The notes below the pieces were generated by a model, which did no database searches, had not been told where the DNA came from, and saw only the letters and a program-made list of their open reading frames with translations. Positions 1 through 64,000 of a stretch of DNA of 64,000 bases are shown here, piece by piece. The DNA is taken from NCBI GenBank assembly GCA_041653535.1, contig JBAZFH010000002.1, forward strand, positions 257,235 to 321,234, written 5' to 3'. Each line of letters starts with the position of its first letter. Position 1 is the stretch's first letter. The stretch comes from Patescibacteria group bacterium. Its GTDB lineage: Bacteria > Patescibacteriota > Patescibacteriia > JACRDY01. Made by a program: the position numbers and the translations under genes.

Positions 1-422
1 GGAAAACAGTAATTGGTTAGGCGGTTCAATATTTCAAAAAGTAGATTGGCTGATCCGCCCTCCATTATCTCTTGATAAAATTTGGGGTTTTTTTCACAGC
101 GAGTAAAAAATTCACGAAGCGGCGGCAGTTGACCATCGTGAATAGTAACTATAAAATTGCGACCAATAAAAAAATCAACTTCCGTAGCCTTTATTTCCCG
201 AGTTTTTCGATTGTAAATCGGGAAGAGTAGAACCATAAAAAGATATTCGTCGTGTTCTACTAATTTTGGTCGCTGTGTCGGAGGTAGACAGTCTTGGACG
301 TCAGTATGGTAAAAAGGAAAACTTTTTTTTAACCAGTTTATTTCCCGTAGAGTATTTTGAGTGACATTAAACCATTGAAAGCCACCCAATCGTAAAAGAT
401 GTATATGTTTTGGTTTTTCCAT
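1..422 (-). CDS. corA: Mg2+/Co2+ transporter CorA, N-terminal cytoplasmic region; gene runs off the window edge (partial)
   Basis: Minus-strand translation from ATG (complement of 420-422): MEKPKHIHLLRLGGFQWF...CLPPTQRPKLVEHDEYLFMVLLFPIY...VDFFIGRNFIVTIHDG. This matches the conserved CorA N-terminal pattern HPL..ED...QRPK.E.Y.DYLF.VL...F.GKNF.ITVH. The C-terminal TM part lies outside the window. Confidence 0.7.
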   Translation of the reverse strand, partial: MEKPKHIHLLRLGGFQWFNVTQNTLREINWLKKSFPFYHTDVQDCLPPTQRPKLVEHDEYLFMVLLFPIYNRKTREIKATEVDFFIGRNFIVTIHDGQLPPLREFFTRCEKNPKFYQEIMEGGSANLLFEILNRLTNYCF

Positions 423-543
423 AATTTATTTTTGTTTGTTAAAATATTATAACATATTTTGGTTTGATTGAGAAATAATAGTAATGACCCGTTACTAAAA
501 CTAGATATTTTTGCTATAATAGTAGTGTTAATATAATAAAATT

Positions 544-1077
544 ATGTCTCAAAAAGAAGGTAAAAAAGACGCGGCTTTTGCCCCGATAACCCCGGAGGTA
601 GTATCGCAAACTCCAGAATCGTTAGAACAACCATTAAATCCAGAGGATTTGGCTAGCCCAGAGACTACCACTGGAGTTGTAACTGAGGGCGAGCCGCAGA
701 CATCAACTGATGGTTATCCGCCGCTTCCTGGTTCGGGAACGGTCGGTAAAGCTGCTGATATTTTGGCAACGGCAAAAGACGAAACCCTGGAAAATATAGA
801 AGATATTTTAGAAGACGATTTAGAGCAGGTATACGCCAATTTACCGGAAGAAAAAAAACAAGAATTTAAAATTGAGGGAGAAAAAACAGCTTACGCCATC
901 CGGGGAGTTCTCTCTTCGGTAAGAATTAAAGCCAGAAGAATTTTTCGTCTGATTGCCAGTTGGCTGAAAATCGTCCCTGGAATTAATAAATTTTTTTTGG
1001 AACAAGAGGCAAAGATAAAAACTGATGAGATATTGGATTTGGTTGACGAGGAAAAGAAAAACAAAAATATAAAATAA
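544..1077 (+). CDS. hypothetical acidic protein (Glu/Asp/Pro/Thr-rich N-terminus)
   Basis: ORF of 177 aa with an AT-rich upstream region. No recognisable domain. Confidence 0.4.
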   Translation: MSQKEGKKDAAFAPITPEVVSQTPESLEQPLNPEDLASPETTTGVVTEGEPQTSTDGYPPLPGSGTVGKAADILATAKDETLENIEDILEDDLEQVYANLPEEKKQEFKIEGEKTAYAIRGVLSSVRIKARRIFRLIASWLKIVPGINKFFLEQEAKIKTDEILDLVDEEKKNKNIK

Positions 1078-1090
1078 ATTTTTATTTAAC

Positions 1091-3676
1091 ATGGACCAGG
1101 AGCTTCAATTTGGGTTGCCGACTGGCAATCCGGCTGAACAAGTAAGTCAAGGTTTGGTGGCATCCAGCCCGTGGCTGATGTTTATTTTTTATTTTGCGCT
1201 CACGGCGCTTTTTGTTTTTATTATACTTTTGTTTATTCGTTATTATTTTTACCGTCGGGAAAAGGTTCCGGCTGCTTTTCGTAAAGTCATTTTGCTTATT
1301 ACTTTACCCAAGGAGTCGTTGAAGCAAGAAAAAGGACACGAGAGGGAAACGCAGCAGTCAATTGCCGAGGAAATATCACTAGGAGAAATGTTGGCTGGTA
1401 GTATCGGCGGGCTAAAAGCGCAAAAAGGTTTGCGTTATTGGTTGTTCGGTCGGACTGACCATGTCGCTTTAGAAATAGTCGCCCATGATGGTTTTATCTC
1501 TTTCTACGCTGCCGTGCCTAGTTATTTGCAGCAATATTTTGAACAGCAAATACATGCACACTATCCAGAGGCTTTTATTGAAATAAAGGAGGATTATAAT
1601 ATTTTTAGCCCGCAAGGAGTGATTCGAGCGGCTTATTTGAAATTTAGACGTGAGTTTTTCTTTCCTATCAAAACTTATAAAAAAATGGAAAACGACCCCC
1701 TGGAATCGTTGACTAATGCCATGGGGAAGCTAGCTGATAATGAAGGGGCAGTGATACAGGTTATTGTCCGTAGTTCTCGTCCCAGCTGGCACAAGGTGGG
1801 CAGTCGTGTTGTTTCTGAAATGAAGCAAGGAAAAAAATTAAAAACAGCCGTTCGTGCTGCCGGAACAAATGGATTTTTGAAATTTTTGGGAGTAGTAGCT
1901 GATGTTTTTAAAACTAAAAATAAAGATGAGCAGCAGATAGGAATGATGGATAGTAGGCATTACCAGCTTTCACAGATGGAAGAGGAAATGGCAAAAGGCA
2001 TTGAGGAAAAATCCAGTAAAGCGGGACTGGACGTAAATATTAGGGTAGTGGTTTCCGCACAAGACCCTACCAGTGCTCAGCTTTGTCTAGATAATATTGT
2101 TAATGCTTTTTTTCAATATAATATTTATGAATATGGTAATGGTTTTGTTAAAAAGGTTCCTTATCGTATAGATGGAATCGTTAATGACTTTATTCATCGA
2201 AATTACACGGAAAAGTATAAAATGATTATGAACACCGAAGAAGTCGCTAGCATTTATCATTTGCCACTTACTTCGACCGACATGCCAAACATTCGTTGGT
2301 TGACCTCTAAAAAGGCGCCGGCACCTCTTAATGCGCCCAAGGAAGGCATTCGGCTTGGTACTAATATTTATCGCGACGTCGCTACTCCGATTTTTATCAA
2401 AAGGGAGGATCGTCGAAGACACGTGTATATTATTGGTAAATCAGGCGTCGGTAAATCCGTTTTGATGGGGGGGTTGGCTACTCAGGACATAATTAATGGC
2501 GAAGGAGTTTGCGTTATTGATCCGCACGGAGATTTAGTTGATGATGTTCTGGCAGCAGTGCCAAAAGAGCGGGCTGACGATGTTATTATTTTTGATCCGG
2601 CGGATATCGAACGACCAATGGGTTTAAATCTTTTGGAATATGATCCGCGTTATCCGGAGCAAAAAACTTTTGTTATCAACGAAATGATTAAAATATTTGA
2701 TAAACTGTATGATTTGCGAGCTACCGGCGGTCCAATGTTTGAGCAATACATAAGAAATGCGATGTTATTGATTATGGAGGATCCCGAATCGGGTTCGACT
2801 TTGATGGAGATATCCAAAGTGTTAGCCGATGCCGAATATCGTCGTTATAAACTATTGAAGTGCAAAACTCAAGTGGTTAAAGATTTCTGGCAAAAAGAAG
2901 CGGAAAAAGCCGGCGGTGAAGCATCGCTGCAAAATATGGTACCCTATATTACTTCAAAATTAAATACTTTTGTTTCCAATGATTTTATGCGACCGATTAT
3001 TGGTCAGCAAAAAAGCGCGATTAATTTTCGGGATATAATGGATAGCCAAAAGATTTTGCTGGTTCGATTATCCAAGGGTCGGCTAGGGGATATTAATACT
3101 AATCTACTTGGTATGATGATCGTCGGTAAGATATTGATGGCTGCTTTGAGTCGTACTGATACTTCGAGAGAAGTACGTAAAGATTTTTATCTTTATATTG
3201 ATGAATTTCAAAATTTTACCACTGACAGTATTGCTGTTATTTTGTCGGAAGCCCGTAAATATATGTTGAATCTGATAATTGCTCATCAATATATCGGTCA
3301 GCTGGTGGTAAATAATGATACTACTATTCGCGACGCGGTGTTTGGTAACGTCGGTACGATAGTTTGTTTCAAAATTGGCGTGGAAGACGCGGAAATACTG
3401 GCTAAAGAGTTTGCGCCGGTATTTAACGAGTATGATGTTATCAACATTGAAAAATATACCGCTTATGTTAAACTTTTGGTGGATAACGAGGCAACAAAGG
3501 CCTTTAATATGGCTACCGACTACTTTAATCCTCAAAGCCGTGATTTAGCGGAAAAAATTCGTGAATTGTCGCGTTTGAAATATGGTCGCGATCGAGATAT
3601 AGTGGAAAGAGAGATACTGGATCGGTCTAAGACGGCTGGAGTCGCAAGTTTTATACCGTCAACTGATCGTGAATAA
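1091..3676 (+). CDS. TraG/TraD/VirD4-family (type IV coupling-protein-like) P-loop ATPase with N-terminal membrane anchor
   Basis: 861 aa. N-terminal TM helix (WLMFIFYFALTALFVFIILLFI). Walker A YIIGKSGVGKSVLMGG followed by CVIDPHGDL. Walker B-like YLYIDEFQNF, and LLVRLSKGRLGDINTNLLGMMIVGKILMAAL. The overall layout resembles VirD4/TraG/TrwB coupling ATPases. No cognate VirB4 or relaxase is present in the window. Confidence 0.5.
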   Translation: MDQELQFGLPTGNPAEQVSQGLVASSPWLMFIFYFALTALFVFIILLFIRYYFYRREKVPAAFRKVILLITLPKESLKQEKGHERETQQSIAEEISLGEMLAGSIGGLKAQKGLRYWLFGRTDHVALEIVAHDGFISFYAAVPSYLQQYFEQQIHAHYPEAFIEIKEDYNIFSPQGVIRAAYLKFRREFFFPIKTYKKMENDPLESLTNAMGKLADNEGAVIQVIVRSSRPSWHKVGSRVVSEMKQGKKLKTAVRAAGTNGFLKFLGVVADVFKTKNKDEQQIGMMDSRHYQLSQMEEEMAKGIEEKSSKAGLDVNIRVVVSAQDPTSAQLCLDNIVNAFFQYNIYEYGNGFVKKVPYRIDGIVNDFIHRNYTEKYKMIMNTEEVASIYHLPLTSTDMPNIRWLTSKKAPAPLNAPKEGIRLGTNIYRDVATPIFIKREDRRRHVYIIGKSGVGKSVLMGGLATQDIINGEGVCVIDPHGDLVDDVLAAVPKERADDVIIFDPADIERPMGLNLLEYDPRYPEQKTFVINEMIKIFDKLYDLRATGGPMFEQYIRNAMLLIMEDPESGSTLMEISKVLADAEYRRYKLLKCKTQVVKDFWQKEAEKAGGEASLQNMVPYITSKLNTFVSNDFMRPIIGQQKSAINFRDIMDSQKILLVRLSKGRLGDINTNLLGMMIVGKILMAALSRTDTSREVRKDFYLYIDEFQNFTTDSIAVILSEARKYMLNLIIAHQYIGQLVVNNDTTIRDAVFGNVGTIVCFKIGVEDAEILAKEFAPVFNEYDVINIEKYTAYVKLLVDNEATKAFNMATDYFNPQSRDLAEKIRELSRLKYGRDRDIVEREILDRSKTAGVASFIPSTDRE

Positions 3677-3697
3677 AAACAAAAAAACAAAATAAAT

Positions 3698-4306
3698 ATG
3701 AAAGACAAAAAAAACAAAAATGAAGTTTTGGATTTGGGCGATATGGCAGATAGTATGGGAGTTGACGATGAAAAAAAAGAGGCTTTGCGTCAAATCTTAA
3801 ATAATATAAAAAGCAATATTGAAAGGGCGATAAAAATAGTCGAAGATAGCGGTAGCGGTAATGGAGGGTTGGTTTTAGAAAAGCTGGAAAGTATAAAAAG
3901 CGATGTTGATTTTGATGGTAAATATTTTGATGAACAAAAAGTGGTGGAGGGAGTTTTTGACGGACAAAAAATGATTGATACCGAAGGACAGGAATATCAA
4001 ATACCGCCAAATTATATTTCCAAATCAAAATTAGTAGAGGGTGATATTTTAAAGTTAACTATTGACGATCGTGGTAATTTTGTATACAAACAGATAGGTC
4101 CGGTCGGTCGTCGAAGGGTCAAAGCTCAGCTTGGTCAGGATCCGGAAACCAAGCAATATTACGCTGTCGCCGGCACTAAGCGCTGGAAGTTGATTACCGC
4201 AGCAGTTACTTATTTTCGCGGTGATCCGGGCGATGAGGTGGTTATTTTGGTGCCCGAGGAGAGTAAATCGGCTTGGGCGGCAGTGGAAAACGTGATTAAA
4301 TCATAA
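3698..4306 (+). CDS. hypothetical protein
   Basis: 202-aa ORF directly downstream of the ATPase. No recognisable motif. Confidence 0.4.
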   Translation: MKDKKNKNEVLDLGDMADSMGVDDEKKEALRQILNNIKSNIERAIKIVEDSGSGNGGLVLEKLESIKSDVDFDGKYFDEQKVVEGVFDGQKMIDTEGQEYQIPPNYISKSKLVEGDILKLTIDDRGNFVYKQIGPVGRRRVKAQLGQDPETKQYYAVAGTKRWKLITAAVTYFRGDPGDEVVILVPEESKSAWAAVENVIKS

Positions 4307-4321
4307 TAGTAGTAAAAAAAT

Positions 4322-4585
4322 ATGGCGATTTTTGGCTCTTTGTTTGGTTCCAGTAGAAAAATTTTTCACACCAAGGATGAAATAAAAAAATCTTTGTTTA
4401 GACTCAATACCTTGACTCAAGATCAGCGTGAAATAATTTTTAATATTGTCGCCGGAGAATTGGACGATAATGGCGTTACCGAATTTGAATGGAAAAAACG
4501 TCTCAGTCCGATTTTTTATCAACTGGTCAAAGAGGGGAAAATCAGCCAGATCGATTACGAAAAATTGAAAAATTTAGGCAACTAA
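4322..4585 (+). CDS. hypothetical small protein
   Basis: 87-aa ORF. Confidence 0.3.
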   Translation: MAIFGSLFGSSRKIFHTKDEIKKSLFRLNTLTQDQREIIFNIVAGELDDNGVTEFEWKKRLSPIFYQLVKEGKISQIDYEKLKNLGN

Positions 4586-4598
4586 TAATCTTGTATTT

Positions 4599-5249
4599 GT
4601 GGTAAAAGATAAAAAAATATACCGAATAGTATTTTTGGGTCCGCAAGGGTCGGGTAAAAGCACTCAAGCGAAAATATTAGCTCAAAAATTAAATATTCCA
4701 ATAATTTCTACGGGAGAAATGTATCGACATGAGGCAAAAAAGAAGACGATTTTTGCTGAGCAGGTCTCCGGTTATATTAATCAAGGTAAGCTCGTCCCCG
4801 GAGAGATTACCAATGCTTTGGTTAAAAAAAGACTGGCAAAAAAAGACTGCGCCAAAGGCTTTGTATTAGACGGTTATCCGCGAACAATTGATCAGGCAAT
4901 AGATTTGGATGAAATGACTAAAATTACACACGTTGTTTTGATTGATTTAGCGGATCACGAAGCGTTGTATCGGATTAGCGGTCGCGAGGTTTGTCCTAAG
5001 TGCGAAGAGGTTTATCATTTTAAGTTTAAACCTCCAAAAGTTGATAACCAATGCGATCGCTGTAATATTAAATTGGTTACTCGTCGTGATGATGACGAAG
5101 ACGCGGCTCTACGCAAAAGATTAAGTATTTATCGTGAGGAAATCGGACCGATTATTGAAAGATATCAGAATAAAAAAATTATTCATGAAATAAACGGTTT
5201 TAGAAATATTCCTCAGGTTGAGGCAGATGTAACAAAAATCTTTAGTTGA
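4599..5249 (+). CDS. adk: adenylate kinase
   Basis: P-loop IVFLGPQGSGKSTQA. Zn-binding lid CPKC...CDRC. GYPRT motif. Confidence 0.9.
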   Translation: MVKDKKIYRIVFLGPQGSGKSTQAKILAQKLNIPIISTGEMYRHEAKKKTIFAEQVSGYINQGKLVPGEITNALVKKRLAKKDCAKGFVLDGYPRTIDQAIDLDEMTKITHVVLIDLADHEALYRISGREVCPKCEEVYHFKFKPPKVDNQCDRCNIKLVTRRDDDEDAALRKRLSIYREEIGPIIERYQNKKIIHEINGFRNIPQVEADVTKIFS

Positions 5250-6019
5250 CTATGATTACCATAAAAACAGAAAAAGAAATCAGAAAGCTCGCTTATAGCG
5301 GCAAGATTTTATCAAAAATTTTGAGACATTTGTTTTTAGAATCAAAGCCAGGAGTAACCACGGCGCAGATTGACGAGATTGCCGAGAGAATGATTCGCGA
5401 AGTCGGCGGCACACCGGCTTTTAAAAATTACCAAAGTTCTCACAACGATCCGCCTTTTCCTTCCACTATTTGCGCTTCAATAAATAATCAACTGGTTCAT
5501 GCGCCGGCATCGCCAATAAAAAAATTAAAATCAGGCGACATTTTTACTATTGATATCGGCATGGAATACGAAGGTCTGTATACCGATATGGCAGCAACGA
5601 TAACGATAGGAAAAGTTCCGGCACGAGTTAATAAATTGATCAAAGTAACCAAAAAAAGTCTTGAAAACGCTATTAAGCAAGTGAAGCCAGGAAATACCGT
5701 TGCCGATATTTCTTACGCCGTGCAGAGTTATGCTGAAAAAAATGGCTTCGCGGTAGTTAAAGAATTAGTCGGGCATGGCGTCGGTTACGCGCCGCACGAA
5801 GAGCCGATGATTCCTAATTTTGTGGCCATTCATCAGCCAAAAATAGAATTAAAACCAGGAATGGTTTTAGCTATTGAGCCGATGTTAACAGACGGTACTG
5901 ACCGGGTGAAGTTTTTAGATGACGGTTGGACGGTGGTGACAGCCGATGGATCAATGTGTGCTCACTTTGAACATACGGTAGCGGTAACAGAAAAAGGCTG
6001 TCAAATTTTAACAAAATAG
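5246..6019 (+). CDS. map: methionine aminopeptidase type I
   Basis: MetAP fold motifs (FTIDIGMEYEGLYTDMA, GHGVG, EPM). The start overlaps the adk stop. Confidence 0.9.
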   Translation: MTMITIKTEKEIRKLAYSGKILSKILRHLFLESKPGVTTAQIDEIAERMIREVGGTPAFKNYQSSHNDPPFPSTICASINNQLVHAPASPIKKLKSGDIFTIDIGMEYEGLYTDMAATITIGKVPARVNKLIKVTKKSLENAIKQVKPGNTVADISYAVQSYAEKNGFAVVKELVGHGVGYAPHEEPMIPNFVAIHQPKIELKPGMVLAIEPMLTDGTDRVKFLDDGWTVVTADGSMCAHFEHTVAVTEKGCQILTK

Positions 6020-6057
6020 CAGTTAGCGGGCAGCAACCAGTAAATAATATAAAAAAT

Positions 6058-6450
6058 ATGTCTAAAATATTGGGAATGGATTATGGTTCGGTGCGTATCG
6101 GTTTGGCACTCGGTGATGAAGAGCAAAAAATAGCTCTTCCTTTTGATGTTATTGCTAACAACGAAGGAGTGGTGGGCAATTTACGCCGGATAATAGATGC
6201 GGAAAAAGTTTATCGCATCGTCATTGGTTTGCCTCTCAATATGTCGGGAGTCAGTACGAAAAAAACCGAAGAAGTCGAGGATTTTATCGATTTATTAAAA
6301 AGTAATTTTAACTTGCCAATTTTGACTGAAGACGAAAGACTAAGCTCAAAAATGGCTGATAGTTTGTTCAAAGATTTTAAACAAAAATATGATCGTGACG
6401 CCATTGCCGCGATGATAATTTTGCAGGGATATCTGGATAAGATAAAATAA
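6058..6450 (+). CDS. ruvX: Holliday-junction resolvase-like nuclease RuvX/YqgF
   Basis: N-terminus ILGMDYGSVRIGLALGD is typical of YqgF. Length is about 130 aa. Confidence 0.85.
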   Translation: MSKILGMDYGSVRIGLALGDEEQKIALPFDVIANNEGVVGNLRRIIDAEKVYRIVIGLPLNMSGVSTKKTEEVEDFIDLLKSNFNLPILTEDERLSSKMADSLFKDFKQKYDRDAIAAMIILQGYLDKIK

Positions 6451-6454
6451 TAAT

Positions 6455-7186
6455 ATGGTTGAAAATTTTTCTCAACAATTGTGGGAACCATCGGTAGGCG
6501 AAAAAAGGAAGACCGACCTAAACCCTTTTATTGAAGAATTGCGTCGCCCAATAAAGAAAATCATTAATAAACTTAGAGAGAAGATTGATAATTGCGAGTA
6601 TACCCATATTATCGGTGATGATGCCTCTGGACGTATTCCCGCCTTAGTCTTTAGAAAAATTTTAGAGCATGTTTATAAAACTAAAGGCAAAGAGGCACCA
6701 AAAACATTTTTTATTCCTGGACATTCTCCGGCAGTAAGCAGGGTAAAAAAAATTTTTCCTACGCAAGTTGAAAAAGACACTAAAATTCTTATTGTAACCG
6801 ACACAATTGTGACTGGTAATAGTTTATATACTCTCACCCTAACTTTAAAAGAATTTGGCATTCCCTTCGATATCGCAACCATTGGTATTTATTCTCCGCT
6901 CGAAGGTCGTAATGGGAAAAATCCCGGCGACCAATATATTCAGGAAATAGAACGTGCTTTGGGAGGAGATATTTTTTATGGGTCGTATGCCACTCCGGAA
7001 TTATATGAAGAAGAAGGACATAAATTGACAGGTGTAAAAAAGGACAGAGGCGCTGACATTTCTTTTCGCCTCGTAAAACAAAAAACCGATCAAGATATGG
7101 TTAATAAGGCTCGAAAAGACGCTAATATTCTAGCCGAAGAATTAGTAGCGGAATACGAAAAAAGCGTAAGTTTTGAGAATGATTAA
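6455..7186 (+). CDS. phosphoribosyltransferase-like protein (type I PRTase fold)
   Basis: PRPP-binding-loop-like ILIVTDTIVTGNSL. Confidence 0.45.
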   Translation: MVENFSQQLWEPSVGEKRKTDLNPFIEELRRPIKKIINKLREKIDNCEYTHIIGDDASGRIPALVFRKILEHVYKTKGKEAPKTFFIPGHSPAVSRVKKIFPTQVEKDTKILIVTDTIVTGNSLYTLTLTLKEFGIPFDIATIGIYSPLEGRNGKNPGDQYIQEIERALGGDIFYGSYATPELYEEEGHKLTGVKKDRGADISFRLVKQKTDQDMVNKARKDANILAEELVAEYEKSVSFEND

Positions 7187-7207
7187 TTAGCAGGTTAATC
7201 GGACCAA

Positions 7208-7945
7208 ATGGAATACTACACGGCAGCCATTGTTTTATCTAAAAGCGACGTTAAGGAATACGACCGCTTTTTTTCGCTTTATACCAAAAATCTTGGCAAG
7301 ATATCGGTGCTTGCCCGGGGCGTACGACGACTGCAGAGTAAAATGGCTGGACATCTTGAGCCATTCGGCGTGGTGGTGGCTAAGATCGTTTTGGGTAATA
7401 AATCAGCGCGGTTATCTAATATCGAAACCATTGAAAGATATCAAAATATTATCAAAGATTTGGATTCTTTGCGCTTGGCTAAAAAATGTTTGACTGTTAT
7501 CAATAATTTGGTGAAAGAAGGCAGCTGCGATCTTGGTATTTTTGAGTTGCTTTCTTCCATATTATCGAACCTGGATGACAGGGATCGGTTAGTTTGGGAA
7601 AAAGAATTTTTATTTAGTGTTTTTATTTTGAAACTTTTAGTTCATCTGGGTTATCGGCCAGAGTTGTGTAACTGTGTTATATGTAAAAATCGTGTTATGC
7701 CCGAGGACAATATTTTTGATTTTTTACGCGGCGGGTTAGTTTGCGGTGATTGCAAAAAAGCTGTCGGTCTTGGCGGTAGCGGTCAGTTTGCGGTGAGCAG
7801 TAATGAAATAAAGGTGTTGCGGTTGATGCTGGAAAAAGATTTAGAATTTTTTTCAAAAAATAAAATTAATAAAAAATTAGCCGATTTTACCGGTAATTTG
7901 GTTAAAGGTTTTGCTCGAGTCGTGGGTGAGGTTGACTTTTTATGA
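7208..7945 (+). CDS. recO: DNA repair protein RecO
   Basis: N-terminal OB region (AIVLSKSDVKEYDRFFSLYTKNLGKISVLARG) and a C-terminal Cys4 zinc motif (CNCVIC...CGDC). Confidence 0.8.
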   Translation: MEYYTAAIVLSKSDVKEYDRFFSLYTKNLGKISVLARGVRRLQSKMAGHLEPFGVVVAKIVLGNKSARLSNIETIERYQNIIKDLDSLRLAKKCLTVINNLVKEGSCDLGIFELLSSILSNLDDRDRLVWEKEFLFSVFILKLLVHLGYRPELCNCVICKNRVMPEDNIFDFLRGGLVCGDCKKAVGLGGSGQFAVSSNEIKVLRLMLEKDLEFFSKNKINKKLADFTGNLVKGFARVVGEVDFL

Positions 7946-8046
7946 CAATATGATACAGTATAAATGTATGAAATTTATAGTTGTACAATTTAATAATAAT
8001 AATCAGCACTGGGGCTGACGAGTTTTTGTTTACTCGTCGTAAGATA

Positions 8047-8071
8047 GCCCCGCAAAGATCGCGGGGTTTTT
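8047..8071 (+). terminator. rho-independent terminator-like hairpin (GCCCCGCaaagatcGCGGGG + T-run)
   Basis: Perfect GC stem followed by TTTTT, seen directly in the sequence downstream of recO. Confidence 0.5.
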
Positions 8072-8092
8072 AAATAGGTTGTTTGCAAAATT

Positions 8093-8124
8093 CTCGGGTA
8101 GTTTAAAGGTAAAACGCCTGGCTG
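8093..8124 (+). repeat. degenerate copy of the tRNA-Asn 5' half (26 nt identical to the D-arm and anticodon-stem 5' side)
   Basis: CTCGGGTAGTTTAAAGGTAAAACGCCTGGCTG versus the tRNA segment TCTGGGATAGTTTAAAGGTAAAACGCCTGGCTG. Confidence 0.7.
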
Positions 8125-8138
8125 CCTGCCCGCCAGCC

Positions 8139-8210
8139 TCTGGGATAGTTTAAAGGTAAAACGCCTGGCTGTTAACCAGGATAGTGGAGGTTCGATTCCT
8201 CCTCCCAGAG
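8139..8210 (+). tRNA. tRNA-Asn (anticodon GTT)
   Basis: Hand fold. Acceptor TCTGGGA/TCCCAGA, U8, D-stem GTTT/AAAC with an A14..G18G19..A21 loop, anticodon stem CCTGG/CCAGG, loop CTGTTAA (anticodon GTT), T-arm GGAGG-TTCGATT-CCTCC, discriminator G. CCA is not encoded. Confidence 0.8.
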
Positions 8211-8228
8211 GCAGGCAATGGCAGGCGG

Positions 8229-8268
8229 GTTAACCAGGATAGTGGAGGCTCGATTCCTTCTCCCAGAG
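8229..8268 (+). repeat. near-identical copy of the tRNA-Asn 3' half (anticodon 3' stem through acceptor 3' strand; 2 mismatches)
   Basis: GTTAACCAGGATAGTGGAGGCTCGATTCCTTCTCCCAGAG versus the tRNA segment GTTAACCAGGATAGTGGAGGTTCGATTCCTCCTCCCAGAG. Confidence 0.75.
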
Positions 8269-8321
8269 TTTTGTAAACAAGCCGCGATGTCTGCCGGTTG
8301 AAGGCGGGTTAACGCTGTTTC

Positions 8322-8345
8322 ATTAACCAGATAAACCACCCCGCA
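8322..8345. repeat. REP-like GC hairpin repeat, copy A (aaccagataaaccacc + CCCCGCatgtGCGGGG)
   Basis: Shares the left arm with the 17904-17950 copy. Confidence 0.6.
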
Positions 8346-8705
8346 TGTGCGGGGTGAGTGCGTTTAAAAGCGTAGTTTTCGGACAAAGAGAAGCAACACC
8401 TTTATTTTGTTGACCATCTTTCGCCCTTATACCGCCTGCCTGCCGGTAGGCAGGGGCAGGCAGTTATCCAAGCTGCAGCGCCCTGCAGCTGGGCAACCAA
8501 AGAGTTTTGGGGGCTCCAGAAGCGCGAATACCTTAGCACCTCATCGTTCCTAAACCCGCCTCACCCTTTTCGCTCGCCCCGCCAAGGCGGGGCTCGACTC
8601 TCGGGGCTTCGGCTTTGGCGCAGCTTCCGCTCCCAAACCCCCGCAGTTTTAACAATTTAATATTTTTGAAATGAGGTTAAAGCCTTGGCTGGCATAAGCC
8701 AGCAA

Positions 8706-8748
8706 ACGGAAACCGCCCCGCTGCATAGCGGGGCGGTAGTTCATTTAG
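8706..8748. repeat. REP-like GC hairpin repeat, copy B (CGCCCCGCTgcatAGCGGGGCG + gtagttcattta)
   Basis: Identical over about 32 nt to the right part of the 17904-17950 copy. Confidence 0.6.
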
Positions 8749-8988
8749 CGTTCAGAATTATTAAATAACATTTAATTACACAACAACCCTGATTAATAAG
8801 TAGATAATTTTTACCCATAAAACCCTATAAAAACCCCTAAAATTGCTTAAAATATCCCAAATACTTTACAGGAATGGTTATTTGTGCTATATTTTAGAAT
8901 CTTGTCATCGTGGTGATGATGGGATTTCGCGCCTCAAATAGAGGCAAAATTCGACATTCGGCAAATAGCCGAAAGGAGGACGGGTATC

Positions 8989-10014
8989 ATGACAACTTAT
9001 CGTACTACGCTTTTGGAACAGGCGGCGCAGTTGATTCTCATGTTGGGCGGATCCGATAAGGTTACCGCACTACTTGAGAGTCGGGAAGGCGCCAACTTCA
9101 AGTTTGGTCAATTCGATTTTGGTCAGCTTGAGGCGATTCTCAACAAGCTCATTCAGGCCGGGGTTGCCGATCAAGGCGTACTCGGTCAGCTCTTGCGAGA
9201 CGAGTTGGAAATTCAGCTTGTGTCGGCAATCAAAAAGTTTTTCGCCCAAAATGGCCGCCGCATTCCCAGGGGTTTGAAAGCGAACCACACTGACTCCAAC
9301 CGTAACTTTCATCTCGTTCAGCCCAATCTGGATATGGTGGAAGCCCTGGCTTTGCGCCTAGTTCGGTTTCAGGAGGCGCTCCAACCGGGGCTGATCATGT
9401 CGGCGGCGGATTTCCAAGGCAAGGTCAATGAGCTCCTGACGGCGCTTAGCGCCGACGAGCAGATCGCCAATCTGACCAGCGGCATCTGCCTGCCAATCAT
9501 CATGCCGCAGATCGAGAAAAAGAAATTCGACTACGGCAAGGTTCTTGAGCAGACTTTTGTCGCGGCGGCTAAGAAGGCTTATGAGAAAGAGTTCTCCGGT
9601 CGGCCGTTCAACAACTACCGCAAGGACGATTTGTTCGGCAAGGTGACAATCATCGACGACAGCCATCGTCGGCTTGTCGAGCGGCTCTTCCAAAGCCATC
9701 TGGTCGCCTTGTACTTCCCAAACCCGCTTCAGGGCTTCTCAGTCCATGCCGACCGTGAGCAGATGGAAGGTTTGCCGACGACCCTGCACCTCGCTGGCGG
9801 GTTCGACACCCTGTCCGCCGTCACCATGTATCCGGATGTCCTGGGTCGGGATTTCAATACCCCGGGTCTGGACATGGCCGCACTGGAATGGCAGGGTCCC
9901 GGCCGCTCGCTCCACTTCGGGGTCGGCGACGGCAACGCCGGCTTCGGCGACGGGGCGGGCCTCGGCGATGCCGACGCCCGCTGTTCCGGCGGGCTCGTGT
10001 TCTGCCTCGCGTAG
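8989..10014 (+). CDS. DGR target (variable) protein; the C-terminal about 40 aa are encoded by the variable repeat
   Basis: 341-aa GC-rich ORF with RBS GGAGGA. The 3' 120 nt (VR) is a near-copy of the downstream TR and differs only where the TR has adenine. The C-terminus is ...GVGDGNAGFGDGAGLGDADARCSGGLVFCLA. Confidence 0.8.
   Translation: MTTYRTTLLEQAAQLILMLGGSDKVTALLESREGANFKFGQFDFGQLEAILNKLIQAGVADQGVLGQLLRDELEIQLVSAIKKFFAQNGRRIPRGLKANHTDSNRNFHLVQPNLDMVEALALRLVRFQEALQPGLIMSAADFQGKVNELLTALSADEQIANLTSGICLPIIMPQIEKKKFDYGKVLEQTFVAAAKKAYEKEFSGRPFNNYRKDDLFGKVTIIDDSHRRLVERLFQSHLVALYFPNPLQGFSVHADREQMEGLPTTLHLAGGFDTLSAVTMYPDVLGRDFNTPGLDMAALEWQGPGRSLHFGVGDGNAGFGDGAGLGDADARCSGGLVFCLA
9889..10009 (+). 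repeat. DGR variable repeat (VR)
   Basis: Aligned base-by-base to 10386-10507. About 22 mismatches, all at TR adenines (TR A to VR G or C), consistent with adenine-specific mutagenic retrohoming. The shared 3' end ttccggcggg.tcgtgttctgcctcg is a candidate IMH. Confidence 0.85.
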
Positions 10015-10385
10015 CGCAGCCCTTGGGACTTGGTTTCCTTGTCCCTCGGCTTGGATCCTTGGCATCAGTACCGCCGTTAGGCGGTCGCCACAAAATGGTA
10101 TTTCGGGGACGTATTCGTACGCCCCCTTTTCTTTTACAAAAAATCGGGTAGAATATACTTGGGAGTAGGTTAATGTATCTTAGTTCAAAAGATTAAGGTC
10201 ACCGAAACCTGGAATTTTTCCAATGTGCCAGAGTCCGATAGTTGCTATTTCGTGATTATCGGAGAGTGCACGGTAAAATTCTAAGCACTACTTGCCGGGC
10301 TCTAATGACCAACCTGGGTCAGAATAAAATACAGGGCGGATAGCAATATCTTCCCGGTGCTTATAGGCGGAGAACGGCAAAATTC

Positions 10386-10507
10386 TAGCAGGATCCCGAC
10401 CACTCGCTCAACTTCAAGGTCAACGACGACAACGCCGACTTCGACAACAGGACGAACCTCGGCAATGCCAACGACAACTATTCCGGCGGGATCGTGTTCT
10501 GCCTCGG
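10386..10507 (+). repeat. DGR template repeat (TR)
   Basis: Adenine-rich master copy. It is dominated by AAC/GAC/AAT codons (aac gac gac aac gcc gac ttc gac aac agg acg aac ...), as expected for a TR. Confidence 0.85.
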
Positions 10508-10561
10508 TTATGCTTAGAAAAAATTCAAAAGTCCCTCTGCGGTGCAGAAGGACTTTTGTTG

Positions 10562-10900
10562 TTATTGAACCGACTTTTGCCAACCACCAATCATTCTCCC
10601 AATTTCTTGAATTTGTTGTTGCAAGATAATGTACTTTTTATCCTCGAGTAGGTTTAAATCTTTGACAAGTCGGATAAATACTTTTAAGATGTCTAGTTTT
10701 AAACTGGCTTGCTGGATAAGTCGAGATTTGTCAGTCCGGACTCCTACGCTGGTAGCAATAAGCAGTTCCATGATCTCTAGGATATATTCCTCGCATTTAC
10801 CACCCAGAGCATATTTGTCTTTCTTCGGAAACAATTCCAAATAACCGTAAAAGATTTTGTACAGCTCATAAGTTTTTAAGATAATCGGCGTGTCTATCAT
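10562..10900 (-). CDS. avd: DGR accessory variability determinant (Avd; four-helix-bundle protein)
   Basis: 112 aa. The residue pattern LKTYELYKIFYGYLELFPKKDKYALGGKCEEYILEIMELLIATSV...LKVFIRLVKDL...IQEIGRMIGGW parallels Bordetella phage bAvd (YDQMLIVERY...IPRKHGVAREMFLKCLLGQVELFIVAGKS...VGRILGSW). Confidence 0.75.
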   Translation of the reverse strand: MIDTPIILKTYELYKIFYGYLELFPKKDKYALGGKCEEYILEIMELLIATSVGVRTDKSRLIQQASLKLDILKVFIRLVKDLNLLEDKKYIILQQQIQEIGRMIGGWQKSVQ

Positions 10901-11978
10901 ATGGTTAAGAGTTTTGATGAATTAATTAGTTTGAAGAATATTTTTAGTTGTTGGCGTGATTTTAGGAGAGATAAAGCCAAGAAGCCAGATGTTATGGAGT
11001 TTGAACGATGTTTAGAAGATAATATTTTTAAGCTTCATAATGAATTATCCTCCGATTGTTATCGCCACGGTCCCTATTCCACCTTCCATATCTACGACCC
11101 CAAGCATCGAGTTATCAGTAAGGCGTTAGTTCGTGATCGTCTAGTTCACCACGTGGTTTTTAACGAGCTCTATCGTATTTTTGATCCCAGCTTTATTTAT
11201 CATTCCTATTCTTCCCGAGTTGCCAAGGGCACACATTTGGCGGTTCTCAACTTATTTCATTGCCTCCGCCAAGTTAGCCACAATTACACCCAAACCGTCT
11301 ATATCCTCAAATGCGACATCAAAAAATTCTTTTGGAGCGTGGATCACCAAAAACTCTTGGCAATAATCCAAAACAAGATTAAAGACGAGAAGTTTCTTTG
11401 GTTAATCAACGAGATTATTGGGAGTTTTTTATCTACGAAAATTGCTAAGGGGGGGGGCTTTAAAGGGTTTGCCTATCGGTAATGTCACCTCGCAAATTTT
11501 CGCCAACATATATTTAAACGAATTAGACCAGTTCATTAAACACAAGTTGAAAATCAAGGACTATTTTCGCTACGCCGATGACTTTGTTATCGTTCATCCC
11601 CAAAAAGAATTTTTACAGACCACCTTAACACGAATCCAAGAATTTTTACAAGAGGAATTATTACTAGAACTTCATCCCGGGAAAGTTTCGATTCAAAAAT
11701 TTATACAAGGCGTGGACTTTTTGGGCTATGTTGTTTTACCGCGATATATTGTTTTAAGAACCAAAACTAAAAAACGGATGCTAAAGAAGATCAGTTTGAG
11801 GAAACAAAAATTGGAACAAGGTCTGATAGCAAAAGAATCGTTTAATCAGTCGTTGCAATCGTACTTTGGGATACTAAAGCATTGTCAGGGACGTGAAATA
11901 GGGCAAAAAATTCTGGAAATAGCTAAATATTCCCAAAAAAACTCCTTCAAAAAATCAGTTACGGTGTTACTAGACTGA
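10901..11978 (+). CDS. DGR reverse transcriptase (frame broken by a 1-nt excess in a G9 tract at 11449-11457)
   Basis: N-terminus YRHGPYSTFHIYDPKHRVISKALVRDRLVHHVVFNEL parallels the bRT segment YERGPYREFLVYEPKPRLISALEFKDRLVQHALCNIV. After the frameshift come GLPIGNVTSQIFANIYL (the DGR-specific I/LGxxxSQ motif 4) and RYADDFVIV (YADD). The two ORFs 10901-11482 and 11418-11978 join in frame if the G tract is 8 nt. Confidence 0.8.
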
Positions 11979-12013
11979 ATTCGGAGATATTGAGGTAGTT
12001 ATCTATCTAAAAA

Positions 12014-12046
12014 TAAAAAAGGATGTATCAGATACATCCTTTTTTG
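12014..12046. terminator. bidirectional rho-independent terminator (GGATGTATCaGATACATCC, A-run and T-run on either side)
   Basis: Perfect 9-bp stem flanked by aaaaaa and tttttt, between the convergent RT and nucleoside hydrolase genes. Confidence 0.65.
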
Positions 12047-12053
12047 GTTGTTG

Positions 12054-13109
12054 TTAAAACCGTAACGCGGAAGTTTCCGCGGCGGTTAAAAATTGACGTA
12101 GACCGTCAATGTCTCGGACACCGTGATTGTCGGATGAAACGCCGATGACCAAATGTCGTACTCCGTTGACCCACACTTCGGTTGGGTCGAAAAACGTGTC
12201 GATTAAGTTCGGTATGGCGGCGACAAAGTTAATCGGGTCGTATAGGTTGAAATTTTGGACATACGACCAGATGTCATCGCCGTCATTAATTGCGGGATCA
12301 ACGTCGCCGCAGAAGACTTTAACAAACCATTGGCGGTTTCGGTCGACCGGCAGCGTACCGCGAATTTTTGATTCGGGAGCGGAACAAGCCGCTTGCCATA
12401 GTTTTTGCAGCGCGGGCTTTTGCCGACCTTTTAAACAATCGCCGATAGGATTGCCCGTATTTTCCATATCGTCATAGACAGTAAGGGGAAATTGGCAGGC
12501 ATACGCTGCGTCTCGAGTGGTAATAATCATCGGAATTTTTAATTCTTGCAGTCGCCAGTACAAAAAAACAGCTGATTCGCGGTCGAATTCGTTGTTGTTG
12601 GCGTTATTGGGTGTCATCATGCCGCGAATGTCAAGTTTGATTTTTTTATTTTCGGTTTCGACGCCGCCCATAATAGCAACCTGGCGGATTTTTTGTGTAA
12701 ATAAAAATGGTTCTCGGTCTAACAATTCGGCCGCATCGGTCATACCTGATTGTAGCACCAAAATTACGTTTCGATCGCTGCTTTTTAGCAGAGTGGTTTT
12801 TAGGAGATCAAAACCGTTTGGCAACACCTCGCTTAAATCGGCAAGATAGGAAATTCGTGTTTCGTAAGGGTGGGTTTTTCCCTCAAAGACTGGCGTGCCA
12901 ACAGCAACAGGAACGCTGTCCAGGTCGAGCTGTTTGAGCATACCTTTGGCTATGCGAGCGCGTAAATGCGCCGGCGATAGATTGGCGACGACCGCTTTTA
13001 AGTTGATTATGCCTTGACGGGCGAGTCGGGCGGCGACAAGTAACGTGTGTTCATCGTCGAGGTCTTTACCAAAGTCGCCGATGATAACCAAGTTTGGTCT
13101 AGCAGTCAT
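12054..13109 (-). CDS. inosine-uridine-preferring nucleoside hydrolase (IU-NH) family protein
   Basis: N-terminal aspartate cluster IIGDFGKDLDDEHTLL resembles the IUNH DXDXXXDD motif. Length 351 aa. Confidence 0.55.
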   Translation of the reverse strand: MTARPNLVIIGDFGKDLDDEHTLLVAARLARQGIINLKAVVANLSPAHLRARIAKGMLKQLDLDSVPVAVGTPVFEGKTHPYETRISYLADLSEVLPNGFDLLKTTLLKSSDRNVILVLQSGMTDAAELLDREPFLFTQKIRQVAIMGGVETENKKIKLDIRGMMTPNNANNNEFDRESAVFLYWRLQELKIPMIITTRDAAYACQFPLTVYDDMENTGNPIGDCLKGRQKPALQKLWQAACSAPESKIRGTLPVDRNRQWFVKVFCGDVDPAINDGDDIWSYVQNFNLYDPINFVAAIPNLIDTFFDPTEVWVNGVRHLVIGVSSDNHGVRDIDGLRQFLTAAETSALRF

Positions 13110-13121
13110 TTTACCTTCCCC

Positions 13122-13850
13122 TTATTTGTAACCTAGCTGGTGATACAACGCCAAGGCAATGAAGGATTTTCCGTCTTGAATGACGGAAGATAAGAGTCTC
13201 AGTTGCAATATCTGAAGGGTGATTTTTTCTCCTTCATTTGCAACACCGGTGATTTTGTTTTGCAGTTCTTGCATTTTTTTTCGGGTCATGACCAGTTTGA
13301 TCATGTAAAATTTTGCTTTTTCGTCGAGCATACCAGGGCTGAAATAAATCCCGTTGGCGCTCGCCGGAAGATTCTCGGTCATGTCGATTAATTCTTTTTG
13401 TCCGACAACCAAACCAAGTTCCTCGTATAATTCACGAGCTGCCGCGCCGGAAAAAGTACCGTTGTCGATCATGCCAGCGGGTAGCTCAGGCAATGCGATT
13501 TTGCCGGTAGCGATACGCGGTTGGCGAACCAAGACAGTAAAAATTTCGCCGTCCACATCAATAATCGGCAGCATGACAACGGTGTTGCCACGCAGTTCAA
13601 CGACCGCCGGATAGAGCAGGTTGGCACAGGTAACCTTCATCCGAATAAACAAGACGTTTTTCGCGGTCGCTTCTCCGCGAAAATCAACAGCTTGGATAAA
13701 GATGTGGGAAATTTTGAATTTCCGGCTCAGGCTATTTTTCCAGTTTTTGAAGATTCTGGAATTAATTGCCATTGTGGCTTCCGTAAAGTTCACGGCGACA
13801 GAATAAGATATTTCTACATCTTGGCGGTTGATTTTTACGATGCCTTGCAT
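13122..13850 (-). CDS. NUDIX hydrolase (ADP-ribose pyrophosphatase-like)
   Basis: Nudix box GTFSGAAARELYEELGL (Gx5Ex7REUxEExGU). Confidence 0.7.
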   Translation of the reverse strand: MQGIVKINRQDVEISYSVAVNFTEATMAINSRIFKNWKNSLSRKFKISHIFIQAVDFRGEATAKNVLFIRMKVTCANLLYPAVVELRGNTVVMLPIIDVDGEIFTVLVRQPRIATGKIALPELPAGMIDNGTFSGAAARELYEELGLVVGQKELIDMTENLPASANGIYFSPGMLDEKAKFYMIKLVMTRKKMQELQNKITGVANEGEKITLQILQLRLLSSVIQDGKSFIALALYHQLGYK

Positions 13851-14186
13851 GCCTTTTCTCCTTTGTTTTTTCGATTTTTAATGGACTGGTAGTCAAGATT
13901 GTCAAAATCGTTGATTGCTAATATTACCAATAATTTGAAGGTTTTGTCAACATGCCGTATTGTTTACTATCGCGAAGAGGCGCTAGTTTTTCATTTTTTT
14001 ATAAACAAAGAATCCGTCTTTGTATATTTATAATATTTCTGTTTTCTTTGGCTTCCGGTTTGAGTAGTGTTGCTAATATGATTACTTTACTTAAATTGTT
14101 AATTGTGGTGAAAAGTGATAAAATTAAGCTATCAGTGTAACTTTCGTCGGTAGAAGTCGTCTTATATCGAGTACCTTGTCGTATTT

Positions 14187-15947
14187 ATGAAGGATAATAC
14201 TAAAAAAACAATATCGATTTATTGGCATAACCTTATGCAGTACAAAGGTTATGTTTTTGTTATGCTTTTTTCAGTGCTGGGTGCGTCTATAATAAACGTG
14301 ATTATCCCACTTTTTTTCAAAGATTTTTTTGATATTTTATCCAGTGGGCAAGAGCAGTCGGCGATAATCGATGGACTGATAAAGGTTTTAATACTGATTG
14401 GTATTTGGAGTTTAGTTCAATGGGGATTCTGGCGCATTGCTACTTTTACCGCCAGTTACTTTTATTCGAAGGTGATGATGAACATGACCAACTACTGTTT
14501 CGCTTATTTGCATAAACATTCCTTTTCTTTTTTTAACAACAATTTTGTTGGTTCTTTAACTAAAAAAGTAAAATGGTTTGTTAACGCTTTTGAAGATATT
14601 CTTGACCGTATCACTTGGAGCTTTCTGCCGTTGGTAGTAAATATCGTGGTTATTATATTCGTTTTGTACCGTCGTAGCTGGGCGCTCGCCGCCGGCATGG
14701 GTGTTTGGATAGTTTTGTTTATAATAGTTAATGGTTTTTTTACCAAATATAAACTCAAATACGATATCCAGCGTAGCGCTGCCGAGACCGAATCAACGGC
14801 AATATTAGCTGATACTATCACTAATCATAACAACGTTAAGCTTTTTAACGGTTATCAGCGAGAGATAGATAATTATAGCGGGGTTAATGAAAAATTAAGA
14901 AAATTGCGTCGTTGGACCTGGGATTTCGATAATTTTTTTGACGCGGTTCAAGGTTTGCTGATGACTGTTTTGGAAGTAGGAATATTTTATCTGGCAATTC
15001 GGCTATGGCAAAAGGGAGTTTTGACAGTAGGTGATTTTGTCTTGATTCAATCTTACGTTCTCAATATTTTTCAGCGCGTTTGGGATTTTGGTCGAATAAT
15101 CCGCGGTCTATATACGCGCCTTGCTGACGCTGAAGAAATGACAATAGTATTACAAACTCCGCACGAGGTGAGAGATTACCGCTACGCTAAGGACCTGAAA
15201 GTTCGTCAAGGTAAAATAGAATTTAAAAAAGTTGATTTTTGTTATCAAAAAACCAGAAAGGTTTTAGCTCAACTGAGCTTGATAATAAAACCGCACGAAA
15301 GGCTGGCTTTGATTGGTCCTTCGGGCGCCGGTAAAACCACGGTGGTCAAATTGTTGTTACGAATGCATGATTTGACCGGCGGAAAAATTTTGATTGATGG
15401 TCAGGATATTTCCAAGGTAAAACAAGAAAGCTTGTGGCGGGCAATCAGTTTGGTGCCGCAGGATCCAATACTTTTTCACCGGTCGCTGAGAGATAATATC
15501 GCTTACGGTAAACCAGACGCGACCGATCAGGAGGTGGTAGAAGCGGCAAAAGCAGCTCACTGTCATGAGTTTATTACTTCTTTTCCTGAAGGCTATGATA
15601 CTTTCGTCGGTGAGCGAGGAGTGAAGCTGTCCGGCGGTGAACGTCAGCGTGTAGCGATTGCTCGGGCAATACTGCGCAATGCGCCGATACTCGTTTTAGA
15701 CGAAGCAACGTCAAGTCTGGACAGCGAATCGGAAATACTGATTCAAGACGCTTTGGACAAATTAATGAAAAATAAAACCGTAATCGTAATCGCGCATCGA
15801 CTTTCGACGATACGAAAAGTTGATCGGATAGTGGTGATTGATGAAAAGGGAATAGTAGAAGAGGGTAGTCACGAACAACTGAGTAAAAAGCCAGATGGTC
15901 TGTATCACAAGTTATGGCAGCTGCAGGCCGGTGGGTTTATTGAATAA
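14187..15947 (+). CDS. ABC exporter, fused permease/ATPase (MsbA-like)
   Basis: Six predicted TM segments, then Walker A GPSGAGKTT, signature LSGGERQRVAIARA and Walker B ILVLDEATS. Confidence 0.85.
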   Translation: MKDNTKKTISIYWHNLMQYKGYVFVMLFSVLGASIINVIIPLFFKDFFDILSSGQEQSAIIDGLIKVLILIGIWSLVQWGFWRIATFTASYFYSKVMMNMTNYCFAYLHKHSFSFFNNNFVGSLTKKVKWFVNAFEDILDRITWSFLPLVVNIVVIIFVLYRRSWALAAGMGVWIVLFIIVNGFFTKYKLKYDIQRSAAETESTAILADTITNHNNVKLFNGYQREIDNYSGVNEKLRKLRRWTWDFDNFFDAVQGLLMTVLEVGIFYLAIRLWQKGVLTVGDFVLIQSYVLNIFQRVWDFGRIIRGLYTRLADAEEMTIVLQTPHEVRDYRYAKDLKVRQGKIEFKKVDFCYQKTRKVLAQLSLIIKPHERLALIGPSGAGKTTVVKLLLRMHDLTGGKILIDGQDISKVKQESLWRAISLVPQDPILFHRSLRDNIAYGKPDATDQEVVEAAKAAHCHEFITSFPEGYDTFVGERGVKLSGGERQRVAIARAILRNAPILVLDEATSSLDSESEILIQDALDKLMKNKTVIVIAHRLSTIRKVDRIVVIDEKGIVEEGSHEQLSKKPDGLYHKLWQLQAGGFIE

Positions 15948-16138
15948 AATTTTGTATAAAAAACCAACTCTTCTTAGTGTTGGTTTTTTTTGTTTATTCT
16001 GCTAAAACAAAAAGAGGTGATACTTCGTCGGAGCGAGAATTGACAATTTTTGTCTGTCCGGAGTAAAATAAAGGCGTTATTTATCAAGTAAATAACAGGC
16101 TAGTTTTTTTAAGAACAATAAACTAAGGAGGGGAGTTT

Positions 16139-17176
16139 ATGCTTTATCTACCTCACCCAGCAATGGTTTTGACCACAACCGGTTCGGACGTTTTGGCACA
16201 AGCCATTGCCGAAGAACTTAAACGACGACTGCCAACTGATTTACAGGCTGATCCTATTTTTGTTTCACCACAAGTGGTTCGGTTCTCTAATGACAATATT
16301 CAAGTGCAAGTGCCGAACGTTCGTGGTCATGTGGCAGTGATCGTACATACTCAAGTGCCGCCGGTTAATGATCATTTGGTGGAATTGTTTGAATTGATTG
16401 CCGCAGCGCGTGACGCTCGCGCTTACGACATCATGGTGGTTTTTCCGTACATGCCGTATGCTCGGTCGGATCGCAAAAATAAACCGCGAATTTCGACTAT
16501 GGGTGTGGTTTTGCCGCAGCTCATCGAAAACTTGGGAGTCAAGCGCGTTTTATTGCTTGATCCTCACGATACGCATATCAAGCACTATTTTCGACCGGGC
16601 GCAGATGAAATATCGGCGGTTTATCTGCTGATAGATTATTTGCAAAATAATTTTTTCACCACCACGCCCAGGGAAGAATGCACGTTGGTTTTTTCCGACG
16701 AAGGTTCGTCGAAACGTTTTGGTCATGTGTCGGGAATGTTGAAAATTCCCACCGCTCACATCGATAAAACTCGTTTGGATGATACCGAGCGACCTAAGGC
16801 TGAAATGATGATTGGTGACGTGCGCGGTCGGACGGCCATTATCATCGATGACGAAATTTTGACCGGTCGGACGGTCGAAGAAGACGTGGCGATTATTAAA
16901 GCAGCCGGTGCTGCCAAGGTGATCATGATTGCTATTCACGCACCGATGGATGATATCAAGACTTCAGCGACGGAAGTGATTAATCGTCTGGAGCGTTCGG
17001 CAGTGGATCAGTTTATTGTTACTGATTCGATTCCGATAGCCCATAAACTTGAACTAAGTAGTAAAATCAAAGTGCTGTCGGTCGCCGGTCTGCTCGCTGA
17101 AGCGATTAACCGTGAGGTGACCGATCAGTCACTGACCGAACTACATCAACTGGAAAACGCCGGTCTTTATCGTTAA
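16139..17176 (+). CDS. prs: ribose-phosphate pyrophosphokinase (PRPP synthetase)
   Basis: VVFPYMPYARSDRK and PRPP-binding loop IIIDDEILTGRT. RBS GGAGGGGAG. Confidence 0.85.
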   Translation: MLYLPHPAMVLTTTGSDVLAQAIAEELKRRLPTDLQADPIFVSPQVVRFSNDNIQVQVPNVRGHVAVIVHTQVPPVNDHLVELFELIAAARDARAYDIMVVFPYMPYARSDRKNKPRISTMGVVLPQLIENLGVKRVLLLDPHDTHIKHYFRPGADEISAVYLLIDYLQNNFFTTTPREECTLVFSDEGSSKRFGHVSGMLKIPTAHIDKTRLDDTERPKAEMMIGDVRGRTAIIIDDEILTGRTVEEDVAIIKAAGAAKVIMIAIHAPMDDIKTSATEVINRLERSAVDQFIVTDSIPIAHKLELSSKIKVLSVAGLLAEAINREVTDQSLTELHQLENAGLYR

Positions 17177-17186
17177 AAGTTACGAC

Positions 17187-17218
17187 AAACCTCCTGATTT
17201 TAATGTCAGGGGGTTTTT
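17187..17218 (+). terminator. rho-independent terminator (AACCTCCTGA...TCAGGGGGTTTTT)
   Basis: Stem-loop followed by a T-run immediately after the prs stop codon. Confidence 0.6.
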
Positions 17219-17338
17219 AAAATCCGGCAGATCGCAGCCGGCATAGATGTATTTTTTAACATTGACTTTTTTTTGCAAAGGAGCTAAATTGTATAGCCAG
17301 CTTTTGACGAATAATGTTTTTTTCAAAGGAGGAAGTAA

Positions 17339-17857
17339 ATGAAAAGCGTTAAGGTGCTATCGGTGGTTTTAATTTTGGTGTTGGCGGCGGCTTTTTCGAC
17401 CGGTTGCGGTCGAACCCCTTCGCGATTTCTGGGCAAGGATTCGCGACAGATTTTGACAGTAGAAGGGATGGCGGAGTATATCAACACCAGCTTTGACTGG
17501 CGGCAAGACAGTACTGTCAAAGACGTTACTTTCAAAGCTCTCGACGGCTATGTCTATACGCGGGAGTTCAAAGACGCGCACATGTTTCAGGGCGTGATCC
17601 GTTGGGTGCCGTTTAATGAAACTGATTCAATCGTTCAGTCACGGGCACTTTCCCGTTGGGTCGGCGGAGTGGTTAATTTGCGTTTACCCGAGGACTGCGC
17701 ACAAGTGCTTGGTGTAGACGTTAGTTATTCTGGTTCCAATGAAAGAGTAAAAAATTTAGCCTATCGTTCAAACACCGGTCAGATTTTTGTCCGAGAATAT
17801 CGGGAAGGTCTAATCAATCGGCGTTTTGAAGGTTGGCTAGAGATAGTCGCAAAATAG
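17339..17857 (+). CDS. lipoprotein, function unknown
   Basis: Signal peptide plus lipobox (LAAAFSTGC). RBS AAGGAGGAAG. Confidence 0.55.
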   Translation: MKSVKVLSVVLILVLAAAFSTGCGRTPSRFLGKDSRQILTVEGMAEYINTSFDWRQDSTVKDVTFKALDGYVYTREFKDAHMFQGVIRWVPFNETDSIVQSRALSRWVGGVVNLRLPEDCAQVLGVDVSYSGSNERVKNLAYRSNTGQIFVREYREGLINRRFEGWLEIVAK

Positions 17858-17903
17858 CAAGTCAGTCGTAGATCCCGTGTTTAAAAAACACGGGATTTTT
17901 ATT

Positions 17904-17950
17904 TAACCAGATAAACCACCCCGCTGCATAGCGGGGCGGTAGTTCATTTA
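17904..17950. repeat. REP-like GC hairpin repeat, joined form (ttaaccagataaaccacc + CCGCTgcatAGCGGGGCGgtagttcattta), plus a second hairpin at 17958-17985
   Basis: Left part equals 8322-8340 and right part equals 8712-8747. Sits between convergent genes. Confidence 0.6.
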
Positions 17951-17991
17951 ATAACAAAAAAAGCCCCGTCGGGTGACGGGGCGGTGGTTTG

Positions 17992-18550
17992 TTACTTGGG
18001 TTTTTTCTGCGTTTTTCCCTTGGGATTTTTGCTGCGCGCAGCAGCAACCAGCTGTTGCAGGGTCATGCCGCTGCTGATGATGTCGACGAGCTCTTCCAGA
18101 AGATCCGGTTTTTCTCGCAGTGTCGCCTTGGTTCTGGCTCGGACGTTGTCGTCGCCTTCGATCGGGACCTGGCGAATACGCGGTTTGGTCGCTTTACCTT
18201 CTTCGGCTGTTTTTTTCCAGAGCGTGATTGATAAAATTTTCAGCTCCGCCAAGGATTTTTTCGGCCAAATTGATCGCTCTGTCACCACGGTCTTTCAGCG
18301 TGTTGCCGGTCTTTTTGGCAAGGTTGAAAGTCTTTATGACTTTTTCGAACAGGGGAGAGTCTTCTTCGGTGAACTCGGCCGGGACGTGAATGAACTTTTC
18401 TTTGCCGCTGTTTTCAACGGTGAAATTAATTCCAGTCTCGGTAAAAATTTGGACGAATTTAGTGAACTGGGTGATGTCGTTGAAGGCAAAGACAATCGTC
18501 AGTTTTCCATTTTCGTCCGGGGATATAAAAACGTTTTTGTTACTTGCCAT
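17992..18550 (-). CDS. hypothetical protein, interrupted by a frameshift at an A7 tract (about 18213-18219 on plus strand = T7)
   Basis: ORFs 18194-18550 and 17992-18288 overlap in different frames. Removing one A in the minus-strand A7 run joins ...NHALEK to TAEEGKATKPRIRQVPIEGDD... into a protein of about 186 aa. Confidence 0.4.
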
Positions 18551-19040
18551 GACCCTTGGCTCCTTTTTGTTGTTTTTGCATCAGGTTGTCAAAAATTTTG
18601 TTGTAGGCTTTCACATAGGTGACCCAGACTGTGTTTGCGGAGGCGTAGGTGCCTTCCGCATTTTTTAGACCTGTCCAATTTTGCAGCCCGTAATATTTTT
18701 GTTTTTGTTGCCAAAATTTTTCCAATTTTTCGGTGGTCATATCTTTTCTTTTGGCAATGTTCAAAATTTCATATGGATCGGTCAGGTTTTTTATCCTTCT
18801 CACTTCATTTTTTACCCAAAGGATTAACCGCGGATCAACGGCGGTCCGTGGTTCGGGCAATGTTTTACCGGTAAGAAGGGTAAATATCCGTCTGCCGGCA
18901 CGGCGAATGTCATAAGGGAGTAATAAGTCGGGGATGTCGGTTCTTTTGATCCCATAGTCTTCGTCGCCGGTGGTGATCAGCATGATGTCGCGGTAAAGAT
19001 TGTCGAGACGATTAACAACGAGATTTACCTTTTTAGGCAT
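18540..19040 (-). CDS. hypothetical protein (start MPKKVNLVV, RBS GGAGGT)
   Basis: ATG (complement of 19038-19040) is preceded by GGAGGTAAT. The ORF track's longer N-terminus lacks an RBS. Confidence 0.5.
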   Translation of the reverse strand: MPKKVNLVVNRLDNLYRDIMLITTGDEDYGIKRTDIPDLLLPYDIRRAGRRIFTLLTGKTLPEPRTAVDPRLILWVKNEVRRIKNLTDPYEILNIAKRKDMTTEKLEKFWQQKQKYYGLQNWTGLKNAEGTYASANTVWVTYVKAYNKIFDNLMQKQQKGAKGHGK

Positions 19041-19214
19041 TATTACCTCCTTACAGTGGGGGATTGATTTGTATGTCAACGAACTTGGAATTGGTCTTTA
19101 AAGTTATCAAAATGGGGGTTTAATGTCAATTGAGGGAATTAGGGGCTGGGAACTAGGAACTGGGAACTGGGGGTTGGGGATGGGTGTGGATAAGACGGTT
19201 ATTGACGTTTTTAG

Positions 19215-19248
19215 TTAGTGTGTTAGTATGTGTATAGAATACACTAAG
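19215..19248. promoter_or_regulatory. palindromic operator candidate TTAGTGTgttagtatGTGTATagaATACACTAAG immediately upstream of nrtR
   Basis: Nested inverted repeats (GTGTAT-N3-ATACAC inside TTAGTGT...ACACTAA), ending 7 nt before the nrtR ATG. Related to the site before pnuC. Confidence 0.5.
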
Positions 19249-19255
19249 ATAAAAT

Positions 19256-19933
19256 ATGGTCAAGAAATTAACCAAAAAATACAAATTTGCCACTATTGCT
19301 ACCGATGTGGTTATTTTTACCATCAAAGACGAAAAGCCGCAGGTACTACTGATTAAGATGAAGAAAAAACCTTTTGCTGACTCGTGGGCAGTACCGGGCG
19401 GGTTAGTACATGGTGATGAATCGGTTGACCGAGCGGCACGCCGTCATCTTTTTTCTAAAACCGGTCTCAAAGACGTTTATCTCGAACAGCTTTATACTTT
19501 TGGTAGTGTTGATCGCGATCCTTTTGGTCGGGTAGTGTCGGTTGCTTATTTTGCCCTGATTCCGAATGCCGACTTGAAACTAAAAACCACCAGTGAATAT
19601 GCCGGAGTGCAATGGTGTCCGGTAGATAAATTGCCAAAACTTGCCTATGACCACAAAGAGGTGGTGAGTAAAGCGGTAGAAAGACTGCAGGCTAAACTTG
19701 GTTATACCAATATTGTTTTTGGGCTGCTACCGCCAGAGTTTACTTTGTCGGAGCTACAAAAGACTTACGAAATAATACTCGGTAAGAAATTAGATAAAAG
19801 AAACTTTCGCAAAAAATTGTTTAGTCTGAAACTGGTGCAAAGTACCGGTGGTCGCAAAGCGGGGGATGCTAATAGACCGGCTGAGCTTTATCGTTTTGCC
19901 AGCAAACACCCGCAGCTAATCGAGATCCTTTAA
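19256..19933 (+). CDS. nrtR: Nudix-related transcriptional regulator NrtR-like (degenerate Nudix domain plus C-terminal winged-helix region)
   Basis: Nudix-like segment GGLVHGDESVDRAARRHLFSKTGL. Length about 225 aa. It heads a pnuC-nadR operon, the classic NrtR context. Confidence 0.55.
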   Translation: MVKKLTKKYKFATIATDVVIFTIKDEKPQVLLIKMKKKPFADSWAVPGGLVHGDESVDRAARRHLFSKTGLKDVYLEQLYTFGSVDRDPFGRVVSVAYFALIPNADLKLKTTSEYAGVQWCPVDKLPKLAYDHKEVVSKAVERLQAKLGYTNIVFGLLPPEFTLSELQKTYEIILGKKLDKRNFRKKLFSLKLVQSTGGRKAGDANRPAELYRFASKHPQLIEIL

Positions 19934-19958
19934 TTCCTTTTTATTTTTTATCCAGAGT

Positions 19959-19977
19959 TAGTGTAATAAATACACTA
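19959..19977. promoter_or_regulatory. palindrome TAGTGTA-ataaa-TACACTA upstream of pnuC (candidate NrtR box)
   Basis: Perfect 7-bp inverted repeat with a 5-nt spacer. Shares GTGTA...TACAC half-sites with the nrtR-upstream site. Confidence 0.5.
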
Positions 19978-20016
19978 TAAAGATATAAATAATCTAATAA
20001 ATAAAGAAAAAAGCAT

Positions 20017-20601
20017 ATGAGTATCTTTGAAATCATCGGAGTGATATTTGGTGTCTGGTCAGTATATCTGACTGTAAAACAAAAAGTACTCAGTTGGCCG
20101 GTGGGGCTAGTCAGCGTCGTGGCGCTAGGCATAATGTTTTTCCAGATAAAACTTTACGCTGATGCCATGGAGCAGATTTATTACGTCATTACCGGCTTTG
20201 TCGGCTGGTATCTATGGAAATATGGGGGAGAGAAAAAAAGCGAACTAAAGGTTTCGCTACTAAACAACAAGCAGCGAGTGATCGGCGCCGGGATTGTCTT
20301 GGCACTATCAGCAGTACTTGGATATTTGCTCGACACTTATACCGACGCTTCACTGCCTTATCTGGATTCAGTCACTACAGTCATGAGTCTATGCGCGCAG
20401 CTACTGCTCACTAAAAAGATTTTCGAAAACTGGATTTTATGGATTATCGTCGACGTCATGGCACTTGGTATTTATACCTATAAAGGCGTCTATCTGACTA
20501 CCGGTCTTTACGTCATTTACCTAGTATTAGCTAGCGGCGGTTTTGTGCAGTGGTATAAATCACTAGTCGCTAACAAAAAGTATGTCAAAGAAACCATCTA
20601 A
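20017..20601 (+). CDS. pnuC: nicotinamide riboside transporter PnuC
   Basis: About 194 aa, 7-TM pattern. N-terminus IFEIIGVIFGVWSVYLTVKQKVLSWPVGLV is typical of PnuC. Confidence 0.75.
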   Translation: MSIFEIIGVIFGVWSVYLTVKQKVLSWPVGLVSVVALGIMFFQIKLYADAMEQIYYVITGFVGWYLWKYGGEKKSELKVSLLNNKQRVIGAGIVLALSAVLGYLLDTYTDASLPYLDSVTTVMSLCAQLLLTKKIFENWILWIIVDVMALGIYTYKGVYLTTGLYVIYLVLASGGFVQWYKSLVANKKYVKETI

Positions 20602-21649
20602 AAATCAAACTACTGGACTCGTGCTCGGCAAATTTGCTCCGTTTCACGCTGGGCACCAGTATCTGGTGGAAACCGCAATCAAGCAAACCGACAGGGTGAT
20701 TGTCCTGATTTACAATTGTCCGGAAACAATCGATATACCGCTTGATGTCCGTGCCGAATGGATTCGACAAATTTATCCGCAAGTGGAAGTGATAGAGGCT
20801 TGGGATGGACCGACCGAGTCAGGGCACGATCCGCGAGTGATAAAATTAAACGAAGATTATATTTTGCAAAAAATAAAAGAGCCGATCACGCATTTTTTTT
20901 GCAGTGAGTGGTATGGCGATCATGTTAGCAAGGCGCTTGGCGCTATTAACTGCGTGGTGGATGAGAAAAGAGAAACTTTTCCGGTGTCGGGAACGATAAT
21001 TCGTTCCAACCCACATGTTTACAAAAAATTTTTACATCCGGTGGTTTACAAAGACTTTGTAAAGAAAATTGTTTTTCTTGGTGCCGAGTCAACCGGTAAA
21101 ACCACCATTACTAGAGAGCTAGCCAAAATTTACAAAACCGAGTGGATGCCGGAACTAGGCAGAGAGTATTGGGAAAAAAACCAAATAGACGGAAAACTCT
21201 CGGAAGAGCAGCTGCTAGATCTAGCCTATCAGCATATAGAAAAAGAAGAAGAACTCCTTTTACGAGCGAACAGATATTTTTTTGCTGATACTAATGCTAT
21301 AACCACGGCAATGTTTTCCCGCTATTATCACGGTCATATCCATCCGCAACTGGAGTGTCTGGCAAGAAGAGTGGAATCTCGCTACGATTTGTATTTTGTT
21401 TGTGATATAGATATCCCTTATGAAGACGATGGTGCCAGGTCCGGCGCCGATCACAGACTAATTTTTCAGCAGCAGATAATAGAGGACCTAGAAAGAAGGG
21501 GGATAAACTATATTTTACTTCGTGGCGACTTGGGACAGCGGATGAGACGGGTAAGAGAATATCTAAACATGCTAGAAAAAGATCAAAAAATAGAGGAGAA
21601 TATTGGTTTTTTCTTGTATTTTAGTAAGATGTTAAGACAATTTGGCTAA
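20582..21649 (+). CDS. nadR: bifunctional NMN adenylyltransferase / ribosylnicotinamide kinase (NadR-like, no HTH domain)
   Basis: N-terminal (H/T)xGH motif GKFAPFHAGH (compare H. influenzae NadR GKFYPLHTGH). C-terminal P-loop kinase IVFLGAESTGKTTITRELA. Confidence 0.7.
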   Translation: MSKKPSKNQTTGLVLGKFAPFHAGHQYLVETAIKQTDRVIVLIYNCPETIDIPLDVRAEWIRQIYPQVEVIEAWDGPTESGHDPRVIKLNEDYILQKIKEPITHFFCSEWYGDHVSKALGAINCVVDEKRETFPVSGTIIRSNPHVYKKFLHPVVYKDFVKKIVFLGAESTGKTTITRELAKIYKTEWMPELGREYWEKNQIDGKLSEEQLLDLAYQHIEKEEELLLRANRYFFADTNAITTAMFSRYYHGHIHPQLECLARRVESRYDLYFVCDIDIPYEDDGARSGADHRLIFQQQIIEDLERRGINYILLRGDLGQRMRRVREYLNMLEKDQKIEENIGFFLYFSKMLRQFG

Positions 21650-21824
21650 ATCTTGACATTTTATATCTATTATGTTAAGTTTTGGGGTTAGAGCTGACGG
21701 TATTTAACACGTAGAAAAACAAAGAAAAAAGTAGCTAAAATCTGGCTAATTTTTTCTAGCTTTGATTGCAAATATCAAGGCTGAAGTGAACATTAAATTC
21801 AAAAACGAAGAAGGGAGGATATAG

Positions 21825-22622
21825 ATGGATGTTTTGTCTCGAAACAATGGGGTAACGACGATAACTTCGGATAGGGGTTTTACCAAGTCGTTTGCTCCGG
21901 GTCGGGTGTTTTTGCCCGATGAGTATCCGGAAGTGCTGCAGAAGTTTCTGCAGGGTCCAAACGTCGTGGTCATCGGCTTGACCGGCTATTCGTCGATCAA
22001 GTCCGAGCATTGTGCTCGTTGGGGGATTAAGCCCGGCGCTTATGAGTATGCGGTTCATAGCATGCTTACCAATTTAGTGAATGAACTGCGTACCGCCTAT
22101 CCCGGCATCGATATTCGCTTTGTCCACGGCGCTTCGGATATGGGCGTGGACAAGGAAGTTATTGCAGTCGGTGAAGAGCTTGGTGTCCCGCAACTCGGAT
22201 TTTCTTGTCCGGAATTTCTGTCATACGTCGACAACGAAAATCATGACTTTCCGATCTACGTCGGCGCCGATCAAGCGGACTACTCGGACAAGTTCATCCA
22301 GGCACTCGATATTCTAGTTGCGGCCAATGGTCGTAAGCAGGCGTTCATCCACGATATGTCGGCGGCGCTTAGCCACGCTAAATACATCGTGCCGATCAAT
22401 ATCGTGCAGGCGATTTCCAGTACTGGTGGTCCGGCAGCCATCAACGAAGACGGTACGATCGAAGACGCAACCGAGCTGTTTTATCAGCGGGTTGTCTATT
22501 TAGCTATCCAGTTTGGCATCGCCGGACAGGATGTCTGGGCTGAGCTCAACCAGAAACTTACCCAGGCGATCAAGGCAATCACTCGTAAGATTTTGCCGGC
22601 AAACGCTGCTTTTCCTATTTAA
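21825..22622 (+). CDS. hypothetical Rossmann-fold protein, SLOG/DprA/LOG-like (nucleotide-binding)
   Basis: VVVIGLTGYSS...FVHGASDMGVD...LGFSCPEF resembles the DprA/SLOG glycine-rich loops (compare DprA in this window: LAVVGTRR...SGLARGIDSTAH...LGTGLD). Embedded in the NAD island. Confidence 0.3.
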   Translation: MDVLSRNNGVTTITSDRGFTKSFAPGRVFLPDEYPEVLQKFLQGPNVVVIGLTGYSSIKSEHCARWGIKPGAYEYAVHSMLTNLVNELRTAYPGIDIRFVHGASDMGVDKEVIAVGEELGVPQLGFSCPEFLSYVDNENHDFPIYVGADQADYSDKFIQALDILVAANGRKQAFIHDMSAALSHAKYIVPINIVQAISSTGGPAAINEDGTIEDATELFYQRVVYLAIQFGIAGQDVWAELNQKLTQAIKAITRKILPANAAFPI

Positions 22623-22661
22623 CCGTTGATGATAGTCACACGAAAGGAAAGGAGATTTCCG

Positions 22662-23411
22662 ATGAAAAATGTTACTATTGGTCCGCATGACGCGGTCATT
22701 GCCGTCGATTTGTTTCAGAAGGCTTTTCGCTTCGGTGGCGGATTGCCGATAGTGGGCGGTGATGGTTTGGTTATTCCGGCGATTAACTTTATTTCCCTGC
22801 CGTGGGGATATGTTGTTGCCAGTATTGACCAGCATCAGCTGGGAAATATTTCTTTCGCCAGCTCGTACCGAAACGTGCCGGTACCGAAAATCGGTTATCC
22901 GGAAATAACCCTGGAGATGGTACGGAAAAACTGGGCGGATTATTACGTCGGTCCGGCTGCCAAGTTTACCGCGAAGCAGTTGGTTGATTATTTGGAAAAC
23001 GTCGTTTCCTGCTCGCAGGTTCTCTGGCCGAACCATGGTACGGTCGAAGCCGGTGACGGTGTTATTAGTCCGCCGTTTATCGAAGTGTCGCTCGACTACA
23101 TTCTGTTCAAGGGAACAGATGTGTTATGTGACAGCTACTCCGCTTTTGTCGACAATCTCGGTCGTCCGACCGGTCTTGCCGATGAATTGCGTCGATGCGG
23201 TATTAAGCGCGTTTTTTTGATTGGACTTGCTTTCGACTATTGCGTCGGTTGGTCAGCGCTCGACGGCGTGAAGGAAAGTTTCGAGGTCTACATTGTTGAA
23301 AATCTGACCAAGTCGGTCGGCTTTCCGGCTAATTCGGTCGAAGCGATGCGCGAGCAGCTTCTCGCGACCGGGGTGAAAATCATCACCACCGCCGACATCT
23401 CGACGATGTAA
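22662..23411 (+). CDS. pncA: nicotinamidase / isochorismatase-family hydrolase
   Basis: Catalytic-Cys context FLIGLAFDYCVGWS (compare PncA GIATDYCV). RBS AAGGAG before the ATG at 22662. Confidence 0.65.
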   Translation: MKNVTIGPHDAVIAVDLFQKAFRFGGGLPIVGGDGLVIPAINFISLPWGYVVASIDQHQLGNISFASSYRNVPVPKIGYPEITLEMVRKNWADYYVGPAAKFTAKQLVDYLENVVSCSQVLWPNHGTVEAGDGVISPPFIEVSLDYILFKGTDVLCDSYSAFVDNLGRPTGLADELRRCGIKRVFLIGLAFDYCVGWSALDGVKESFEVYIVENLTKSVGFPANSVEAMREQLLATGVKIITTADISTM

Positions 23412-23457
23412 AAAAAACAACACGTGCGGAGGGTGCTCTACGGAGTACCTTCCGCCC

Positions 23458-23520
23458 TAGAAAATTTGCACCAAAGAAATTTGGTTCAAGCTTTCTGGTC
23501 ACAACCACACGGCTGCGGCC
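23458..23520 (+). promoter_or_regulatory. conserved about 60-bp promoter/operator module, copy 1; core 24-bp palindrome TTGCACCAAA-GAAA-TTTGGTTCAA at 23466-23489
   Basis: AGAAAATTTGCACCAAAGAAATTTGGTTCAAGCTTTCTGGTCACAAC... Near-identical copies at 24750-24812 and 26380-26440. Each copy follows a GC hairpin and precedes a gene start by about 80 bp. Confidence 0.6.
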
Positions 23521-23600
23521 TAAAATGTTCTTTAAATTTCAGTTACTCATAAATCAACCAACCAACTTTTGTCCAAAAAAGTTCAGAAAGGGGATAGAAA

Positions 23601-24701
23601 ATGGTGAACAGAAGTAGGGAAGATTTTTTGCTTAGCCGTGTTTACGCGGCGCTCGTTGGTCTATGGATCGGCGATGGCATGGGTATGCCGGTGGAAATGA
23701 TGACACCGGAGCAGATCAAAGAGACAGTCGGTCGAGTCACTGGGTTTATTACGCCGGTGCAAAGGCATATCGGAGGCACGGCCTTCCTTCCGGCAGGTCA
23801 CTGGACCGATGACTGGCAGTTGGCGCGCGCTATTTTGCGGTCGCTAGTTGAATCTGGCGGCTACAACATCAATGATATCGTCGGGCAGCATTTGCTCGCC
23901 CTGAAAGAATCGACCATAGGATGGGGCAAGGCGACCAAAAACGAGCTTCTGAATATCCAGCGGTTTTTCGAAACCGGTGGGACCGAAGGTCGTAATCCAG
24001 CCACTTCGCCGCAGTTGATCGCCGGCCAGGGTACTGGCAATGGCGTGGCGATGAAAATCGCTGCGCTCGCGCTGTACCAAGTGTTGAAACAAGGCGGCTT
24101 TTATCGGCTGCCGCTCGTTACCCAAGTGAAAGAAGTGGGTCTACTGACTCACGCTGATCCTCGGGCGAGCGTTGCGGCGTTTGCTGTCGCCGCGGTGATT
24201 GGCATGGTTATGGAAAAGCCTTTTGAGCTTTTTTGGCCTGCCAAAAAATTTCAGCAGCAAAGGTTTTTGCGGCGGCTGATCGCTCTGACCGAATGGGCCG
24301 AGCAAGACGGTGGTTTGAAAAGCGTCAATTACACTGACCAGTTTTTTTCCGAAGCACTTGGTTATCTGGCTAGCAACAATGGATTACTCCTCGAAGGGTC
24401 GGAATATTTGCGCAAAATCGGTACGAACTGTTTCGCCTTGAATTCGGTGCCGTTTGCAATCGGTGTATTCTTGCGTCACCCGACAGACTTTCGCGCTGGA
24501 GTGCTTGAAGCGATCAACGCCGGCGGCGATACCGACACGACCGCGGCCATGGTTGGCGCGATGATCGGAGCCAACGTTGGTTTGGAAGGTATTCCTCTGG
24601 AGTGGCGACACTTTTTGATGGAACACTATAGCGATGACTACGGCGAATTGCTTTCCTTGGGCAGTGCGCTTTTCATGCAGGCCACGGGGAAGGTTGAGTA
24701 A
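23601..24701 (+). CDS. ADP-ribosylglycohydrolase family protein (DraG/ARH-like)
   Basis: N-terminal ALVGLWIGDGMGMPVEMM (the G.xGDAxG.P.E metal-site motif) and C-terminal GGDTDTTAAMVGAM. Confidence 0.7.
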   Translation: MVNRSREDFLLSRVYAALVGLWIGDGMGMPVEMMTPEQIKETVGRVTGFITPVQRHIGGTAFLPAGHWTDDWQLARAILRSLVESGGYNINDIVGQHLLALKESTIGWGKATKNELLNIQRFFETGGTEGRNPATSPQLIAGQGTGNGVAMKIAALALYQVLKQGGFYRLPLVTQVKEVGLLTHADPRASVAAFAVAAVIGMVMEKPFELFWPAKKFQQQRFLRRLIALTEWAEQDGGLKSVNYTDQFFSEALGYLASNNGLLLEGSEYLRKIGTNCFALNSVPFAIGVFLRHPTDFRAGVLEAINAGGDTDTTAAMVGAMIGANVGLEGIPLEWRHFLMEHYSDDYGELLSLGSALFMQATGKVE

Positions 24702-24749
24702 CTAAACAAACACGCGGCGGGCGTCTTTATAAAAAGGGCGTCCGCCGAC

Positions 24750-24812
24750 AGAAAATTTGTACTAAAGAAATTTGGTTCAAGCTTTCTAGTCGTAACCAAG
24801 GTTGTGACTAAA
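24750..24812 (+). promoter_or_regulatory. conserved promoter/operator module, copy 2; palindrome TTGTACTAAA-GAAA-TTTGGTTCAA at 24757-24780
   Basis: CAGAAAATTTGTACTAAAGAAATTTGGTTCAAGCTTTCTAGTCGTAACCAAGGTTGTGACT, with a downstream hairpin AGTCGTAACC/GGTTGTGACT. Confidence 0.6.
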
Positions 24813-24854
24813 ACGAACTTTACAACAAAATTTTTACGATAAAGGAGCAAAAGG

Positions 24855-26333
24855 ATGAAAATCGACAAAAATGACATTGCGGTTTACGGCGGCAGTTTTA
24901 GCCCGCCGGGAAACCACCATGTGAAGGTAGTGGAGGTGCTAATCGAAGCAGGGTTTCGGCGAATCATCGTCGTTCCTTGCGGCTATCGCGATGACAAAAA
25001 AACCCGAACTAACGACATCGAAAAACTGCATCGAGCAGTAATGTCGGATATGGCTTTTGGTCATTTGCCCGGTGTCGAGGTCGACCTGTTTGATCTTGAA
25101 AAAGACGTTTTTACCAGAACGTGGGATTTGGAACGTCGTTACAAAAACCAGGGTCGGGTTTGGCACGTCATCGGCGCTGATATGATCATCGGCGGGCGCG
25201 CTGGTGAGTCGGAAATCCAGCGGGAATGGGAACACGGCCGCGAACTGTGGAACAAGTCCAACTTCGTGGTTTTCACCCGTGATGGCTACAATCTTTTGAA
25301 AGAAGATTTACCGCCGCATAATGTGGTAATGACGGCAGCGGTAGAGACTGCAAAATCCAGTACGGAAATTCGGCGCGCTATCGCCGCTCACGAATCAATC
25401 GCTGATATGACCCCGCCGCTAGTGACGGATTATATCGAAAGATATCGTCTGTACAGTGCTGGGTTAACCGTGCGCAGCGGAGAAATAAATATTCATTCGC
25501 CGCGCCTTTTGATTATTTCTGATCCGGATAATTTGCGGGCGCAAGAGATAGCACGATATTTTTCGCGCTTTGCTTGTCCGCAAAAACCGAATATGATTTT
25601 GGTTGTCGGCGGCGACGGCACGATGCTGCGGGCGGTCAGAGAAAATTGGCGAAAACGTTTGCCGTTTTTTGGTATTAACGCCGGTCATCTGGGATTTTTG
25701 CTCAACCGTATCGAGGCATTGCCGGAAGAGTGGGAAGACGTTTTTGTTTCGCCATTTGTAGTGCATCAGTCGCCGTTGCTTTACGTGGAAACACGAAAGC
25801 ATCTGCATGATTGGAAAGGCGCTTTTGCCGTCAACGATGCCTGGGTGGAGCGGCAGACGCTGCAAGCCGCCTGGATCGAGCTGATTGTTCGTCAGCGCGC
25901 CAACGGTCATGTGACAACCGAAGAGTGGCATCTGGATAAACTGGTCGGTAATGGCGCGCTTGTTTCCACGGCAGCCGGGTCGACCTCTTATGCCCAACCG
26001 ATGGGTGCTCCGGCGATGTTAGTCGGTTCACCGCATTTGGTCTTGGTGGGAGACGATGTAAAATTTCCTGCCAACTGGGAGTATTCGACATTGGACTTGA
26101 ATCAAGAAGTTGAAATGGTCGGTTTGGACGGTAAAAAACGTCCTTTGCGTGGTTCGGTCGACGGTGTGGATTTGGGTCGAGTTCAAGCCATGCGGGTTCG
26201 TACTTCCAACATCGCCGCCGCCGAATTTGTTTTTGTCAAAGGGCAAGACCTGGCAGGAAAATTGGAAGAAATCCAATTTCCCGGAGCGATCAGTTCATCG
26301 GGCTGGCGCAAGAGGCCGACGACAAATTCGTAA
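24855..26333 (+). CDS. fusion protein: N-terminal nicotinate/nicotinamide-mononucleotide adenylyltransferase (NadD/NMNAT-like) plus C-terminal NAD+ kinase (NadK)
   Basis: N-terminal VYGGSFSPPGNHH (cytidylyltransferase (H/T)xGH motif). C-terminal NAD kinase motifs VVGGDGTMLRAV, INAGHLGFL and GSTSYAQPMGAP (GGDGT / NxGxLGFL / DGxxxxTxxGSTAYSxSAGG). Confidence 0.65.
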   Translation: MKIDKNDIAVYGGSFSPPGNHHVKVVEVLIEAGFRRIIVVPCGYRDDKKTRTNDIEKLHRAVMSDMAFGHLPGVEVDLFDLEKDVFTRTWDLERRYKNQGRVWHVIGADMIIGGRAGESEIQREWEHGRELWNKSNFVVFTRDGYNLLKEDLPPHNVVMTAAVETAKSSTEIRRAIAAHESIADMTPPLVTDYIERYRLYSAGLTVRSGEINIHSPRLLIISDPDNLRAQEIARYFSRFACPQKPNMILVVGGDGTMLRAVRENWRKRLPFFGINAGHLGFLLNRIEALPEEWEDVFVSPFVVHQSPLLYVETRKHLHDWKGAFAVNDAWVERQTLQAAWIELIVRQRANGHVTTEEWHLDKLVGNGALVSTAAGSTSYAQPMGAPAMLVGSPHLVLVGDDVKFPANWEYSTLDLNQEVEMVGLDGKKRPLRGSVDGVDLGRVQAMRVRTSNIAAAEFVFVKGQDLAGKLEEIQFPGAISSSGWRKRPTTNS

Positions 26334-26379
26334 AAATCAAACAAGTGGAGGGTGTTACCATAAGGCGCGCCCTCCACTA

Positions 26380-26440
26380 TAGAAAATTTGCACCAAAGAA
26401 ATTTGGTTCAAGCTTTCTGGTCACAACTACGGTTGCGGCC
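26380..26440 (+). promoter_or_regulatory. conserved promoter/operator module, copy 3; palindrome TTGCACCAAA-GAAA-TTTGGTTCAA at 26388-26411
   Basis: Identical to copy 1 over about 45 nt. Preceded by hairpin GTGGAGGGTG...CGCCCTCCAC. Confidence 0.6.
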
Positions 26441-26504
26441 AAAAAAGAACATTACAATAAACCAAAGGAAAAACAGTAATAATTGCGAGACAAGGAGAAA
26501 AAAG

Positions 26505-27761
26505 ATGAGACATCGAGATAAGCCTATTATTCAGTCTCTATTGGATATGGATTTTTACAAATTTACCATGGGTCAGTTCATTTTTCGTTATTATCCTGAC
26601 CTGCAGGTCAGGTTCGCTTTGACCAACCGTACCAAAAGCGTGCGTTTGGCTGACATGATTGACCTGGGACAACTGCGAGAAGAACTGGAACATTTGCGTA
26701 GCTTGCGGTTTACCAAAAGTGAACTGCATTATCTTCGTGGCACCAACGAGTACGGCGATCGAATGTTTGGTGAAGATTATCTCACCTTTTTGTCCGAACT
26801 TCGTATGCCCGAATTTCATTTGGAAAAGCGAAGCGATGGGCAAATTAATCTCTGGTCCGAAGGCGACTGGCCCTCGGTCTCTCCTGGGGAAACCCCCGGT
26901 CTGGCTATCTTGGCCGAACTGTACTGTCGGCATCTGACCAAAGACATGACCCGTTTCGAGCTCGAAGCGGTTCGCGCCAACGGCATCATGCGTTTGCAGG
27001 AAAAACACCGCAAGTTGCGCCAGTATCCGTTTATTAAATATTCGGATTTTGGTCATCGGCGCCGTGCTTACCGGGACTGGCATGATTTCGTTGTTAGTGT
27101 CGAGGCTGAAGAAATGGCTGGACAGTTTCTCGGTACTTCCGATGCTTGGCTGGCCATGAAATACGGTCTTCTTCCTATGGGCACCAATGCTCATGAGTTG
27201 GGAATGGTGATTGCGGCATTTTTGGCTATCACGGAAGGTGACGCCGGTATCCTGCGCGCCAATCGCGAGATCGTCGATAAGTGGTGGCAGATGTATGGTC
27301 AGGGTCTGTCGATTGCCTTGCCCGACACTTTCGGCTCGGATACTTTTTTGCAGACAATGAACGGTCTCGACGCGGTGAAATGGAAGGGTTTCCGTCACGA
27401 CAGCGGTGACCCGATCGAATTCGGCGAAAAGATCATTAATTTTTACGAAGGGTTCGGTGTTGATCCGCGAGAACACATAATCGTCTTTTCCGACGGTCTC
27501 AATGTGGACGAGATTATTCGTCTAGCCCTGCACTTCAAGGACAGGATCAAGGTGTCTTTTGGTTGGGGTACGACTCTGACCAATGACCTGGGTTTCAAAA
27601 ACCTGTCCATTGTCATCAAGGTGGCTTCGGCTAACGGCCAACCGGCGGTGAAACTGTCTGACAATATCGCCAAAGCGGTCAGTCCGTCGCCGGAAGAGAT
27701 TGAACGTTACAAGCGTTTGTTCGGCTACCATGCGCAGTTCGAAGTGGTTCCTACGGTTTAA
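26505..27761 (+). CDS. pncB: nicotinate phosphoribosyltransferase
   Basis: N-terminus IIQSLLDMDFYKFTMGQ plus NAPRTase core. RBS AAGGAGAAAAAAG before the ATG at 26505, which is in frame with the longer ORF-track call. Confidence 0.8.
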   Translation: MRHRDKPIIQSLLDMDFYKFTMGQFIFRYYPDLQVRFALTNRTKSVRLADMIDLGQLREELEHLRSLRFTKSELHYLRGTNEYGDRMFGEDYLTFLSELRMPEFHLEKRSDGQINLWSEGDWPSVSPGETPGLAILAELYCRHLTKDMTRFELEAVRANGIMRLQEKHRKLRQYPFIKYSDFGHRRRAYRDWHDFVVSVEAEEMAGQFLGTSDAWLAMKYGLLPMGTNAHELGMVIAAFLAITEGDAGILRANREIVDKWWQMYGQGLSIALPDTFGSDTFLQTMNGLDAVKWKGFRHDSGDPIEFGEKIINFYEGFGVDPREHIIVFSDGLNVDEIIRLALHFKDRIKVSFGWGTTLTNDLGFKNLSIVIKVASANGQPAVKLSDNIAKAVSPSPEEIERYKRLFGYHAQFEVVPTV

Positions 27762-27988
27762 CAATGTTCCCGGGCATCCCATGTGGTGCCCGGTTCTGAC
27801 CAGGGAAGAGTAAAAATGGCACGCGGCACGAAGCACGTGGCAAAAAAAATGGCACGCGGCGAGCCTACGCAGCCGTGCGCTATTTATTCATCCTGGTCAG
27901 GAGAAAGCAGTACTTTGAAAATTTAAACAAAAAAATCAATTCACGTTTTTTTTCGTTTAAGAAAATACGAAGAAAGGAAGGTGGTTAA

Positions 27989-30040
27989 ATGAAGGCAGAT
28001 CGTTTTCTTGATATCCGTAATCATGGGTTTTTTCGTGTGGCAGCGGTAATTCCGCGGGTGTTTTTGGCTGACCCCAAGGTAAACGGCGAAGAGCACCTGA
28101 AGGTTTTACGGACATTGTACGACGAGGGCGTTATGTATGCTGTTTTTCCGGAGCTTAGCCTGACGGGTTATAGCAACGGAGACCTTTTTCAGCAAAAGAT
28201 TTTGCTGGAAGAGGCTCTGACAGAGCTGAAATTTTTGGTTAGCGAGACTGCCAGTTGGTCGATGATTATTACGGTTGGTATGCCGCTTTTGATCGAAGAT
28301 CAACTTTTTAACGTCGCCGTGACTTTTTGTCGCGGTGAGGTACTGGGTATCGCGCCGAAAAGCTATCTTCCCAACTATCGCGAATTCTATGAAGGACGGT
28401 GGTTTACCAAAGCTGCCGATGCTCGGAAAAAGGAAGTCGAGCTTTTTGGTCGAATGGTTCCTTTTGGTGCTGACGTTCTGATTCGTTCGACGTTAAATCG
28501 GAATTTCATTCTTCACACCGAAATTTGTGAAGATATCTGGGTACCGATTTCTCCCGGCGCTATCGCGGCGATTTCCGGAGCTACCGTACTCGTCAATTTG
28601 TCGGCGTCTAATATTACTATCGGTAAAACGGAATATCGTCGGCAGTTGGCTCTTAATTCGTCGGGTAAAAACGTCGCCGCTCAAATTTACGTCGCTGCCG
28701 GTTTTGGCGAATCGACCAGTGATTTGTCTTGGGATGGCAGCGCATTTGTCGCTGAGCGTGGTACCATGCTCAGCGAATCAAAGCGTTTTCAGATGGAAAG
28801 TCATTATATCATTGCCGATGTCGACGTTGATTCTCTGCAGACGGAAAGAGCGCGGCAAAATTCTTTTCAGGAAAACGCGGCGGTTTATCGGCAGCCGATG
28901 CGTATGGCGGTGGCGGAAGACAAGTCCGTTCCGGACTTCCTTAATACCTATGTCTTTGATGAATTGCGGCGTAATATTGAGCCGCAGCCATTTGTGCCGT
29001 CGGACCCGACTCGTCGTAGCGAACGATGCTACGAAACATTCAATATCCAGGCAGGAGCGTTGGCACAGCGCTTGCTCCAGTTTCCGGTTGAAAGCCGCAA
29101 AATCGTTTTAGGGGTTTCCGGAGGGCTGGATTCGACCCACGCTTTTTTGATCGCGGCTCATACCATGGATATCATGGGTTTGCCGCGCAGCAATATTTTG
29201 GCGGTAACTATGCCGGGGTTTGGGACAACGGGTCGGACGTATCATAATGCCGTTGCCTTGATTAAAGCAATCGGTGCTACGTTCTATGAGATTCCGATCA
29301 AGAATATTTCAACTGTCATGTTTGAAAACATCGGCTATGATCCCTCTTTGGAAGGGGATAAAAAAAGCTTGGTGTTTGAAAACGTGCAGGCCTGGGAACG
29401 GACAATGACACTCTTCTCGGTTTCGGCCAAAGAAGGTGGTATTGTTCTTGGCACTGGTGATCTGTCCGAACTGTTAATCGGCTGGGCGACCTATGGTGGT
29501 GATCACATGTCCCACTACGGCGTCAACGCCGATGTGCCCAAAACCCTGATTCGCTATTTGGTGTCTTGGGCGCGGGACGAGATTTTTGCCAAAGAAGCGC
29601 GGGTTCAGACGGTCCTCAATGACATTTTGGACACTCCGGTTTCGCCTGAATTATTGCCGACTACCAGGGATGGCAATATTGCTCAGAAGACCGAAGACAT
29701 TGTCGGTCCATATGAGTTGATCGACTTTTTCGGATATTGGATCGTTCGTTTTGGTTTTACGCCGTACAAGGTGGCGCGCCTGGCATTGCATGCTTTCGAC
29801 GGCAAATACACTATCGGCGAAATCAAAAATTGGCTCGGCTACTTTGTTGACGATGACGGAAAAAAACATCTCGGTTTTCTCCCGCGGTTTTTCCGCAATC
29901 AGTTCAAGCGCAACTGTTTACCGGACGGACCCAAGGTTGGTCTTACTTCTGTTTCGCCTCGTGGCGACTGGCGTATGCCGTCGGATGCGCGCGTAACTTC
30001 CTGGATGGACAGCTGGGAGGAGATTCCCTATTTATATTAA
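27989..30040 (+). CDS. nadE: glutamine-dependent NAD+ synthetase (nitrilase-like domain plus NAD synthetase domain)
   Basis: N-terminal CN-hydrolase domain (FPELSLTGY, catalytic ICEDIW) and C-terminal PP-loop VLGVSGGLDSTHAF. Confidence 0.85.
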   Translation: MKADRFLDIRNHGFFRVAAVIPRVFLADPKVNGEEHLKVLRTLYDEGVMYAVFPELSLTGYSNGDLFQQKILLEEALTELKFLVSETASWSMIITVGMPLLIEDQLFNVAVTFCRGEVLGIAPKSYLPNYREFYEGRWFTKAADARKKEVELFGRMVPFGADVLIRSTLNRNFILHTEICEDIWVPISPGAIAAISGATVLVNLSASNITIGKTEYRRQLALNSSGKNVAAQIYVAAGFGESTSDLSWDGSAFVAERGTMLSESKRFQMESHYIIADVDVDSLQTERARQNSFQENAAVYRQPMRMAVAEDKSVPDFLNTYVFDELRRNIEPQPFVPSDPTRRSERCYETFNIQAGALAQRLLQFPVESRKIVLGVSGGLDSTHAFLIAAHTMDIMGLPRSNILAVTMPGFGTTGRTYHNAVALIKAIGATFYEIPIKNISTVMFENIGYDPSLEGDKKSLVFENVQAWERTMTLFSVSAKEGGIVLGTGDLSELLIGWATYGGDHMSHYGVNADVPKTLIRYLVSWARDEIFAKEARVQTVLNDILDTPVSPELLPTTRDGNIAQKTEDIVGPYELIDFFGYWIVRFGFTPYKVARLALHAFDGKYTIGEIKNWLGYFVDDDGKKHLGFLPRFFRNQFKRNCLPDGPKVGLTSVSPRGDWRMPSDARVTSWMDSWEEIPYLY

Positions 30041-30246
30041 CATTCAACAAAACCCCTGTGTCAATAGATGATGCGGGGGTTTTTAATTAGTATATAGATC
30101 TTAGTATAGAGTATATAGAGTATATAGGGTAAATACAAATACTAAATACTATATATCAAGACCTAAATACTTTGTCTTTGTCGGTCTTAGCATGTTGTGA
30201 TAGACTTAAGGAGTAATATAGAAATAATTCATAATCTCTAAACCCT

Positions 30247-31272
30247 ATGACTAATTGGTCAACTTGGTCTATGCCAAAAAAAATCGGCGCGGTAGCTGGG
30301 CTGGTTATCGTGCTTTTGGTAGTAGTAGGTTTTGTCTTGTCTTTAGTGCCCACCGCCTACAACGCTAATAAAAACGGAAGAATATTTAGTTTTGCCGAAT
30401 CTGATGATGCCGGATTTGCAACCGGAGCAGGCAGTGCTCGCAATTCCGTTGTCATGAACTCTTTAGATTTAGCAGTCAGTGAAGAAATGGTTCCCAGCGT
30501 CGTCAGTCAAAAAGCGGTAGTCGGCAATCAAATTGTGGCACAAGATGGTGAGATGACCGCCAAAAAAATTATCCGTGACGGTAGTCTTGGTTTATTTGTA
30601 ATCAGTCCCGAAGAAGCAATAAAGCAGGTGGAAGAACTGGCTAAGGTCGCCGGCGGTTTTGTGCAAAATTCACAGATTTACGAAGTGCGTAACGGTGTTA
30701 AAGCCGGTTCGGTCATTATTCGAGTGCCGGCTGACAAATTTGAAGCGACAATCACCGAAATAAAAAAATTAGCCAAAGAAATTGACAGGGAAGAAGTTGA
30801 TTCCAGGGATGTTACCGAGCAGTTTATTGATTTAGAAGCGCGGCTACATAATGCACAGGCGGAAGAAGCCAGATATTTGGAAATCATGGGTCGAGCGCAA
30901 ACCATTAAAGACACCCTTGATGTTTCTGAACGTCTGGGCAGTGTTCGCGAGCGAATAGAAATATTAACCGGGCAGCTGCAATATTTGTCTCGACAGGTTG
31001 ATATGTCGACAATCAATGTTAGCCTGTCGTCTTATGACGATGTGAAAGTTTTCGGACTACGCTGGAGACCGCTTTATGAGATCAAAAAATCTTTCCGCGA
31101 AATGCTGACAGGTTTGACTTCATATATCGATACTATGTTGGCGTTGATTATCAATCTGCCGGTTATTATTCTTTGGATTGTCACTGTCGGTTTTATTTTG
31201 TGGGTTATTTGGAAGCTATTACGATGGATTAATAGACGTTTTATCAAAAAAAATGCTCCAGATATCAGTTAG
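30247..31272 (+). CDS. DUF4349-like membrane-anchored coiled-coil protein
   Basis: N-terminal TM, central coiled coil (EARLHNAQAEEARYLEIMGRAQTIKD...), C-terminal TM. The architecture is typical of DUF4349. Confidence 0.5.
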   Translation: MTNWSTWSMPKKIGAVAGLVIVLLVVVGFVLSLVPTAYNANKNGRIFSFAESDDAGFATGAGSARNSVVMNSLDLAVSEEMVPSVVSQKAVVGNQIVAQDGEMTAKKIIRDGSLGLFVISPEEAIKQVEELAKVAGGFVQNSQIYEVRNGVKAGSVIIRVPADKFEATITEIKKLAKEIDREEVDSRDVTEQFIDLEARLHNAQAEEARYLEIMGRAQTIKDTLDVSERLGSVRERIEILTGQLQYLSRQVDMSTINVSLSSYDDVKVFGLRWRPLYEIKKSFREMLTGLTSYIDTMLALIINLPVIILWIVTVGFILWVIWKLLRWINRRFIKKNAPDIS

Positions 31273-31481
31273 TGAAAATAAGTAAAAAATGGCTTAAATT
31301 ACAGTAAAGAACATAAAAATAGATCGTCTAAAGTAGGCGGTCTGTTTTATTATTGACAAAAAATAATAAATAGGCTGTATTGTTATAATATCCAAAAATA
31401 GAAGAAGGTCTGTTTTTGGGTCTGAAATTTGAAAAAAATAAGGAAAAAGTTTTCATTCCACGATAACAGAAGGAGGTCTAG

Positions 31482-33404
31482 ATGAATTATTGGTTTATTG
31501 GTTTGTTAGTTGCTTTTCTGCCGGTGTTTATTTTTTCCGTTTTAGGCGGGATGGTGAGCCGCCGCAATGTTTACAGTACGGTAATAGCCGGTTCGTTTTT
31601 CGGCGCGGCCTACTACTTTTTATGGGTTTTGATCGCGTGGAAAACTGCTGACGGATTCTATGGTCCGTTGCCGTATTTCGGTAGTCTCTTTTTGGCGATA
31701 GTTTTGGGTGGTACTATTGCTACAATTTCCGAGAGTGGCGGTAAGGGATCTGCCGCGCCGGCGGTTATCGGAGCTATATTTATTTTGTTGCCAGCAGTGG
31801 TTGTTACCTGCCAGGGCACCGACATGGTGAGCTCGCAAGAGAAACTAGCTCTTGCCGGCAAAATCGAAATCATCGACGATTCGAATTCCGCTATGACGCC
31901 GGTCGACACCGCACATATCTCGCTCGTCGATGAGGGGATGGCTAAAGTTGCAGCGCAAAATGCGCTCTCCAAGATCCATCTCGAAGACGGTGCGATCGCC
32001 GGCTCGCGTTACTCTATCGGGCACGGCACTAAAGTATTTGCCGATGGGCAGCTTTGGTGGGTGTTCCCTCTGGAGTTTCAAGGTTGGCTGAAATGGCGTG
32101 TCAATCCGGAGGTCCCGGGTTATCTGCGCGTTTCAGCGGAAGATCCTTTTGCTGAGCCGCAGCCTGTTTTGAAGGACAAGACGGGCGAGAAACTCCATAT
32201 CAAATATTTGGGTACCGCTTGCTGGGGATACCAGCTCGAGCGGCACCTGCGCTACAACGGGTACATGAACAAGTACCTGCTTGATTACACCTTTGAACCC
32301 GACGACAACTGGAAGCCGTTCTATACGGTCACGGTTGCCGAAAGAACGATCGGTTTCGAAGGTCTTAAGGTGCTGGGCGTCGCCGTCGTTGATGTTCAGA
32401 CGGGCAAGATTGAATTTCAGGAGATCGGTAAGATCGCTCCCTGGATCGACCGAGTTGTCCCGCTGTATGTCATCGATTATAACCTCAAAAATTGGGGTAT
32501 GTATTCGAATGCCACTTGGTGGTATAACCTTTTGCACAAAGACAAGAGTCAGGCGCCGACTCCTGGTTGGTTTATGACCTATGATCCGGAACATGGGGCG
32601 CAGTGGTTCAGCGGGTTTACCTCGCTGAACAGTGACGACCACGCCATGACTGGGTTTACCGTCACCAATGCTCGTGACGGCGTTACCCGGTTTTTCCGCG
32701 CTTCGGGGTTGACTGAACAAAAGTCTTACGACGCGGCAAATTCGCTCTGGAGCAACTTCGCTGGCGTCGAGCCCTGTGAAATGGTTCCGTACAACATCGA
32801 GGGCGTACAGACGTACGTTATACCGATGAAGTACCAGGGGCAATTTCGCGGGGTTTCCCTTGTTGCTTTGAATAACGTGAATATCAAGGCAAGTGGGAAT
32901 ACTTTCGACCAGGCTTTTGCTAGTTACCGTGCTGTGCGGGCGGCAACTGCTGAGGGTCGAATCGCTCCTGACGGCGGTGCTGCGACGGTTTCGGAAAGTC
33001 GTGGTACTATCGATCGTGTCGGTATGCCTGTGGCAAGCGGCAATATGGTGATTTTCTACTTCACCATGCGAGACATTGCCAAACGTTTTCAAGTGACCGA
33101 TTCGGTTTCCAGTCCCGGCGCAGTCCTGATGCGTTCGGGCGATCAAGCGGTTTGTCGTTATACTTCCGGTCACGCCGCGACGATCTCTTGCGACAGTCTC
33201 GAGATCATCGGCCTGAATTTTTCGGATGACAATCCGGCGCAGGTACGGTTGAACGCCAATCAGGCGCAGGTCAAGCAGGAAGAAAAGCGAGTCGACACCG
33301 ACCAGACTCGCGACCAGTTGCTGAATAGCGACCGGCTCAAAAAAGTTGATCCGCAGGCGTTGCAGCAGTTCCTGAACTCTCAACAGAGTCAGGGCGGCAA
33401 ATAG
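31482..33404 (+). CDS. membrane protein with four N-terminal TM helices and a large extracytoplasmic domain; function unknown
   Basis: 640 aa. RBS AGGAGG. GC-rich coding. Confidence 0.5.
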   Translation: MNYWFIGLLVAFLPVFIFSVLGGMVSRRNVYSTVIAGSFFGAAYYFLWVLIAWKTADGFYGPLPYFGSLFLAIVLGGTIATISESGGKGSAAPAVIGAIFILLPAVVVTCQGTDMVSSQEKLALAGKIEIIDDSNSAMTPVDTAHISLVDEGMAKVAAQNALSKIHLEDGAIAGSRYSIGHGTKVFADGQLWWVFPLEFQGWLKWRVNPEVPGYLRVSAEDPFAEPQPVLKDKTGEKLHIKYLGTACWGYQLERHLRYNGYMNKYLLDYTFEPDDNWKPFYTVTVAERTIGFEGLKVLGVAVVDVQTGKIEFQEIGKIAPWIDRVVPLYVIDYNLKNWGMYSNATWWYNLLHKDKSQAPTPGWFMTYDPEHGAQWFSGFTSLNSDDHAMTGFTVTNARDGVTRFFRASGLTEQKSYDAANSLWSNFAGVEPCEMVPYNIEGVQTYVIPMKYQGQFRGVSLVALNNVNIKASGNTFDQAFASYRAVRAATAEGRIAPDGGAATVSESRGTIDRVGMPVASGNMVIFYFTMRDIAKRFQVTDSVSSPGAVLMRSGDQAVCRYTSGHAATISCDSLEIIGLNFSDDNPAQVRLNANQAQVKQEEKRVDTDQTRDQLLNSDRLKKVDPQALQQFLNSQQSQGGK

Positions 33405-33460
33405 CCGACAGCTTCAACAATCAAAAAGGGGACCCCTGAAAAGGTCCTCTTTTTTCGTTT

Positions 33461-34225
33461 TTAAGTAATTTTTTGTTTTTGTTCTTTGGCTAGCAGGCCG
33501 ACAAAGTAGATTATGCCAATACCAACGATTAGCACGGCAAAGTGGGTTAAGATATTTTTGATTTTTCGTTCCTTGTTGGTCAGAGGTATTAGGTCGGTAC
33601 AGGCAATATAGATAAAGTTACCGGCTGCTAAAGCGATTAGAACCGTGGAAAGCGATTCGATCCTGGAGCTGAGGTAATAAGCCAGTAGTCCGCCAATGAT
33701 ACTAAAACCAGCTGAGATCAGATTGTACAAAAAAACTTTTAGCCTTTTCATTCCATTGTGCATTAGAACGGCGAAGTCGCCGCTTTCTTGTGGTATTTCG
33801 TGGAGCAAGACTGCCAGAGTGGTTACTATGCCGACTCGTAGATCGAGAATAAAAGCACTGGCAATCACCATGCCGTCCAAAAAGTTATGGATCGTGTCGC
33901 TCATGATAATAAGAGAGCTGGAGGCTGAGTGGATTTCGCATTCTTCGTTTTTGTGACAATGATAAACTATTAGCAGTTTTTCTAAAAGATAAAAAAGCAA
34001 AATTCCGGCAAAAACTAAAGCCAGATCAAAACGGATGTTATGGCTTTTTTCTATCAATTCTGGTAGCAAATCGGTAAAAACCGCCATCAGTAAAGCGCCG
34101 ACGGCAAAAGAGACTAGGTAGCTGGAAGCTTTTTTTATTCTTTTTTCTTGCCAAAGCAGCAGCGACCCGCCGCTAAGACCAATCAAGCTGGCGACTGAAA
34201 TGGCAATAACAATATAAATTAACAT
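33461..34225 (-). CDS. zupT: ZIP-family zinc transporter
   Basis: ZIP signature HEIPQESGDF, multiple TM helices and a His-rich loop. Confidence 0.75.
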   Translation of the reverse strand: MLIYIVIAISVASLIGLSGGSLLLWQEKRIKKASSYLVSFAVGALLMAVFTDLLPELIEKSHNIRFDLALVFAGILLFYLLEKLLIVYHCHKNEECEIHSASSSLIIMSDTIHNFLDGMVIASAFILDLRVGIVTTLAVLLHEIPQESGDFAVLMHNGMKRLKVFLYNLISAGFSIIGGLLAYYLSSRIESLSTVLIALAAGNFIYIACTDLIPLTNKERKIKNILTHFAVLIVGIGIIYFVGLLAKEQKQKIT

Positions 34226-34350
34226 AGATCAAGGTATTTTGTTATGTTTTAAATAACTTTAGCACAATTCGGGTAACAAATAAAGACTTGCTAAAAGCAG
34301 AAAATTGAGCTATATTTATTTTAGTAAAATAAATATTTATTTTTTTAATT

Positions 34351-34674
34351 ATGACTAAAAAGATTGTTATCGCTTTTTGTGTCTTGTCGTTAGCTTTTGT
34401 TGTTACTGGATGTGGAAAAAAAGCCCAGTCGGATGTTCAAAAAAATAATACCGAGCAACAGGAAAACGTAAAAGTAAAGCCCGCAGAAGTAGAGCTGCAA
34501 TCTAGACCAGGAGATCAAAAAGAACTGGTTACTAAAAAAAGTCCCAAAGACGTTGATCTGAACGAAGTATCTGCTTTTGTTACGGAAGTACAAACAGCAG
34601 AAGCTGTTGCCGATAGCGAAATAAACAGATTCAATAGTCTCAATGATAATTTAGATAAAGAATTGTCCTTATAG
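34351..34674 (+). CDS. small lipoprotein
   Basis: Signal peptide plus lipobox VTGCG. Confidence 0.45.
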   Translation: MTKKIVIAFCVLSLAFVVTGCGKKAQSDVQKNNTEQQENVKVKPAEVELQSRPGDQKELVTKKSPKDVDLNEVSAFVTEVQTAEAVADSEINRFNSLNDNLDKELSL

Positions 34675-34685
34675 CTTAAAATTAT

Positions 34686-35510
34686 ATGAAAAAAATAAAT
34701 TATATTTTATTTGGGGTTATTGTTTTTTTGGGTCTAGCTTTTTTTGTTCCTGTAATTGCTCAGGAAGAGCCGGCGCAAATTACTCCAGAACAGGTTAACA
34801 GTGAGGCAGGCGCTGTCAGCGGTTTTCGTTCCGCCGACACCGATGAATTAAAAACTGCTTTTTTACAAAAGTTAGGGAGTATGATGATTAATAAAAGGCT
34901 TTTATCTTTGAAGATAATAAATAACAGGCTGGAAAAGTCGGAAAAATTATCATCCGAAATAAAGAATCGTTTGCTTTCCGAAATGGATCGCAATATCAAC
35001 GGTTTGAATAGACTAAAAGACGACATCGCCAACACTTCCGACGTCGCAATACTAAAAGAAAAGGTAAAGTCTATTATTGCTGATTACCAAATTTTTCGCG
35101 TTATGTTGCCGCAATTTAGCGGTTTAGTCGCGGTTGACAGACTAGAAGTTTTTTCTGACAAAATAGTTGAGCTGAGAAATAAGGTACAGTCAAAAATAGA
35201 AGAGGTAAAAAGTTTAGACGGAAACACCGCTGCTGTTGAAGTATTAGTTGTTGTTGCCGACGAGTCGCTCTCTAAAGGCAATGAATCATTGCAGATGGCT
35301 ACAGAAAAACTTTTTTCAATGCAGGCGTCCGATCCAAAAAATGCTATTAGTTTAAAAAAAGAAAGCAAAGGAAAAATTTCCATTGCTAGAGCTGCTTATA
35401 AAGACAGCGAAAAGCAGCTTCGGACCGCTATCAGTGAATTAAAGAAAATTATTGCTGCTGCCGCTGAAGAATCAGATGACGTGAAAGAAGAACCGGCAGG
35501 ATCTGAATAA
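34686..35510 (+). CDS. secreted coiled-coil protein
   Basis: Signal peptide. Heptad-rich, low-complexity sequence. Confidence 0.45.
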   Translation: MKKINYILFGVIVFLGLAFFVPVIAQEEPAQITPEQVNSEAGAVSGFRSADTDELKTAFLQKLGSMMINKRLLSLKIINNRLEKSEKLSSEIKNRLLSEMDRNINGLNRLKDDIANTSDVAILKEKVKSIIADYQIFRVMLPQFSGLVAVDRLEVFSDKIVELRNKVQSKIEEVKSLDGNTAAVEVLVVVADESLSKGNESLQMATEKLFSMQASDPKNAISLKKESKGKISIARAAYKDSEKQLRTAISELKKIIAAAAEESDDVKEEPAGSE

Positions 35511-35661
35511 ATAAAAAAACGTTTTTGTATAAATAATACCCGCGTTTATTTCGCGGGTTTTATTGACAAAAAGATTTTTTGATGGTAAAGTCGAATAATC
35601 GCAATGCGTTATGAAGTTTTGTTTTTTGACAATTATCTTAAAAAATAAGGAGGTGGAAACC

Positions 35662-36165
35662 ATGAGCACGCCTCAAAGCCAAAATACTCATAAGTTCGGC
35701 ATTTTGATTTGGGACAAAGATCCGTCCACCGAAAAAAAATTTAACGCGGTGGTCAAGAGAAATTTACCCAGGCGTTTTGGAGTTGATGTTACTTTAACCC
35801 AAGCAGAAACCGTATCTTCCTTAAAGGAAAAAGTCAATGTCTTTTTTCGGGAAGGAAGAAAGGTTTTGGTTTTTATCTCAGTTGACGATCAGCCGTTTGA
35901 TATCTATCGCGACGTCATCGACCTGGTGGATATAAGATTTTTAAGTAAATGGGAGCTGGTTGTTATTTCGGGAAATTCTAAAATGCAGTATTGGGCGGAT
36001 CGGCTCGGTGTGAGGTTTTTGTCCAGACTGATCTCTCCTTTTCAGTTATCAAGGTTCATTGTCACCGCTCTTAAAATCGAAGGCAGCGGTAATAACAAGG
36101 ATTTAGGACAAACAAATAATTCTTCGCCTTCTCGTTTTGGGGGCACTGATAAAAACAAGCTTTAG
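35662..36165 (+). CDS. hypothetical protein
   Basis: RBS AAGGAGGTGGAAACC before the ATG at 35662. Confidence 0.45.
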   Translation: MSTPQSQNTHKFGILIWDKDPSTEKKFNAVVKRNLPRRFGVDVTLTQAETVSSLKEKVNVFFREGRKVLVFISVDDQPFDIYRDVIDLVDIRFLSKWELVVISGNSKMQYWADRLGVRFLSRLISPFQLSRFIVTALKIEGSGNNKDLGQTNNSSPSRFGGTDKNKL

Positions 36166-36376
36166 CCGGACGGTATTATAGCAAATAGTACCGGTGAATT
36201 ACGTCATAAAATAACCGTTCTCTTATTTAATAAGCAGAGCGGTTTTTCTTTTGACTTTAGCTAAAAAACGGATATAATAGAGGGGATAAGGAAATTAAGA
36301 AATAAAGAAATTAGACAGATTGTTAATATTTCATTTCTTAATTTCTTTGTTTCTTTATTTCTAATTTTCATTTTTT

Positions 36377-37666
36377 ATGGATTTAATTTCTGAGTTAAAA
36401 GGTAAGGTTGGCGAGCAAGTCACCTTAGGCGGTTGGGTTTATAATTTTCGTTCTTCCGGTGCTATTTATTTTTTGCAACTGCGCGATGGTAGTGGTTTTA
36501 TTCAGTGTATAGTGGAAAAAGCCAAAGTTGCCGAAAAAATTTGGCAGGATTGTGAAAAAATAACCCTAGAGTCATCAGTTCAAGTTTTTGGGCAGGTTAG
36601 TGAACACCCCAAAAAACCAGGAGTTTATGAGCTGCAGGTAACTGATTTAAAAATCGTGCAGATTGCCGCCGAATATCCGATAGGTAAAAAAGAGCATGGT
36701 CCTGATTTTTTACTCGACAATCGTCATTTGTGGCTACGTTCGGGCAAGCAGTGGGCGATTCAGCGCGTTCGTAATACCATCATCAACGCTACTTACGAAT
36801 ATTTTGCCAAAAATAATTTTATCAAAATTGACTCCCCAATACTTACCCCTAATGCCTGCGAGGGAACAACCGAGCTTTTTGAGTTAAATTACTTCGATTG
36901 GACTAAGGCATATCTGACACAATCGGGTCAATTGTATCTGGAGGCGGCGATAGCTGCTCACGGTCGAGTGTTTGATTTTGGTCCGGTGTTTCGCGCTGAA
37001 AAAAGCAAAACCCGCCGCCATTTAATAGAGTTTTGGATGATGGACGCCGAAATGGCGTTTTGCGACCACGAAGGTAATCTCAAAATTCAAGAAGAATTGG
37101 TAACTTACATAGTTAAAAAAGTTTTGGCTGATTGCAAGGTTGAATTAGAAATGCTTGAACGTGACATTGCGCCGTTAGAAAAAGTAGAGGCGCCGTTTTA
37201 TCGCTTGGCGCATGCCGATGCTATTAAAAAATTACGTGAACTTGGTTCCGACATTAAAGATGACGATGATTTGGGCGCTGACGATGAAACTATTCTGACT
37301 AAACTCTATGATAAACCTCTTTTTGTGGAGAGGTATCCAGCAGCGGTCAAGGCTTTTTATATGAAACCCGATCCTGGCGATCCGATTCGAGTTCTTAACG
37401 CCGACCTGCTTGCGCCAGAAGGTTACGGCGAGGTGATAGGTGGATCACAAAGAGAGGACGATTATGATAAATTGTTAGTTAAAATAAAAGAACAAGGGTT
37501 TAATATTGAAGACTGGCAATGGTATTTGGATAGTCGTAAATATGGCAGCGTACCGCACAGCGGTTTTGGTTATGGTCTGGAACGGCTGGTCGCTTGGGTT
37601 TGCGGACTGGAACACGTACGCGAAACCATTCCTTTTCCTAGACTGATAAACAGGATTAAACCTTAA
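36377..37666 (+). CDS. asnS: asparaginyl-tRNA synthetase
   Basis: Class IIb aaRS with an N-terminal OB anticodon-binding domain. Motif 2 [27 protein letters not shown] is AsnRS-type. Confidence 0.8.
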
Positions 37667-37667
37667 T

Positions 37668-38930
37668 ATGTATTCTTATATTAGGAAGCTTCTCAAAAAA
37701 ATTGGTCCTGGCTTTATTACTGGCGCTGCGGATGATGACCCGTCTGGTATTGGTACCTATTTTACTGCCGGAGCCAAATTTGGTTTTGGTCATATCTGGA
37801 CTCCATTTTTTACCTTTCCTTTAATGACCGCAGTGCAGGAGATATGCGCTCGTATTGGTATGGTAACGGGCAGGGGATTAGCTGGAGTGATTAGAGAAAA
37901 TTATTCCAAAAAATTACTTTATTTTTGTGTTGTTTTATTGGTGGCGGCAAATACTATTAATATTGGTGCTGACATCGGGGCGATGGCCAATGCTGTCGGT
38001 TTACTACTTCCCAACCAACCTTTTGGTTTTATTGCCGGAGCATTGACTTTACTGATTATTTGTCTAGAAGTATTTATCTCGTACAAAACTTATTCTAGAA
38101 TATTGAAAATTTTTGCCTTCTCATTGTTAGCTTATTGGTTAACCGCCTTTTTTGTGAAAATAGACTGGTCAGTGGTTTTTACAAACGTCATTAAGCCGCA
38201 ATGGCGTTGGGATCTGGACTACGTAATGATTTTGGTCGGTGTGCTTGGTACTACAATTTCTCCTTATTTATTTTTTTGGCAGGCCTCGGAAGAAGTCGAG
38301 GAAGAAATTATTGAAGGAAAAGTTACTTTGGAGCAACGTTTGGGCGCGACCAAGATAGAAATAAAAGAAATGCGAGAAGATGTTGTTCTTGGTATGCTTT
38401 TTTCCAATATTTCAATGTTTTTTATTATCGCTGTGGCTGCTTCGACATTGTTTGCCAATGGTATTTTTGAAATCGGTACAGCCGAGCAGGCGGCTTTGGC
38501 TTTGCGACCACTGGCGGGAGATTGGGCTTATCTACTGTTTACGTTTGGTATTATTGGCACGGGTTTGCTGGCAATTCCGGTGCTTGCCGGAGCGGCGTCT
38601 TATGCCGTTACTGAGGCGTTAAAACTACAGGGAAGCTTGGCTCTGAAATGGAACAGAGCAAAAGGTTTTTATGGAGTTATCCTAACTTCAACAATTGTTG
38701 GACTACTGATTAATTTTATCGGAATTAATCCAATGAAAGCTTTGCTTTATGCCGCTGTTATCAACGGTATTGTTTCCGTTCCTCTGCTTTTTGTGATTAT
38801 GAAAATAAGTAACGATAGTGAAGTGATGGGAGAATATAAAAACGGGATGATTGCAAACTTTCTTGGTTGGGCGGCAACCATTGCCATGACCGTCGCAGCG
38901 GTATTTTTATTAATTAGTTTTTTGTTTTAA
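37668..38930 (+). CDS. mntH: NRAMP-family divalent metal (Mn2+/Fe2+) transporter
   Basis: DPSGIGTYFTAGAKFGFGHIWTPFFTFPLMTAVQEICARIGMVTG matches the Nramp consensus region. Confidence 0.8.
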   Translation: MYSYIRKLLKKIGPGFITGAADDDPSGIGTYFTAGAKFGFGHIWTPFFTFPLMTAVQEICARIGMVTGRGLAGVIRENYSKKLLYFCVVLLVAANTINIGADIGAMANAVGLLLPNQPFGFIAGALTLLIICLEVFISYKTYSRILKIFAFSLLAYWLTAFFVKIDWSVVFTNVIKPQWRWDLDYVMILVGVLGTTISPYLFFWQASEEVEEEIIEGKVTLEQRLGATKIEIKEMREDVVLGMLFSNISMFFIIAVAASTLFANGIFEIGTAEQAALALRPLAGDWAYLLFTFGIIGTGLLAIPVLAGAASYAVTEALKLQGSLALKWNRAKGFYGVILTSTIVGLLINFIGINPMKALLYAAVINGIVSVPLLFVIMKISNDSEVMGEYKNGMIANFLGWAATIAMTVAAVFLLISFLF

Positions 38931-38931
38931 T

Positions 38932-39585
38932 ATGGAAAGGCTTTCTTGGATATATTTTTTGCGTCACGGAGAAAGCGAAGCTAACAGTAACGACAATTTT
39001 TTTGGTCATCCCAAAAAAATAAAACTTACCGATAAAGGACATGAACAAGCCAGGGAAATATTTCAACTTCTTAAAAAAGAAAAATTCGATTTGATTATTA
39101 CATCTCCCTTTCTTCGTGCTTGGCAAACTGCCAAACCTTTTATAGACTTTCATGGTAAAAAAATACCGGTTAAGGTTTGGTCGGTTGGCGAGTTTACTTA
39201 TCATGCTTTGGAAAAATATCTTAAAATAAAAAATTCACGGCGTTGGAAGCTTGCTCATAAATATTGGGAACGCAGCGATCCGGATTATCGCGACGGTTCC
39301 GGTGCGGAAACTTACCGTGAGTTTATGGGTCGGATCGATAGAACTAGGAAAAAATTAGAAAAAAGTAATTTTGATAAAATATTGATTGTTACTCATGGTT
39401 ATTTTATCAAACATTTTATTTGGCGATTATTGCATCAGACTAAAAAAATTGATCACAAAACAATGACTGACGCAATGCGTTTTTCTATCAGTACTGATGC
39501 GCAAAACACAGCTTTGGTGCGGGTTGCCAAAATCGACGGTAAGCTGTATGTTGGTGAAATAGACGCGCGACATGTTCGTGATTAA
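38932..39585 (+). CDS. histidine phosphatase (phosphoglycerate-mutase-like) family protein
   Basis: RHGESEAN catalytic motif near the N-terminus. Confidence 0.7.
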   Translation: MERLSWIYFLRHGESEANSNDNFFGHPKKIKLTDKGHEQAREIFQLLKKEKFDLIITSPFLRAWQTAKPFIDFHGKKIPVKVWSVGEFTYHALEKYLKIKNSRRWKLAHKYWERSDPDYRDGSGAETYREFMGRIDRTRKKLEKSNFDKILIVTHGYFIKHFIWRLLHQTKKIDHKTMTDAMRFSISTDAQNTALVRVAKIDGKLYVGEIDARHVRD

Positions 39586-39608
39586 ATTAATAATATTTAT
39601 CGATAAGT

Positions 39609-41006
39609 ATGAAGACATTTATAAAAGAAACCCTAGGTTTAATAGGTCAAGAAGTGGAATTAAAAGGCTGGATCCATGTTCGTCGTGATATGGGTAAAAT
39701 TTCATTTATTGATTTGCGTGATAGTACTGGTATTATTCAAGTGGTTTTAGTTCCCGGAGAAATGGATGAAAGCAAAGAATTGATCAAAGATTTAAAACCA
39801 GAATACGTGGTGGCGATCAAAGGTGTTGTCCAGGAGCGCAATGCTAAAAGTATTAACGAAAACTTAGTCACGGGCAAAATTGAAGTTTTAGCCAAAAATT
39901 TAGTTATTATTAATGAAGCGGCTCTTACTCCTTTTGAGATTAACACCGAAGAACGCCAGGCTAATGAAGAGTTGCGTTTGAAATATCGCTATTTAGATTT
40001 ACGCCACGAACGTTTGGCAAAAAATCTTACTTTACGTCACAACGTGATCGCTTTTTTGCGCCAGTCGTTATCTAACGCCGGATTTCGTGAAATAGAAACC
40101 CCGTGTCTGACCAAATCAACTCCTGAAGGAGCTCGCGATTTTGTTGTGCCGTCTCGTAATTATCCGGGTAAATTTTACGCGCTGCCTCAGTCGCCACAGC
40201 AGTACAAGCAGATGTTGATGGTGGCTGGTATTGAGCGCTATTTTCAGATTGCTCGTTGTTTCCGCGACGAAGATCAGCGCGGTGATCGCCAGGCAGAATT
40301 TACTCAATTTGATATAGAGATGAGCTTTGTTGAACAAGAAGATCTTTTGCAACTGACTGAAAAAATGCTGGTCGAACTGGTTAAGACCGTTACTCCAGAA
40401 AAAAAAATTCAGCAGGTTCCTTTTCCGCGTATTACTTTTACTGAAGCTATGAGTAAATATGGCAGTGACAAACCTGACATCCGTAACGATAAAAACGATC
40501 CTAATCTTTTAGCCTTTTGTTGGGTAGTGGACTTTCCAATGTTTGAATACAAAGAAGGAGATAAACGCTGGGGCGCGACACATCATCCTTTTACCGCCAT
40601 TCAAGATCAATACGTAGAATTTTTGGGCGACACCAAAAAAAAGATGAGTGAGATATTAGCTAAGCAATACGACATTACTCTTAACGGCAACGAAATCGGT
40701 GGCGGTAGTATTCGTACTCATAATCCAAAAATTTTAGCTAAAGTTTTTGAAGTGCTTGGGCATGCTCCAGAGGAAATTCAAGCCAAATTTGGACACCTTC
40801 TGGAAGCTTTCAAATATGGCGTACCGCCACATGGTGGTATTGCCTGGGGGCTGGATCGTTTGATTATGCTTTTAGCTGGTGAAGAAAGTATTCGGGAAGT
40901 AATTCCTTTTCCCAAAACCGCTGATAATCGTGATCCACTCATGGATTCACCAAGCGTTATTGATGCCGAGCAAATGACAGATCTCCATTTGGCGATAAAA
41001 AAATAA
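39609..41006 (+). CDS. aspS: aspartyl-tRNA synthetase, short form lacking the GAD insertion domain
   Basis: QIARCFRDEDQRGDRQAEFTQFDIEMSF (AspRS motif 2) and GGIAWGLDRL (motif 3). 465 aa, versus about 590 aa for typical bacterial AspRS. Confidence 0.8.
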   Translation: MKTFIKETLGLIGQEVELKGWIHVRRDMGKISFIDLRDSTGIIQVVLVPGEMDESKELIKDLKPEYVVAIKGVVQERNAKSINENLVTGKIEVLAKNLVIINEAALTPFEINTEERQANEELRLKYRYLDLRHERLAKNLTLRHNVIAFLRQSLSNAGFREIETPCLTKSTPEGARDFVVPSRNYPGKFYALPQSPQQYKQMLMVAGIERYFQIARCFRDEDQRGDRQAEFTQFDIEMSFVEQEDLLQLTEKMLVELVKTVTPEKKIQQVPFPRITFTEAMSKYGSDKPDIRNDKNDPNLLAFCWVVDFPMFEYKEGDKRWGATHHPFTAIQDQYVEFLGDTKKKMSEILAKQYDITLNGNEIGGGSIRTHNPKILAKVFEVLGHAPEEIQAKFGHLLEAFKYGVPPHGGIAWGLDRLIMLLAGEESIREVIPFPKTADNRDPLMDSPSVIDAEQMTDLHLAIKK

Positions 41007-41015
41007 ACAACTCAT

Positions 41016-41447
41016 ATGAAATCTCCCGGAGGTTTTGAATTTAGAAAATCTTTTGATACCTATCGTCGCGTTTCTGGTGCTCCGGATAGCGGTGGTGTCA
41101 TGGGTATTGAAGATGAAGTGGATATTAGCGATGAGGCTAGAGCAGCTAGTTCCGGGTTTGTGCCTGATAATCGGCATTCCGGATTAAAAGGCGATTTTAC
41201 GGAAACGAAATTTGAGCGGATAGAGCAAAATGATGCTAAATATCCTTCAAATCAAAAAATGTATCATGATCTTGCCAAGATTTTTCATCCAGATGTTACC
41301 GGCGATATTGATGATCGGGCTATTAAAAAACTTAACGAAATAAAAGTGGCGGCCGATAATGGCGACCCCAAAGCGTTGAGAGAAATGTATCAGCGATTAA
41401 TTTTTAAAATTAATCCTGATAAACAAAACGATAAAACAGCTGCTTAA
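41016..41447 (+). CDS. hypothetical protein
   Basis: 143-aa ORF. Confidence 0.4.
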   Translation: MKSPGGFEFRKSFDTYRRVSGAPDSGGVMGIEDEVDISDEARAASSGFVPDNRHSGLKGDFTETKFERIEQNDAKYPSNQKMYHDLAKIFHPDVTGDIDDRAIKKLNEIKVAADNGDPKALREMYQRLIFKINPDKQNDKTAA

Positions 41448-41537
41448 GATTGTGGATATATTCCTCGCGAACCGCGGGGTATTTTATTTGTTAAAAACGT
41501 CAAAAAGAGCTATAATTTAGTTGTAATTTTAGTTGAT

Positions 41538-41831
41538 ATGCAGCTTTCTGCCTTGCAAAAATATATCTTGCAGCAGTGTTGTTATGAAAAAAACAAGCTG
41601 AATCGCAGCAAGCTTTTGAGTTTTTACGGTCGGGGGTCAAAATCTCCCAAAAAAAATGATCAAATCAATATTATCACCAAAAGTATTGAACGTCTGATTG
41701 GTCGGGGATTGCTGGTGGGATTTGGCGTGCGAACAACGGAAAAGTGGTTTATCAAAGAGACCAAAGTCACGCCCAAGGGCAGGAAACTTGGTAGAAAGTT
41801 GCTTGGTCAGCAAATGAAGTTGTTTAACTAA
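41538..41831 (+). CDS. hypothetical small basic protein
   Basis: 97-aa ORF. Confidence 0.35.
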   Translation: MQLSALQKYILQQCCYEKNKLNRSKLLSFYGRGSKSPKKNDQINIITKSIERLIGRGLLVGFGVRTTEKWFIKETKVTPKGRKLGRKLLGQQMKLFN

Positions 41832-41844
41832 TAATATTAAATTT

Positions 41845-42438
41845 ATGATTGGCGCTAAAGTTTTAAACTATTTAGAAGGTAAAAAGGTTAAGTTTGAGGT
41901 GATTGATCATCGCAAAGTTTTTACTGCTTATGATTTGGCGCAGACGCTTAAACACGACTTGAAAAAAATCGCTAAGACTTTACTGGTTAAAGCTGACAGC
42001 GCTTATGTTTTGGTAGTGATACCGGCATACTATCGATTGGATTTAAAAAAATTAAAAAAATCTTTAAACGCCAAAAAAATAGAAATTCCAAACGAAAAAG
42101 TTATTATCAAAGTTCTAAAAATAAAATTAGGAGGCATTACTCCATTTGGCGCTTTGCATAAAGTGGAAACTTGGGTAGATAAAAGTTTGCTTGCCGCTCA
42201 GGATGTTATTATGAATGCCGGCAGCTTTACTCAAAGCTTACGGATGAAGGCAAGGGATTATATCAAGCTAGAAGAAGCTAGGCTCGGAAATTTTGTTGAA
42301 TCGGCGGGGTACAAACCGATAAAGATTAAAAGTAAAAAAAGTAAATCCGCAAGCAAAGTAAAGGTAAGGGGTAAAAAGAAAAAAGCGGTAAAAAGTGTAA
42401 ATAAAAAAAAGAAGGTTATTAAGAAGAAGAAAAGATAA
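41845..42438 (+). CDS. YbaK/ProX-like aminoacyl-tRNA deacylase domain protein with a Lys-rich C-terminal tail
   Basis: Length and pattern (KTLLVKADSAYVLVVIP...GGITPFG) resemble the YbaK/ProX fold. Confidence 0.45.
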   Translation: MIGAKVLNYLEGKKVKFEVIDHRKVFTAYDLAQTLKHDLKKIAKTLLVKADSAYVLVVIPAYYRLDLKKLKKSLNAKKIEIPNEKVIIKVLKIKLGGITPFGALHKVETWVDKSLLAAQDVIMNAGSFTQSLRMKARDYIKLEEARLGNFVESAGYKPIKIKSKKSKSASKVKVRGKKKKAVKSVNKKKKVIKKKKR

Positions 42439-42458
42439 TTAAAAAGATTTTTTAGTTT

Positions 42459-43151
42459 GTGAAATACGAAATAATAAGCGAACAGTTTTCTGGACCGCTG
42501 GATCTTTTGCTTGGTTTGATCGAGGGTCGAGAATTAGATATTACCAAAATTTCGTTAGCCCAGGTGGCTGACGATTATTTGCGTTATGTTAGGCAAAATC
42601 AAGGTATTAACCCGGAAGAGATGGCTGATTTTTTGGTTGTAGCAGCTAAATTAATTTTGATTAAATCAAAAGTTTTGTTGCCTAATATGGAAATCGAAGA
42701 AGAGGGAGATTTGGAGGTTCAGTTGAAACTCTATAAAGAGTTTTTAGAGGCATCAAAATTAATTGAGGCGATGATTAAAAAGAAAAAGTTTAGTTTATCA
42801 CGCGAAAAACTACCGGTTGGTATCGAGCCGGAGTTTAACCCGCCAAAAAACTTAAATTCTTCCAAAATGGCTCAGATATTTCGTATCGTGATAGATCGTC
42901 TTGAGCCTTTGATAAAATTACCCGAACGCACGGTACGAAGAGTGGTAAATATTGAAGAAAAAATTCGCCACATCCGCGACTATTTAGTTTCTAAAATACA
43001 GACGACTTTTCGTGAATTAGTAGGAAGGGGGGATAAGGCGGAGGCAATTGTCAGCTTTCTAGCGTTACTCGAGTTGGTTAAACAGAGAACGGTGGAACTT
43101 AATCAAGACGAGATGTTTGGTGATATTAGTATAAAGAAAGTCAGTAGTTAG
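42459..43151 (+). CDS. scpA: segregation and condensation protein A
   Basis: ScpA-like N-terminus (FSGPLDLLLGLIEGRELDITKISLAQVADDYL). Followed by scpB. Confidence 0.75.
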   Translation: MKYEIISEQFSGPLDLLLGLIEGRELDITKISLAQVADDYLRYVRQNQGINPEEMADFLVVAAKLILIKSKVLLPNMEIEEEGDLEVQLKLYKEFLEASKLIEAMIKKKKFSLSREKLPVGIEPEFNPPKNLNSSKMAQIFRIVIDRLEPLIKLPERTVRRVVNIEEKIRHIRDYLVSKIQTTFRELVGRGDKAEAIVSFLALLELVKQRTVELNQDEMFGDISIKKVSS

Positions 43152-43196
43152 TTATCAGAAAAGAATCTAACTGTTAACCACTAACCACTAAAAAAT

Positions 43197-43766
43197 ATGT
43201 CCAGTCTAAAATCAAAAATTGAGAGCTTGCTTTTTATCTCACCAAAACCATTGGAAATAAAAAAAATTTCCGAATTAACCAAAAAAGAAATTTCCGAGGT
43301 AGAGGAGGCGGTTAAAGAGTTAACCGACGATTATATTGATCGTGGTTTGGAGATAAAGCGGCTGGGGAATAAGCTGCAAATGATGACCAGCGGTGAAAAT
43401 TATAAACTCGCTCAAGATTTTGTCAAAGAAGAAATTACCGGAGAACTCACTCGACCATCGCTGGAAACCCTGACAGTTATAGCCTATCGCGGACCGATAA
43501 CAAAAACCGAACTAGAAATGATCCGCGGAGTAAATTGTAGTATGATTCTTCGTAATTTAATGATTCGTGGTTTAGTGGAGGAAAATGAGGATAAACAAAG
43601 GGGTTTTTTGTATAACATTACTTTTGAGTTTATGAAATATTTAGGAATAACCGAAGCAAAAGATTTGCCGGAATTTGATAAACTGAATAATGACGATAAT
43701 TTAAAAAAACTTTTAAGCGGAATAAATAAAGAAGAAAAAGAAGATGAACGAATTGAGGTGGTTTAA
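43197..43766 (+). CDS. scpB: segregation and condensation protein B
   Basis: IESLLFISPKPL and winged-helix repeats, typical of ScpB. Confidence 0.75.
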   Translation: MSSLKSKIESLLFISPKPLEIKKISELTKKEISEVEEAVKELTDDYIDRGLEIKRLGNKLQMMTSGENYKLAQDFVKEEITGELTRPSLETLTVIAYRGPITKTELEMIRGVNCSMILRNLMIRGLVEENEDKQRGFLYNITFEFMKYLGITEAKDLPEFDKLNNDDNLKKLLSGINKEEKEDERIEVV

Positions 43767-43772
43767 TATTTT

Positions 43773-44729
43773 ATGTTTCAATTAATTTTATCGCTTGTTG
43801 CATCTATTGTTTTGACTAGCAGCGGGTTGCCTGTCGTAGCGCGTGATTTTTCTGTTGAGCCTATTTTACTTGTTCAATCTGGTGGTGACGAGATCGGCTC
43901 TGCCGGCCATTTGCCTTTAGCCGCAAATAAGGAAATTAACCCGGATAAAGTGAACGAAAATAGTTTAGGAATAGAAACATCTGCTCGGAGTGGAGTAGCG
44001 GTTGATGGTAAGACAGGCAAGGTTTTGTGGGAAAAGAATTCTTCACAAATAAGATCAATTGCGAGCTTAACTAAACTCATGACGGCCTTGGTGTTTCTTG
44101 ATCACAATCCTGGTTGGGATAGTAAAATAAAGATTACTACCGAAGATCAGCATGAGGGGGGGGTGGCTTTTTTTGCTATCGGTGAAGAAGTGACTGTTAG
44201 AGATCTTTTCTATTCAGCTCTTAGTCGTTCGATTAATTCCGCTGCTGCGGCTTTGGCGCGTTCTACCGGTTTGAACGAAAAAGATTTTGTTTTTGCAATG
44301 AATCAAAAAGCTGATGAATTAGGAATGGTCAACTCTCATTTTATTGAGCCGACCGGTTTGCATACAGGTAATGTTGCAACAGCCATAGATGTGGTAATTT
44401 TACTTCGAGAGGCTTTGAGTAAAACGGCAATCGCTAACGCCACTACCCTGACTGCCTACACCACGGAGATTTTGAATAAAGATTTGGAGAGAACCGCAGA
44501 CAATACTAATTTGCTACTGAAAAGTTTTTTAAATAAACCGCCGTATAAAATACTGGGTGGTAAAACCGGCTATTTGGTAGAAGCTGGATATTGTTTGGCG
44601 ATCGGCGTAGAAAAATCCGATCATCAGATTTACTCCGTAGTGTTAGGAAGCGACAGTATTGGTAGTCGTTTTACTGATACTAAAGCTATAGTTGATTGGG
44701 TTTTTAGCAACTATTCTTGGCAAAAATAA
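43773..44729 (+). CDS. D-alanyl-D-alanine carboxypeptidase (serine-type, PBP5/6 family)
   Basis: SxxK (ASLTK), SxN (SRSIN) and KTG (GGKTGY) motifs, plus a signal peptide. Confidence 0.75.
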   Translation: MFQLILSLVASIVLTSSGLPVVARDFSVEPILLVQSGGDEIGSAGHLPLAANKEINPDKVNENSLGIETSARSGVAVDGKTGKVLWEKNSSQIRSIASLTKLMTALVFLDHNPGWDSKIKITTEDQHEGGVAFFAIGEEVTVRDLFYSALSRSINSAAAALARSTGLNEKDFVFAMNQKADELGMVNSHFIEPTGLHTGNVATAIDVVILLREALSKTAIANATTLTAYTTEILNKDLERTADNTNLLLKSFLNKPPYKILGGKTGYLVEAGYCLAIGVEKSDHQIYSVVLGSDSIGSRFTDTKAIVDWVFSNYSWQK

Positions 44730-44927
44730 TCATATCATACGTAATAAGGGTGGATGCCCCCTTTTTTATATTTGGAAAAATTGTTTGAGGCATTAAGGCT
44801 TGGTTAGAGATAATACTGATAATCCCGAGGTTGTTTTTTTATCAAGTATTTTGTACCGACTCAGGCAAAGTGCTATAATATCTTTAATAAAAAAGTTGAC
44901 TATTTAGTCGACGGTAATAATAAAAAT

Positions 44928-45551
44928 ATGGACAAAAAAACAAAGACAATTGTGATCATTGTTTTGGTGGCAATCGTCGCCGGTGGTTTGTATTATGGCG
45001 TTAATCGCTGGCGTCAACAGCGACTCGTCAATCAAATTTTAAAGGAAGCGTATGGAGTTAATACTGGCTTGCTGAGTGGTCTAACCGGTAGCGGGAGTAT
45101 TCAGGATCAGATTGCACGGGAAATGGCTCAGGACGAGGCGAAACAAAAGGCTGATGAAGAACGCGAAGCGGCTAAAACTCCCGAAGACAGATTCAATGAA
45201 ACGGAATCTGTTTCGCTGACAGGAAATATGTCGTCATTGGTTAAAAGTGTTATTGAGCCACCACTCAATGCTGTTTTTGGAAAGATAAAACCCACGCTTT
45301 TTAGCGGTAATTATTTAGGACAGGAAGGTTCCTTTTTGGTGGCTTTTAAAATACCAAAGATTCCTACTAGCGATGACATGAATAAGTTGGTTGAAGAGTT
45401 TACCGGTAATGGTTATACCGTGGCTATGAATTCTATTGCTGCTGATTCTGCAAACATACTCTTTGAAAAAGGCAAGATCATTATTAGTGTTTCTTATGAA
45501 AATCCGGAAGAGCAGGAAATAGGGGTTTTATATATGGAACAAGCCGAATAA
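44928..45551 (+). CDS. hypothetical membrane-anchored protein
   Basis: N-terminal TM helix. Confidence 0.4.
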   Translation: MDKKTKTIVIIVLVAIVAGGLYYGVNRWRQQRLVNQILKEAYGVNTGLLSGLTGSGSIQDQIAREMAQDEAKQKADEEREAAKTPEDRFNETESVSLTGNMSSLVKSVIEPPLNAVFGKIKPTLFSGNYLGQEGSFLVAFKIPKIPTSDDMNKLVEEFTGNGYTVAMNSIAADSANILFEKGKIIISVSYENPEEQEIGVLYMEQAE

Positions 45552-45652
45552 TTTTTGCCTGTGCAGGCTTAGTTCATTTTTGTCATTGCGACTCCATTAA
45601 ATTATTATTTTAATTGTTATAAACAAAAAATGCCGTCTTAAACGGTATTTTT

Positions 45653-45730
45653 TGGTAGCTGGGGAGGGAGTTGAACCCTCGACCTCGGGCTTATGAGTCC
45701 CACGCTCTAACCAACTGAGCTACCCAGCCA
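45653..45730 (-). tRNA. tRNA-Met (anticodon CAT; elongator or Ile-lysidine type)
   Basis: Reverse complement: GGCTGGGTAGCTCAGTTGGTTAGAGCGTGGGACTCATAAGCCCGAGGTCGAGGGTTCAACTCCCTCCCCAGCTACCA. Cloverleaf with anticodon loop CTCATAA and an encoded CCA. A terminator hairpin (GCCGTcttaaACGG + T-run) lies downstream on the minus strand. Confidence 0.8.
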
Positions 45731-45836
45731 TGGTAAAAATAATAGCTTTATTCTAGCCTTTTAAATTATAAAAGTCAATATAAATCTTTGACAGTAAGTA
45801 AAAAATGCTTTATTATACAGCTACTTTTGGAGCTAT

Positions 45837-45923
45837 GCCGAAGTGGCGGAACTGGCAGACGCGCACGACTCAAAATCGTGTCCCGTTCGCGGGGTGAGGG
45901 TTCGACCCCCTCCTTCGGCACCA
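45837..45923 (+). tRNA. tRNA-Leu (anticodon CAA)
   Basis: GCCGAAGTGGCGGAACTGGCAGACGCGCACGACTCAAAATCGTG...GGTTCGACCCCCTCCTTCGGCACCA. Long variable arm, anticodon loop CTCAAAA, CCA encoded. Confidence 0.8.
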
Positions 45924-45976
45924 TTTGTTGATTATTTCTTTGTTTTGGCTTATAATAAGCCCATTATTTATTACGT

Positions 45977-46053
45977 CGCGGGGTAGAGCAGTCTGGCAGC
46001 TCGTCTGGCTCATAACCAGAAGGTCGTTGGTTCAAATCCAACCCCCGCAACCA
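45977..46053 (+). tRNA. tRNA-fMet (initiator-type, anticodon CAT, C1xA72 mismatch)
   Basis: CGCGGGGTAGAGCAGTCTGGCAGCTCGTCTGGCTCATAACCAGAAGGTCGTTGGTTCAAATCCAACCCCCGCAACCA. 5' C1 opposite A72 is the bacterial initiator hallmark. CCA encoded. Confidence 0.7.
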
Positions 46054-46132
46054 AAAGAGTCTGAGTAATTCTCAGATTTTTTTGTTTATGCAAAAAGTTG
46101 GTTCTGCCCCTGCGGGGCATCTCCCGAAGGGA

Positions 46133-46153
46133 AAAAATCCAACCCCCGCAACC
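46133..46153 (+). repeat. direct repeat of the tRNA-fMet 3' end (aaatccaacccccgcaacca), 100 bp downstream of the tRNA
   Basis: 20 nt identical to 46034-46053. Intervening 80 bp contain hairpin GCCCCtgcGGGGC. Confidence 0.65.
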
Positions 46154-46284
46154 ACAAAGCCCTGAATCAAAGGATTTCGGGGTTTTATGTTTATAAAAGT
46201 TACGACACCAGTATTACAACCAAGTTGTTGTTTTATTGTTATTTTGTTAAAATTAACTAAGATAAACAATAATCAAAACAATTT

Positions 46285-46872
46285 ATGCAACAAACTATAC
46301 AAAATCTTGCGGCTGCTTTCATTGGAGAGAGTATGGCGCGAAACCGTTATACCATGTATTCCAAAATAGCCAAAAAAGAAGGCTACGAACAGATCGCGGA
46401 AATATTTTTGCTAACTGCTGATCAGGAAAGAGAGCATGCCAGCTGGCTTTTTAAATTAATTAAAGAGTTAAAAGTGAAAAACGGTGATGAGCAACAAGAG
46501 GTTAAGGTGCAGGAAGTACCAGTACCGACAACTTATGGTACGACGATAGAAAATATTAAATCAGCGATCGCCGGAGAAAACTACGAACACACTTCTATGT
46601 ATCCTGGTTTTGCCAAGATAGCGGAGCAAGAGGGTTTTTTGGAAATTGCAAAAAGATTGCTATCTATAGCTAAAGCCGAAGAACATCACGAAGAAAGATA
46701 TCAGAAGTTGCTACAAGTTTTGGTCGACGGCAAAGTGTTTAAAAAAGACAAAGAAGTTTGGTGGGTGTGTCGTGAGTGCGGTTATGTGCATTTTGGCACG
46801 CAACCGCCGGAAGAATGCCCTTCCTGCGGTCATCCGCAGGCTTTTTATCAGATAAAATGCGAAGAATATTAA
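46285..46872 (+). CDS. rbr: rubrerythrin
   Basis: Ferritin-like diiron EX29-37EX2H motifs ([15 protein letters not shown]). C-terminal rubredoxin-like CRECG...CPSCG. Confidence 0.85.
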
Positions 46873-46937
46873 AGCGCTATAAAATTATTAAAAAAACCGT
46901 CCTAACCCAGGGCGGTTTTTGAGAGTAGTGCGGAAGA

Positions 46938-47447
46938 TTACATTTGCAACGCTTCGTCTTTGCTAAGCACTTTTCCAAACTGGACGATGTTCCAATTGTA
47001 AAATGTGTTGGCAAATAAAGCCTTGGCGTAATCAGCCGCATGTTGCGCTGAAGTAAAACTTAGCGGTTCATCGCGGCGCGGACCTAGCGGCATTTGTTCG
47101 TCAGATATTACTTGCCAGTTGTTTGCTTTTTTGGCGGACAAGATTCCTAGATTTTGCAAAAAAATCAAAACCTCTTCTTTTTTTTCCGACCATTTAATGT
47201 CGTCAAGTTTTTTCCAGTCGATAGTCATTTTGGTCGGTTGGTTTTCGGCGGGATGGGAAAAAACGATTACTTGTTCGGCAAAAATACTTTCCTGGAATTT
47301 TTTAATCCAGATTGTTTTTTCGCATTCCAAGCAGACCAAATTCCAGATAGTCGTGACTATCTTGACGGGAAAACCCTGGTAGTGAAATTCCAGTGTCTTG
47401 GATTCGTTTTCCGGTATTTCGCTCTTACAGATATGACACAATTTCAT
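46938..47447 (-). CDS. hypothetical protein with N-terminal CxxC...CxxC zinc ribbon
   Basis: MKLCHICKSE...LVCLECEK. Confidence 0.4.
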   Translation of the reverse strand: MKLCHICKSEIPENESKTLEFHYQGFPVKIVTTIWNLVCLECEKTIWIKKFQESIFAEQVIVFSHPAENQPTKMTIDWKKLDDIKWSEKKEEVLIFLQNLGILSAKKANNWQVISDEQMPLGPRRDEPLSFTSAQHAADYAKALFANTFYNWNIVQFGKVLSKDEALQM

Positions 47448-47558
47448 TAAATTCTCCTTCCATGTTTAAAAGTGCTAGTTACTATTATCTTATATTGGTA
47501 ATAAGATAGCGTCAAGCGTTTTCTTTTTTTGCCAAATTTGTTATAATCTAGCTAACTT

Positions 47559-48332
47559 ATGGCAAGAATTATCTCGATAGTTAATCAAAAAGGTGGTGTA
47601 GGAAAAACCACAACCGCGGTGAATTTGGCGGCTTATTTGGCTAAGTACGGTAAAAATGTTTTGCTGGTAGACACTGATCCGCAAGCCAATGCTACTTCGG
47701 GGTTGGGTATTGACCATCAAAATTTAGATAAAGGCATTTACGAAGTGATTACTGGTCAGCATTCTCTGCGTCATGTGATAGTGCCAACAGCGCACGAAGG
47801 ATTGAGAGTTGCGCCTGCTACCATGTCTTTAGCCGGTGCTAGCGTTGAGCTGGTTAATGAAGTTGAACGAGAGTTTAAACTAGCCAAAGTTTTAATGGAG
47901 GCTCATGGTGGTTATGATTATGTTTTAATCGATTGTCCTCCTTCATTGGGGCTTATTACTATTAACAGTTTGACTGCCGCTGACGAAATATTAATACCAA
48001 TACAAGCAGAGTATTATGCCCTTGAAGGTTTGGGGCAGCTTTTAAACACGATTAATCTGGTGAAGGAAAATCTCAAACCGGATTTGAAAATACTCGGAGC
48101 GGTGTTAACTATGTATGATCGTCGCGTGTCTCTCTCTAATGAAGTAATGGAGCAGTTGTATCGTTATTTTCCTGCCAAAATATTTCGTTCAGTAATTCCG
48201 CGGGCGGTAAATCTAGCCGAGGCGCCGTCGCACGGTAAATCAATATTAGCCTATAGTCCGTTTTCTAAGGCAGCGCGAGCTTATGAACGGTTGGCTCAAG
48301 AAGTAATGGCTACGGAAAATCAAAATTTATAA
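47559..48332 (+). CDS. parA: chromosome partitioning ATPase ParA/Soj
   Basis: Deviant Walker A KGGVGKTT. ParA family length. Confidence 0.85.
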   Translation: MARIISIVNQKGGVGKTTTAVNLAAYLAKYGKNVLLVDTDPQANATSGLGIDHQNLDKGIYEVITGQHSLRHVIVPTAHEGLRVAPATMSLAGASVELVNEVEREFKLAKVLMEAHGGYDYVLIDCPPSLGLITINSLTAADEILIPIQAEYYALEGLGQLLNTINLVKENLKPDLKILGAVLTMYDRRVSLSNEVMEQLYRYFPAKIFRSVIPRAVNLAEAPSHGKSILAYSPFSKAARAYERLAQEVMATENQNL

Positions 48333-48333
48333 T

Positions 48334-48924
48334 ATGAAAAACGTCGAACAAGTTGTAGATTTTTTATTCGAGGTCGGGATTTTATCCAAAACTCCTCGTA
48401 GCGGATTTCACTTTTTAGGTAGCGGACAGCAAAGTGTTTCCGAGCACATCACTCGAGTGATGTTTATTGGTTATGTTTTAGCATCGCTGCAGGAAGATGT
48501 GAATACTGGTAATGTTCTGAAGATGTGTTTATTTCACGATTTACCAGAAGCACGAACGTCGGATCTCAACTATGTTCATCAGAAATACGCCAGAGCAGAT
48601 GAAGAGAAGGCTTTTACTGATCTGACTAGCACTTTACCTTTTGGTGATGATATGGAAAAAATAAAAAAAGAATACGAAGCGCGCGAAAGCTTGGAAGCAA
48701 AATTAGCTAAAGACGCCGATAATATAGAATGGATTTTGTCGCTCAAAGAAGAGCTTGATACTGGTAACACTCGCGCCAGCGGTTGGATTGCTTCGGCAGT
48801 CAAAAGACTGAAAACCGAAAACGCCAAAAAACTTGCTGAAAAAATAGTAGCAACTAATTCCGATCACTGGTGGTTTGCTGATCAAAATGACGAGTGGTGG
48901 GTGTCCAGAAACAAAGAAAAATAA
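48334..48924 (+). CDS. HD-domain phosphohydrolase (YfbR-like 5'-deoxynucleotidase family), inserted between parA and parB
   Basis: SEHITRVMF...LFHDLPEARTSD (H...HD motif). Confidence 0.6.
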   Translation: MKNVEQVVDFLFEVGILSKTPRSGFHFLGSGQQSVSEHITRVMFIGYVLASLQEDVNTGNVLKMCLFHDLPEARTSDLNYVHQKYARADEEKAFTDLTSTLPFGDDMEKIKKEYEARESLEAKLAKDADNIEWILSLKEELDTGNTRASGWIASAVKRLKTENAKKLAEKIVATNSDHWWFADQNDEWWVSRNKEK

Positions 48925-48964
48925 AAAACGGCTTAAATAAAAAAAATATAATCACATAACTCGT

Positions 48965-49849
48965 ATGACACTTGGTCGAGGACTGGATTCCTTAATACCC
49001 AAAAAAGTAATTGCTACGCCCACGGCGCCGCTACCAGACAAACCGGACGAAACCATCGGTGGTGAGCGGATTTTGCAGATACCGATAGAAAAAATAGCAG
49101 TCAATCCACACCAGCCACGCAAAGAGTTTGGCCACGGCGCGCTTGAAGATTTGATTAACTCCGTTAAAGAACATGGTATTTTGCAGCCGTTAATAGTGAC
49201 GAAACAAAATGACGGTTATGAATTAATCGCTGGTGAGCGTCGTTTTCGTGCTGCCAAAACATTGGAGTTCAAAACCGTTCCGGCTATAGTACGTCAGGCA
49301 AGTGAGGCGGAGAAATTAGAAATTGCTATTATTGAAAACATTCAGCGTAAAGACCTCAATCTACTTGAAGAAGCAGCTGGTTACCAGCGTTTGATTGATG
49401 AATTTTCTTTAACCCAGGAAGACGTGGCTAAAAAGGTCGGTAAATCTCGCGCAGTAGTTGCCAATACTTTACGTTTGTTGGATTTGCCAGAAGCAGTGCA
49501 ACTGGCTATCAGTGACGGTAAAATATCGGCTAGCCACGCAAGAGTACTTGCCGGTGTTGATGACAAACATGAGCAAGAAAATCTTTTCAAAAAAATAATC
49601 AGTGACGAACTAAATGTTCGCGAGGCCGAGCATGAAGCGCAAAGGGTTTCACCTCCGACCAAAAAATCGGCCAGGTCGATTACTCTGCCCGACGCCAGTG
49701 TCTTGGCGCAAGAAGAGGAGTTGCGTAAAAGACTCGGGACTAAAGTGAAGATAGAGAAAAAAGACGGTAAGGGGAAAATAATTGTTGAGTTTTTCTCGGA
49801 AGAAGAGCTAAATGATTTAATAGATAAAATGGGGCGGTTTGTCGTTTAG
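48965..49849 (+). CDS. parB: chromosome partitioning protein ParB/Spo0J
   Basis: ParB box GERRFRAA and an HTH. Confidence 0.85.
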   Translation: MTLGRGLDSLIPKKVIATPTAPLPDKPDETIGGERILQIPIEKIAVNPHQPRKEFGHGALEDLINSVKEHGILQPLIVTKQNDGYELIAGERRFRAAKTLEFKTVPAIVRQASEAEKLEIAIIENIQRKDLNLLEEAAGYQRLIDEFSLTQEDVAKKVGKSRAVVANTLRLLDLPEAVQLAISDGKISASHARVLAGVDDKHEQENLFKKIISDELNVREAEHEAQRVSPPTKKSARSITLPDASVLAQEEELRKRLGTKVKIEKKDGKGKIIVEFFSEEELNDLIDKMGRFVV

Positions 49850-49858
49850 AAAAGAAAT

Positions 49859-50383
49859 ATGAAATTTATTATTGGTCTTGGTAACCCTGGTAGGGAATAC
49901 GCCAAGACGCGACACAATTTTGGTTGGTTGGTGCTGGACGCGCTAGCTGGCGCTAGCAAATGGCAAGAAAAAATCACCGCCAAAGTTTTTATTTTAGAAA
50001 AGGAACTGAGCGGTAAAGACATGGTACTAGCAAAACCGACAACTTTTATGAATCGTTCTGGCGTGGTATTAAATTATATCAAGAAGAAATATCCAAAGTT
50101 TAAAAAATCAGATTTGGTGGTGGTCCATGATGATAAAGATTTAGACTTTGGTCGAATAAAGGTTTCGCACGATTCAAGCTCTGCTGGGCACAACGGCGTT
50201 CAGTCGATTATTGACGCGCTCGGCAGTAAAGATTTTACCCGTATTCGTTTGGGTGTAAAAAATGATTTGCTAACAAAAATGCCGACGGATAAATTTGTTA
50301 TCGGTAGATTTACAGCCGAAGAAAGTAAAAAACTCGACGGTATTATCAAAGAGGCGACTGAAGCCCTGGAAAAAGAAATTTAG
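49859..50383 (+). CDS. pth: peptidyl-tRNA hydrolase
   Basis: N-terminus MKFIIGLGNPGREYAKTRHNFGW is the canonical Pth start. Confidence 0.85.
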   Translation: MKFIIGLGNPGREYAKTRHNFGWLVLDALAGASKWQEKITAKVFILEKELSGKDMVLAKPTTFMNRSGVVLNYIKKKYPKFKKSDLVVVHDDKDLDFGRIKVSHDSSSAGHNGVQSIIDALGSKDFTRIRLGVKNDLLTKMPTDKFVIGRFTAEESKKLDGIIKEATEALEKEI

Positions 50384-50704
50384 TCAAAAATTTTTTGGAC
50401 AAAAACAAAACCCCCGAAAAAAATCAGGGGTTTTGTTTTATTTGGGTTAAACGAACAAGACGTATTTTATACGCCTGCTAGCCGGCGCAAGATCGGGTCA
50501 GAAAAATCCGACCAACCTTGACTTGCCGATTACTATCCGAAAATAGGAGGGTATTCTCGAATTTCATCGCCGGCAAGACGACGTACAAAATTTTAAAATA
50601 AAAAGTTTAGAATTATTTAATATTTAATGTAATAGAATATATTAGCATAATAGAAAATAATTGTCAATATTAGTTGTTTTAAAATATTTAAATTTAGATA
50701 AAAT

Positions 50705-51799
50705 ATGGATGATGATTGCAAAAAATATTTAGTCGGAATATCTTTAGTTGAGGCAGTCGGCGCTGTGCGATTTAAAAAAATAATAAATCATTTTAGTAAT
50801 CCCAAAGATTTTTTTAATGCAACAAGAGCCGAGTTGCTCGCCGCTGGCATTCCGGTTTGGGTGGTTGACGTGATTTTAAGGCAAAGGACGATAGTGGATG
50901 TCGAAAAAGCCTGGGATTTGCTCCAGCAAGAAGGGATTGAGGTATTAACTTTTTGGGATCAAAATTATCCCGATTTGTTAAAACAAATATATGACTGGCC
51001 GCCGATTTTATACTTTCGCGGATCGCCAGAGATACTGCGTGGCAAGATGTTGGCGGTAGTCGGAACGCGTCGACCAACTGAATATGGAATACGGGCAACG
51101 CAGGATATTGTTAGTGGGTTGGTTGCCGGCGGTGTAAGTATTGTTTCAGGTTTAGCGCGCGGTATTGATAGCACGGCGCACAAAACAGTTATTGGTTTGG
51201 ACGGTAAAACAGTGGCGGTGCTAGGGACGGGGTTGGATTGGCGATCTATTTATCCCGCCGAAAACAAAAGATTGGTGGAGGAGATAATCTATTGCGGCGG
51301 GATAGTGATTTCTGAATTTCCCTGCGGTACGCCGCCGAATCGGCAAAATTTTCCCAGACGCAATCGTTTAATTTCCGGATTGTCTCAAGGGGTTTTGGTT
51401 GTTGAGGCAGGACAGGGCAGTGGCGCGCTGATCACCGCGCGCTGCGCTCTAGACCAAAACCGTGATGTTTACGCTGTACCCGGTAATATTTATAACGTTA
51501 ATTCTTTTGGACCGAACGAATTAATTTGCCAAGGCGCCAAGCCAGTCAGTAGCGCTAACGATATTTTGGAAGCGCTAGATTTGAGTTTAATCAAAGAAAC
51601 GACTAGAATAAAGGAGGCTGTCGCGTCCAGCAAAGAAGAAAAGACACTTTTACAATTCGTTTCCTCAGAGCCAGTTCATATTGATAATTTGATTCGGCAA
51701 AGCGAATTATCAAGCGAGGTGGTTAATTCTGTTTTATTAGTAATGGAACTCGCGGGAAAGGTTAAAGATGTTGGTGGCAAAAGATACGTTATTAATTAG
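50705..51799 (+). CDS. dprA: DNA processing protein DprA (Smf)
   Basis: Rossmann-like domain LAVVGTRRPTEYG...SGLARGIDSTAH...LGTGLD and a C-terminal winged helix. Confidence 0.8.
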   Translation: MDDDCKKYLVGISLVEAVGAVRFKKIINHFSNPKDFFNATRAELLAAGIPVWVVDVILRQRTIVDVEKAWDLLQQEGIEVLTFWDQNYPDLLKQIYDWPPILYFRGSPEILRGKMLAVVGTRRPTEYGIRATQDIVSGLVAGGVSIVSGLARGIDSTAHKTVIGLDGKTVAVLGTGLDWRSIYPAENKRLVEEIIYCGGIVISEFPCGTPPNRQNFPRRNRLISGLSQGVLVVEAGQGSGALITARCALDQNRDVYAVPGNIYNVNSFGPNELICQGAKPVSSANDILEALDLSLIKETTRIKEAVASSKEEKTLLQFVSSEPVHIDNLIRQSELSSEVVNSVLLVMELAGKVKDVGGKRYVIN

Positions 51800-51822
51800 T
51801 AATTATTAATTTTTTAAAAATA

Positions 51823-52932
51823 ATGTCAAGCGATAGTAAAAAAATATGGCAGAGATATTTGTGGCTAGCTTTCTGGTTATTACCGGTTTTGGCAGTGTTT
51901 GCCGATTTGTTTTTTGTTGGTTATTTTTTTGCTAAAAAGGCGGAGACAAGACAGTATGCTTTAGTCAATCAAGCCGTGAAAAGAGTCGAACCTTTAGTTG
52001 GTGATTTAAAGACAACAACCATGATTGCTGTCGGCGACATCATGCTTTCCCGTCATGTCAGTAATAAAATGTTTGCCGTCAAAGACTTTGTTTTGCCTTT
52101 TTCTCGGACTTGGGAAGTGTTGTCTGGTGCCGATATAACGATCGGCAATCTCGAGTCGCCGTTTTATAACCGTGGTGATAAGATTTCTTCCGGTATGGTT
52201 TTTAAAGCTGAGCCCGAAGCTATCGCTGGATTAAATAAGTCTGGCTTTGACGTTTTGTCTATTGCCAATAATCATATAACAAATCAAGGCGAACAAGGAT
52301 TGAACTATACCGTTGACTATCTTTTTCAGAGTAATATTTTTCCGGTTGGCGCTGGAGCCGATTTTACTGCGGCGCATTGGGCGGCAGTAGCAGAGCGTAA
52401 CGGTTTGAAATTTGGTTTTTTGGCTTACTCTTATGCTGATTACCACGACACCCTAGGCAGTAAGTACGTTGTTGCCGGGTTAAATATCAATCAGGCAAAA
52501 AAAGACATCGCCGCGTTGCGACCGAAAGTTGATGTCATGGTTGTGCAAATGCATGCAGGGGAGGAATATACCGTCAAACCAACCAAAACACAGATTGATT
52601 TTGCTCGAGCGGCAATTGATGCTGGAGCTGATTTGGTGATTGGTCACCACCCGCATTGGGCAGGGACGGTGGAAAGCTATAAAGGCAAATGGATATTTTA
52701 TTCACTGGGCAATTTTGTCTTCGATCAGGAATGGAGCAAGGAAACAAAAGAGGGTTTGATTTTACAAGCGACTTGGAAAAATAAAGATCTTCAAGAGTTA
52801 AGATTAATCCCGGTTATAATTGAAAATTATTCTACGCCCAGAGTCGTTGACGAAGTGGAAGGTAAAAGTATTTTTGATCGAATCGGGGTAACTAATTCGG
52901 TTGTTTTTTCTACTCAAGATTTGACAGAATGA
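51823..52932 (+). CDS. CapA/PgsA-family metallophosphatase (poly-gamma-glutamate capsule synthesis-like)
   Basis: N-terminal TM, MIAVGDIMLSRH and GHHPH motifs. Confidence 0.7.
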   Translation: MSSDSKKIWQRYLWLAFWLLPVLAVFADLFFVGYFFAKKAETRQYALVNQAVKRVEPLVGDLKTTTMIAVGDIMLSRHVSNKMFAVKDFVLPFSRTWEVLSGADITIGNLESPFYNRGDKISSGMVFKAEPEAIAGLNKSGFDVLSIANNHITNQGEQGLNYTVDYLFQSNIFPVGAGADFTAAHWAAVAERNGLKFGFLAYSYADYHDTLGSKYVVAGLNINQAKKDIAALRPKVDVMVVQMHAGEEYTVKPTKTQIDFARAAIDAGADLVIGHHPHWAGTVESYKGKWIFYSLGNFVFDQEWSKETKEGLILQATWKNKDLQELRLIPVIIENYSTPRVVDEVEGKSIFDRIGVTNSVVFSTQDLTE

Positions 52933-52960
52933 AAAAACTTCTGTAATAATAGCTTCCAGT

Positions 52961-55111
52961 ATGAAATTAGTTATTGTAGAATCGCCAACTAAAGCTAAAA
53001 CAATTTCCCGTTTTTTGGGAAAAGACTATAAGGTGGACTCTTCTTATGGTCATGTTCGTGATTTGCCAAAAAGTAAATTAGGCGTTGATATTGAGCACGA
53101 TTTTGCGCCGCAGTACGTGATTTTTCGGAAAAATCAGAAAAGACTGACCGCGCTCAAAAAACTGGCGGCTAAAGCAAAAGAAGTTTACTATGCAACTGAC
53201 GAAGACCGTGAAGGAGAAGCAATCGCTTGGCATTTATCTCAGATTTTTGATATACCAAAAGAAAATGAAAGGCGCATTGCTTTTCACGAGATTACTAAAG
53301 GTGCCGTGGAAGACGCTATCGAACATCCACGAGATATTGATTTGAATCTAGTTGACGCTCAACAAGCGCGTCGAGTTTTGGATAGGCTGGTTGGTTATAA
53401 ACTTTCACCGTTTCTTTGGAAAAAGGTTGCCAGAGGATTGTCTGCTGGTCGCGTACAGTCGGTTGCGGTTCGCTTGATTGTTGAACGCGAGCGGGAAATA
53501 GAGAAGTTTAATAAAGAAGAGTATTGGACGGTGGAAGCAGATTTTCAAAAAAAAGAAGACGGCAGTCTTCATGCTAAACTTCATCGGGTAGACGGAAAAA
53601 TTTTAGATAAATTGGGAATAAAAACCGACAAACAAGCCGGTGAAATTTTAGATCAGCTAAAGAATGCTAAATACGAGGTGGTAAAGGTAGAAAAGAAACG
53701 GTCGACCAGACAACCATTGCCGCCATTTACTACTTCAACACTGCAACAAGAGGCTAACCGTCGTCTGGGATATTCGGCTAAACAAATCATGATGCTTGCT
53801 CAGCAGCTCTATGAAGGTATTGACGTCAAAGGTGAAGGACATTCCGGATTGATTACTTATATGCGTACCGATTCTGTCAATCTGTCAGAGAAGTTTTTGG
53901 GTGAAGCCGAGGATTATATCAAAGAAAGTATAGGTAAGGAATATGTGAGCGGTCCACGACATTTTAAAACCAAGAGTAAAGGCGCCCAAGAAGCTCACGA
54001 AGCTATTCGTCCGAGCGAGGTTTCCCGTACCCCTGATAGTGTCAAGGATCATCTGACAGCGCAGCAGTTTAAATTGTATGATTTGATTTGGCGTCGCGCG
54101 GTTGCTTCGCAGATGACCGAAGCGGCGATAGACAGCACTGTCGTCGATATTGCCAATGATGATAAAAAATACACTTTCCGCGCTACCGGTCAGGTGATTA
54201 GGTTTGTCGGCTGGCTCGCCGTTTATCCCAATAAAAGCGAGGATGTTATTTTGCCGGACTTAGTGCAGGGCGGAAATGTCGATTTGTTAAAACTTGAACC
54301 GCTCCAACATTTTACCCAGCCGCCGGCGCGGTATAGCGATGCAACGTTGGTCCGAGCTCTTGAAGATCGCGGTATCGGTCGACCATCAACTTATGCGCCG
54401 ACTATCGCCACTATTATTGATCGTGGCTATGTGATACGTGAAGAAAAAAAACTTCAACCAACCGAAATAGCTTTTTTAGTCAACGACTTGTTAGTTGAAC
54501 ATTTCCCTAAAATTGTCGATTATGATTTTACCGCCAAAATGGAAAGTGACCTGGACGAAGTAGCTGAGGGTAGCTTGAAATGGCAACCGGTGATCGCTGA
54601 ATTTTACGGTCCGTTTACCGATAACCTAGAAAAAAAATACGAACAGTTGGATAAAAAGGATATTATAAAAGAAGAAACCGATGAGATATGTGAAAAGTGT
54701 GGCAAGCCTATGGCTGTCAAATTTGGTCGTTTTGGTAAATTTCTTGCTTGTACCGGTTTTCCAGAGTGTAAAAACACCAAGCAAATAAATGGTAAAGGTG
54801 AAATTTTGGAAGAAGAAAAGATCGACGAAGCTTGTCCTAATTGCGGCAAGCCAATGGTTTATAAGCAAGGGCGTTTCGGTCGGTTTATCGCTTGTTCGGA
54901 TTATCCTGCCTGCAAGACTACTAAAAAGGTGCTCAAAACTATTGGCGTGAAATGTCCGGAATGCAAAGAGGGTGAGGTGGTAATCCGTCGGGGTAGGGGC
55001 AGGGTATTTTATGGCTGTTCACGTTATCCCGAATGCAAGTTTGCCTCGAGTAAAAAACCAGGTGAAGAGGCTGTTGAAGAGGAAAATAAGAAAGATATTA
55101 GGGAATCATAA
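52961..55111 (+). CDS. topA: DNA topoisomerase I
   Basis: TOPRIM N-terminus (LVIVESPTKAKTISRFLG), catalytic region and three C-terminal Zn-ribbon repeats (CEKCGKPM, CPNCGKPM, CPECK). Confidence 0.9.
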   Translation: MKLVIVESPTKAKTISRFLGKDYKVDSSYGHVRDLPKSKLGVDIEHDFAPQYVIFRKNQKRLTALKKLAAKAKEVYYATDEDREGEAIAWHLSQIFDIPKENERRIAFHEITKGAVEDAIEHPRDIDLNLVDAQQARRVLDRLVGYKLSPFLWKKVARGLSAGRVQSVAVRLIVEREREIEKFNKEEYWTVEADFQKKEDGSLHAKLHRVDGKILDKLGIKTDKQAGEILDQLKNAKYEVVKVEKKRSTRQPLPPFTTSTLQQEANRRLGYSAKQIMMLAQQLYEGIDVKGEGHSGLITYMRTDSVNLSEKFLGEAEDYIKESIGKEYVSGPRHFKTKSKGAQEAHEAIRPSEVSRTPDSVKDHLTAQQFKLYDLIWRRAVASQMTEAAIDSTVVDIANDDKKYTFRATGQVIRFVGWLAVYPNKSEDVILPDLVQGGNVDLLKLEPLQHFTQPPARYSDATLVRALEDRGIGRPSTYAPTIATIIDRGYVIREEKKLQPTEIAFLVNDLLVEHFPKIVDYDFTAKMESDLDEVAEGSLKWQPVIAEFYGPFTDNLEKKYEQLDKKDIIKEETDEICEKCGKPMAVKFGRFGKFLACTGFPECKNTKQINGKGEILEEEKIDEACPNCGKPMVYKQGRFGRFIACSDYPACKTTKKVLKTIGVKCPECKEGEVVIRRGRGRVFYGCSRYPECKFASSKKPGEEAVEEENKKDIRES

Positions 55112-55284
55112 ATAAAGGAATAAAGCCAATCTATATTTTAAAAAGACTCAAATTTATCTGAGTCTTTTTAAAATATAAAAGTAAAAAACGGGACATGGGG
55201 AAAGTGGGTATTGACAAGGGTAATATTTAATGGTAATGTTTAAAATTAGCAAATTAACAATAAAAATCTCGAGGAGGTTTAGCT

Positions 55285-56169
55285 ATGAAAAAGCGGCTTT
55301 TAGATATCCCCGGGTCTTTTCCGGATCTTTTGAAAAAAGCGGTTGCTGAAAGTTCGGGGATGGATGACGTCCGACTCAACTTGGAGGAAAACAGCAAGTT
55401 GCTATGTGCAACTATTGCTTTTGTTTTTTTGTTTGGCTGTGTCGCCATATCAGTATGGGGCGCTGTCGGCTTACTGGCTTCATCCGCCTCTCTTACCTTA
55501 TTTTTTCCTATCCAGAAGATTGCTCTTTTCCAGAAGAAGAAACGCTTCAAAAAAGAAGGAGTAAATCTTAAGCCTGGATTTAGTCGGGACGTCAAGGGCT
55601 ATCTTGATAGGCGGATTTCTGAATGGAAAGAAAATTTACTAGGGACGAAGTCTGACTATCAAGTGCTTTTCAATAGAGGCACTAAAGTTTATGAGGAGTT
55701 AAGGAGCGTTTACCATGAAGCTGCGCGGCAAAGAGACAATAATCCCGAGTTACGGGATCAGCTTCAAATCCGTGTAGAAAAGCTATACGAGGCGATCAAA
55801 AAAAACGACGAATCGCTTTTCATGCTCCAACGGTTTCGTCGGATCGCGGAGGCGTTGATCCAGGATTTAGAACGCAAGGCGAACGGCTATTATGAAAAAA
55901 TTAGTCCGTTCGACACCATGGTTCGCGCCGACGCTTTGCTTGAGGAGGCACAAAGCGTCAGAGATGAAAGCATGACGTTTTTGATCAAGGCTACGGGCGA
56001 TCTCCGTCGTCAAATTGATGACACGACGACCGAACTTGACTTTTTGTCGGCTGGCGCTTTTTCGGAAGTGGCGGCGCATTTTGTCTCTCGACCGGAAACT
56101 GATATTTTGGTCGACGTAGATATGATTGAAATGGCGACAAACCACCTCCGACGGGAAAAAGTTGCTTAA
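55285..56169 (+). CDS. hypothetical membrane-anchored protein
   Basis: TM segment near residue 40. RBS GAGGAGG. Confidence 0.4.
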   Translation: MKKRLLDIPGSFPDLLKKAVAESSGMDDVRLNLEENSKLLCATIAFVFLFGCVAISVWGAVGLLASSASLTLFFPIQKIALFQKKKRFKKEGVNLKPGFSRDVKGYLDRRISEWKENLLGTKSDYQVLFNRGTKVYEELRSVYHEAARQRDNNPELRDQLQIRVEKLYEAIKKNDESLFMLQRFRRIAEALIQDLERKANGYYEKISPFDTMVRADALLEEAQSVRDESMTFLIKATGDLRRQIDDTTTELDFLSAGAFSEVAAHFVSRPETDILVDVDMIEMATNHLRREKVA

Positions 56170-56493
56170 AATCGTTCACCCCCCCCACGCCAGCAGGCCG
56201 TGGGGGTTTTATTTTCACCTTTACATTTTTTTAAATTACGTTATACTGATTTTGCGGCTCTTGAGGAGATACCCTTATATTACTAAATAGTTTGGGGTTT
56301 AAATCTCTCTCGAGGCCGTTTTTTTTATAAACAGAAAACTCCTCGGAATAAACCAGAGGAGCTGTCTGCGTTTGAGAGTCTTTTGGACCCTTATATTACT
56401 GTCGATATCTTACCACTTATGAAAAATTTGTCAAGAGTCGAAAATACCTCAAATTGCTTTTTTTTACAGGTTAGCTTATATTCAATGTAGATT

Positions 56494-57942
56494 ATGTCTC
56501 TGCCATTATTAAAACAAATAGTAAAAAGTAACTATCCAAACGTTGACATTAAGCCCTTGGAGCAGTCTTATTATTTGGCTGCTAAAAAATTAAAAGGACA
56601 AAAACGGGGGAATATGATTTATTTTGATCATCCGGTGGAAACCGCAATGACAGTAGCAAAAATGAAAATGGGTATAGATGTTGTAACAGCAGCGTTGTTG
56701 CATGATTTACCGCGACATTCTGATTATACTTTGGAAAATATCGAAAATGATTATGGAAAAAAGGTTGCTACTATCATTAAATCCGATCTTGACTTATGCG
56801 GAGTCGAGAGTCGTTTCCGGGGTACGGAGCGTTACGTCGAAAGTGCGAAAAGAATGTTTTTTGGCGTTACTCATGATTTTCAATCAATTTTAGTCAAATT
56901 TGCCGAACACTTAAACAATCTCGATCATCTCGATACTTTTCCCGAAAGTCAGCAAAAAAGAATGGTTGAGATTGCGGAAAAGATATATATTCCGTTGGCG
57001 AGCATGCTTGGTATTTGGCGATTACGTTGGCGGATGGAAGATATGTGCTTCAAATATCGCCAGCCGCTTATTTATCAAAAGATTCAGAAAAAAATCGAAA
57101 AAGGTCTTTACCGTAAGCGTCAGCAAATTGTCGACCAGGTGAGAAAAAAGGTTTTAGCTCAGGCAAAAAAATATCAAGTAAAGTGTCGGATTGATAGTCG
57201 TTTTAAACATGTCGCCAGTATTTATCGGAAAATGAAAGAAAAAAACAAACGTTTCAATGAAATTTACGATGTTTTTGCTGTTCGTGTAATTACCGACAAG
57301 CTCGAAAATTGTTATTTGTTAATGGGCGTGATTCATAATTTATGGAAACCAGTACCACGTCGGGTCAAGGATTATATAGCATCACCAAAGCCAAACGGTT
57401 ATCAGTCTTTACATACCACTGTTTTTAGCGAAGACGGCAATCCAATAGAGTTTCAAATTCGTACCAAAGAAATGCATGATGAGGCCCAGTATGGTCTTGC
57501 CGCCCATTGGTATTATAAACATTCTTATGGTGATACGAAAATTCCGCATTGGATCAAGGAGGTTTTAGCCAAAAGGAAAATAATTGATGATGACAATAAA
57601 AAAGTTTTTTTAGACGAACTAAGTATCGACAGTTTGACGGATCATATTTTTTGTTATACTCCCAGCGGCGACATAATCGAAATGCCCAGGGGGGCAACGC
57701 CGGTAGATTTTGCTTATGCCGTCCATACCGATTTAGGGCATCACGGTAAGTCGGCTGTTGTTAACGATATTGATCGACCTCTGGATGTTGTTTTAAAAAA
57801 TAATGACGTGGTTGAAATAATTAAAAAAATGCAAAAACACCCACTAAAAATTTGGCTTAAGTTTGTCAAAACCACGAAGGCCAAAGAGGCGATTAAAAGC
57901 TACCACGAAAAAAACAAAGATGAAGGAAAAGAAATAAAATAA
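56494..57942 (+). CDS. RelA/SpoT-homolog (p)ppGpp synthetase, short form (HD-like plus synthetase plus TGS; HD motif degenerate)
   Basis: Synthetase motifs GYQSLHTTVF...EFQIRTKEMH...GLAAHWYYK, and a TGS region. The N-terminal HD region reads LLHDLPRHSDY and lacks the HDVxEDT signature. Confidence 0.75.
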   Translation: MSLPLLKQIVKSNYPNVDIKPLEQSYYLAAKKLKGQKRGNMIYFDHPVETAMTVAKMKMGIDVVTAALLHDLPRHSDYTLENIENDYGKKVATIIKSDLDLCGVESRFRGTERYVESAKRMFFGVTHDFQSILVKFAEHLNNLDHLDTFPESQQKRMVEIAEKIYIPLASMLGIWRLRWRMEDMCFKYRQPLIYQKIQKKIEKGLYRKRQQIVDQVRKKVLAQAKKYQVKCRIDSRFKHVASIYRKMKEKNKRFNEIYDVFAVRVITDKLENCYLLMGVIHNLWKPVPRRVKDYIASPKPNGYQSLHTTVFSEDGNPIEFQIRTKEMHDEAQYGLAAHWYYKHSYGDTKIPHWIKEVLAKRKIIDDDNKKVFLDELSIDSLTDHIFCYTPSGDIIEMPRGATPVDFAYAVHTDLGHHGKSAVVNDIDRPLDVVLKNNDVVEIIKKMQKHPLKIWLKFVKTTKAKEAIKSYHEKNKDEGKEIK

Positions 57943-57945
57943 AGT

Positions 57946-59412
57946 ATGGACTCTGATTTAAAAAAATTAATCGATGAAATAAAGCTGCATCAACCGGATG
58001 TTGATGTTGATGTTGTTGATTTAGCTTATGATTTTGCCAAAAAAGCTCACGAAGGGCAGTCTCGTTTTTCAGGCGAGCCCTATTTTTCGCATCCTTACAA
58101 TGCCGCTTTGATTTTGGCACAAATAAAAATGAGTCCGACGATGATCGCTGCCGCGTTATTGCATGACGTGCCGGAAGAAACAGAGATAACGATTAGTCAA
58201 ATAAAAAAAGAATTTGGCGAAGACATTGCTTTTTTAGTGGAAGGAGTAACGAAGGTGGGAAAGGTAAAATATCGTGGAGTCGAACGTTATATAGAGAATC
58301 TGCGCAAAATGTTTGTTGCGATGGCGGTTGATTTGCGCGTGATTATCATTCGTTTTGCTGACCGGCTGGATAATTTAAGCACTTTGCAAGTGCACTCCAG
58401 GGAAAAGCAAGTGCGCATTGCTCAAGAAAGTTTGGAGATATACGCGCCGATTGCCAATCGTCTGGGTATGTGGGAGATTCGTAGTCGCATTGAAGACGCC
58501 GCTTTTAAATATGCCATACCGGATGAGTACAAATGGACTGTGGATTTGGTCGCGAAAAAACAACAAGAACAGGAAAAATATTTAATTAAAGTAAAAAAAC
58601 ATTTGGAAGACGAGCTGCGTAAAGAAGGGGTTGATTTTGTTGCAGTGAATGGTCGGGTCAAACATTTGTATAGTTTGTATCTTAAACTTTTGCGACATGA
58701 TAGGGATATTAATAAAATTCGTGATTTGGTAGCGTTGAGAGTAATAGTCAAAAGCGTTGCCGATTGCTATCGGGTATTGGGTGTAGTCCATCATATTTGG
58801 CCTCCGATGCAAGGCAGGATTAAAGACTATATTGCACAGCCAAAGGCTAATGGCTATCAGTCTTTGCACACGACGGTTTTTACCGAAGGAAAAAAGGTGG
58901 TCGAATTTCAGATTCGAACCGAGGAAATGCACGAACGAGCGGAGCAGGGAGTGGCGGCGCACTGGTACTATGATGAAAAAGGCAAAGAGTCTTTTAAACC
59001 GACGGAAGAAATGAGCTGGATTCAAGAGCTTGCCAAATGGAAAAAAGAAATTGAAGAAAATCAAAAGAATTTGGAAAGGCTGAAAGTAGATGTGCTTAAA
59101 GATCGGATATTTGTTTTTACGCCAAAAGGAGACGTGATTGATTTGCCGGAAGAATCAACTCCGGTGGATTTTGCCTACGCCATTCATACTGATATTGGTA
59201 ATAAATGTAGCCGCGCTTATGTAAACGACTTGATTGTTAATCTTGATTATAAACTCAAAAACGGTGACATCGTTGAAGTATTGATTGATAAAAATCGTAA
59301 AGGACCAAATCCTGATTGGCTGAAATTTGTCAAAAGTTCTATGGCGCGTACTCATATCCGAGCGGCGACTAAAGCGGAAAGAGAAGGATTTTTAAGCAAG
59401 CTCATAAAGTAA
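57946..59412 (+). CDS. RelA/SpoT-homolog bifunctional (p)ppGpp synthetase/hydrolase, short form
   Basis: HD motif LLHDVPEETE, synthetase motifs GYQSLHTTVF...EFQIRTEEMH...GVAAHWYY and a TGS domain. No ACT domain. Confidence 0.8.
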   Translation: MDSDLKKLIDEIKLHQPDVDVDVVDLAYDFAKKAHEGQSRFSGEPYFSHPYNAALILAQIKMSPTMIAAALLHDVPEETEITISQIKKEFGEDIAFLVEGVTKVGKVKYRGVERYIENLRKMFVAMAVDLRVIIIRFADRLDNLSTLQVHSREKQVRIAQESLEIYAPIANRLGMWEIRSRIEDAAFKYAIPDEYKWTVDLVAKKQQEQEKYLIKVKKHLEDELRKEGVDFVAVNGRVKHLYSLYLKLLRHDRDINKIRDLVALRVIVKSVADCYRVLGVVHHIWPPMQGRIKDYIAQPKANGYQSLHTTVFTEGKKVVEFQIRTEEMHERAEQGVAAHWYYDEKGKESFKPTEEMSWIQELAKWKKEIEENQKNLERLKVDVLKDRIFVFTPKGDVIDLPEESTPVDFAYAIHTDIGNKCSRAYVNDLIVNLDYKLKNGDIVEVLIDKNRKGPNPDWLKFVKSSMARTHIRAATKAEREGFLSKLIK

Positions 59413-59468
59413 AAAATAAAAACCATTCGGGTAAAGCCGAACGGTTTTATGTTGCTGGGTAAAAAAGA

Positions 59469-59648
59469 TTACCCATTTTTTTTGTTTTGCTCCACGAGCT
59501 CTTTGGCGATACGATCGTGAATGAGGTGGAGTTTTTTGGCGGTTTCTTCGGTAACAGGTTTTGACCCGCCGTCGAAAAATCCGGTTTGGGTTTGTTCCCT
59601 CAGCCATTTTGAGTGCGGTGCGGTTGGGTCGGCTAGTTTTAATGACAT
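59469..59648 (-). CDS. small hypothetical protein (59 aa) with strong RBS
   Basis: Minus-strand AGGAGGCTGC-ATG. Sequence MSLKLADPTAPHSKWLREQTQTGFFDGGSKPVTEETAKKLHLIHDRIAKELVEQNKKNG. Below the ORF-track length cutoff. Confidence 0.4.
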   Translation of the reverse strand: MSLKLADPTAPHSKWLREQTQTGFFDGGSKPVTEETAKKLHLIHDRIAKELVEQNKKNG

Positions 59649-59746
59649 GCAGCCTCCTACGGTTGGTTGGAACGGTTGCCTATAAGTATTAAAACAGAGT
59701 GGTTGTTAACTGTTAATTTGGGTTTTTGTTCCTCGAAAAAACGTTT

Positions 59747-60310
59747 CTAGATTTTGGACCCGATAATCAAAACAGTGATTATACCCAAAGTGTTTAAAAT
59801 ATAGGACAATACATAAAAATTTTTATCGGAAATAGTCGATGAGGCTAGCAGAGTGACTCCGATTTCATCAGGTAGCGGCGAAGCAATAATGATCATGCCA
59901 ATGATCGGCAGAAGGTATTTTTGAGTGAAAATATTGATTTTTGATTTTAAGTAAGCAAATAATTTTTGCTCGGCAATTCTTTGTATTTCGTTAGTAAAAG
60001 AATGTCTGATAAATTTGAACAAAATTGTGTCTGAGACCAACGAGCCTATGCCGGCAATTAAACCGGATAGCACAATACTGTCTTGTTCTTTAGCCAAGAT
60101 AAGCAAAACCGCTGTAGCTGGTGCCGCAGTAAAGCCGTAAGCATAAAGCATGCCGGCGATAAAAATACCTAAATATCCCAGTGAAGACAGAAAATTATGC
60201 CAAGGCTCAAAATTTTTTTCTTTAAATAAAAAATAAGCCAGTATAATAGTTAGGAGTAAAATTAAAAGTTTGGGATATTTAAACCGAGAGAGAGCGTTTC
60301 TTATTTTCAT
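59747..60310 (-). CDS. integral membrane protein, function unknown
   Basis: About 5 TM segments. Confidence 0.45.
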   Translation of the reverse strand: MKIRNALSRFKYPKLLILLLTIILAYFLFKEKNFEPWHNFLSSLGYLGIFIAGMLYAYGFTAAPATAVLLILAKEQDSIVLSGLIAGIGSLVSDTILFKFIRHSFTNEIQRIAEQKLFAYLKSKINIFTQKYLLPIIGMIIIASPLPDEIGVTLLASSTISDKNFYVLSYILNTLGIITVLIIGSKI

Positions 60311-60342
60311 TTTTGTGTTAATAGCTGGTTTCTATCTTCCAG

Positions 60343-61734
60343 TTATTTTTTATAAAATTTTTGATGAACGATAATCGGTGTACCGACAAAGCCGAATTTC
60401 TGGCGGATTTGGTTTTCTAAATATCGAATCCATGATTTGTGTATTTCCGCCTTTGGGTGAACTAGAAGCTCAAAACGAGGCGGGCGAATGCCAGTTTGTT
60501 TAAGCGAGTAAATCTGAGGGAAAATATTGCCTTTAACTGGATTGGGTAGATGTTTTTTTGCGGCACGAGTCAGTATTTTTTCCAGCTCTTTTTCATTTAC
60601 CCTTTTTTCTCTTTCTTGTTCTATTTTTACCGCCAGGTCTAGAGCATTTTTTATTCGTTGACCTTTTTTGGCGGAGATAAAGATGATCGGCGCCCAAGTC
60701 AGGGCCGGGAAGTGACCGTAAAAGTATTTGGTAAATTCGGTCGGACTAGAGGCGTTTTTTTCTTCGACCAGATCCCATTTGTTGCCGACAATAATCAGTC
60801 CGGATCGCGAGTTAATAATTTCGTGAGCCAGGCGCGTGTCTTGGACGCTAAGTCCGGCAGCAGTGTCAATAACCAGCAGTGCAATATCTGATTCTTTAAT
60901 GCTGGTAAAAGAATCATTGACGCCAGCTTTTTCCAACCCTTTATTGACATGAGATTTGCGGCGAATGCCGGCGGTATCGACTAAAGTAAAAACTTTTTCT
61001 TTATATTCAAACTCCGCATCTTGTGATTCGCGAGTGGTGTGGGCAATAGGAGTAACAATCACGCGCTCTTCGCCAAGTATGGCGTTTAAGAGCGATGATT
61101 TGCCGGCGTTGGGTTTGCCGATAATAGCAATATTAAGGTTAGACTTTACTTTCTCTGTCTCTATTTTTTTGGCTCGGGGAAATTTTAGTTTTTTTACTAT
61201 GATATCCAACATGTCGCCAGTACCAGATCCGTTGGTGGCAGATACTGGTATTGGATCTCCTAATCCTAGACGAGCAAAATCCCAGATTTCGTTGCGGGCC
61301 GATTTGTTGTCGACTTTATTAACTACCAGCAGGTATGGTTTACGGCTTTTGCGGAGGATATTGGTAATAGTTTTATCTTCGGTTTGCATGCCTGATTTAC
61401 CGTCCACCACCATAATCAGAAAATCGGCTTTGGCAATGGCGATTTCGGCTTGTTTGACTATGTTTGTTTCAATAATATTATCTGGGTGGATGCGGCTGGA
61501 CAGTCTCATCTTTTTGGGTACCTGGGTGGCTGGCATGTAGCCGAGATCGAGTCCGCCGGTGTCTACCAGGGTAAAGTCTTTACCTCGCCAAGTAACAATA
61601 CCAAAATTACGGTCACGAGTAGTGCCGGGGGCGGGTGAGACTAAGGCTTTGCGCTGCTCGATTAGGCGGTTAAATAGGGTAGATTTACCCACATTTGTTC
61701 GACCGACCAGAGCAACAACTGGCATTTTTTGCAT
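60343..61734 (-). CDS. der: ribosome-associated GTPase Der/EngA (tandem GTPase domains plus KH-like domain)
   Basis: Two G-domains (GRTNVGKST...DTGG; GKPNAGKSS...DTAG) and a C-terminal KH-like domain. Confidence 0.85.
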   Translation of the reverse strand: MQKMPVVALVGRTNVGKSTLFNRLIEQRKALVSPAPGTTRDRNFGIVTWRGKDFTLVDTGGLDLGYMPATQVPKKMRLSSRIHPDNIIETNIVKQAEIAIAKADFLIMVVDGKSGMQTEDKTITNILRKSRKPYLLVVNKVDNKSARNEIWDFARLGLGDPIPVSATNGSGTGDMLDIIVKKLKFPRAKKIETEKVKSNLNIAIIGKPNAGKSSLLNAILGEERVIVTPIAHTTRESQDAEFEYKEKVFTLVDTAGIRRKSHVNKGLEKAGVNDSFTSIKESDIALLVIDTAAGLSVQDTRLAHEIINSRSGLIIVGNKWDLVEEKNASSPTEFTKYFYGHFPALTWAPIIFISAKKGQRIKNALDLAVKIEQEREKRVNEKELEKILTRAAKKHLPNPVKGNIFPQIYSLKQTGIRPPRFELLVHPKAEIHKSWIRYLENQIRQKFGFVGTPIIVHQKFYKK

Positions 61735-61871
61735 AAATTAAATGAATTTCAAGCTAATTATAAAGTAAAACTAGGATAAAAGCAAGTTGGTATTGACATA
61801 TTTTCGATAATATTATATTGATTTAAATCAATTGCATATAGACAATAAATCCAATAAGGGAGGGTTTCTTG

Positions 61872-62126
61872 ATGAAAAAGGCTATGGCAGTGTTGTTTTT
61901 GGTCGTCTTTGCATTGTTATTGGTGGGTGCGATCGCCTGTACCTCGATGCAAGATTTGGAAAGGAACAGCACGGAAAATGTCGTTCAAGAGACCGCGGGA
62001 AATCTGATCTATGCAAAAGACCACCGAGTGGGACTGTGTTTCGCTTTTTACCATGCGGGCTGGTACACCGGTCTTATGACCGAGGTTCCTTGCGAGAAGG
62101 TCGAACACCTTCTCGTCAACAAGTAA
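61872..62126 (+). CDS. small Cys-containing lipoprotein
   Basis: Signal peptide plus lipobox AIAC. RBS AGGGAGGG. Confidence 0.45.
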   Translation: MKKAMAVLFLVVFALLLVGAIACTSMQDLERNSTENVVQETAGNLIYAKDHRVGLCFAFYHAGWYTGLMTEVPCEKVEHLLVNK

Positions 62127-62203
62127 TGTTCCAAGCAATCAGCGGGGTTTCGGGTTTTTGTCCGAGACCCTTTTTCTTTTATCTTAGAAAATGTTAAAAT
62201 ATA

Positions 62204-62294
62204 GCTATCAGCTATCAGCTATCAGCTATCAGCTATCAGCTATCAGCTACCAGCTATCAGCTACCAGCTACCAGCTACCAGCTACCAGCTACCA
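62204..62294. repeat. heptanucleotide tandem repeat (AGCTATC)n drifting to (AGCTACC)n, about 13 units
   Basis: agctatcagctatcagctatc...agctaccagctaccagctacca seen directly. Confidence 0.9.
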
Positions 62295-62305
62295 ATTTTA
62301 ACTAT

Positions 62306-62500
<195 letters not shown>

Positions 62501-62612
62501 CTTATTACTTGTGTATTTTAATTCTGTATCCGGTATCCTGTATCCTGCATACTAAAAACAACGAGCCTTGATACCCGTTGTTTTTTATTTTTCTAAAATT
62601 GTTTGTTGTTGT

Positions 62613-63956
62613 TTACTCGGGAATATCCATTGATCCGGCGGTTTGTCCTAAAATCAGTATTATGTCACCTTTGGCAATATTTTTCACCCACGAAGGAATG
62701 GTCTGGGAAAGATTGGCTTGCATTTTTTGGGTGAGAAATTCAATAGTTTTGGGGTATTTGCCATCAGACAGGTCATAGATAACGTTTTTTTCATAATCAC
62801 GGAAAGGCGCGTTACCGATTTCAACCACGTTATAGCCTGACGATTCGATGTATTTTTCTACCTTACCGGCGAGACCAGAAATAAATGTGCCATTGCGTAT
62901 CTCAACTTTTGAGCCTTCAACGGTTTGTTTTGGTTCTTCTTTTATTGGTTCTTTTTTTACTTCCTCTGTTTTTTGAAGAGTGCTGCCGTCGTTGAAAATA
63001 TTGGCGACTATGCCGCGTATTTCATCGTAATTACCGCCAGGTGGTTGAAGTAAAAACGCTCCATCTTCACCAATGACCGTTTCTAGCTGTCCGCCGGGAC
63101 CTTCCACCAGACCTTTGTTAGTAACGTTATCTTTGTTTATGTTTTTTATTAACGAGGCAAGCCGCACCATTTCCCATATTTCCATATTAGTGGCGACATT
63201 GTCGCTGTATTGGCTATAAAGATTGCTGATTCGAAAAGGATTAACCAAGGTGGAGAAGGATAGCAGTTTTTCTTTGGCAGCTAACAAAACTTTTTGCTGG
63301 CGACGACTACGAGCAAAGTCAGAGCCTTCGCCGTTGTTGCCGTGACGGGAGCGGACGTATTGGAGAGCGGTTTTACTGTCCATCATCTGGCAGCCTTCTT
63401 GAAAAGAAACGGTTTGAGTTTTATAGTCTTCGGTAGGGTAAAGATTGTCGGTAAAAGCCTGATCAACGCATATTTTTACTCCATCCAGTTCGTCGATAAA
63501 TTTTTCAAAACCATTAAAATCAACTCGAACATAGTATTGTATGGGCAGGTTAAAAACTTTAGAAATAGTTTCGACGGTCAGTTCCGCTCCTTTTCCTGGA
63601 TTATTTATTTCACCATAAGCATTGGCATTGTTAATTTTTCGCCAGCCATATCCTGGTATGGGCATTACCAGATCGCGGGGGATAGATATTAATGCGACCT
63701 TTTTTTCTTTTGGTTTGAAACTGACCAGAATAATAGTATCGGTCAAATAGGGTCCGTCGTGTCCTTCTCCGCCAATACCCAGGAGTAAAAAATTTATTCT
63801 GTCATCTTCTTCTCCTTTTAGTTCTTTCTCACCGCTTAAAACCAAATGTTTTATTTGCGTCCAGACGCCGAGACTTTTTTGAGTGTTGTTTTCGTCGCTG
63901 CCAAACATTGATCTGGCGGCGGAAATAACCATCACGGCAATTAAAAAAATTACCAC
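62613..63956 (-). CDS. LytR-CpsA-Psr (LCP) family cell-envelope phosphotransferase
   Basis: N-terminal TM. LCP core FLLLGIGGEGHDGPYLTDTIILVSF...ISIPRDL. C-terminal LytR_C-like region. Confidence 0.75.
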   Translation of the reverse strand: MVIFLIAVMVISAARSMFGSDENNTQKSLGVWTQIKHLVLSGEKELKGEEDDRINFLLLGIGGEGHDGPYLTDTIILVSFKPKEKKVALISIPRDLVMPIPGYGWRKINNANAYGEINNPGKGAELTVETISKVFNLPIQYYVRVDFNGFEKFIDELDGVKICVDQAFTDNLYPTEDYKTQTVSFQEGCQMMDSKTALQYVRSRHGNNGEGSDFARSRRQQKVLLAAKEKLLSFSTLVNPFRISNLYSQYSDNVATNMEIWEMVRLASLIKNINKDNVTNKGLVEGPGGQLETVIGEDGAFLLQPPGGNYDEIRGIVANIFNDGSTLQKTEEVKKEPIKEEPKQTVEGSKVEIRNGTFISGLAGKVEKYIESSGYNVVEIGNAPFRDYEKNVIYDLSDGKYPKTIEFLTQKMQANLSQTIPSWVKNIAKGDIILILGQTAGSMDIPE

Positions 63957-64000
63957 GTATTTAGTGATTTTTCTTTTTGGGCGAGCGCTAGTTTTTATTG

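Follow-up and report, generated by a model that had tools for sequence, protein, structure and literature searches.

An intact tRNA-Asn gene nested in the anticodon loop of a dead tRNA-Asn, a pattern that recurs in distant patescibacterial relatives

In the 64-kb stretch of DNA that we analyzed (hereafter, the window), which comes from the ultra-small Patescibacteria, an intact tRNA-Asn gene is nested in the anticodon loop of a dead tRNA-Asn. This "Russian-doll" pattern recurs in distant relatives, its junctions differ from one lineage to another, and nothing links the nest to the DGR that lies beside it. How does one tRNA gene come to sit inside another of the same identity? The explanation to which we assign about an even chance is that the resident tRNA-Asn was replaced again and again through insertion of a palindrome-flanked tRNA-Asn cassette of ~100 nt, the outer halves being pseudogene relics. 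From the observations described below, we infer in which direction insertion went, that the cassette moves or is transferred, and what selection would favor it.

ARAGORN called a single tRNA-Asn(GTT) at 8138/8139-8210/8212, and the Rfam tRNA family matched it with 72.8 bits; this is presumably the functional gene (Table 1). Repeat searches and blastn-short located two partial copies around it: 33 nt of the 5′ part (94% identity, with a 26-nt core at 100% identity, E=8e-10) and 40 nt of the 3′ part (95% identity, E=2e-13), separated from the intact gene by 14 and 18 nt, respectively. The original prediction had proposed a complete tRNA-Asn with a 5′-half copy 14 nt upstream and a 3′-half copy 19 nt downstream, and all three elements were recovered; the downstream gap comes to 19 nt when a shared G is counted. 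That base is anticodon position G34, at once the last base of the 5′ copy and the first base of the 3′ copy. Because both copies break there, they are complementary halves of one gene, and when spliced in silico they were called as tRNA-Asn(GTT). At acceptor positions 4 and 7, the 5′ half has C and G where the live gene has G and A, respectively; the 3′ half differs by a T54-to-C change in the T-loop and a C-to-T change that yields a G-U pair in the T-stem; the outer copy has a C4:C69 mismatch in its acceptor stem in addition to C54. It was not reported as an intron-containing tRNA by the intron mode of ARAGORN. According to blastn-short, half-copies are absent around every other tRNA of the window.

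Table 1. Features of the tRNA-Asn nest and its surroundings (positions in the window)
Feature	Coordinates	Strand	Basis or remark
Promoter-like TTGACT-16-TACAGT, head of the transcription unit with the nest	7932-7959	+	Promoter scan
Leader mini-ORF MKFIVVQFNNNNQHWG (then stop), four consecutive Asn codons	7968-8018	+	
Putative attenuator 1:2 hairpin, TCAGCACTGGGGCTGA	8003-8018	+	Consensus fold of nine sequences; hairpin scan
Putative attenuator 3:4 terminator, AGCCCCGC-aaagatc-GCGGGG then TTTTT	8046-8071	+	Consensus fold
Leader of the outer (dead) tRNA copy	8085-8091	+	Minimum-energy fold: GCAAAAUUCU pairs with AGAGUUUUGU (trailer)
Outer shell, 5′ half: positions 1-33 of an older tRNA-Asn, up to anticodon G34	8092-8124	+	
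Left flank of the putative cassette, CCTGCCCGCCAGCC, 86% GC	8125-8138	+	
Intact tRNA-Asn(GTT)	8139-8210	+	Sole copy with a perfect cloverleaf
Right flank of the putative cassette, GCAGGCAATGGCAGGCGG, 72% GC	8211-8228	+	
Outer shell, 3′ half: G34 to discriminator	8229-8268	+	
Trailer of the outer copy	8269-8275	+	Pairs with the leader in the minimum-energy fold
Older debris	8302-8336	+	Repeat search (12/12 identical) and sequence reading
Hairpin CACCCCGCATGTGCGGGGTG	8337-8356	+	Shorter version of a hairpin, CCCCGCAT...TGTGCGGGG, located behind tRNA-Asn in L022 and L029
"Empty" palindrome, CCGCCTGCCTGCC-GGTA-GGCAGGGGCAGGCAG	8431-8464	+	Arms are cassette-flank sequences; no tRNA inside

The same architecture was found in relatives (designated by L numbers) at the syntenic site after recO, even though RecO identity is only 51-62%. 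Full shells are present in the window, L025 and L027/L028; L029 has three stacked 5′ fragments and one 3′ fragment, the shells of L022 and L039 are degenerate, and L038 has a single tRNA-Asn with no shell, bracketed by an 11-nt direct repeat. Polarity is strict: all of the upstream fragments begin at tRNA position 1, and all of the downstream ones finish at the 3′ terminus. In L025, the halves comprise positions 1-37 and 34-72, so that TTAA is duplicated; when joined, they too were called as tRNA-Asn(GTT), and the nest folds as a perfect double cloverleaf (z=-6.3). Two intact tRNA-Asn genes were found in none of the nine lineages. The outer copy is decaying in several: L027 is without positions 34-50, and in L029 and L022 only fragments are left.

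The point of insertion varies. It follows G34 in the window, L027 and L028 (flanks CCTGCCCGC...GGCAGGCGG), follows TTAA in L025, where the flanks are AT-rich (TCCCGTAAAATT/AATTATACGGGA), and falls inside the T-stem in L029 (flanks TGGCCCGCCCC.../...GGGGCGGGGTGGGC). The target-site duplication is TTAA or TA in L025 and at most 1 nt (one G) in the window and L027. The window, L027 and L028 have the junction and 9-nt termini in common around different cores. Within L027/L028, the shell has a D-arm and T-arm of the window type and the core is of the L025 type; because shell and core are different alleles, the core is not an in-situ duplicate. L027 and L028, whose RecO proteins are 60% identical, share an identical 21-nt left flank, and their ordinary intergenic DNA is scrambled.

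Among 185k species of reference genomes, neither a search for the locus by RecO nor one for the tRNA D-arm pattern returned a match; the clade is without a representative in that set. A metagenome scan for the D-arm plus CTG pattern yielded 20 loci, each of them either a tRNA array of the phage type or a match by chance, with no close relative among them.

The sequences that separate core from shell are themselves unusual. The original prediction had described them as palindromes rich in GCAGGC/GCCTGC, and they are indeed GC-rich (GCCTGCC/GGCAGGC) and complementary to each other: in the minimum-energy fold of the nest (z=-4.5), the right flank is base-paired with the left flank as extended by the CTG of the outer half. 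Only 10 of 1000 shuffles equalled the window's flank duplex, and around the three other window tRNAs the flanks were matched by 283-555 of 1000. Flank complementarity, in the manner of terminal inverted repeats, was found in six of the seven lineages tested (equalled by 0-11/1000 shuffles); the flanks of L038 are not complementary (151/1000 shuffles do as well). Across lineages, the nested folds are far more stable than those of shuffles, with z from -4.5 to -8.0. The terminus CCTGCCCGC of the left flank is common to the window, L027, L028 and L029, and the terminus GGCAGGCGG of the right flank to the window and L027; GCAATGGCAG of the right flank also occurs in L022 and L029, there upstream of a tRNA. 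The spacer motif has 11 occurrences in the window where 3.9 would be expected, and six of the 11 lie within 8124-8461. The cassette termini and an "anchor" motif were counted over 121 kb in all, with ~6% of one genome covered: tRNA-Asn loci totalling 2.5 kb contain 10 occurrences, and 118 kb of other clade DNA contains none. No copy of the cassette or its termini thus lies outside tRNA-Asn loci in this DNA, which counts against the cassette; its mobility is inferred, not observed.

Further remnants lie downstream. The junction AGGCGG/GTTAAC is repeated at 8302-8313 (AGGCGGGTTAAC) with 12 of 12 positions identical, and at 8324-8336 there is TTAACCAG-ATA, the degenerate beginning of another 3′ half. 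GC-rich hairpins are concentrated at 8.1-8.74 kb of the window. In L029, L022 and L039, tRNA-less GC palindromes with related ends are found in the D-loop and T-loop of dead copies; such empty palindromes measure 36-41 nt, in a genome of 42% GC.

These features could be accommodated as follows. Only the inner tRNA-Asn would work, having come as a ~104-nt cassette made up of the tRNA and its two complementary GC-rich flanks. The cassette would have entered the anticodon loop (at G34) of a prior tRNA-Asn gene, leaving the two outer halves as relics. Repeated events in this clade of Patescibacteria would build concentric shells of dead tRNA-Asn pieces, those with position 1 accumulating upstream and those with the 3′ terminus downstream, and related tRNA-less GC-rich palindromes would also enter the dead copies. 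An element landing in a single-copy, essential tRNA gene would presumably be tolerated only if it brought a functional copy of the same tRNA. "Asn inside Asn" would thus be explained by selection, and homology-guided targeting would not be required.

The region upstream of the nest has a bearing on where such a replacement could land. In nine of nine lineages, a TTGACT-16/17-TATACT/TATAAT box lies 8-14 nt before a mini-ORF of 15-19 codons, 4-8 of which are Asn codons in the predicted translation; the mini-ORF, its Asn run and its C-terminal (W/R)-G-stop are conserved in all nine. Region 2 (GGGGCU) of the apparent attenuator overlaps the stop codon of the mini-ORF, and region 3, the 5′ arm of the terminator, can pair with region 2 instead to form an antiterminator. 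The calculated duplex energies over the nine lineages are similar for the two states, -12.1 to -16.3 kcal/mol for 2:3 and -11.2 to -17.9 kcal/mol for 3:4. The terminator pairs are invariant in the nine-sequence alignment; with arms that are nearly invariant, there is little covariation. The promoter scan found no promoter-like site on the + strand between the terminator and the tRNA. Taken together, promoter, Asn mini-ORF and terminator/antiterminator look like a leader-peptide attenuator before a tRNA gene, and tRNA-Asn would be transcribed solely through it. Were the tRNA read only in this way, a replacement could be expressed and correctly regulated only by landing within the ~100-150 nt behind the attenuator, a space that is mostly the old gene.

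Leader-peptide transcription attenuators are familiar from the trp, his, leu, thr, pheA and pheST leaders. The predicted leader resembles them in its promoter, its small ORF in which codons for a single amino acid follow one another, its mutually exclusive 1:2, 2:3 and 3:4 hairpins and its terminator with a U-run. It differs in that the codons are for Asn, that what lies downstream is the cognate tRNA gene rather than a biosynthetic operon or a synthetase gene, and that the ORF is nearly leaderless. A literature search for an attenuator of the own-codon type before a tRNA gene turned up no description. Conservation of the putative attenuator suggests that tRNA supply may be sensed by ribosomes stalling on the tRNA's own codons.

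Several observations sit poorly with the cassette. No recombinase or transposase was found in the 64 kb, and matches in the viral collection to reconstructed circular junctions were due to chance or uninformative. A unit of ~100 bp is too small to serve as attP in the form of a double-stranded circle of the classical kind. Nor is the target-site duplication consistent: it is TTAA or TA in one lineage and 1 nt or less in the window. Two other routes to the nest were considered and rejected: replication slippage or template switching would have copied the natural flanks, and the inner flanks are unlike the outer ones; breakage at GTTAAC, by restriction or of the HpaI type, is contradicted by junctions that lie at different positions in different lineages.

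Might the nest instead be what is left of a tandem array of three tRNA-Asn genes separated by hairpin spacers, in which the upstream copy lost its 3′ part and the downstream copy its 5′ part, so that a half spacer remained on each side of the middle gene? The deletions would have run between the anticodon loop and the loop of a palindromic spacer, at microhomologies such as TTAA or GTTAAC. This we consider unlikely. The two flanks together would form a hairpin spacer, which as reconstructed for L025 is a perfect palindrome centered on the anticodon-loop TTAA, and the third GGCGG/GTTAAC in the downstream debris suggests that GTTAAC may belong to the spacer. In the window, the sequence GCAGGCAATGGCAG is on the 3′ side of the live tRNA; in L022 and L029, it stands directly 5′ of a tRNA. 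A former array explains this more easily than the cassette does. The acceptor strands of the window's outer halves do not match, so that the halves either were not one gene or have been changed by mutation or gene conversion, and the direct repeat around the L038 tRNA is likewise in keeping with an array. Against decay, no lineage retains two intact copies; at least two duplications and two precise deletions would be required per lineage, in several lineages; the surroundings of the outer halves, upstream and downstream, do not resemble the inner flanks; and shell and core of L027/L028 are different alleles. The strict polarity of the fragments fits nesting and is accounted for only in part by decay. 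Misassembly, with collapsed or chimeric repeats giving false half-copies, has a negligible probability. Short contigs of other assemblies (L001, L026, L028, L030 and L031) do stop in or beside the nest, whose repeats disturb short-read assemblers at this locus. However, because an independent Logan assembly (SRR18595300, L001) is identical over the whole nest, the latter is not a mis-assembly of this contig, and the same architecture appears with different sequences in at least five independent samples and lineages.

Alternatively, the outer pieces could be no relics at all, but a functional RNA scaffold within an attenuator-controlled precursor: an RNase III-like processing stem, a tRNA-like shell that releases the inner tRNA, or an outer tRNA matured in intron-like fashion. 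We judge this improbable, a little more so than decay of an array. The stability of the nested folds is what it would predict, and so is the retention of flank pairing despite wholly different sequences between lineages; such conserved, covarying flanks could reflect selection for an RNA processing stem rather than a cassette. At RecO identities of 51-60%, the window, L027 and L028 have almost the same shell 5′ half and almost the same flank termini, and the outer copy of L025 is fully intact. Close direct repeats are prone to deletion, and their persistence here counts for a scaffold as well. Yet the folds have no bulge-helix-bulge: in the window, the two junctions face one another where a single helix begins, one strand having a 5-nt bulge, and the L025 fold has a single 3-nt bulge rather than two such bulges 4 bp apart. 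In this bacterial host, neither a tRNA splicing endonuclease nor a ligase turned up within the 64-kb window, and a group I intron, of which Rfam detected none, would need a longer insert. Cuts by RNase P and RNase Z would leave outer pieces without an anticodon loop. Finally, L027, L029, L022 and L039 have only a truncated or fragmentary outer copy and L038 has none, which excludes a functional tRNA conserved across the lineages.

There is also the possibility that the half-copies are att scars of a tRNA-targeting integrase, since lost, and that the DGR block integrated at tRNA-Asn. This is what the original prediction proposed, and we hold it to be very improbable. tRNA genes, notably their anticodon loops, are classical integrase targets, and in the classical case a displaced fragment marks the far end of a kilobase-sized island on one side only (PMC4383910, PMC9897764). 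The idea is supported insofar as the fragments point to insertions into the tRNA gene at its anticodon loop and the debris downstream suits successive events, and the segment between tRNA-Asn and an ABC transporter differs in every lineage. The geometry is not that of attL/attR: each half is no more than 18 nt away from the intact gene, one on either side, the spacers are complementary, and the two halves make up exactly one gene. A search of 7900-14300 for repeats of the tRNA or its spacers beyond the nest found none, the only long repeat being the DGR VR/TR, and there is no distal copy of the 3′-half repeat at the far side of the DGR segment. The statement that no integrase gene remains proved accurate: a Pfam scan that covered every window ORF of 120 aa or more detected no integrase, recombinase or transposase, and there was none among the called genes at the relatives' loci.

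The compositional argument holds in part. The DGR target gene (GC 0.58, against a window mean of 0.42) and the VR/TR are GC-rich as claimed, but the reverse transcriptase, at 0.37, is host-like; adenine-poor variable repeats account in part for the GC richness of target and VR/TR. Relatives carry shells without any DGR, the very observation that the original prediction had named as refuting integration, and by that criterion it is largely refuted. Behind its nest, L025 has an ornithine decarboxylase/ATP-grasp cluster and L022 a DUF2178 and an HTH gene. Half-copies thus occur where the proposed island does not: L025, L027, L029, L022 and L039 all have shells without the DGR, and only L038, with its 11-nt direct repeat, has a single tRNA. 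Because the geometry is not that of att sites, no distal repeat or integrase is present, and relatives lacking the DGR have shells, the nest is no evidence on how the DGR arrived; on present evidence, the DGR is a bystander. Retro-insertion by the DGR reverse transcriptase was rejected as well: the relatives' sampled flanks (up to 8 kb) contain neither DGR nor reverse transcriptase, and there is no evident route from cDNA to nest.

Viral sequences were also interrogated. In a viral collection, the shared anticodon arm matched only ordinary phage tRNA-Asn genes, without shells; the reconstructed L025 "attP" palindrome gave one chance match, in coding DNA of 52% GC; and the window-type junction with a gap gave 96 matches, nearly all in high-GC phages. 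The sole AT-rich viral contig among the 96 (L111) has similar palindromes and no tRNA. BLAST of the nest against phage records recovered only the tRNA body, in the tRNA-Asn genes of Bacillus and Gordonia phages.

How does the nest compare with known systems? The displaced tRNA fragments (attR/attL) of tyrosine-integrase islands and prophages are well documented (Islander, PMC4383910; van der Gulik et al. 2023, PMC9897764). As in those islands, the tRNA is split, often at the anticodon loop, an intact copy stands beside the displaced part, and fragments stack. Unlike islands, which have one fragment kilobases away and an integrase, the nest has both halves 14-18 nt away; the inserted DNA is only ~104 nt, a whole tRNA plus an inverted repeat, and has no boundary repeat. 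GC-rich palindromic mobile elements are known from AT-rich genomes, such as the GC clusters of yeast mitochondria, the Rickettsia palindromic elements and REP/MITE/PATE. By analogy, the palindromes described here would resemble them in being short and GC-rich, in sitting in structured RNA genes, in having ends common to distant lineages and, in one case (L025), in a TA/TTAA duplication. They differ in that they are not dispersed, being restricted to the tRNA-Asn locus in 121 kb, and in that some carry a whole tRNA as cargo.

The split tRNAs of Nanoarchaeum have GC-rich complementary leaders. Disrupted tRNA genes of archaea may be intron-containing, split or permuted (PMC4390854, PMC4033280). 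The likeness lies in a break in or near the anticodon loop, in GC-rich complementary sequences that join the halves, and in short GC-rich inserts in the D-, anticodon and T-loops. Here, by contrast, the host is a bacterium, there is no bulge-helix-bulge, the interrupted copies are decaying, and inside the "intron" lies an entire tRNA whose identity is that of the interrupted one; a literature search for the latter arrangement found no description. Group I introns in the anticodon loops of bacterial tRNAs (bioRxiv 10.1101/2020.01.27.920355) likewise interrupt a bacterial tRNA gene inside that loop. The present insert differs from them: it is ~104 nt, 72 of which are tRNA, with no group I core; in the window, tRNA was the one Rfam family to score above its gathering threshold.

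The fragments of tRNA genes are normally read as integrase footprints that delimit genomic islands. Here the same kind of footprint is present without an island, and the rule may therefore mislead in Patescibacteria genomes. If the cassette reading is true, it would mean horizontal replacement of an essential, single-copy tRNA gene in very small genomes. We tentatively suggest, at somewhat less than even likelihood, a tiny selfish or transferable cassette of a tRNA plus an inverted repeat that overwrites the essential gene for the same tRNA by entering its loops while providing the substitute, becomes effectively unlosable, leaves concentric shells of pseudogene, and comes under an attenuator built on its own (Asn) codons, that is, under direct feedback control of tRNA supply. 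Such a cassette would also be the bacterial counterpart of tRNA gene disruption in archaea, for which both a protective role against mobile elements and an origin from them have been discussed.

The intact tRNA-Asn(GTT) (ARAGORN; Rfam tRNA, 72.8 bits) does lie between copies of its own 5′ and 3′ halves, as the original prediction stated. The gaps between gene and half-copies measure 14 nt and 18 nt. The first anticodon base, G34, is both the end of the 5′ copy and the start of the 3′ copy; joined in silico, these outer halves (the “shell”) form exactly one tRNA-Asn, called as tRNA-Asn(GTT). The predicted GC-rich, palindromic spacers were also borne out: the flanks of the inner gene (the “core”) have a GC content of 72–86%, vs. 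42% for the window, and pair with each other. The predicted fold is that of a tRNA within a hairpin within a tRNA-like shell (z = −4.5), with a short leader/trailer pairing around the whole; the acceptor-stem strands of the two outer halves mismatch each other. No half-copies were found at the window’s three other tRNAs. The nest is a real and statistically solid observation, mis-assembly being excluded by an independent assembly (Logan, run SRR18595300) that is identical to it base for base and by the same pattern in relatives. Short-read contigs from several independent samples (L001, L026, L028, L030 and L031) end within or just before the nest; evidently, either the half-copies disrupt assembly here or the populations are heterogeneous in this region. 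We classify the nest among tRNA gene fragments and disrupted tRNA genes; no description of a nested tRNA emerged from a literature search of limited scope, which is no proof of novelty.

Positions of the features discussed (window coordinates unless another contig is named)
Feature	Position	Details
Leader promoter	7932-7959	near-consensus
Leader mini-ORF	7968-8018	peptide MKFIVVQFNNNNQHWG*
Terminator	8046-8071	GCCCCG...CGGGGC + U-run
Leader/trailer pairing	8085-8091 with 8269-8275	
Outer 5′ copy	8092-8124	33 nt; 2 mismatches vs. intact gene (acceptor positions 4, 7)
D-arm	8099-8114 and 8146-8161	AGTTTAAAGGTAAAAC
Intact tRNA-Asn(GTT)	8139-8210	
Outer 3′ copy	8229-8268	40 nt; 2 mismatches vs. 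intact gene (T-loop, T-stem)
Inserted piece		104 nt: left flank CCTGCCCGCCAGCC, intact tRNA, right flank GCAGGCAATGGCAGGCGG
tRNA-less palindrome	8431-8464	related to those in dead copies
DGR VR	9891-10009	
DGR TR	10388-10506	
DGR RT	10901-11978	nine-G run at 11449-11457
NAD and nucleotide salvage run	16139-30040	PRPP synthetase, NrtR-type NUDIX regulator, PnuC transporter, NadR-like, isochorismatase-domain protein, ADP-ribosylglycohydrolase, NMNAT/NAD-kinase fusion, NAPRTase, NAD synthase
Class II synthetase genes	36377-37666 and 39609-41006	2 kb apart
tRNA-Met(CAT)	45977-46050	last 20 nt incl. CCA (AAATCCAACCCCCGCAACCA) exactly repeated at 46135-46154
RelA/SpoT-family pair	56494-59412	adjacent; 482 and 488 aa
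L038 direct repeat	1621-1631 and 1709-1719	11 nt, exact; GTCGGTAAAAT
L027 hairpins	7458-7476 (map/ruvX) and 7942-7960 (ruvX/recO)	CGCCGCC-TGC-GGCGGCG; intergenic
L111 palindrome cluster	9425-9475	GCCTGCC/GGCAGGC; intergenic, no tRNA nearby

Because scans of reference genomes yielded no match and a metagenome pattern scan yielded only phage tRNA arrays or chance matches, relatives were gathered through RecO homologues and their contigs. RecO identity is 51–62% in every pairwise comparison of seven lineages, and the tree is star-like; two later additions outside this comparison, L038 and L039, are 57% and 53% identical to the window in RecO. The upstream bacterial housekeeping genes (HerA-like ATPase, adk, map, ruvX, recO) retain their order, with tRNA-Asn after recO; in the more distant L040 (37% RecO identity), the tRNA is absent from that position. 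The genes beyond tRNA-Asn differ in each lineage: a diversity-generating retroelement (DGR) in the window, DUF2178 and HTH genes in L022, and an opposite-strand decarboxylase and ATP-grasp cluster in L025. The same GC-rich hairpin occurs twice upstream in L027, and the pair look like REP-like elements or twin terminators.

Nesting of tRNA-Asn genes is clade-wide and recurrent. In L025, a 5′ part (positions 1–37), TCCCGTAAAATT, an intact tRNA, AATTATACGGGA and a 3′ part (34–72) follow one another; the arrangement includes a duplicated TTAA, flanks with 11 of 12 positions complementary and an intact outer copy, and is predicted to fold into a perfect double cloverleaf (z = −6.3). Two further contigs, L027 and L028, have the window’s junction after G34 and its outer flank termini (CCTGCCCGC...GGCAGGCGG) around a core tRNA whose D-arm and T-arm are unlike the shell’s; the L027 shell lacks positions 34–50, and the L028 contig stops within the core. 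Three stacked 5′ fragments (1–10, 1–13 and 1–49) precede the intact tRNA of L029, which sits in an unbroken ~27-bp helix of flanks and acceptor stem and is followed by a 3′ fragment (33–73); its dead copies contain GC-rich palindromes of 39 and 40 nt in the D-loop and T-loop (fold z = −8.0). A 3′ remnant with a T-loop insert is present both in L022 (BLAST-confirmed, the insert being a palindrome), where a 9-bp flank pairing surrounds the intact gene and a possible 5′ remnant of ~13 nt was seen by eye, and in L039, behind an intact gene enclosed by a perfect 9-bp inverted repeat. L038 has a lone tRNA-Asn and no shells; its direct repeat may have arisen by target-site duplication or be left over from a tandem unit. 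Fragments upstream of the intact gene always begin at tRNA position 1 and those downstream always end at the 3′ terminus, and two intact tRNA-Asn copies were found in no lineage compared. Six of seven tested lineages have 22-nt flanks around the intact gene that out-pair shuffled sequences (0–11 of 1000 shuffles); pairing beyond shuffles was not seen in L038 (151/1000) or at the window’s three other tRNAs (283–555/1000).

These arrangements could have arisen if a flank–tRNA–flank unit inserted into a previously intact tRNA-Asn gene, repeatedly over time. For the exactly complementary halves, seen in two lineages whose junctions differ and whose flanks are unrelated, insertion is the simplest account. 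Transfer of a cassette, as opposed to duplication in situ, is argued for by the different alleles of shell and core in L027 and L028; by the junction and 9-nt termini that the window, L027 and L028 have in common around differing cores; and by a 21-nt left flank that is identical in L027 and L028 despite 60% RecO identity, unlike the scrambled ordinary intergenic DNA around it. We give insertional replacement by such a palindrome-flanked cassette, the best reading, about an even chance, because it has no known enzyme; because the termini, with the GCAATGGCAG motif, are confined to tRNA-Asn loci (10 in 2.5 kb vs. 0 in 118 kb); because the viral collection and phage records yielded no free or ectopic copy; and because of the outer acceptor-stem mismatch and the position of GCAGGCAATGGCAG, whose side relative to a tRNA is reversed between the window and L022/L029. 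Decay of a tandem tRNA-Asn array would explain this last switch more naturally; overall, we judge it unlikely. The folds might instead represent a functional RNA, as a scaffold or a processing stem, which we consider quite improbable. With more confidence, judging by the defects of the outer copies, we take it as probable that the outer halves are non-functional relics and that the inner gene alone is live.

The original prediction had read the half-copies as attL/attR scars. Known integrase scars comprise a single displaced fragment that marks the distant end of an island of kilobase size with its own integrase (PMC4383910, PMC9897764), a geometry that differs from the nest’s. Relatives that lack the DGR island also carry half-copies, the very observation that the prediction had named as counting against it, and the scar reading is therefore unsupported and very improbable. 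The proposed arrival of the DGR block by integration at tRNA-Asn is likewise unsupported, given these relatives and the absence of a tRNA or flank repeat at the far end of the DGR segment. In the whole 64-kb window, ORFs of at least 120 aa include no integrase, as predicted, nor any transposase or tRNA-splicing endonuclease. The repeat ~85 nt downstream of tRNA-Met(CAT) is a classical one-sided 3′-fragment scar, whereas the Asn nest is two-sided. An archaeal-type intron was rejected (no bulge-helix-bulge in the folds, a bacterial host, outer copies not conserved), as was a group I intron (wrong insert size, none by Rfam).

The downstream element is a genuine DGR, with all 23 of 23 VR/TR mismatches at template adenines. 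Its reverse transcriptase is encoded by two overlapping ORFs split at the nine-G run; the split may reflect a sequencing error, loss of function as a pseudogene, or a slippery run. Beyond the DGR lie a nucleoside-hydrolase-like gene, a NUDIX gene and an ABC transporter; the window also encodes the competence protein DprA, the long salvage run and the RelA/SpoT-family pair, whose members have HD, synthetase and TGS domains in identical order.

Among 185,579 reference genomes, none combines the D-arm of the window’s tRNA-Asn with an Asn anticodon. In metagenomes, this D-arm reappears in the tRNA-Asn genes of phage-style tRNA arrays (L005, L015, L017, L018 and L020), which hint at a possible source of the allele. 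An AT-rich viral contig (L111, 37% GC) carries a palindrome cluster resembling the cassette flanks.

The region between recO and the tRNA-Asn locus was compared in nine lineages (the window, L022, L025, L027–L030, L038 and L039). All nine have a near-consensus promoter and, 8–14 nt past it, a near-leaderless mini-ORF of 15–19 codons, 4–8 of them for Asn; a CAGC...GCUG hairpin that begins directly after the Asn run and covers the stop codon; and a terminator, whose 5′ arm can alternatively pair with GGGGCU at the ORF end. Across the nine, duplex energies are −12.1 to −16.3 kcal/mol for the alternative pairing, comparable to the −11.2 to −17.9 kcal/mol for the terminator. Judged by sequence, this layout looks like a classical leader-peptide attenuator, with the difference that the codons are Asn codons and the downstream gene is the cognate tRNA gene; it is a candidate for control of a tRNA gene through its own codons. 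In L025, tRNA-Asn alone follows the putative attenuator on that strand, and no plus-strand promoter-like site was found between terminator and tRNA. Our search, again limited in scope, found no literature precedent for an attenuator before a tRNA gene, so novelty is unproven here as well. The window has two aminoacyl-tRNA synthetase genes of class II (Asp/Lys/Asn-type); whether either is an AsnRS bears on the making and sensing of Asn-tRNA. Ribosomes stalling for lack of Asn-tRNA would permit read-through, and tRNA-Asn would be made. Because tRNA-Asn would depend on this read-through, a replacement copy would have to insert within the short interval downstream of the attenuator, most of which the old gene occupies.

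Follow-up and report, generated by a model that had tools for sequence, protein, structure and literature searches.

A predicted NAD acquisition and recycling gene set in a Patescibacteria bacterium and the probable horizontal origin of one of its blocks

Introduction

Clusters in which genes of NAD metabolism are linked to the repressor NrtR were described in 2008 (Rodionov et al., PMC2330246) and comprise pncA-pncB-nadD-nadE, pnuC-nadR, prs and draG, the nrtR-draG linkage being known in Streptomyces. In these clusters a repressor made of Nudix and winged-helix domains is found beside the NAD genes. NrtR sites have a GT-N7-AC core, such palindromes are present at the promoter of nrtR itself and at pnuC-nadR, and the regulons already include pncA, pncB, nadD, nadE, pnuC, nadR, prs and a DraG-type ADP-ribosylglycohydrolase (ARH) (PMC2330246). 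The locus described here, positions 12054-30040 of a 64-kb stretch of DNA from a Patescibacteria (CPR) bacterium (the window), is a good example of this known kind of system, with the same repressor architecture beside the NAD genes and predicted palindromes at the same two places. Unlike the published clusters, it gathers the whole set within 18 kb of a CPR genome, its NadD is fused to NadK, and it has as extra members a SLOG protein that matches no Pfam family, a XopQ-like hydrolase and a 242-aa Nudix protein. Also unlike the published regulons, most of its genes are without a recognizable NrtR box, and three have a repeated hairpin element instead. The SLOG protein (SLOG265) and this RNA-like element are the features that stand out.

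Gene content and predicted pathway

The first-pass annotation of this DNA had called a series of NAD-related genes from a nucleoside hydrolase to nadE, a SLOG-like protein among them, and all of these calls hold at their positions in profile, PDB and fold searches. Enzymes are named here by predicted activity; what was observed are domain identities, operator motifs, composition, synteny and co-occurrence. On the minus strand, the gene for a 351-aa XopQ/HopQ1-like protein of the nucleoside-hydrolase fold (12054-13109) forms an operon with that of a 242-aa Nudix hydrolase (13122-13850; Pfam NUDIX, 34 bits). The XopQ-like protein matched NCBIfam NF041355 (E 1.6e-48) and the XopQ structures 7jlu, 4kl0 and 4p5f (E 5e-32), its match to Pfam IU_nuc_hydro (23 bits) being below the cutoff. 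It shares full-length homology and an N-terminal aspartate-rich motif with Xanthomonas XopQ and Pseudomonas HopQ1. Unlike these effectors, it scores 165 bits, far under the equivalog cutoff of 500, it is without the N-terminal type III secretion region, and it appears to be a cytoplasmic product, encoded in a metabolic cluster and paired there with a Nudix gene. A 40% identical homolog is located within the NAD cluster of L008. The Nudix protein has an intact REx2EE box (RELYEELGL) and a weak NudE match in NCBIfam, and is likely an ADP-ribose/ADP-sugar pyrophosphatase. Homologs are encoded in other NAD clusters, with 33% identity in L009/L025 and 48% in L018, and the gene has a promoter-like TTGACA-18-TAATAT at 13950-13921.

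The remaining NAD genes are all on the plus strand. Ribose-phosphate diphosphokinase Prs (16139-17176) exceeded its family cutoff (TIGR01251, 215 bits vs 113), its best PDB matches are true Prs enzymes, and a canonical promoter-like TTGACA-18-TAAAAT lies upstream of the gene at 16040-16069. NrtR (19256-19933; Pfam NrtR_WHD, 89 bits, and NUDIX, 65 bits) scored 175 bits with NCBIfam NF050029, under the equivalog cutoff, and shares 55-60% identity with its counterparts in the CPR NAD clusters L006, L009, L012 and L022. The nicotinamide-riboside transporter PnuC (20017-20601; Pfam NMN_transporter, 187 bits) is followed by the bifunctional NMN adenylyltransferase/ribosylnicotinamide kinase NadR (20582-21649; AAA_28, 126 bits, and CTP_transf_like; TIGR01526, 185 bits), which is without an HTH domain; since the two genes overlap by 20 nt, we read them as an operon. 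SLOG265 (21825-22622) is encoded directly 5' of the 249-aa nicotinamidase PncA (22662-23411). The latter matched PDB 2wt9 (E 2e-22) and 3r2j and NCBIfam PRK11609 (82 bits); its catalytic Cys motif, DYCVGW, aligned with those of the PDB nicotinamidases, it has an insertion of ~45 aa, and its start is ATG 22662 and not TTG 22626. For the ARH of the DraG family (23601-24701; Pfam ADP_ribosyl_GH, 185 bits), L009/L025, L021 and L027 have homologs in their NAD clusters. The NadD-NadK fusion (24855-26333) carries NaMN adenylyltransferase and NAD kinase domains, matched by Pfam CTP_transf_like and NAD_kinase and by the corresponding NCBIfam models, with GGDGT and SSTEIR motifs in its sequence. It is widespread (660 homologs, none more than 49% identical) and occurs without a neighboring cluster in the Verrucomicrobiota MAG L004 and in the large-genome contig L005. 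Nicotinate phosphoribosyltransferase PncB (start ATG 26505, to 27761; Pfam NAPRTase_N and NAPRTase) exceeded the cutoffs of TIGR01514 (302 vs 270 bits) and NF003704 (402 vs 379), and the glutamine-dependent NAD synthetase NadE (27989-30040), composed of glutaminase (CN_hydrolase) and synthetase (NAD_synthase) domains, is 52% identical to the NadE of the L022 cluster. Four ORFs of the interval are not NAD genes: an ABC exporter (14187-15947, plus strand; Pfam ABC_membrane and ABC_tran), which is a backbone gene outside the NAD system, a 172-aa lipoprotein-like ORF, and two minus-strand ORFs at 18194-19079.

The pathway proposed earlier for these genes agrees with all of the profile matches: nicotinamide-riboside salvage by PnuC and NadR, a Preiss-Handler route of PncA, PncB, NadD and NadE, NadK for NADP, Prs for PRPP, and ARH and Nudix for ADP-ribose. 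The predicted set for NAD import, recycling and rebuilding is complete in this tiny-genome bacterium. PnuC would bring in nicotinamide riboside, which NadR would convert to NMN and then to NAD. Nicotinamide from NAD-consuming enzymes would be converted to nicotinate by PncA and, with PRPP made by Prs, to NaMN by PncB; the NadD domain would then produce NaAD, NadE would produce NAD, and the fused NadK domain would produce NADP. ARH may release ADP-ribose from modified substrates or from O-acetyl-ADP-ribose, and the Nudix enzyme may cleave it to AMP and ribose-5-phosphate, the latter a substrate from which Prs would make PRPP. Ribosides or nucleotides derived from NAD are the predicted ligands or substrates of the XopQ-like hydrolase and SLOG265, with nicotinamide passing to the adjacent PncA.

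NrtR operators

A palindrome search gave two predicted 19-bp NrtR operators, ATGTGTATAGAATACACTA at 19228-19246 and TAGTGTAATAAATACACTA, a perfect palindrome 5' of pnuC-nadR, at 19959-19977. Both fit the published GT-N7-AC core (PMC2330246). Operator 1 overlaps the end of the promoter-like site of nrtR (19202-19229), starting at the final bases of its -10 hexamer. Boxes resembling NrtR operators adjoin nrtR or NAD genes in L009, L012, L014 and L022. By analogy with characterized NrtR proteins, NrtR would bind both palindromes, one at the promoter of nrtR and one at that of pnuC, and would be released as ADP-ribose, a by-product of NAD consumption and the presumed signal, builds up. The NAD gene set is predicted to be partly under NrtR control. 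In the same search, boxes were present only before nrtR and pnuC and were absent 5' of ten of the 12 NAD-related genes, and for this reason the membership of the block at 21.8-30.0 kb in the NrtR regulon is unproven.

Base composition, acquisition and alternative explanations

The region had been described as GC-richer than the backbone. The enrichment is real, but it is uneven. The genes at 21825-30040 have GC3 values of 0.53-0.60, compared to 0.371±0.044 for the backbone (Mann-Whitney p = 3e-7), whereas nrtR and nadR (0.40-0.41) and the ABC exporter (0.40) are backbone-like. Scored for GC3 against 33 backbone genes, 21825-30040 stands highest (z +3.6 to +5.2), followed by 12054-13850 (about +3) and prs (+2), with the ABC exporter, nrtR and nadR at +0.6 to +1.0. 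The composition steps are sharp, at ~21.7 kb and ~30.1 kb. The nearest relative found, L028, of which 20 kb of sequence was compared, is colinear on both sides (hyp177, VirD4-like, hyp202, adk, map, recO, tRNA-Asn, ABC and, farther on, h429, h420 and h465; 56-70% protein identity), and its locus is missing 8.3-14.1 kb and 16.0-34.3 kb of the window. Gain by insertion is supported, and the foreign origin suggested by the first-pass annotation finds support in both GC3 and the absence of the two segments from L028. The companion claim, that the genes arrived as a unit, is not supported. The ABC exporter, 67% identical in L028 and in the same place after recO and tRNA-Asn, splits the NAD interval into two segments that, set against L028, read as separate insertions, and there are at least three compositional strata. 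In this comparison the NAD genes are found in two insertions beside a tRNA-Asn variable region; nrtR and nadR, with their backbone-like GC3, may be old or relocated parts instead of new gains. As only 20 kb of L028 was seen, its NAD genes could be elsewhere in its genome.

We consider it probable that the region holds the NAD acquisition-and-recycling set of this CPR bacterium and that horizontal transfer from another CPR-like but GC-richer donor is the most likely source of the compositionally foreign Preiss-Handler/ARH/SLOG block (21.8-30.0 kb). The block has its own repeated hairpin element in place of NrtR boxes. In tetranucleotide signature the block is just marginally atypical (r = 0.66, against a backbone null of 0.73±0.04, ~1.7 sd lower), which argues for a related donor and not a distant one. 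Among the block proteins searched (the fusion and SLOG265) or compared with the fetched loci, none had a homolog above ~50% identity, and therefore the donor cannot be named. It is unlikely that the cluster is instead native to the lineage, its high GC reflecting selection on enzymes that are conserved and well expressed in a small genome drifting toward AT, and that L028 lost or relocated the genes. Such an explanation would fit the near-backbone signature, the lack of any integrase, transposase or flanking direct repeat at the insertions, and the many CPR lineages with similar clusters, in two of which, L009 and the Uhrbacteria (L006/L016), GC is likewise higher in the enzyme genes, but not in nrtR, than in the flanks. 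Yet the clusters of five loci (L012, L014, L021, L022 and L027) match their flanks in GC, and hence high GC is not intrinsic to these genes; the synonymous-site shift in GC3, +0.16 to +0.23, is a large one for selection by itself to produce. The two independent segments missing from L028, the divergence of L029 directly past tRNA-Asn, and an intergenic element that is private to the block within the window also speak against it. An assembly or binning chimera with another organism is highly improbable: the sharp composition steps and two independent short contigs that span the block interior only (L001 and L010) would suit it, but the contig resumes the colinear backbone on both sides, no junction repeat able to cause a mis-join is present, the block SLOG and the cluster architecture are CPR-typical, the tetranucleotide signature is close to that of the backbone, and part of the block's repeated element is also found 5' of the SLOG gene, beside the native-like nadR.

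A third explanation takes ARH, Nudix, SLOG265, the XopQ-like protein and Prs as an NAD/ADP-ribose conflict system, either an anti-phage defense or an NARP-like counter-defense by which phages reconstitute NAD. In its favor, XopQ, named in NCBIfam as a type III secretion system effector, binds ADP-ribose, and a DGR adjoins the locus. The SLOG domain of Thoeris ThsA senses cyclic ADP-ribose signals (PMC11204291). In phage NARP1, Adps is a Prs homolog, and a Nampt-type Namat accompanies 97% of Adps proteins (bioRxiv 10.1101/2024.02.11.579819); as in NARP1, a Prs-family kinase is found here near a phosphoribosyltransferase in a context of ADP-ribose/nicotinamide recycling. Unlike in NARP1, Prs is canonical, as its family score and PDB matches indicate, the transferase is of the nicotinate-specific PncB type and not a Nampt-type Namat, prs and pncB are ~9 kb apart, and phage structural and replication genes are absent. 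PADLOC returned no meaningful match, only a weak one of the PRTase domain of Prs to ShosT, and the neighbors make up a complete biosynthetic route under NrtR. We regard a conflict role as very improbable. The claim that the set is notable for a reduced genome is not supported: NrtR-linked clusters were already published (PMC2330246), and clusters of NrtR, PncA, SLOG, NadDK, PncB, Prs, NadE, ARH and Nudix recur in varied order in Uhrbacteria, Komeilibacteria, Saccharibacteria-labeled and other CPR MAGs (L006/L016, in the order NrtR-PncA-SLOG-NadDK-PncB-Prs-NadE, L008, L009/L025, L012, L021 and L022). By its predicted gene content, the module is typical of the CPR group and not exceptional.

The SLOG-fold protein SLOG265

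This uncharacterized 265-aa protein gave no match by sequence in Pfam, NCBIfam or the PDB. In Foldseek searches with its AF2 model (pLDDT 89.4) the top matches were all members of the SLOG superfamily (TRPM2/4/5/8 MHR, LOG, MCP, PpnN and DprA), which upholds the SLOG-like call, with TM-scores against LOG, PpnN and LSDAT-type SLOG folds of just 0.35-0.47. With LOG, PpnN and LSDAT (TRPM MHR1/2) it shares a predicted Rossmann-like SLOG fold and a genomic tie to nucleotide and ADP-ribose metabolism; unlike them, it matches no Pfam or PDB entry at the sequence level. Its alignment shows V-H-G-A-S-x-x-G-V-D, then A-A-N-G-R, then P-[VI]-N, an order resembling that of the LOG motifs, but the catalytic PGGxGTxxE of LOG is missing in that form. 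Members of the family are few, with 132 representatives at E <= 0.001 among 1.84 billion proteins. Most of the longer loci with homologs have NAD genes within 10 kb, and pncA adjoins in five organisms.

The intergenic hairpin module

Each gene had been credited with its own hairpin and a conserved promoter module. The module is real, but it is confined to three or four intergenic regions and contains no sigma-70 consensus; terminator-like hairpins follow most genes, not all. Three plus-strand copies are located 5' of the ARH gene (23420-23528, conserved part 23459-23500), nadD-nadK (24711-24817, conserved part 24750-24791) and pncB (26342-26448, conserved part 26381-26422), compared to none expected by chance, and the conserved module is found nowhere else in the window. 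A degenerate copy 5' of the SLOG gene (21696-21790, plus strand; covariance-model match of 17.7 bits) folds into a long hairpin and a second one, and the 3' part of the module ('GAACaTTAcAA') recurs there. The module folds as three hairpins. Compensatory changes in their stems give it the look of an RNA-level or palindromic element, and it is not a demonstrated promoter. It had no Rfam match at E <= 5, and two other CPR NAD clusters gave weak, position-specific structural matches. It resembles REP/BIME-type intercistronic elements, which are stable repeated hairpins between co-directional genes, and, in its location 5' of NAD genes, the NAD+ riboswitches (nadA and pnuC motifs). It differs from both in that its three to four copies are all within the cluster. 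A long GC-rich hairpin leader 5' of nadE (27762-27905, plus strand) is distinct from the module; it contains ATGGCACGCGGC twice, and its RNA fold has an energy of -67 kcal/mol (z -5.9).

Gene content of the NAD cluster

The interval 12054-30040, on a 323-kb contig of a Patescibacteria (CPR) MAG, is an NrtR-linked NAD salvage and recycling cluster of a kind that is already known, and profile and structure searches verified all of the gene calls made there in the first-pass annotation. The left end carries two minus-strand genes, one for a protein of the XopQ/HopQ1-type nucleoside-hydrolase fold (12054-13109; NCBIfam NF041355, E = 1.6e-48; structures 7jlu, 4kl0 and 4p5f, E = 5e-32; generic Pfam match below threshold) and one for a Nudix protein (13122-13850) in which the REx2EE box is intact. 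The product of 16139-17176 is predicted to be a bona fide Prs, as it scored 215 bits against a TIGR01251 cutoff of 113 and its best PDB matches are Prs enzymes. NrtR (19256-19933) has the architecture of NrtR regulators, with a Nudix-like domain at the N-terminus (Pfam NUDIX, 65 bits) and the NrtR winged helix at the C-terminus (NrtR_WHD, 89 bits); its score with NCBIfam NF050029 was 175 bits, under the equivalog cutoff of 400. The genes for PnuC (20017-20601; NMN_transporter, 187 bits) and for a NadR without the HTH (20582-21649; CTP_transf_like and AAA_28; TIGR01526, 185 bits) overlap by 20 nt, and the pairing of a transporter with NMNAT and ribosylnicotinamide-kinase domains in a single operon predicts nicotinamide riboside salvage. 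The SLOG-like ORF (21825-22622) is followed by the nicotinamidase PncA (22662-23411; solved nicotinamidases matched, with the Cys motif aligned), an ADP-ribosylglycohydrolase (ARH, 23601-24701), a NadD-NadK fusion (24855-26333), PncB (26505-27761; above the TIGR01514 cutoff and containing NAPRTase_N, PF17767) and a glutamine-dependent NadE (27989-30040). The NadD and NadE assignments are supported at the domain level. Judged by family-level scores, PncA, PncB, NadD and NadE would together constitute the Preiss-Handler salvage set. Four genes within the interval are unrelated to NAD: an ABC exporter, a lipoprotein-like ORF and two minus-strand ORFs without assigned function. Apart from the SLOG family and an intergenic element, the regulator and the enzymes are textbook, and a literature search on NAD salvage in Patescibacteria returned nothing specific.

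The palindrome TAGTGTA-N5-TACACTA occurs exactly twice in the 64 kb. One copy (19228-19246) begins at the final bases of the nrtR -10 hexamer, within the promoter-like site TTGACG-16-TAGTAT, and the other (19959-19977) lies just 5' of pnuC-nadR. NrtR operators have been described as palindromes of approximately 21 bp with a GT-N7-AC core (PMC2330246); both sites contain this core and are predicted NrtR operators. The palindrome search of the 64-kb window found no such box before the SLOG-pncA, ARH, nadD-nadK, pncB, nadE, prs or Nudix operons. Other CPR loci (L009/L025, L012, L014 and L022) have near-identical boxes adjacent to nrtR or to NAD genes. Two unrelated CPR loci contain near-identical tandem NrtR-type boxes (L007, 1707-1772; L014, 1204-1269), of which the first box of the pair is identical, far upstream of a SLOG homolog. 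Among the co-directional genes that intervene in L007 are those of a PP2C phosphatase and of a protein kinase, while L014 has a nadD-like gene between the boxes and the homolog. These boxes hint at NrtR regulon membership of the SLOG gene also where it is distant from NAD genes.

Recurrence of the cluster in CPR genomes

The annotation had considered such a cluster notable for a reduced genome, an assessment that did not survive comparison with other CPR genomes. The gene order is NrtR-PncA-SLOG-NadDK-PncB-Prs-NadE in two Uhrbacteria loci (L006/L016), NrtR-SLOG-PncA-NadDK-PncB-NadE in L022 and SLOG-NrtR-NadD-ARH-PncB-NadE-Nudix in L009/L025, and L008 additionally has a Nudix protein and two nucleoside hydrolases, one of them XopQ-like and 40% identical. 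The whole parts list thus recurs across CPR in varied order, and the cluster is neither unique to this genome nor unusual for the group. The enzyme genes in Uhrbacteria and L009 are GC-richer than their flanks, whereas nrtR is not; in L012, L014, L021, L022 and L027 the GC content of the cluster does not contrast with that of the flanks. This pattern fits repeated lateral movement of the NAD genes between lineages differing in GC. The NadD-NadK fusion is itself widespread (660 homologs, at most 49% identity, with named matches in Verrucomicrobiota, Planctomycetota and Patescibacteria). Its gene is a stand-alone one in L004, a Verrucomicrobiota MAG, and in L005, a contig of a large genome, and the neighborhoods of three homologs (L002, L004 and L005) held stand-alone genes and no pointer to a donor. 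No relatives were recovered when genome contigs were scanned with the fusion protein.

Composition and probable insertion of the NAD genes

The backbone has a GC content of approximately 0.37-0.41; between about 8 and 34 kb the GC content is higher and uneven. GC3 is 0.371 ± 0.044 for 33 backbone genes and 0.53-0.60 for the six genes from SLOG to nadE (z of +3.6 to +5.2; Mann-Whitney p = 3e-7). Values are 0.50-0.51 for the XopQ-like/Nudix pair (12054-13850; z about +3) and 0.46 for prs, while the ABC exporter (0.40), nrtR (0.40) and nadR (0.41) are backbone-like. The earlier description of the NAD genes as GC-richer than their flanks applies to the SLOG-to-nadE block (21825-30040) and to the XopQ-like/Nudix pair, and not to nrtR and nadR; except for these two and the exporter, the composition is atypical, as in acquired islands. 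The GC-normalised tetranucleotide correlation with the backbone was 0.66 for the block, compared to 0.73 ± 0.04 for backbone chunks, a signature that is only marginally atypical. The region is therefore a mosaic and not a single compositional unit.

Relatives were reached through the RecO homologs of highest identity (58% and 53%), which led to two long contigs, L028 and L029. The nearer, L028, has a homogeneous GC content of 0.38 and is colinear with the window on both flanks. Its left side reads hyp177, VirD4-like ATPase, hyp202, adk, map, recO, tRNA-Asn and the ABC exporter (67% identity), and the genes after the exporter include h429 (70%), h420 (62%) and h465 (70%). Two segments of the window, 8.3-14.1 kb and 16.0-34.3 kb, are missing from it. 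Between tRNA-Asn and the exporter, L028 has two small genes where the window has a diversity-generating retroelement (DGR) and the XopQ-like/Nudix pair; between the exporter and the hyp274 homolog, it has one 82-aa ORF where the window has 18 kb comprising prs through nadE, DUF4349, a 640-aa protein of no assigned family and a ZIP transporter. L029 departs from the window right after tRNA-Asn. The check proposed earlier, presence or absence of the block in related genomes, thus found it missing from the syntenic locus of a colinear relative, albeit a distant one (56-70% amino-acid identity) compared over 20 kb. On this comparison the supposed island is two insertions in a tRNA-Asn-linked variable region, split by a backbone gene. 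Acquisition as such is upheld, with good evidence for gain by insertion; acquisition as a single unit is not, given the backbone exporter between the two insertions.

Other origins were weighed against this reading. Since the relatives are distant, the NAD genes may instead have been lost or relocated in those lineages. A native cluster whose GC content is biased by selection is unlikely when set beside the GC3 contrast and the two segments missing from the colinear locus of L028, although the marginal tetranucleotide signature speaks for it. An assembly chimera is the least credible of these explanations, with colinearity to L028 on both flanks. Gain by insertion is accompanied by few traces of mobility. 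No integrase or transposase was found among the Pfam domains of 12-34 kb, and no flanking direct repeats were found for either insertion; the sole trace, on the left border of the first insertion, is tRNA-Asn with its partial duplications. The flank of this tRNA looks like an integration or variability hotspot, because the downstream sequence differs in the window, L028 and L029.

Several features of this neighborhood are of note. tRNA-Asn (8138-8212) is flanked by partial copies of itself, one of the 3' half at 8229-8268 (95% identity) and one of the 5' half just upstream (approximately 8093-8125). The VirD4/TraG-like (DUF87) ATPase at 1091-3676 retains its position in L028 and L029 and is therefore backbone rather than a mobile-element marker. 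Hairpins are dense and the GC content is unusually high in the non-coding DNA of 8270-8990. The DGR (8989-11978) consists of a target ORF (8989-10014, GC 0.58), a variable repeat (VR, 9891-10009) whose 23 differences from the template repeat (TR, 10388-10506) are all at TR adenines, an Avd-like ORF (10562-10900, minus strand) and a reverse transcriptase with a YADD motif (10901-11978), split at a nine-G run near 11449, where there is either a frameshift or a misassembly. Copies of a GC-rich hairpin, AAACC[GA]CCCCGC...GCGGGGCGGT, a possible terminator or REP-like element, lie at 8320-8350, 8710-8747, 17913-17950 and 17958-17995; those at 8710 and 17913 are 97% identical over 38 nt. The 640-aa ORF (31482-33404), between DUF4349 and the ZIP transporter of the same inserted segment, has a GC3 of 0.60, as in the NAD block, and matched nothing in Pfam, PADLOC or PHROG. 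At 62189-62301 the 7-nt unit AGCTATC/AGCTACC is repeated in tandem about 16 times.

A rare SLOG-fold protein

The 265-aa product of 21825-22622, SLOG265, had been called SLOG-like, a call borne out by fold search. The AlphaFold model, built with 15 homologs as input, had a pLDDT of 89.4, and its top Foldseek matches (E of 4e-6 to 1e-3, TM 0.35-0.47) were all of the SLOG superfamily: the MHR, which is the ADP-ribose-binding region of TRPM channels, LOG, the molybdenum-cofactor carrier protein MCP, PpnN and DprA. The model predicts a Rossmann-like SLOG fold. No sequence match was found in Pfam, NCBIfam or PDB; none of the 15 family members matched Pfam, Lysine_decarbox included, and a profile search of PDB was also empty. 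A search of viral folds (BFVD) returned generic SLOG/DprA-like and uncharacterised matches only. The catalytic motif of LOG proteins, which are cytokinin riboside 5'-monophosphate phosphoribohydrolases or nucleotide nucleosidases, is PGGxGTxxE. SLOG265 fails the sequence criteria of that family, with AANGRxQAF at the expected position and no Lysine_decarbox match, and membership was rejected.

The family is rare. A word-indexed search gave 15 homologs, and 132 representatives at E <= 0.001 were found among 1.84 billion proteins, or some 130 sequence clusters. The family occurs in 17 GTDB species, in MAGs labelled Komeili-, Moranii-, Uhr-, Parcu-, Peri- and Saccharibacteria and in Obscuribacter/Melainabacteria. 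Most of the longer homolog loci carry NAD genes no more than 10 kb away; in genomes of CPR and Melainabacteria the SLOG gene neighbors pncA or pncB, and in five organisms it adjoins pncA. Because of this adjacency, and because the fold relatives cleave or bind nucleotides and ADP-ribose, our best guess is that SLOG265 supplies nicotinamide from NMN, nicotinamide riboside or another NAD-derived nucleotide, or else binds ADP-ribose. As an N-glycosidase it may free nicotinamide, together with ribose-5-phosphate for Prs, from NMN, nicotinamide riboside or a nucleotide derived from NAD or ADP-ribose. It may correspond to the NMN glycohydrolase of E. coli, to which no gene had been assigned as of 2005 (PMC1249556).

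A putative NAD economy

The gene complement suggests how the cluster would operate. NrtR would hold down nrtR and pnuC-nadR until ADP-ribose builds up. External nicotinamide riboside would reach NAD through PnuC and NadR, nicotinamide would be recycled through PncA, PncB, NadD and NadE, and the fused NadK domain would provide NADP. ARH, the Nudix enzyme and Prs would convert ADP-ribosyl groups by way of ADP-ribose and ribose-5-phosphate to PRPP, which PncB would consume. An NAD-centered defense or anti-defense system is a very improbable reading of the same genes. The XopQ-like, Nudix, SLOG and ARH proteins and the ORFs without assigned function had no PADLOC match, and the only PADLOC match, of Prs to ShosT, was weak and confined to the PRTase domain. 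Phage NARP1 joins an Adps-clade kinase to an adjoining Nampt-type Namat (bioRxiv 10.1101/2024.02.11.579819); the transferase here is of the PncB type (PF17767, TIGR01514), Prs is canonical by cutoff and by nearest PDB structures, and assignment to NARP1 was rejected.

CPR bacteria are regarded as reliant on partners for the majority of their cofactors. A self-contained and regulated module for NAD import and recycling, one that would also regain the ADP-ribose moiety as PRPP, points to the cofactor steps that these cells keep. Its apparent mobility between CPR lineages makes it a concrete case of metabolic-island gain in a streamlined genome. Two leads emerge: the rare SLOG-fold protein, whose neighboring genes suggest a role in an NAD-recycling step that has no assigned enzyme, and a repeated structured intergenic element that takes the place of NrtR boxes in the acquired block.

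A three-hairpin intergenic element

A 42-nt core, AGAAAATTTGCACCAAAGAAATTTGGTTCAAGCTTTCTGGTC, occurs in three copies, 5' of ARH, nadD-nadK and pncB, where chance predicts zero. Each copy is part of a module of approximately 107 nt that folds into three hairpins (fold z of -5.3 to -6.3). The GC-rich H1 varies in sequence among the copies and retains its pairing. H2 is a long, imperfect and nearly invariant palindrome with a GAAA loop and 1x1 internal loops, and one copy has three substitutions, one of which turns a C-G pair into U-G. In the third hairpin, H3, G-C is replaced by A-U and A·C by G·U. Double compensatory changes affect six of the 34 pairs in the module, among only three copies.

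The annotation had taken this element for a conserved promoter module. Its conservation stands for three intergenic regions; its identity as a promoter is not supported, for it has no convincing sigma-70 hexamers, only a single weak 9/12 match in one copy, unlike prs, nrtR and the Nudix operon, which are preceded by canonical promoter-like sites. A sigma-54 reading was rejected on inspection, as was an integron-cassette reading of the hairpins, with IntI absent and R''/R' core sequences not seen when reading the sequence. Rfam, NAD+ riboswitches included, gave no relevant match at E <= 5 in 19000-30300 (a chance snRNA only) and none to the module at gathering score in the whole window. An exact-match metagenome scan with the core recovered nothing beyond a 1,957-bp piece of this organism's own DNA.

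Weak matches to a covariance model of the three copies lie directly 5' of pncB in L021 (15130-15234; 24 bits, E = 0.007 over 506 kb), directly 5' of the SLOG gene in L012 (9792-9903; E = 0.13) and 5' of the SLOG gene of the window (E = 0.21). All are intergenic, on the coding strand and immediately before NAD-cluster genes, and these regions share the layout of H1, long H2 and H3 with different sequence. The matches are suggestive of a conserved structured cis-element of CPR NAD clusters, which may serve as a terminator or stabiliser, a processing site, an operator or a ligand-responsive leader. That SLOG265 is the missing N-glycosidase of the pyridine-nucleotide cycle and the module a new NAD-metabolite-responsive RNA leader is, as a joint proposal, a long shot. 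The nadE leader (27762-27905) is unlike the module: it forms one long hairpin (-67 kcal/mol, z of -5.9) that encloses two copies of ATGGCACGCGGC.

Follow-up and report, generated by a model that had tools for sequence, protein, structure and literature searches.

Our literature search for riboswitches of the NAD pathway found two classes only, NAD+-I and NAD+-II. The first, also known as the nadA motif of Acidobacteria, is a cis-acting 5'-leader RNA made of tandem bulged stem-loops, each with a ACANCCCC bulge (PMC7297122). The second, the pnuC motif of Streptococcus, combines P1-P1a with a pseudoknot that includes the ribosome binding site, and occurs almost exclusively before pnuC (PMC7749635). 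At the DNA level, the locus described here encodes the regulator NrtR (Pfam), whose operators are inverted repeats before NAD genes. Repeated irregular hairpins between successive cistrons of one transcript are also found in the early mRNA of phage T7, as intercistronic RNase III processing sites that are neither tied to a pathway nor conserved across distant genomes.

Here we describe a repeated element of Patescibacteria that is very probably a cis-acting, pathway-specific RNA, judging from the comparison of its copies within and between genomes. In the window (the whole 64-kb stretch of DNA analyzed), it is present as three near-identical copies and a diverged fourth one, all in a single NAD island (Table 1). 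A sequence-only reading had reported three modules built around a 10-4-10 inverted repeat and followed by a second hairpin, and these are all present: the 24-mer AAAGAAATTTGGTTCAAGCTTTCT occurs exactly three times, always on the + strand, where none is expected (100 shuffles), and in copy 1 it consists of TTGCACCAAA (23466-23475), GAAA and TTTGGTTCAA (23480-23489). The conserved unit reaches further, past the second hairpin (H3) to a tail box.

Table 1. Features of the NAD island and comparison sites in the window (E-values come from custom covariance models R1-R3 and are rough; SLOG fold is a prediction)
Feature	Position	Strand	Remarks
NrtR boxes	about 19224-19248, 19959-19977		before nrtR and pnuC; GTGT..ACAC core, overlap promoters
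Promoter	21653-21681	+	sigma-70-like, TTGACA-17 nt-TAAGTT; serves orf265-pncA-ARH-nadDK-pncB
Copy 4	21722-21798	+	promoter-proximal, diverged; upstream of orf265, then pncA; R2 35 bits; R3 54.5 bits, E 4.6e-8
Copy 4 H2	21723-21757	+	
Copy 4 H3	21758-21782	+	
Copy 4 tail box	21788-21798	+	GAACAUUAAAU
orf265	21825-22622	+	SLOG fold
pncA-like isochorismatase	22626-23411	+	Pfam
H1 of copy 1	23426-23455	+	GC-rich 13-bp hairpin just past pncA stop codon; A-tract 5', no U-tract 3'
Copy 1	23458-23537	+	upstream of ARH; R1 E 8.8e-6
Copy 1 H2	23459-23496	+	holds the 24-bp palindrome
Copy 1 H3	23497-23520	+	
Copy 1 tail box	23527-23537	+	GUUCUUUAAAU
ADP-ribosylglycohydrolase (ARH)	23601-24701	+	Pfam
H1 of copy 2	24715-24747	+	GC-rich 14-bp hairpin past ARH stop codon
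Copy 2	24749-24825	+	upstream of nadD-nadK; R1 E 2.6e-6
Copy 2 H2	24750-24787	+	
Copy 2 H3	24788-24809	+	
Copy 2 tail box	24815-24825	+	GAACUUUACAA
nadD-nadK fusion	24855-26333	+	Pfam
H1 of copy 3	26345-26377	+	GC-rich hairpin past nadD-nadK stop codon
Copy 3	26380-26457	+	upstream of pncB; R1 E 8.7e-7
Copy 3 H2	26381-26418	+	
Copy 3 H3	26419-26440	+	
Copy 3 tail box	26447-26457	+	GAACAUUACAA
pncB	26505-27761	+	Pfam
Rejected R1 match	28179-28225		inside nadE coding sequence; seen with R1 only
Canonical terminator	50381-50440		A-tract and U-tract both present

Each instance of the motif folds into two unlike hairpins. H2 is a 17-bp irregular hairpin of about 37 nt (36-38 nt in most instances) whose basal 8 bp are conserved in sequence (5'-AGARAAUU / AAUUYUCU-3'), while its upper stem varies in sequence and keeps its pairing, with a mid-stem position that is often non-canonical. 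H3 is a 10-bp hairpin (UGYCY...RGRCA) that abuts H2 with zero linker. The tail box (consensus G-N-W-C-N-U-U-N-A-M-A) lies 1-7 nt past H3, and an A/C-rich unstructured spacer of 20-60 nt separates it from the Shine-Dalgarno (SD) sequence. This order of H2, H3, tail and gene is invariant across instances. For a fourth, small hairpin or a major-groove triplex involving the tail, the pairing registers proved inconsistent, and an apparent correlation with column 5 can be put down to the L009/L011 lineage. Most invariant nucleotides of the motif sit in helices rather than in loops or bulges, which is not so typical of an aptamer for a small molecule and would be in keeping with a protein-binding site or processing signal.

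Homologues were sought with covariance models (CMs). Five instances in two other genomes, and no sequence from the window, went into model R1; its three best window matches are copies 1-3, full length and on the + strand, with E-values of 9e-7 to 9e-6 that, like all those of our custom models, are rough. Altogether, we found the motif 23 times in 15 Patescibacteria genomes that are deeply divergent, with PncB identities of 49-68% between them. Every one of the 23 instances lies in sense orientation ahead of an NAD or ADP-ribose gene. The gene that follows encodes PncB (5 instances), NadK (4), NadD (3), a NadD-NadK fusion (2), a Nudix protein (3), ARH (1) or a nicotinamidase/isochorismatase-like protein (5, two of them assigned by BLAST clustering alone); for these counts it should be noted that copy 4 of the window directly precedes orf265, and pncA comes next. 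The AlphaFold2 model of the orf265 product (pLDDT 89) matches, in Foldseek, the ADP-ribose-binding N-terminal domain of TRPM2, LOG proteins and the nucleosidase PpnN. No credible CM match was found beyond NAD/ADP-ribose genes in the 64-kb window or in about 1 Mb of related loci; these loci had been gathered around pncB, and the gene association is therefore partly ascertainment-biased. Two further window matches were discarded as false positives, one in nadE and the other (50381-50440, - strand) an ordinary bidirectional terminator. The closest homologues of nadD-nadK (45-49% identity) belong to non-CPR genomes and lie in TonB/ExbBD-type contexts, and the motif was found in none of three non-CPR nadD-nadK loci. 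One syntenic, GC-rich island (L008) gave no CM match and shows a possible degenerate form by eye only, and the L081/L084 instance is itself GC-rich. The small, pathway-specific regulon that the sequence-only reading had proposed within the NAD island is thus borne out, with all four window copies there and homologues before NAD/ADP-ribose genes.

This distribution also bears on whether the copies could be a generic intergenic repeat, of the REP/MITE or terminator-unit kind, or else encode a small RNA on the minus strand. The three copies are similar enough to break short-read assembly: the Logan contig L001, 2.9 kb long and identical to the window, ends at window positions 23476 and 26409, exactly at the repeats. 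Nevertheless, the 64-kb window contains only four copies, none of them outside the NAD island, and homologues are likewise limited to NAD genes. When 185,579 species genomes, which do not include that of the source, were scanned for an exact 19-mer, only six single matches turned up, all in unrelated taxa; we attribute them to chance because none fits the CM. As to a minus-strand RNA, a U-rich run does follow the GC-rich hairpin H1 on that strand, but minus-strand folds are weaker and the G-U bias favors the + strand. Judged from the window and the related loci, both possibilities appear scarcely credible.

The sequence-only reading had taken the palindrome for an operator bound by a dimeric transcription factor, which would be a second class of NrtR site or belong to another regulator, and had considered a cis-acting RNA less likely. 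A near-perfect inverted repeat, conserved outer boxes (AGARAATT/AATTYTCT) at nearly constant spacing and the presence of NrtR in the island do fit an operator, and since H2 length is nearly constant, spacing alone does not exclude a DNA site. Comparison of homologues points the opposite way, as the inner arms and H3 retain pairing and not sequence, even between copies of the same genome. In a MAFFT alignment of 16 instances, double-sided changes occur at 21 of 27 pairs, and 87.2% of cells are paired, versus 37-54% after sliding the partners by 1-3 columns; these values were reached by none of 500 shuffles. The pattern repeats on 18 and 22 CM-aligned instances (overall 21-22 of 27 pairs, 87-89% paired). 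Within the window, eight compensatory double changes distinguish copy 4 from copies 1-3, and compensatory double changes are seen elsewhere between the copies of one genome (two to five of them among the L011 copies, two among the L098 copies). In all, the arms of same-genome copies differ by 1-8 such substitutions. Such within-genome compensation cannot be explained by operator half-sites that co-evolve with a transcription factor.

Strand evidence leads in the same direction. G-U/U-G cells number 43 versus 22 A-C/C-A cells, about 8 of the latter coming from one conserved A-C column, and well-scoring copies reach 51-73 bits on the + strand versus 22-37 bits for their reverse-strand echoes. 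The asymmetric H3 and tail are always on the gene side. The earlier objection to an RNA, drawn from the strand preference of H3 in copy 1, fails across 22-23 homologues. A promoter of the form TTGACA-16/17-TAnnnT precedes 6 of 18 instances, with the motif past the -10 box at a variable distance (1-40 nt), and the remaining 12 instances follow the GC hairpin of the upstream cistron with no promoter nearby. The promoter of the window is the only good match upstream of any of its four copies, and copy 4 lies 40 nt downstream of it. Inside the module, we found no consistent -35/-10 pair; the tail box resembles a -35 or a -10 element depending on the copy, and its partner is never at the right spacing. 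NrtR boxes, although they share the island, the pathway and the inverted-repeat form, differ from the motif in their sequence and overlap promoters, as the earlier reading had recognized for their sequence, whereas the motif is a structure predicted to be transcribed, in which the stems covary and a second hairpin and a tail follow. Kept pairing, within-genome compensation, G-U excess, gene-ward orientation and the position past the -10 box thus fit a transcribed RNA structure rather than a DNA operator, which we consider very improbable.

The hairpins H1 that precede copies 1-3 had been described as GC terminators. The hairpins are real in all three cases, and that of copy 2 displays compensatory differences relative to the others, but they are followed by no U-tract on the + strand and are therefore not canonical intrinsic terminators, of which the source genome offers an example for comparison (Table 1). 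In H1 of copy 1, the fold is more stable on the + than on the - strand because of G-U pairs. Neither did a consensus scan reveal an intrinsic terminator at the modules themselves, where H2 and H3 are AU-rich and followed by A-rich sequence. Such an arrangement raises the possibility of a constitutive processing or stability module devoid of metabolite sensing: H2 and H3, which abut and together amount to a quasi-continuous helix of some 27 bp, would be the site of an RNase III-type or other endonuclease that separates cistrons, and H1 would then shield the 3' end of the upstream mRNA. The intercistronic copies with H1 immediately upstream, the lack of a linker between H2 and H3 and the absence of an expression platform are all consistent with it, and the tail box may be likened to the A/U-rich single strand beside a stem that RNase E-type enzymes prefer. 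We nonetheless regard this option as improbable, as a generic signal would not be limited to NAD genes in 15 divergent genomes, nor be missing where other cistrons of these operons and loci meet, and the motif is also found right after promoters, where there is no cistron to separate. The T7 hairpins, to which the motif is similar in its repetition between cistrons, differ in the same respect: the motif is tied to one metabolic pathway and conserved across distant genomes.

The motif combines features generally expected of riboswitches, namely a covarying secondary structure and a sense-strand leader position before genes of one pathway. It matches no Rfam 15 family: the scans gave only tRNAs and noise at gathering thresholds over the whole window and eight related loci, and at E<=10 only far-sub-threshold matches to unrelated families (window 23380-23620; L083 9780-10010). 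With NAD+-I it shares the association with NAD biosynthesis genes and two tandem, modest irregular stem-loops. However, its hairpins are unlike each other, the ACANCCCC bulge is found in 0 of 23 instances (regular expression, -40 to +100), there is no SD-containing second domain, and it belongs to salvage and ADP-ribose genes of Patescibacteria instead of nadA in Acidobacteria. The link to salvage is common to NAD+-II, but the motif precedes pnuC in none of the 23 instances, its pairing with the SD is not above chance, and pnuC in the window has an NrtR box instead.

We conclude that the repeats are most likely metabolite-sensing riboswitches or, alternatively, leaders bound by a protein. In the second case, the helix bases and the tail box would form the site of a pathway-specific RNA-binding regulator, either a moonlighting NAD enzyme or Rossmann-fold protein or a dedicated protein. 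Its binding, tuned by an NAD-related ligand, would govern the translation or the decay of the individual cistrons. The evidence from structure, strand and associated genes serves both readings equally, and a sequence conservation concentrated in paired regions and one single-stranded box, together with the lack of an alternative-pairing platform, would suit a bound protein. No candidate RNA-binding protein consistently co-occurs at motif-bearing loci, however: the families common to them are enzymes, NrtR, PP2C and proteins of about 622, 350 and 260 aa, and an RRM protein adjoins the motif in one locus only (L099). In addition, most pathway-specific metabolic leader motifs studied to date turned out to be riboswitches, a record that favors the latter. 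We therefore hold a protein-bound leader to be rather unlikely. Direct binding of a small molecule by the element, with no protein as intermediary, is a good possibility, slightly on the doubtful side.

That this leader RNA binds a ligand is an inference, as are the direction in which it regulates and the step at which it acts. Presumably transcribed together with the NAD-salvage and ADP-ribose genes, on their sense strand, it would sense the state of the NAD pool at the junction of the H2 base, the H3 base and the tail. This junction most likely binds an NAD-related metabolite directly, with NAD+, NaAD, NaMN and ADP-ribose as candidates. One copy per cistron could allow individual tuning of the steps from Nam to NA, NaMN, NaAD, NAD and NADP, and of ADP-ribose recycling. 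Neither MFE folding nor duplex statistics revealed an expression platform, Rho- or RNase-based platforms being invisible to such methods: the SD is free in most leaders, tail-SD and P1-tail complementarities are no better than in shuffled controls (p about 0.3), and no stem with a U-tract lies downstream of the motif. As no terminator or SD-sequestering helix was found, an output through mRNA stability or processing, Rho or ribosome loading appears more likely than classical attenuation. We tentatively propose, as a possibility somewhat short of probable, that the motif represents a third, structurally unrelated class of NAD-pathway riboswitch, which would sense NAD+ or one of these intermediates cistron by cistron and act through such a non-classical output.

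The case illustrates that near-perfect palindromes which resemble operators in a single genome can be RNA hairpins, and that the two are told apart by comparing copies across and within genomes. If the motif binds a metabolite, the two known classes would be joined by a new NAD-related aptamer fold, and the range of riboswitch ligands and architectures would widen; a true third NAD class would be the first that we could find tied to the candidate phyla radiation, and its deployment at each cistron without a recognizable expression platform could point to another kind of output mechanism. Lacking de novo NAD synthesis, Patescibacteria rely on salvage, and to our knowledge very little is known of regulation of any kind in this group. 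A conserved RNA before each salvage gene would offer a direct and testable way into the cofactor homeostasis of these uncultivated bacteria.

The intergenic regions upstream of the ADP-ribosylglycohydrolase (ARH), nadD-nadK and pncB genes carry the three modules described by the sequence-only reading (copies 1 to 3), and their invariant 24-mer, AAAGAAATTTGGTTCAAGCTTTCT, occurs three times, always on the + strand, where 100 dinucleotide-preserving shuffles led us to expect none. When the three regions are aligned, the repeat proves longer than first stated: from 5' to 3', the stop codon is followed by an A-rich stretch, the GC-rich hairpin H1, the 38-nt hairpin H2 with the palindrome inside it, and H3, a hairpin that abuts H2; an A-rich linker then leads to a conserved box. 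On the + strand these regions fold with z-scores of -6 to -7 relative to shuffles, and on the - strand more weakly. Scans with successive covariance models (CMs R1, R2 and R3) uncovered a fourth copy, which scored 35 bits with R2 and 54.5 bits with R3 once copy 4 itself was included in the model. A locus from an independent short-read assembly (L001, SRR18595300) is 100% identical to window positions 23476-26409 and ends exactly within copies 1 and 3; assemblies of the source organism, a Patescibacteria MAG whose contig here spans 323 kb, are thus broken up by the repeats.

Features of the NAD island and related elements in the window (gene assignments from Pfam)
Feature	Position	Remark
NrtR-type palindrome	~19224-19248	GTGTATAGAATACAC
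NrtR	19256-19933	Pfam
NrtR-type palindrome	~19959-19977	TAGTGTAATAAATACACTA
PnuC	20017-20601	Pfam
NadR-like NMNAT/kinase	20582-21649	Pfam
Promoter	21653-21681	upstream of copy 4
Motif copy 4	21722-21798	found by CM scans
orf265	21825-22622	no Pfam match
Isochorismatase (PncA-like)	22626-23411	Pfam
A-rich run	23412-23425	5' of H1
Motif copy 1	23458-23520	
ADP-ribosylglycohydrolase	23601-24701	Pfam
A-rich run	24702-24714	5' of H1
Motif copy 2	24750-24812	
NadD-NadK fusion	24855-26333	Pfam
A-rich run	26334-26344	5' of H1
Motif copy 3	26380-26440	
PncB	26505-27761	Pfam
Stable intergenic structure	27762-27990	no Rfam match
NadE	27989-30040	Pfam
Canonical terminator	50381-50440	with U-tract

Loci fetched around the nearest PncB homologues contain a syntenic NAD island, and their intergenic regions hold elements that differ in sequence from the window modules and share their outline: AGAGAAUU, stem, loop, complementary stem and AAUUCUCU, followed directly by a second hairpin, UGCCUYAAAA...UUUUGAGGCA. 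The best three window matches of R1, built solely from five instances in two other genomes, were copies 1 to 3, at full length on the + strand (E 9e-7 to 9e-6), which establishes homology independently of the window sequence. Across 80 PncB-centred metagenome loci and four further CPR loci, the scans gave a total of 23 instances in 15 genomes, including Candidatus Sungbacteria (GCA_016181625.1) and Candidatus Paceibacterota (GCA_041671265.1); the hosts are deeply divergent, with pairwise PncB identities of 49-68%. No match came from three nadD-nadK loci outside the CPR or from about 65 further pncB loci. One instance (L081 405-467, identical with L084 9881-9943) lies on a 387-kb contig of a 60% GC genome, so the range of the motif may extend beyond low-GC Patescibacteria. 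When one genome per species was scanned with a 19-mer, only six isolated matches were returned, all in unrelated bacteria, and these were ruled chance.

The search in related genomes also bears on the pathway specificity that had been proposed: all 23 instances lie before NAD or ADP-ribose genes, an association that is partly a product of ascertainment since the loci were gathered around pncB. The downstream gene is pncB in five cases, NAD kinase in four, nadD in three, nadD-nadK in two, a Nudix gene in three and ARH in one. The remaining five are nicotinamidase or isochorismatase-like, counting two without Pfam match (L021 and L100) that were assigned by BLAST clustering with isochorismatase-like proteins, and window copy 4, which has orf265 directly downstream and pncA next. 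No other gene class was found behind the motif, though each locus holds about 20 genes. On the loci scanned, a generic repeat or an antisense sRNA is, in our view, very unlikely. Many CPR loci (L008, L009, L011, L097, L099 and L100; e.g. L099 3424-9005) have a conserved gene string beside their NAD-salvage genes. It encodes NrtR and a PP2C phosphatase together with three proteins of ~622, ~350 and ~260 aa, of which the first is uncharacterised, the second isochorismatase-like and the third weakly VWA-like; the motif typically starts right behind the ~260-aa gene. At a single locus, from Sungbacteria, a gene for an RRM_1 RNA-binding protein lies directly 3' of pncB (L099 11452-11772).

Several other features of the window's island deserve mention. 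Homologues of orf265, from Uhrbacteria for instance, are hypothetical CPR proteins. Its confidently predicted structure (pLDDT 89) resembles the TRPM2 N-terminal ADP-ribose-binding domain, LOG phosphoribohydrolases, a molybdenum cofactor carrier and the PpnN nucleosidase; the fold it shares with the TRPM2 domain, LOG and PpnN is the SLOG fold. Because of this match orf265 fits the NAD/ADP-ribose theme, and the model indicates that it is probably a related nucleotide-binding or nucleosidase protein. The closest homologues of the window proteins are 58% identical for PncB and 49% for NadD-NadK. Those of the fusion (45-49% identity) occur in non-CPR genomes (L093, L094, L096), next to TonB/ExbBD/MacB genes and outside any NAD island, which suggests horizontal acquisition. 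The pncB-nadE intergenic region folds into a structure that is unlike the motif and very stable (-78 kcal/mol across 229 nt), in which a long-range stem, CUGACCAGG/CCUGGUCAG, surrounds two direct repeats of AAAAUGGCACGCGGC.

The repeated palindrome had been read as a dimeric transcription-factor operator, and covariation leads us to replace this interpretation with a structured RNA. A first test, on a MAFFT alignment fitted to no structure, showed changes on both sides in 21 of the 27 pairs of a two-helix model; 87.2% of the cells were paired, as against 37-54% with partners slid by 1-3 columns, and none of 500 column shuffles came up to the observed values. The picture is the same for CM alignments of 18 and of 22 sequences. 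Copy 4 differs from copies 1 to 3 by eight compensatory double substitutions, and other genomes too show such changes between their own copies (2-5 among the three L011 copies, two in L098), a pattern that co-evolution of half-sites with a factor would not yield. G-U pairs outnumber A-C (43 vs 22, about eight of the latter from one conserved A-C position), again arguing for RNA. So does polarity: H3 and a tail box (consensus G-N-W-C-N-U-U-N-A-M-A, 1-7 nt 3' of H3, present in 21 of the 23 instances and as a variant in the other two) lie on the gene side, and reverse strands score 22-37 bits against 51-73 for well-scoring forward copies. The earlier argument against RNA, drawn from the minus-strand preference of H3 in copy 1, is correct for that single copy but is outweighed by the family; the mismatch at the fifth pair of this hairpin recurs in several further members (4 of 18-22 instances). 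We therefore regard a DNA operator as very improbable. In L011, before nadD-nadK, an inserted GC-rich hairpin of ~40 nt (5796-5840) separates H3 from the tail box, so the box can be displaced without loss.

Among 18 instances, six, including copy 4, lie 1-40 nt 3' of the -10 box of a good sigma-70-type promoter (TTGACA-16/17-TAnnnT), and the other 12 come after a strong GC hairpin belonging to the preceding gene, with a U-tract in some genomes. In the window, the GC hairpin claimed before each module exists, but without the U-tract of a canonical terminator. Since no promoter was found there between H1 and the next gene either, the string orf265-pncA-ARH-nadDK-pncB is probably co-transcribed from the promoter upstream of copy 4, with one motif copy before each unit. 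With A-rich runs 5' of H1 and no U-run 3' of it, H1 would be terminator-like only for antisense transcription.

Overall, the element is very probably a pathway-specific cis-regulatory RNA. MFE folds left the SD unpaired in most leaders, complementarity of the tail to the SD or to the 5' strand of P1 (the conserved H2 base) was no better than with shuffled tails, and no stem followed by a U-tract was found downstream; these analyses thus revealed no expression platform. Action as a constitutive processing or stability module appears improbable. Conserved nucleotides concentrate where the H2 base, the H3 base and the tail meet, a spot at which one would expect either a ligand pocket or contact with a protein. 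Direct sensing of a metabolite has perhaps slightly less than an even chance, and a leader RNA bound by a protein seems rather unlikely.

Full-text searches of the literature brought up two classes of NAD+ riboswitch, NAD+-I and NAD+-II (PMC7297122; PMC7749635). The ACANCCCC bulges that characterise the tandem stem-loops of NAD+-I (nadA motif, Acidobacteria) occur in 0 of 23 instances, and the motif lacks the P1-P1a and RBS pseudoknot found before pnuC in NAD+-II (pnuC motif, Streptococcus; PMC7749635). No Rfam 15 family, the NAD+-I and NAD+-II models included, matched the modules. The palindrome is also distinct, as had been proposed, from the NrtR boxes, which have other sequences at other genes. 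The candidate element, riboswitch- or leader-RNA-like in its working, is thus outside every described family that could be tested. Searches for CPR or NAD-salvage RNA motifs found nothing relevant, and no published description of this one came to light; the earlier observation is confirmed and extended. As the NrtR palindromes overlap the nrtR and pnuC promoters, the island has two regulatory layers, DNA (NrtR) for nrtR and pnuC and a candidate RNA for the salvage enzymes. On comparative sequence evidence, the latter is a structured RNA, supported by covariation and specific to patescibacterial NAD salvage.
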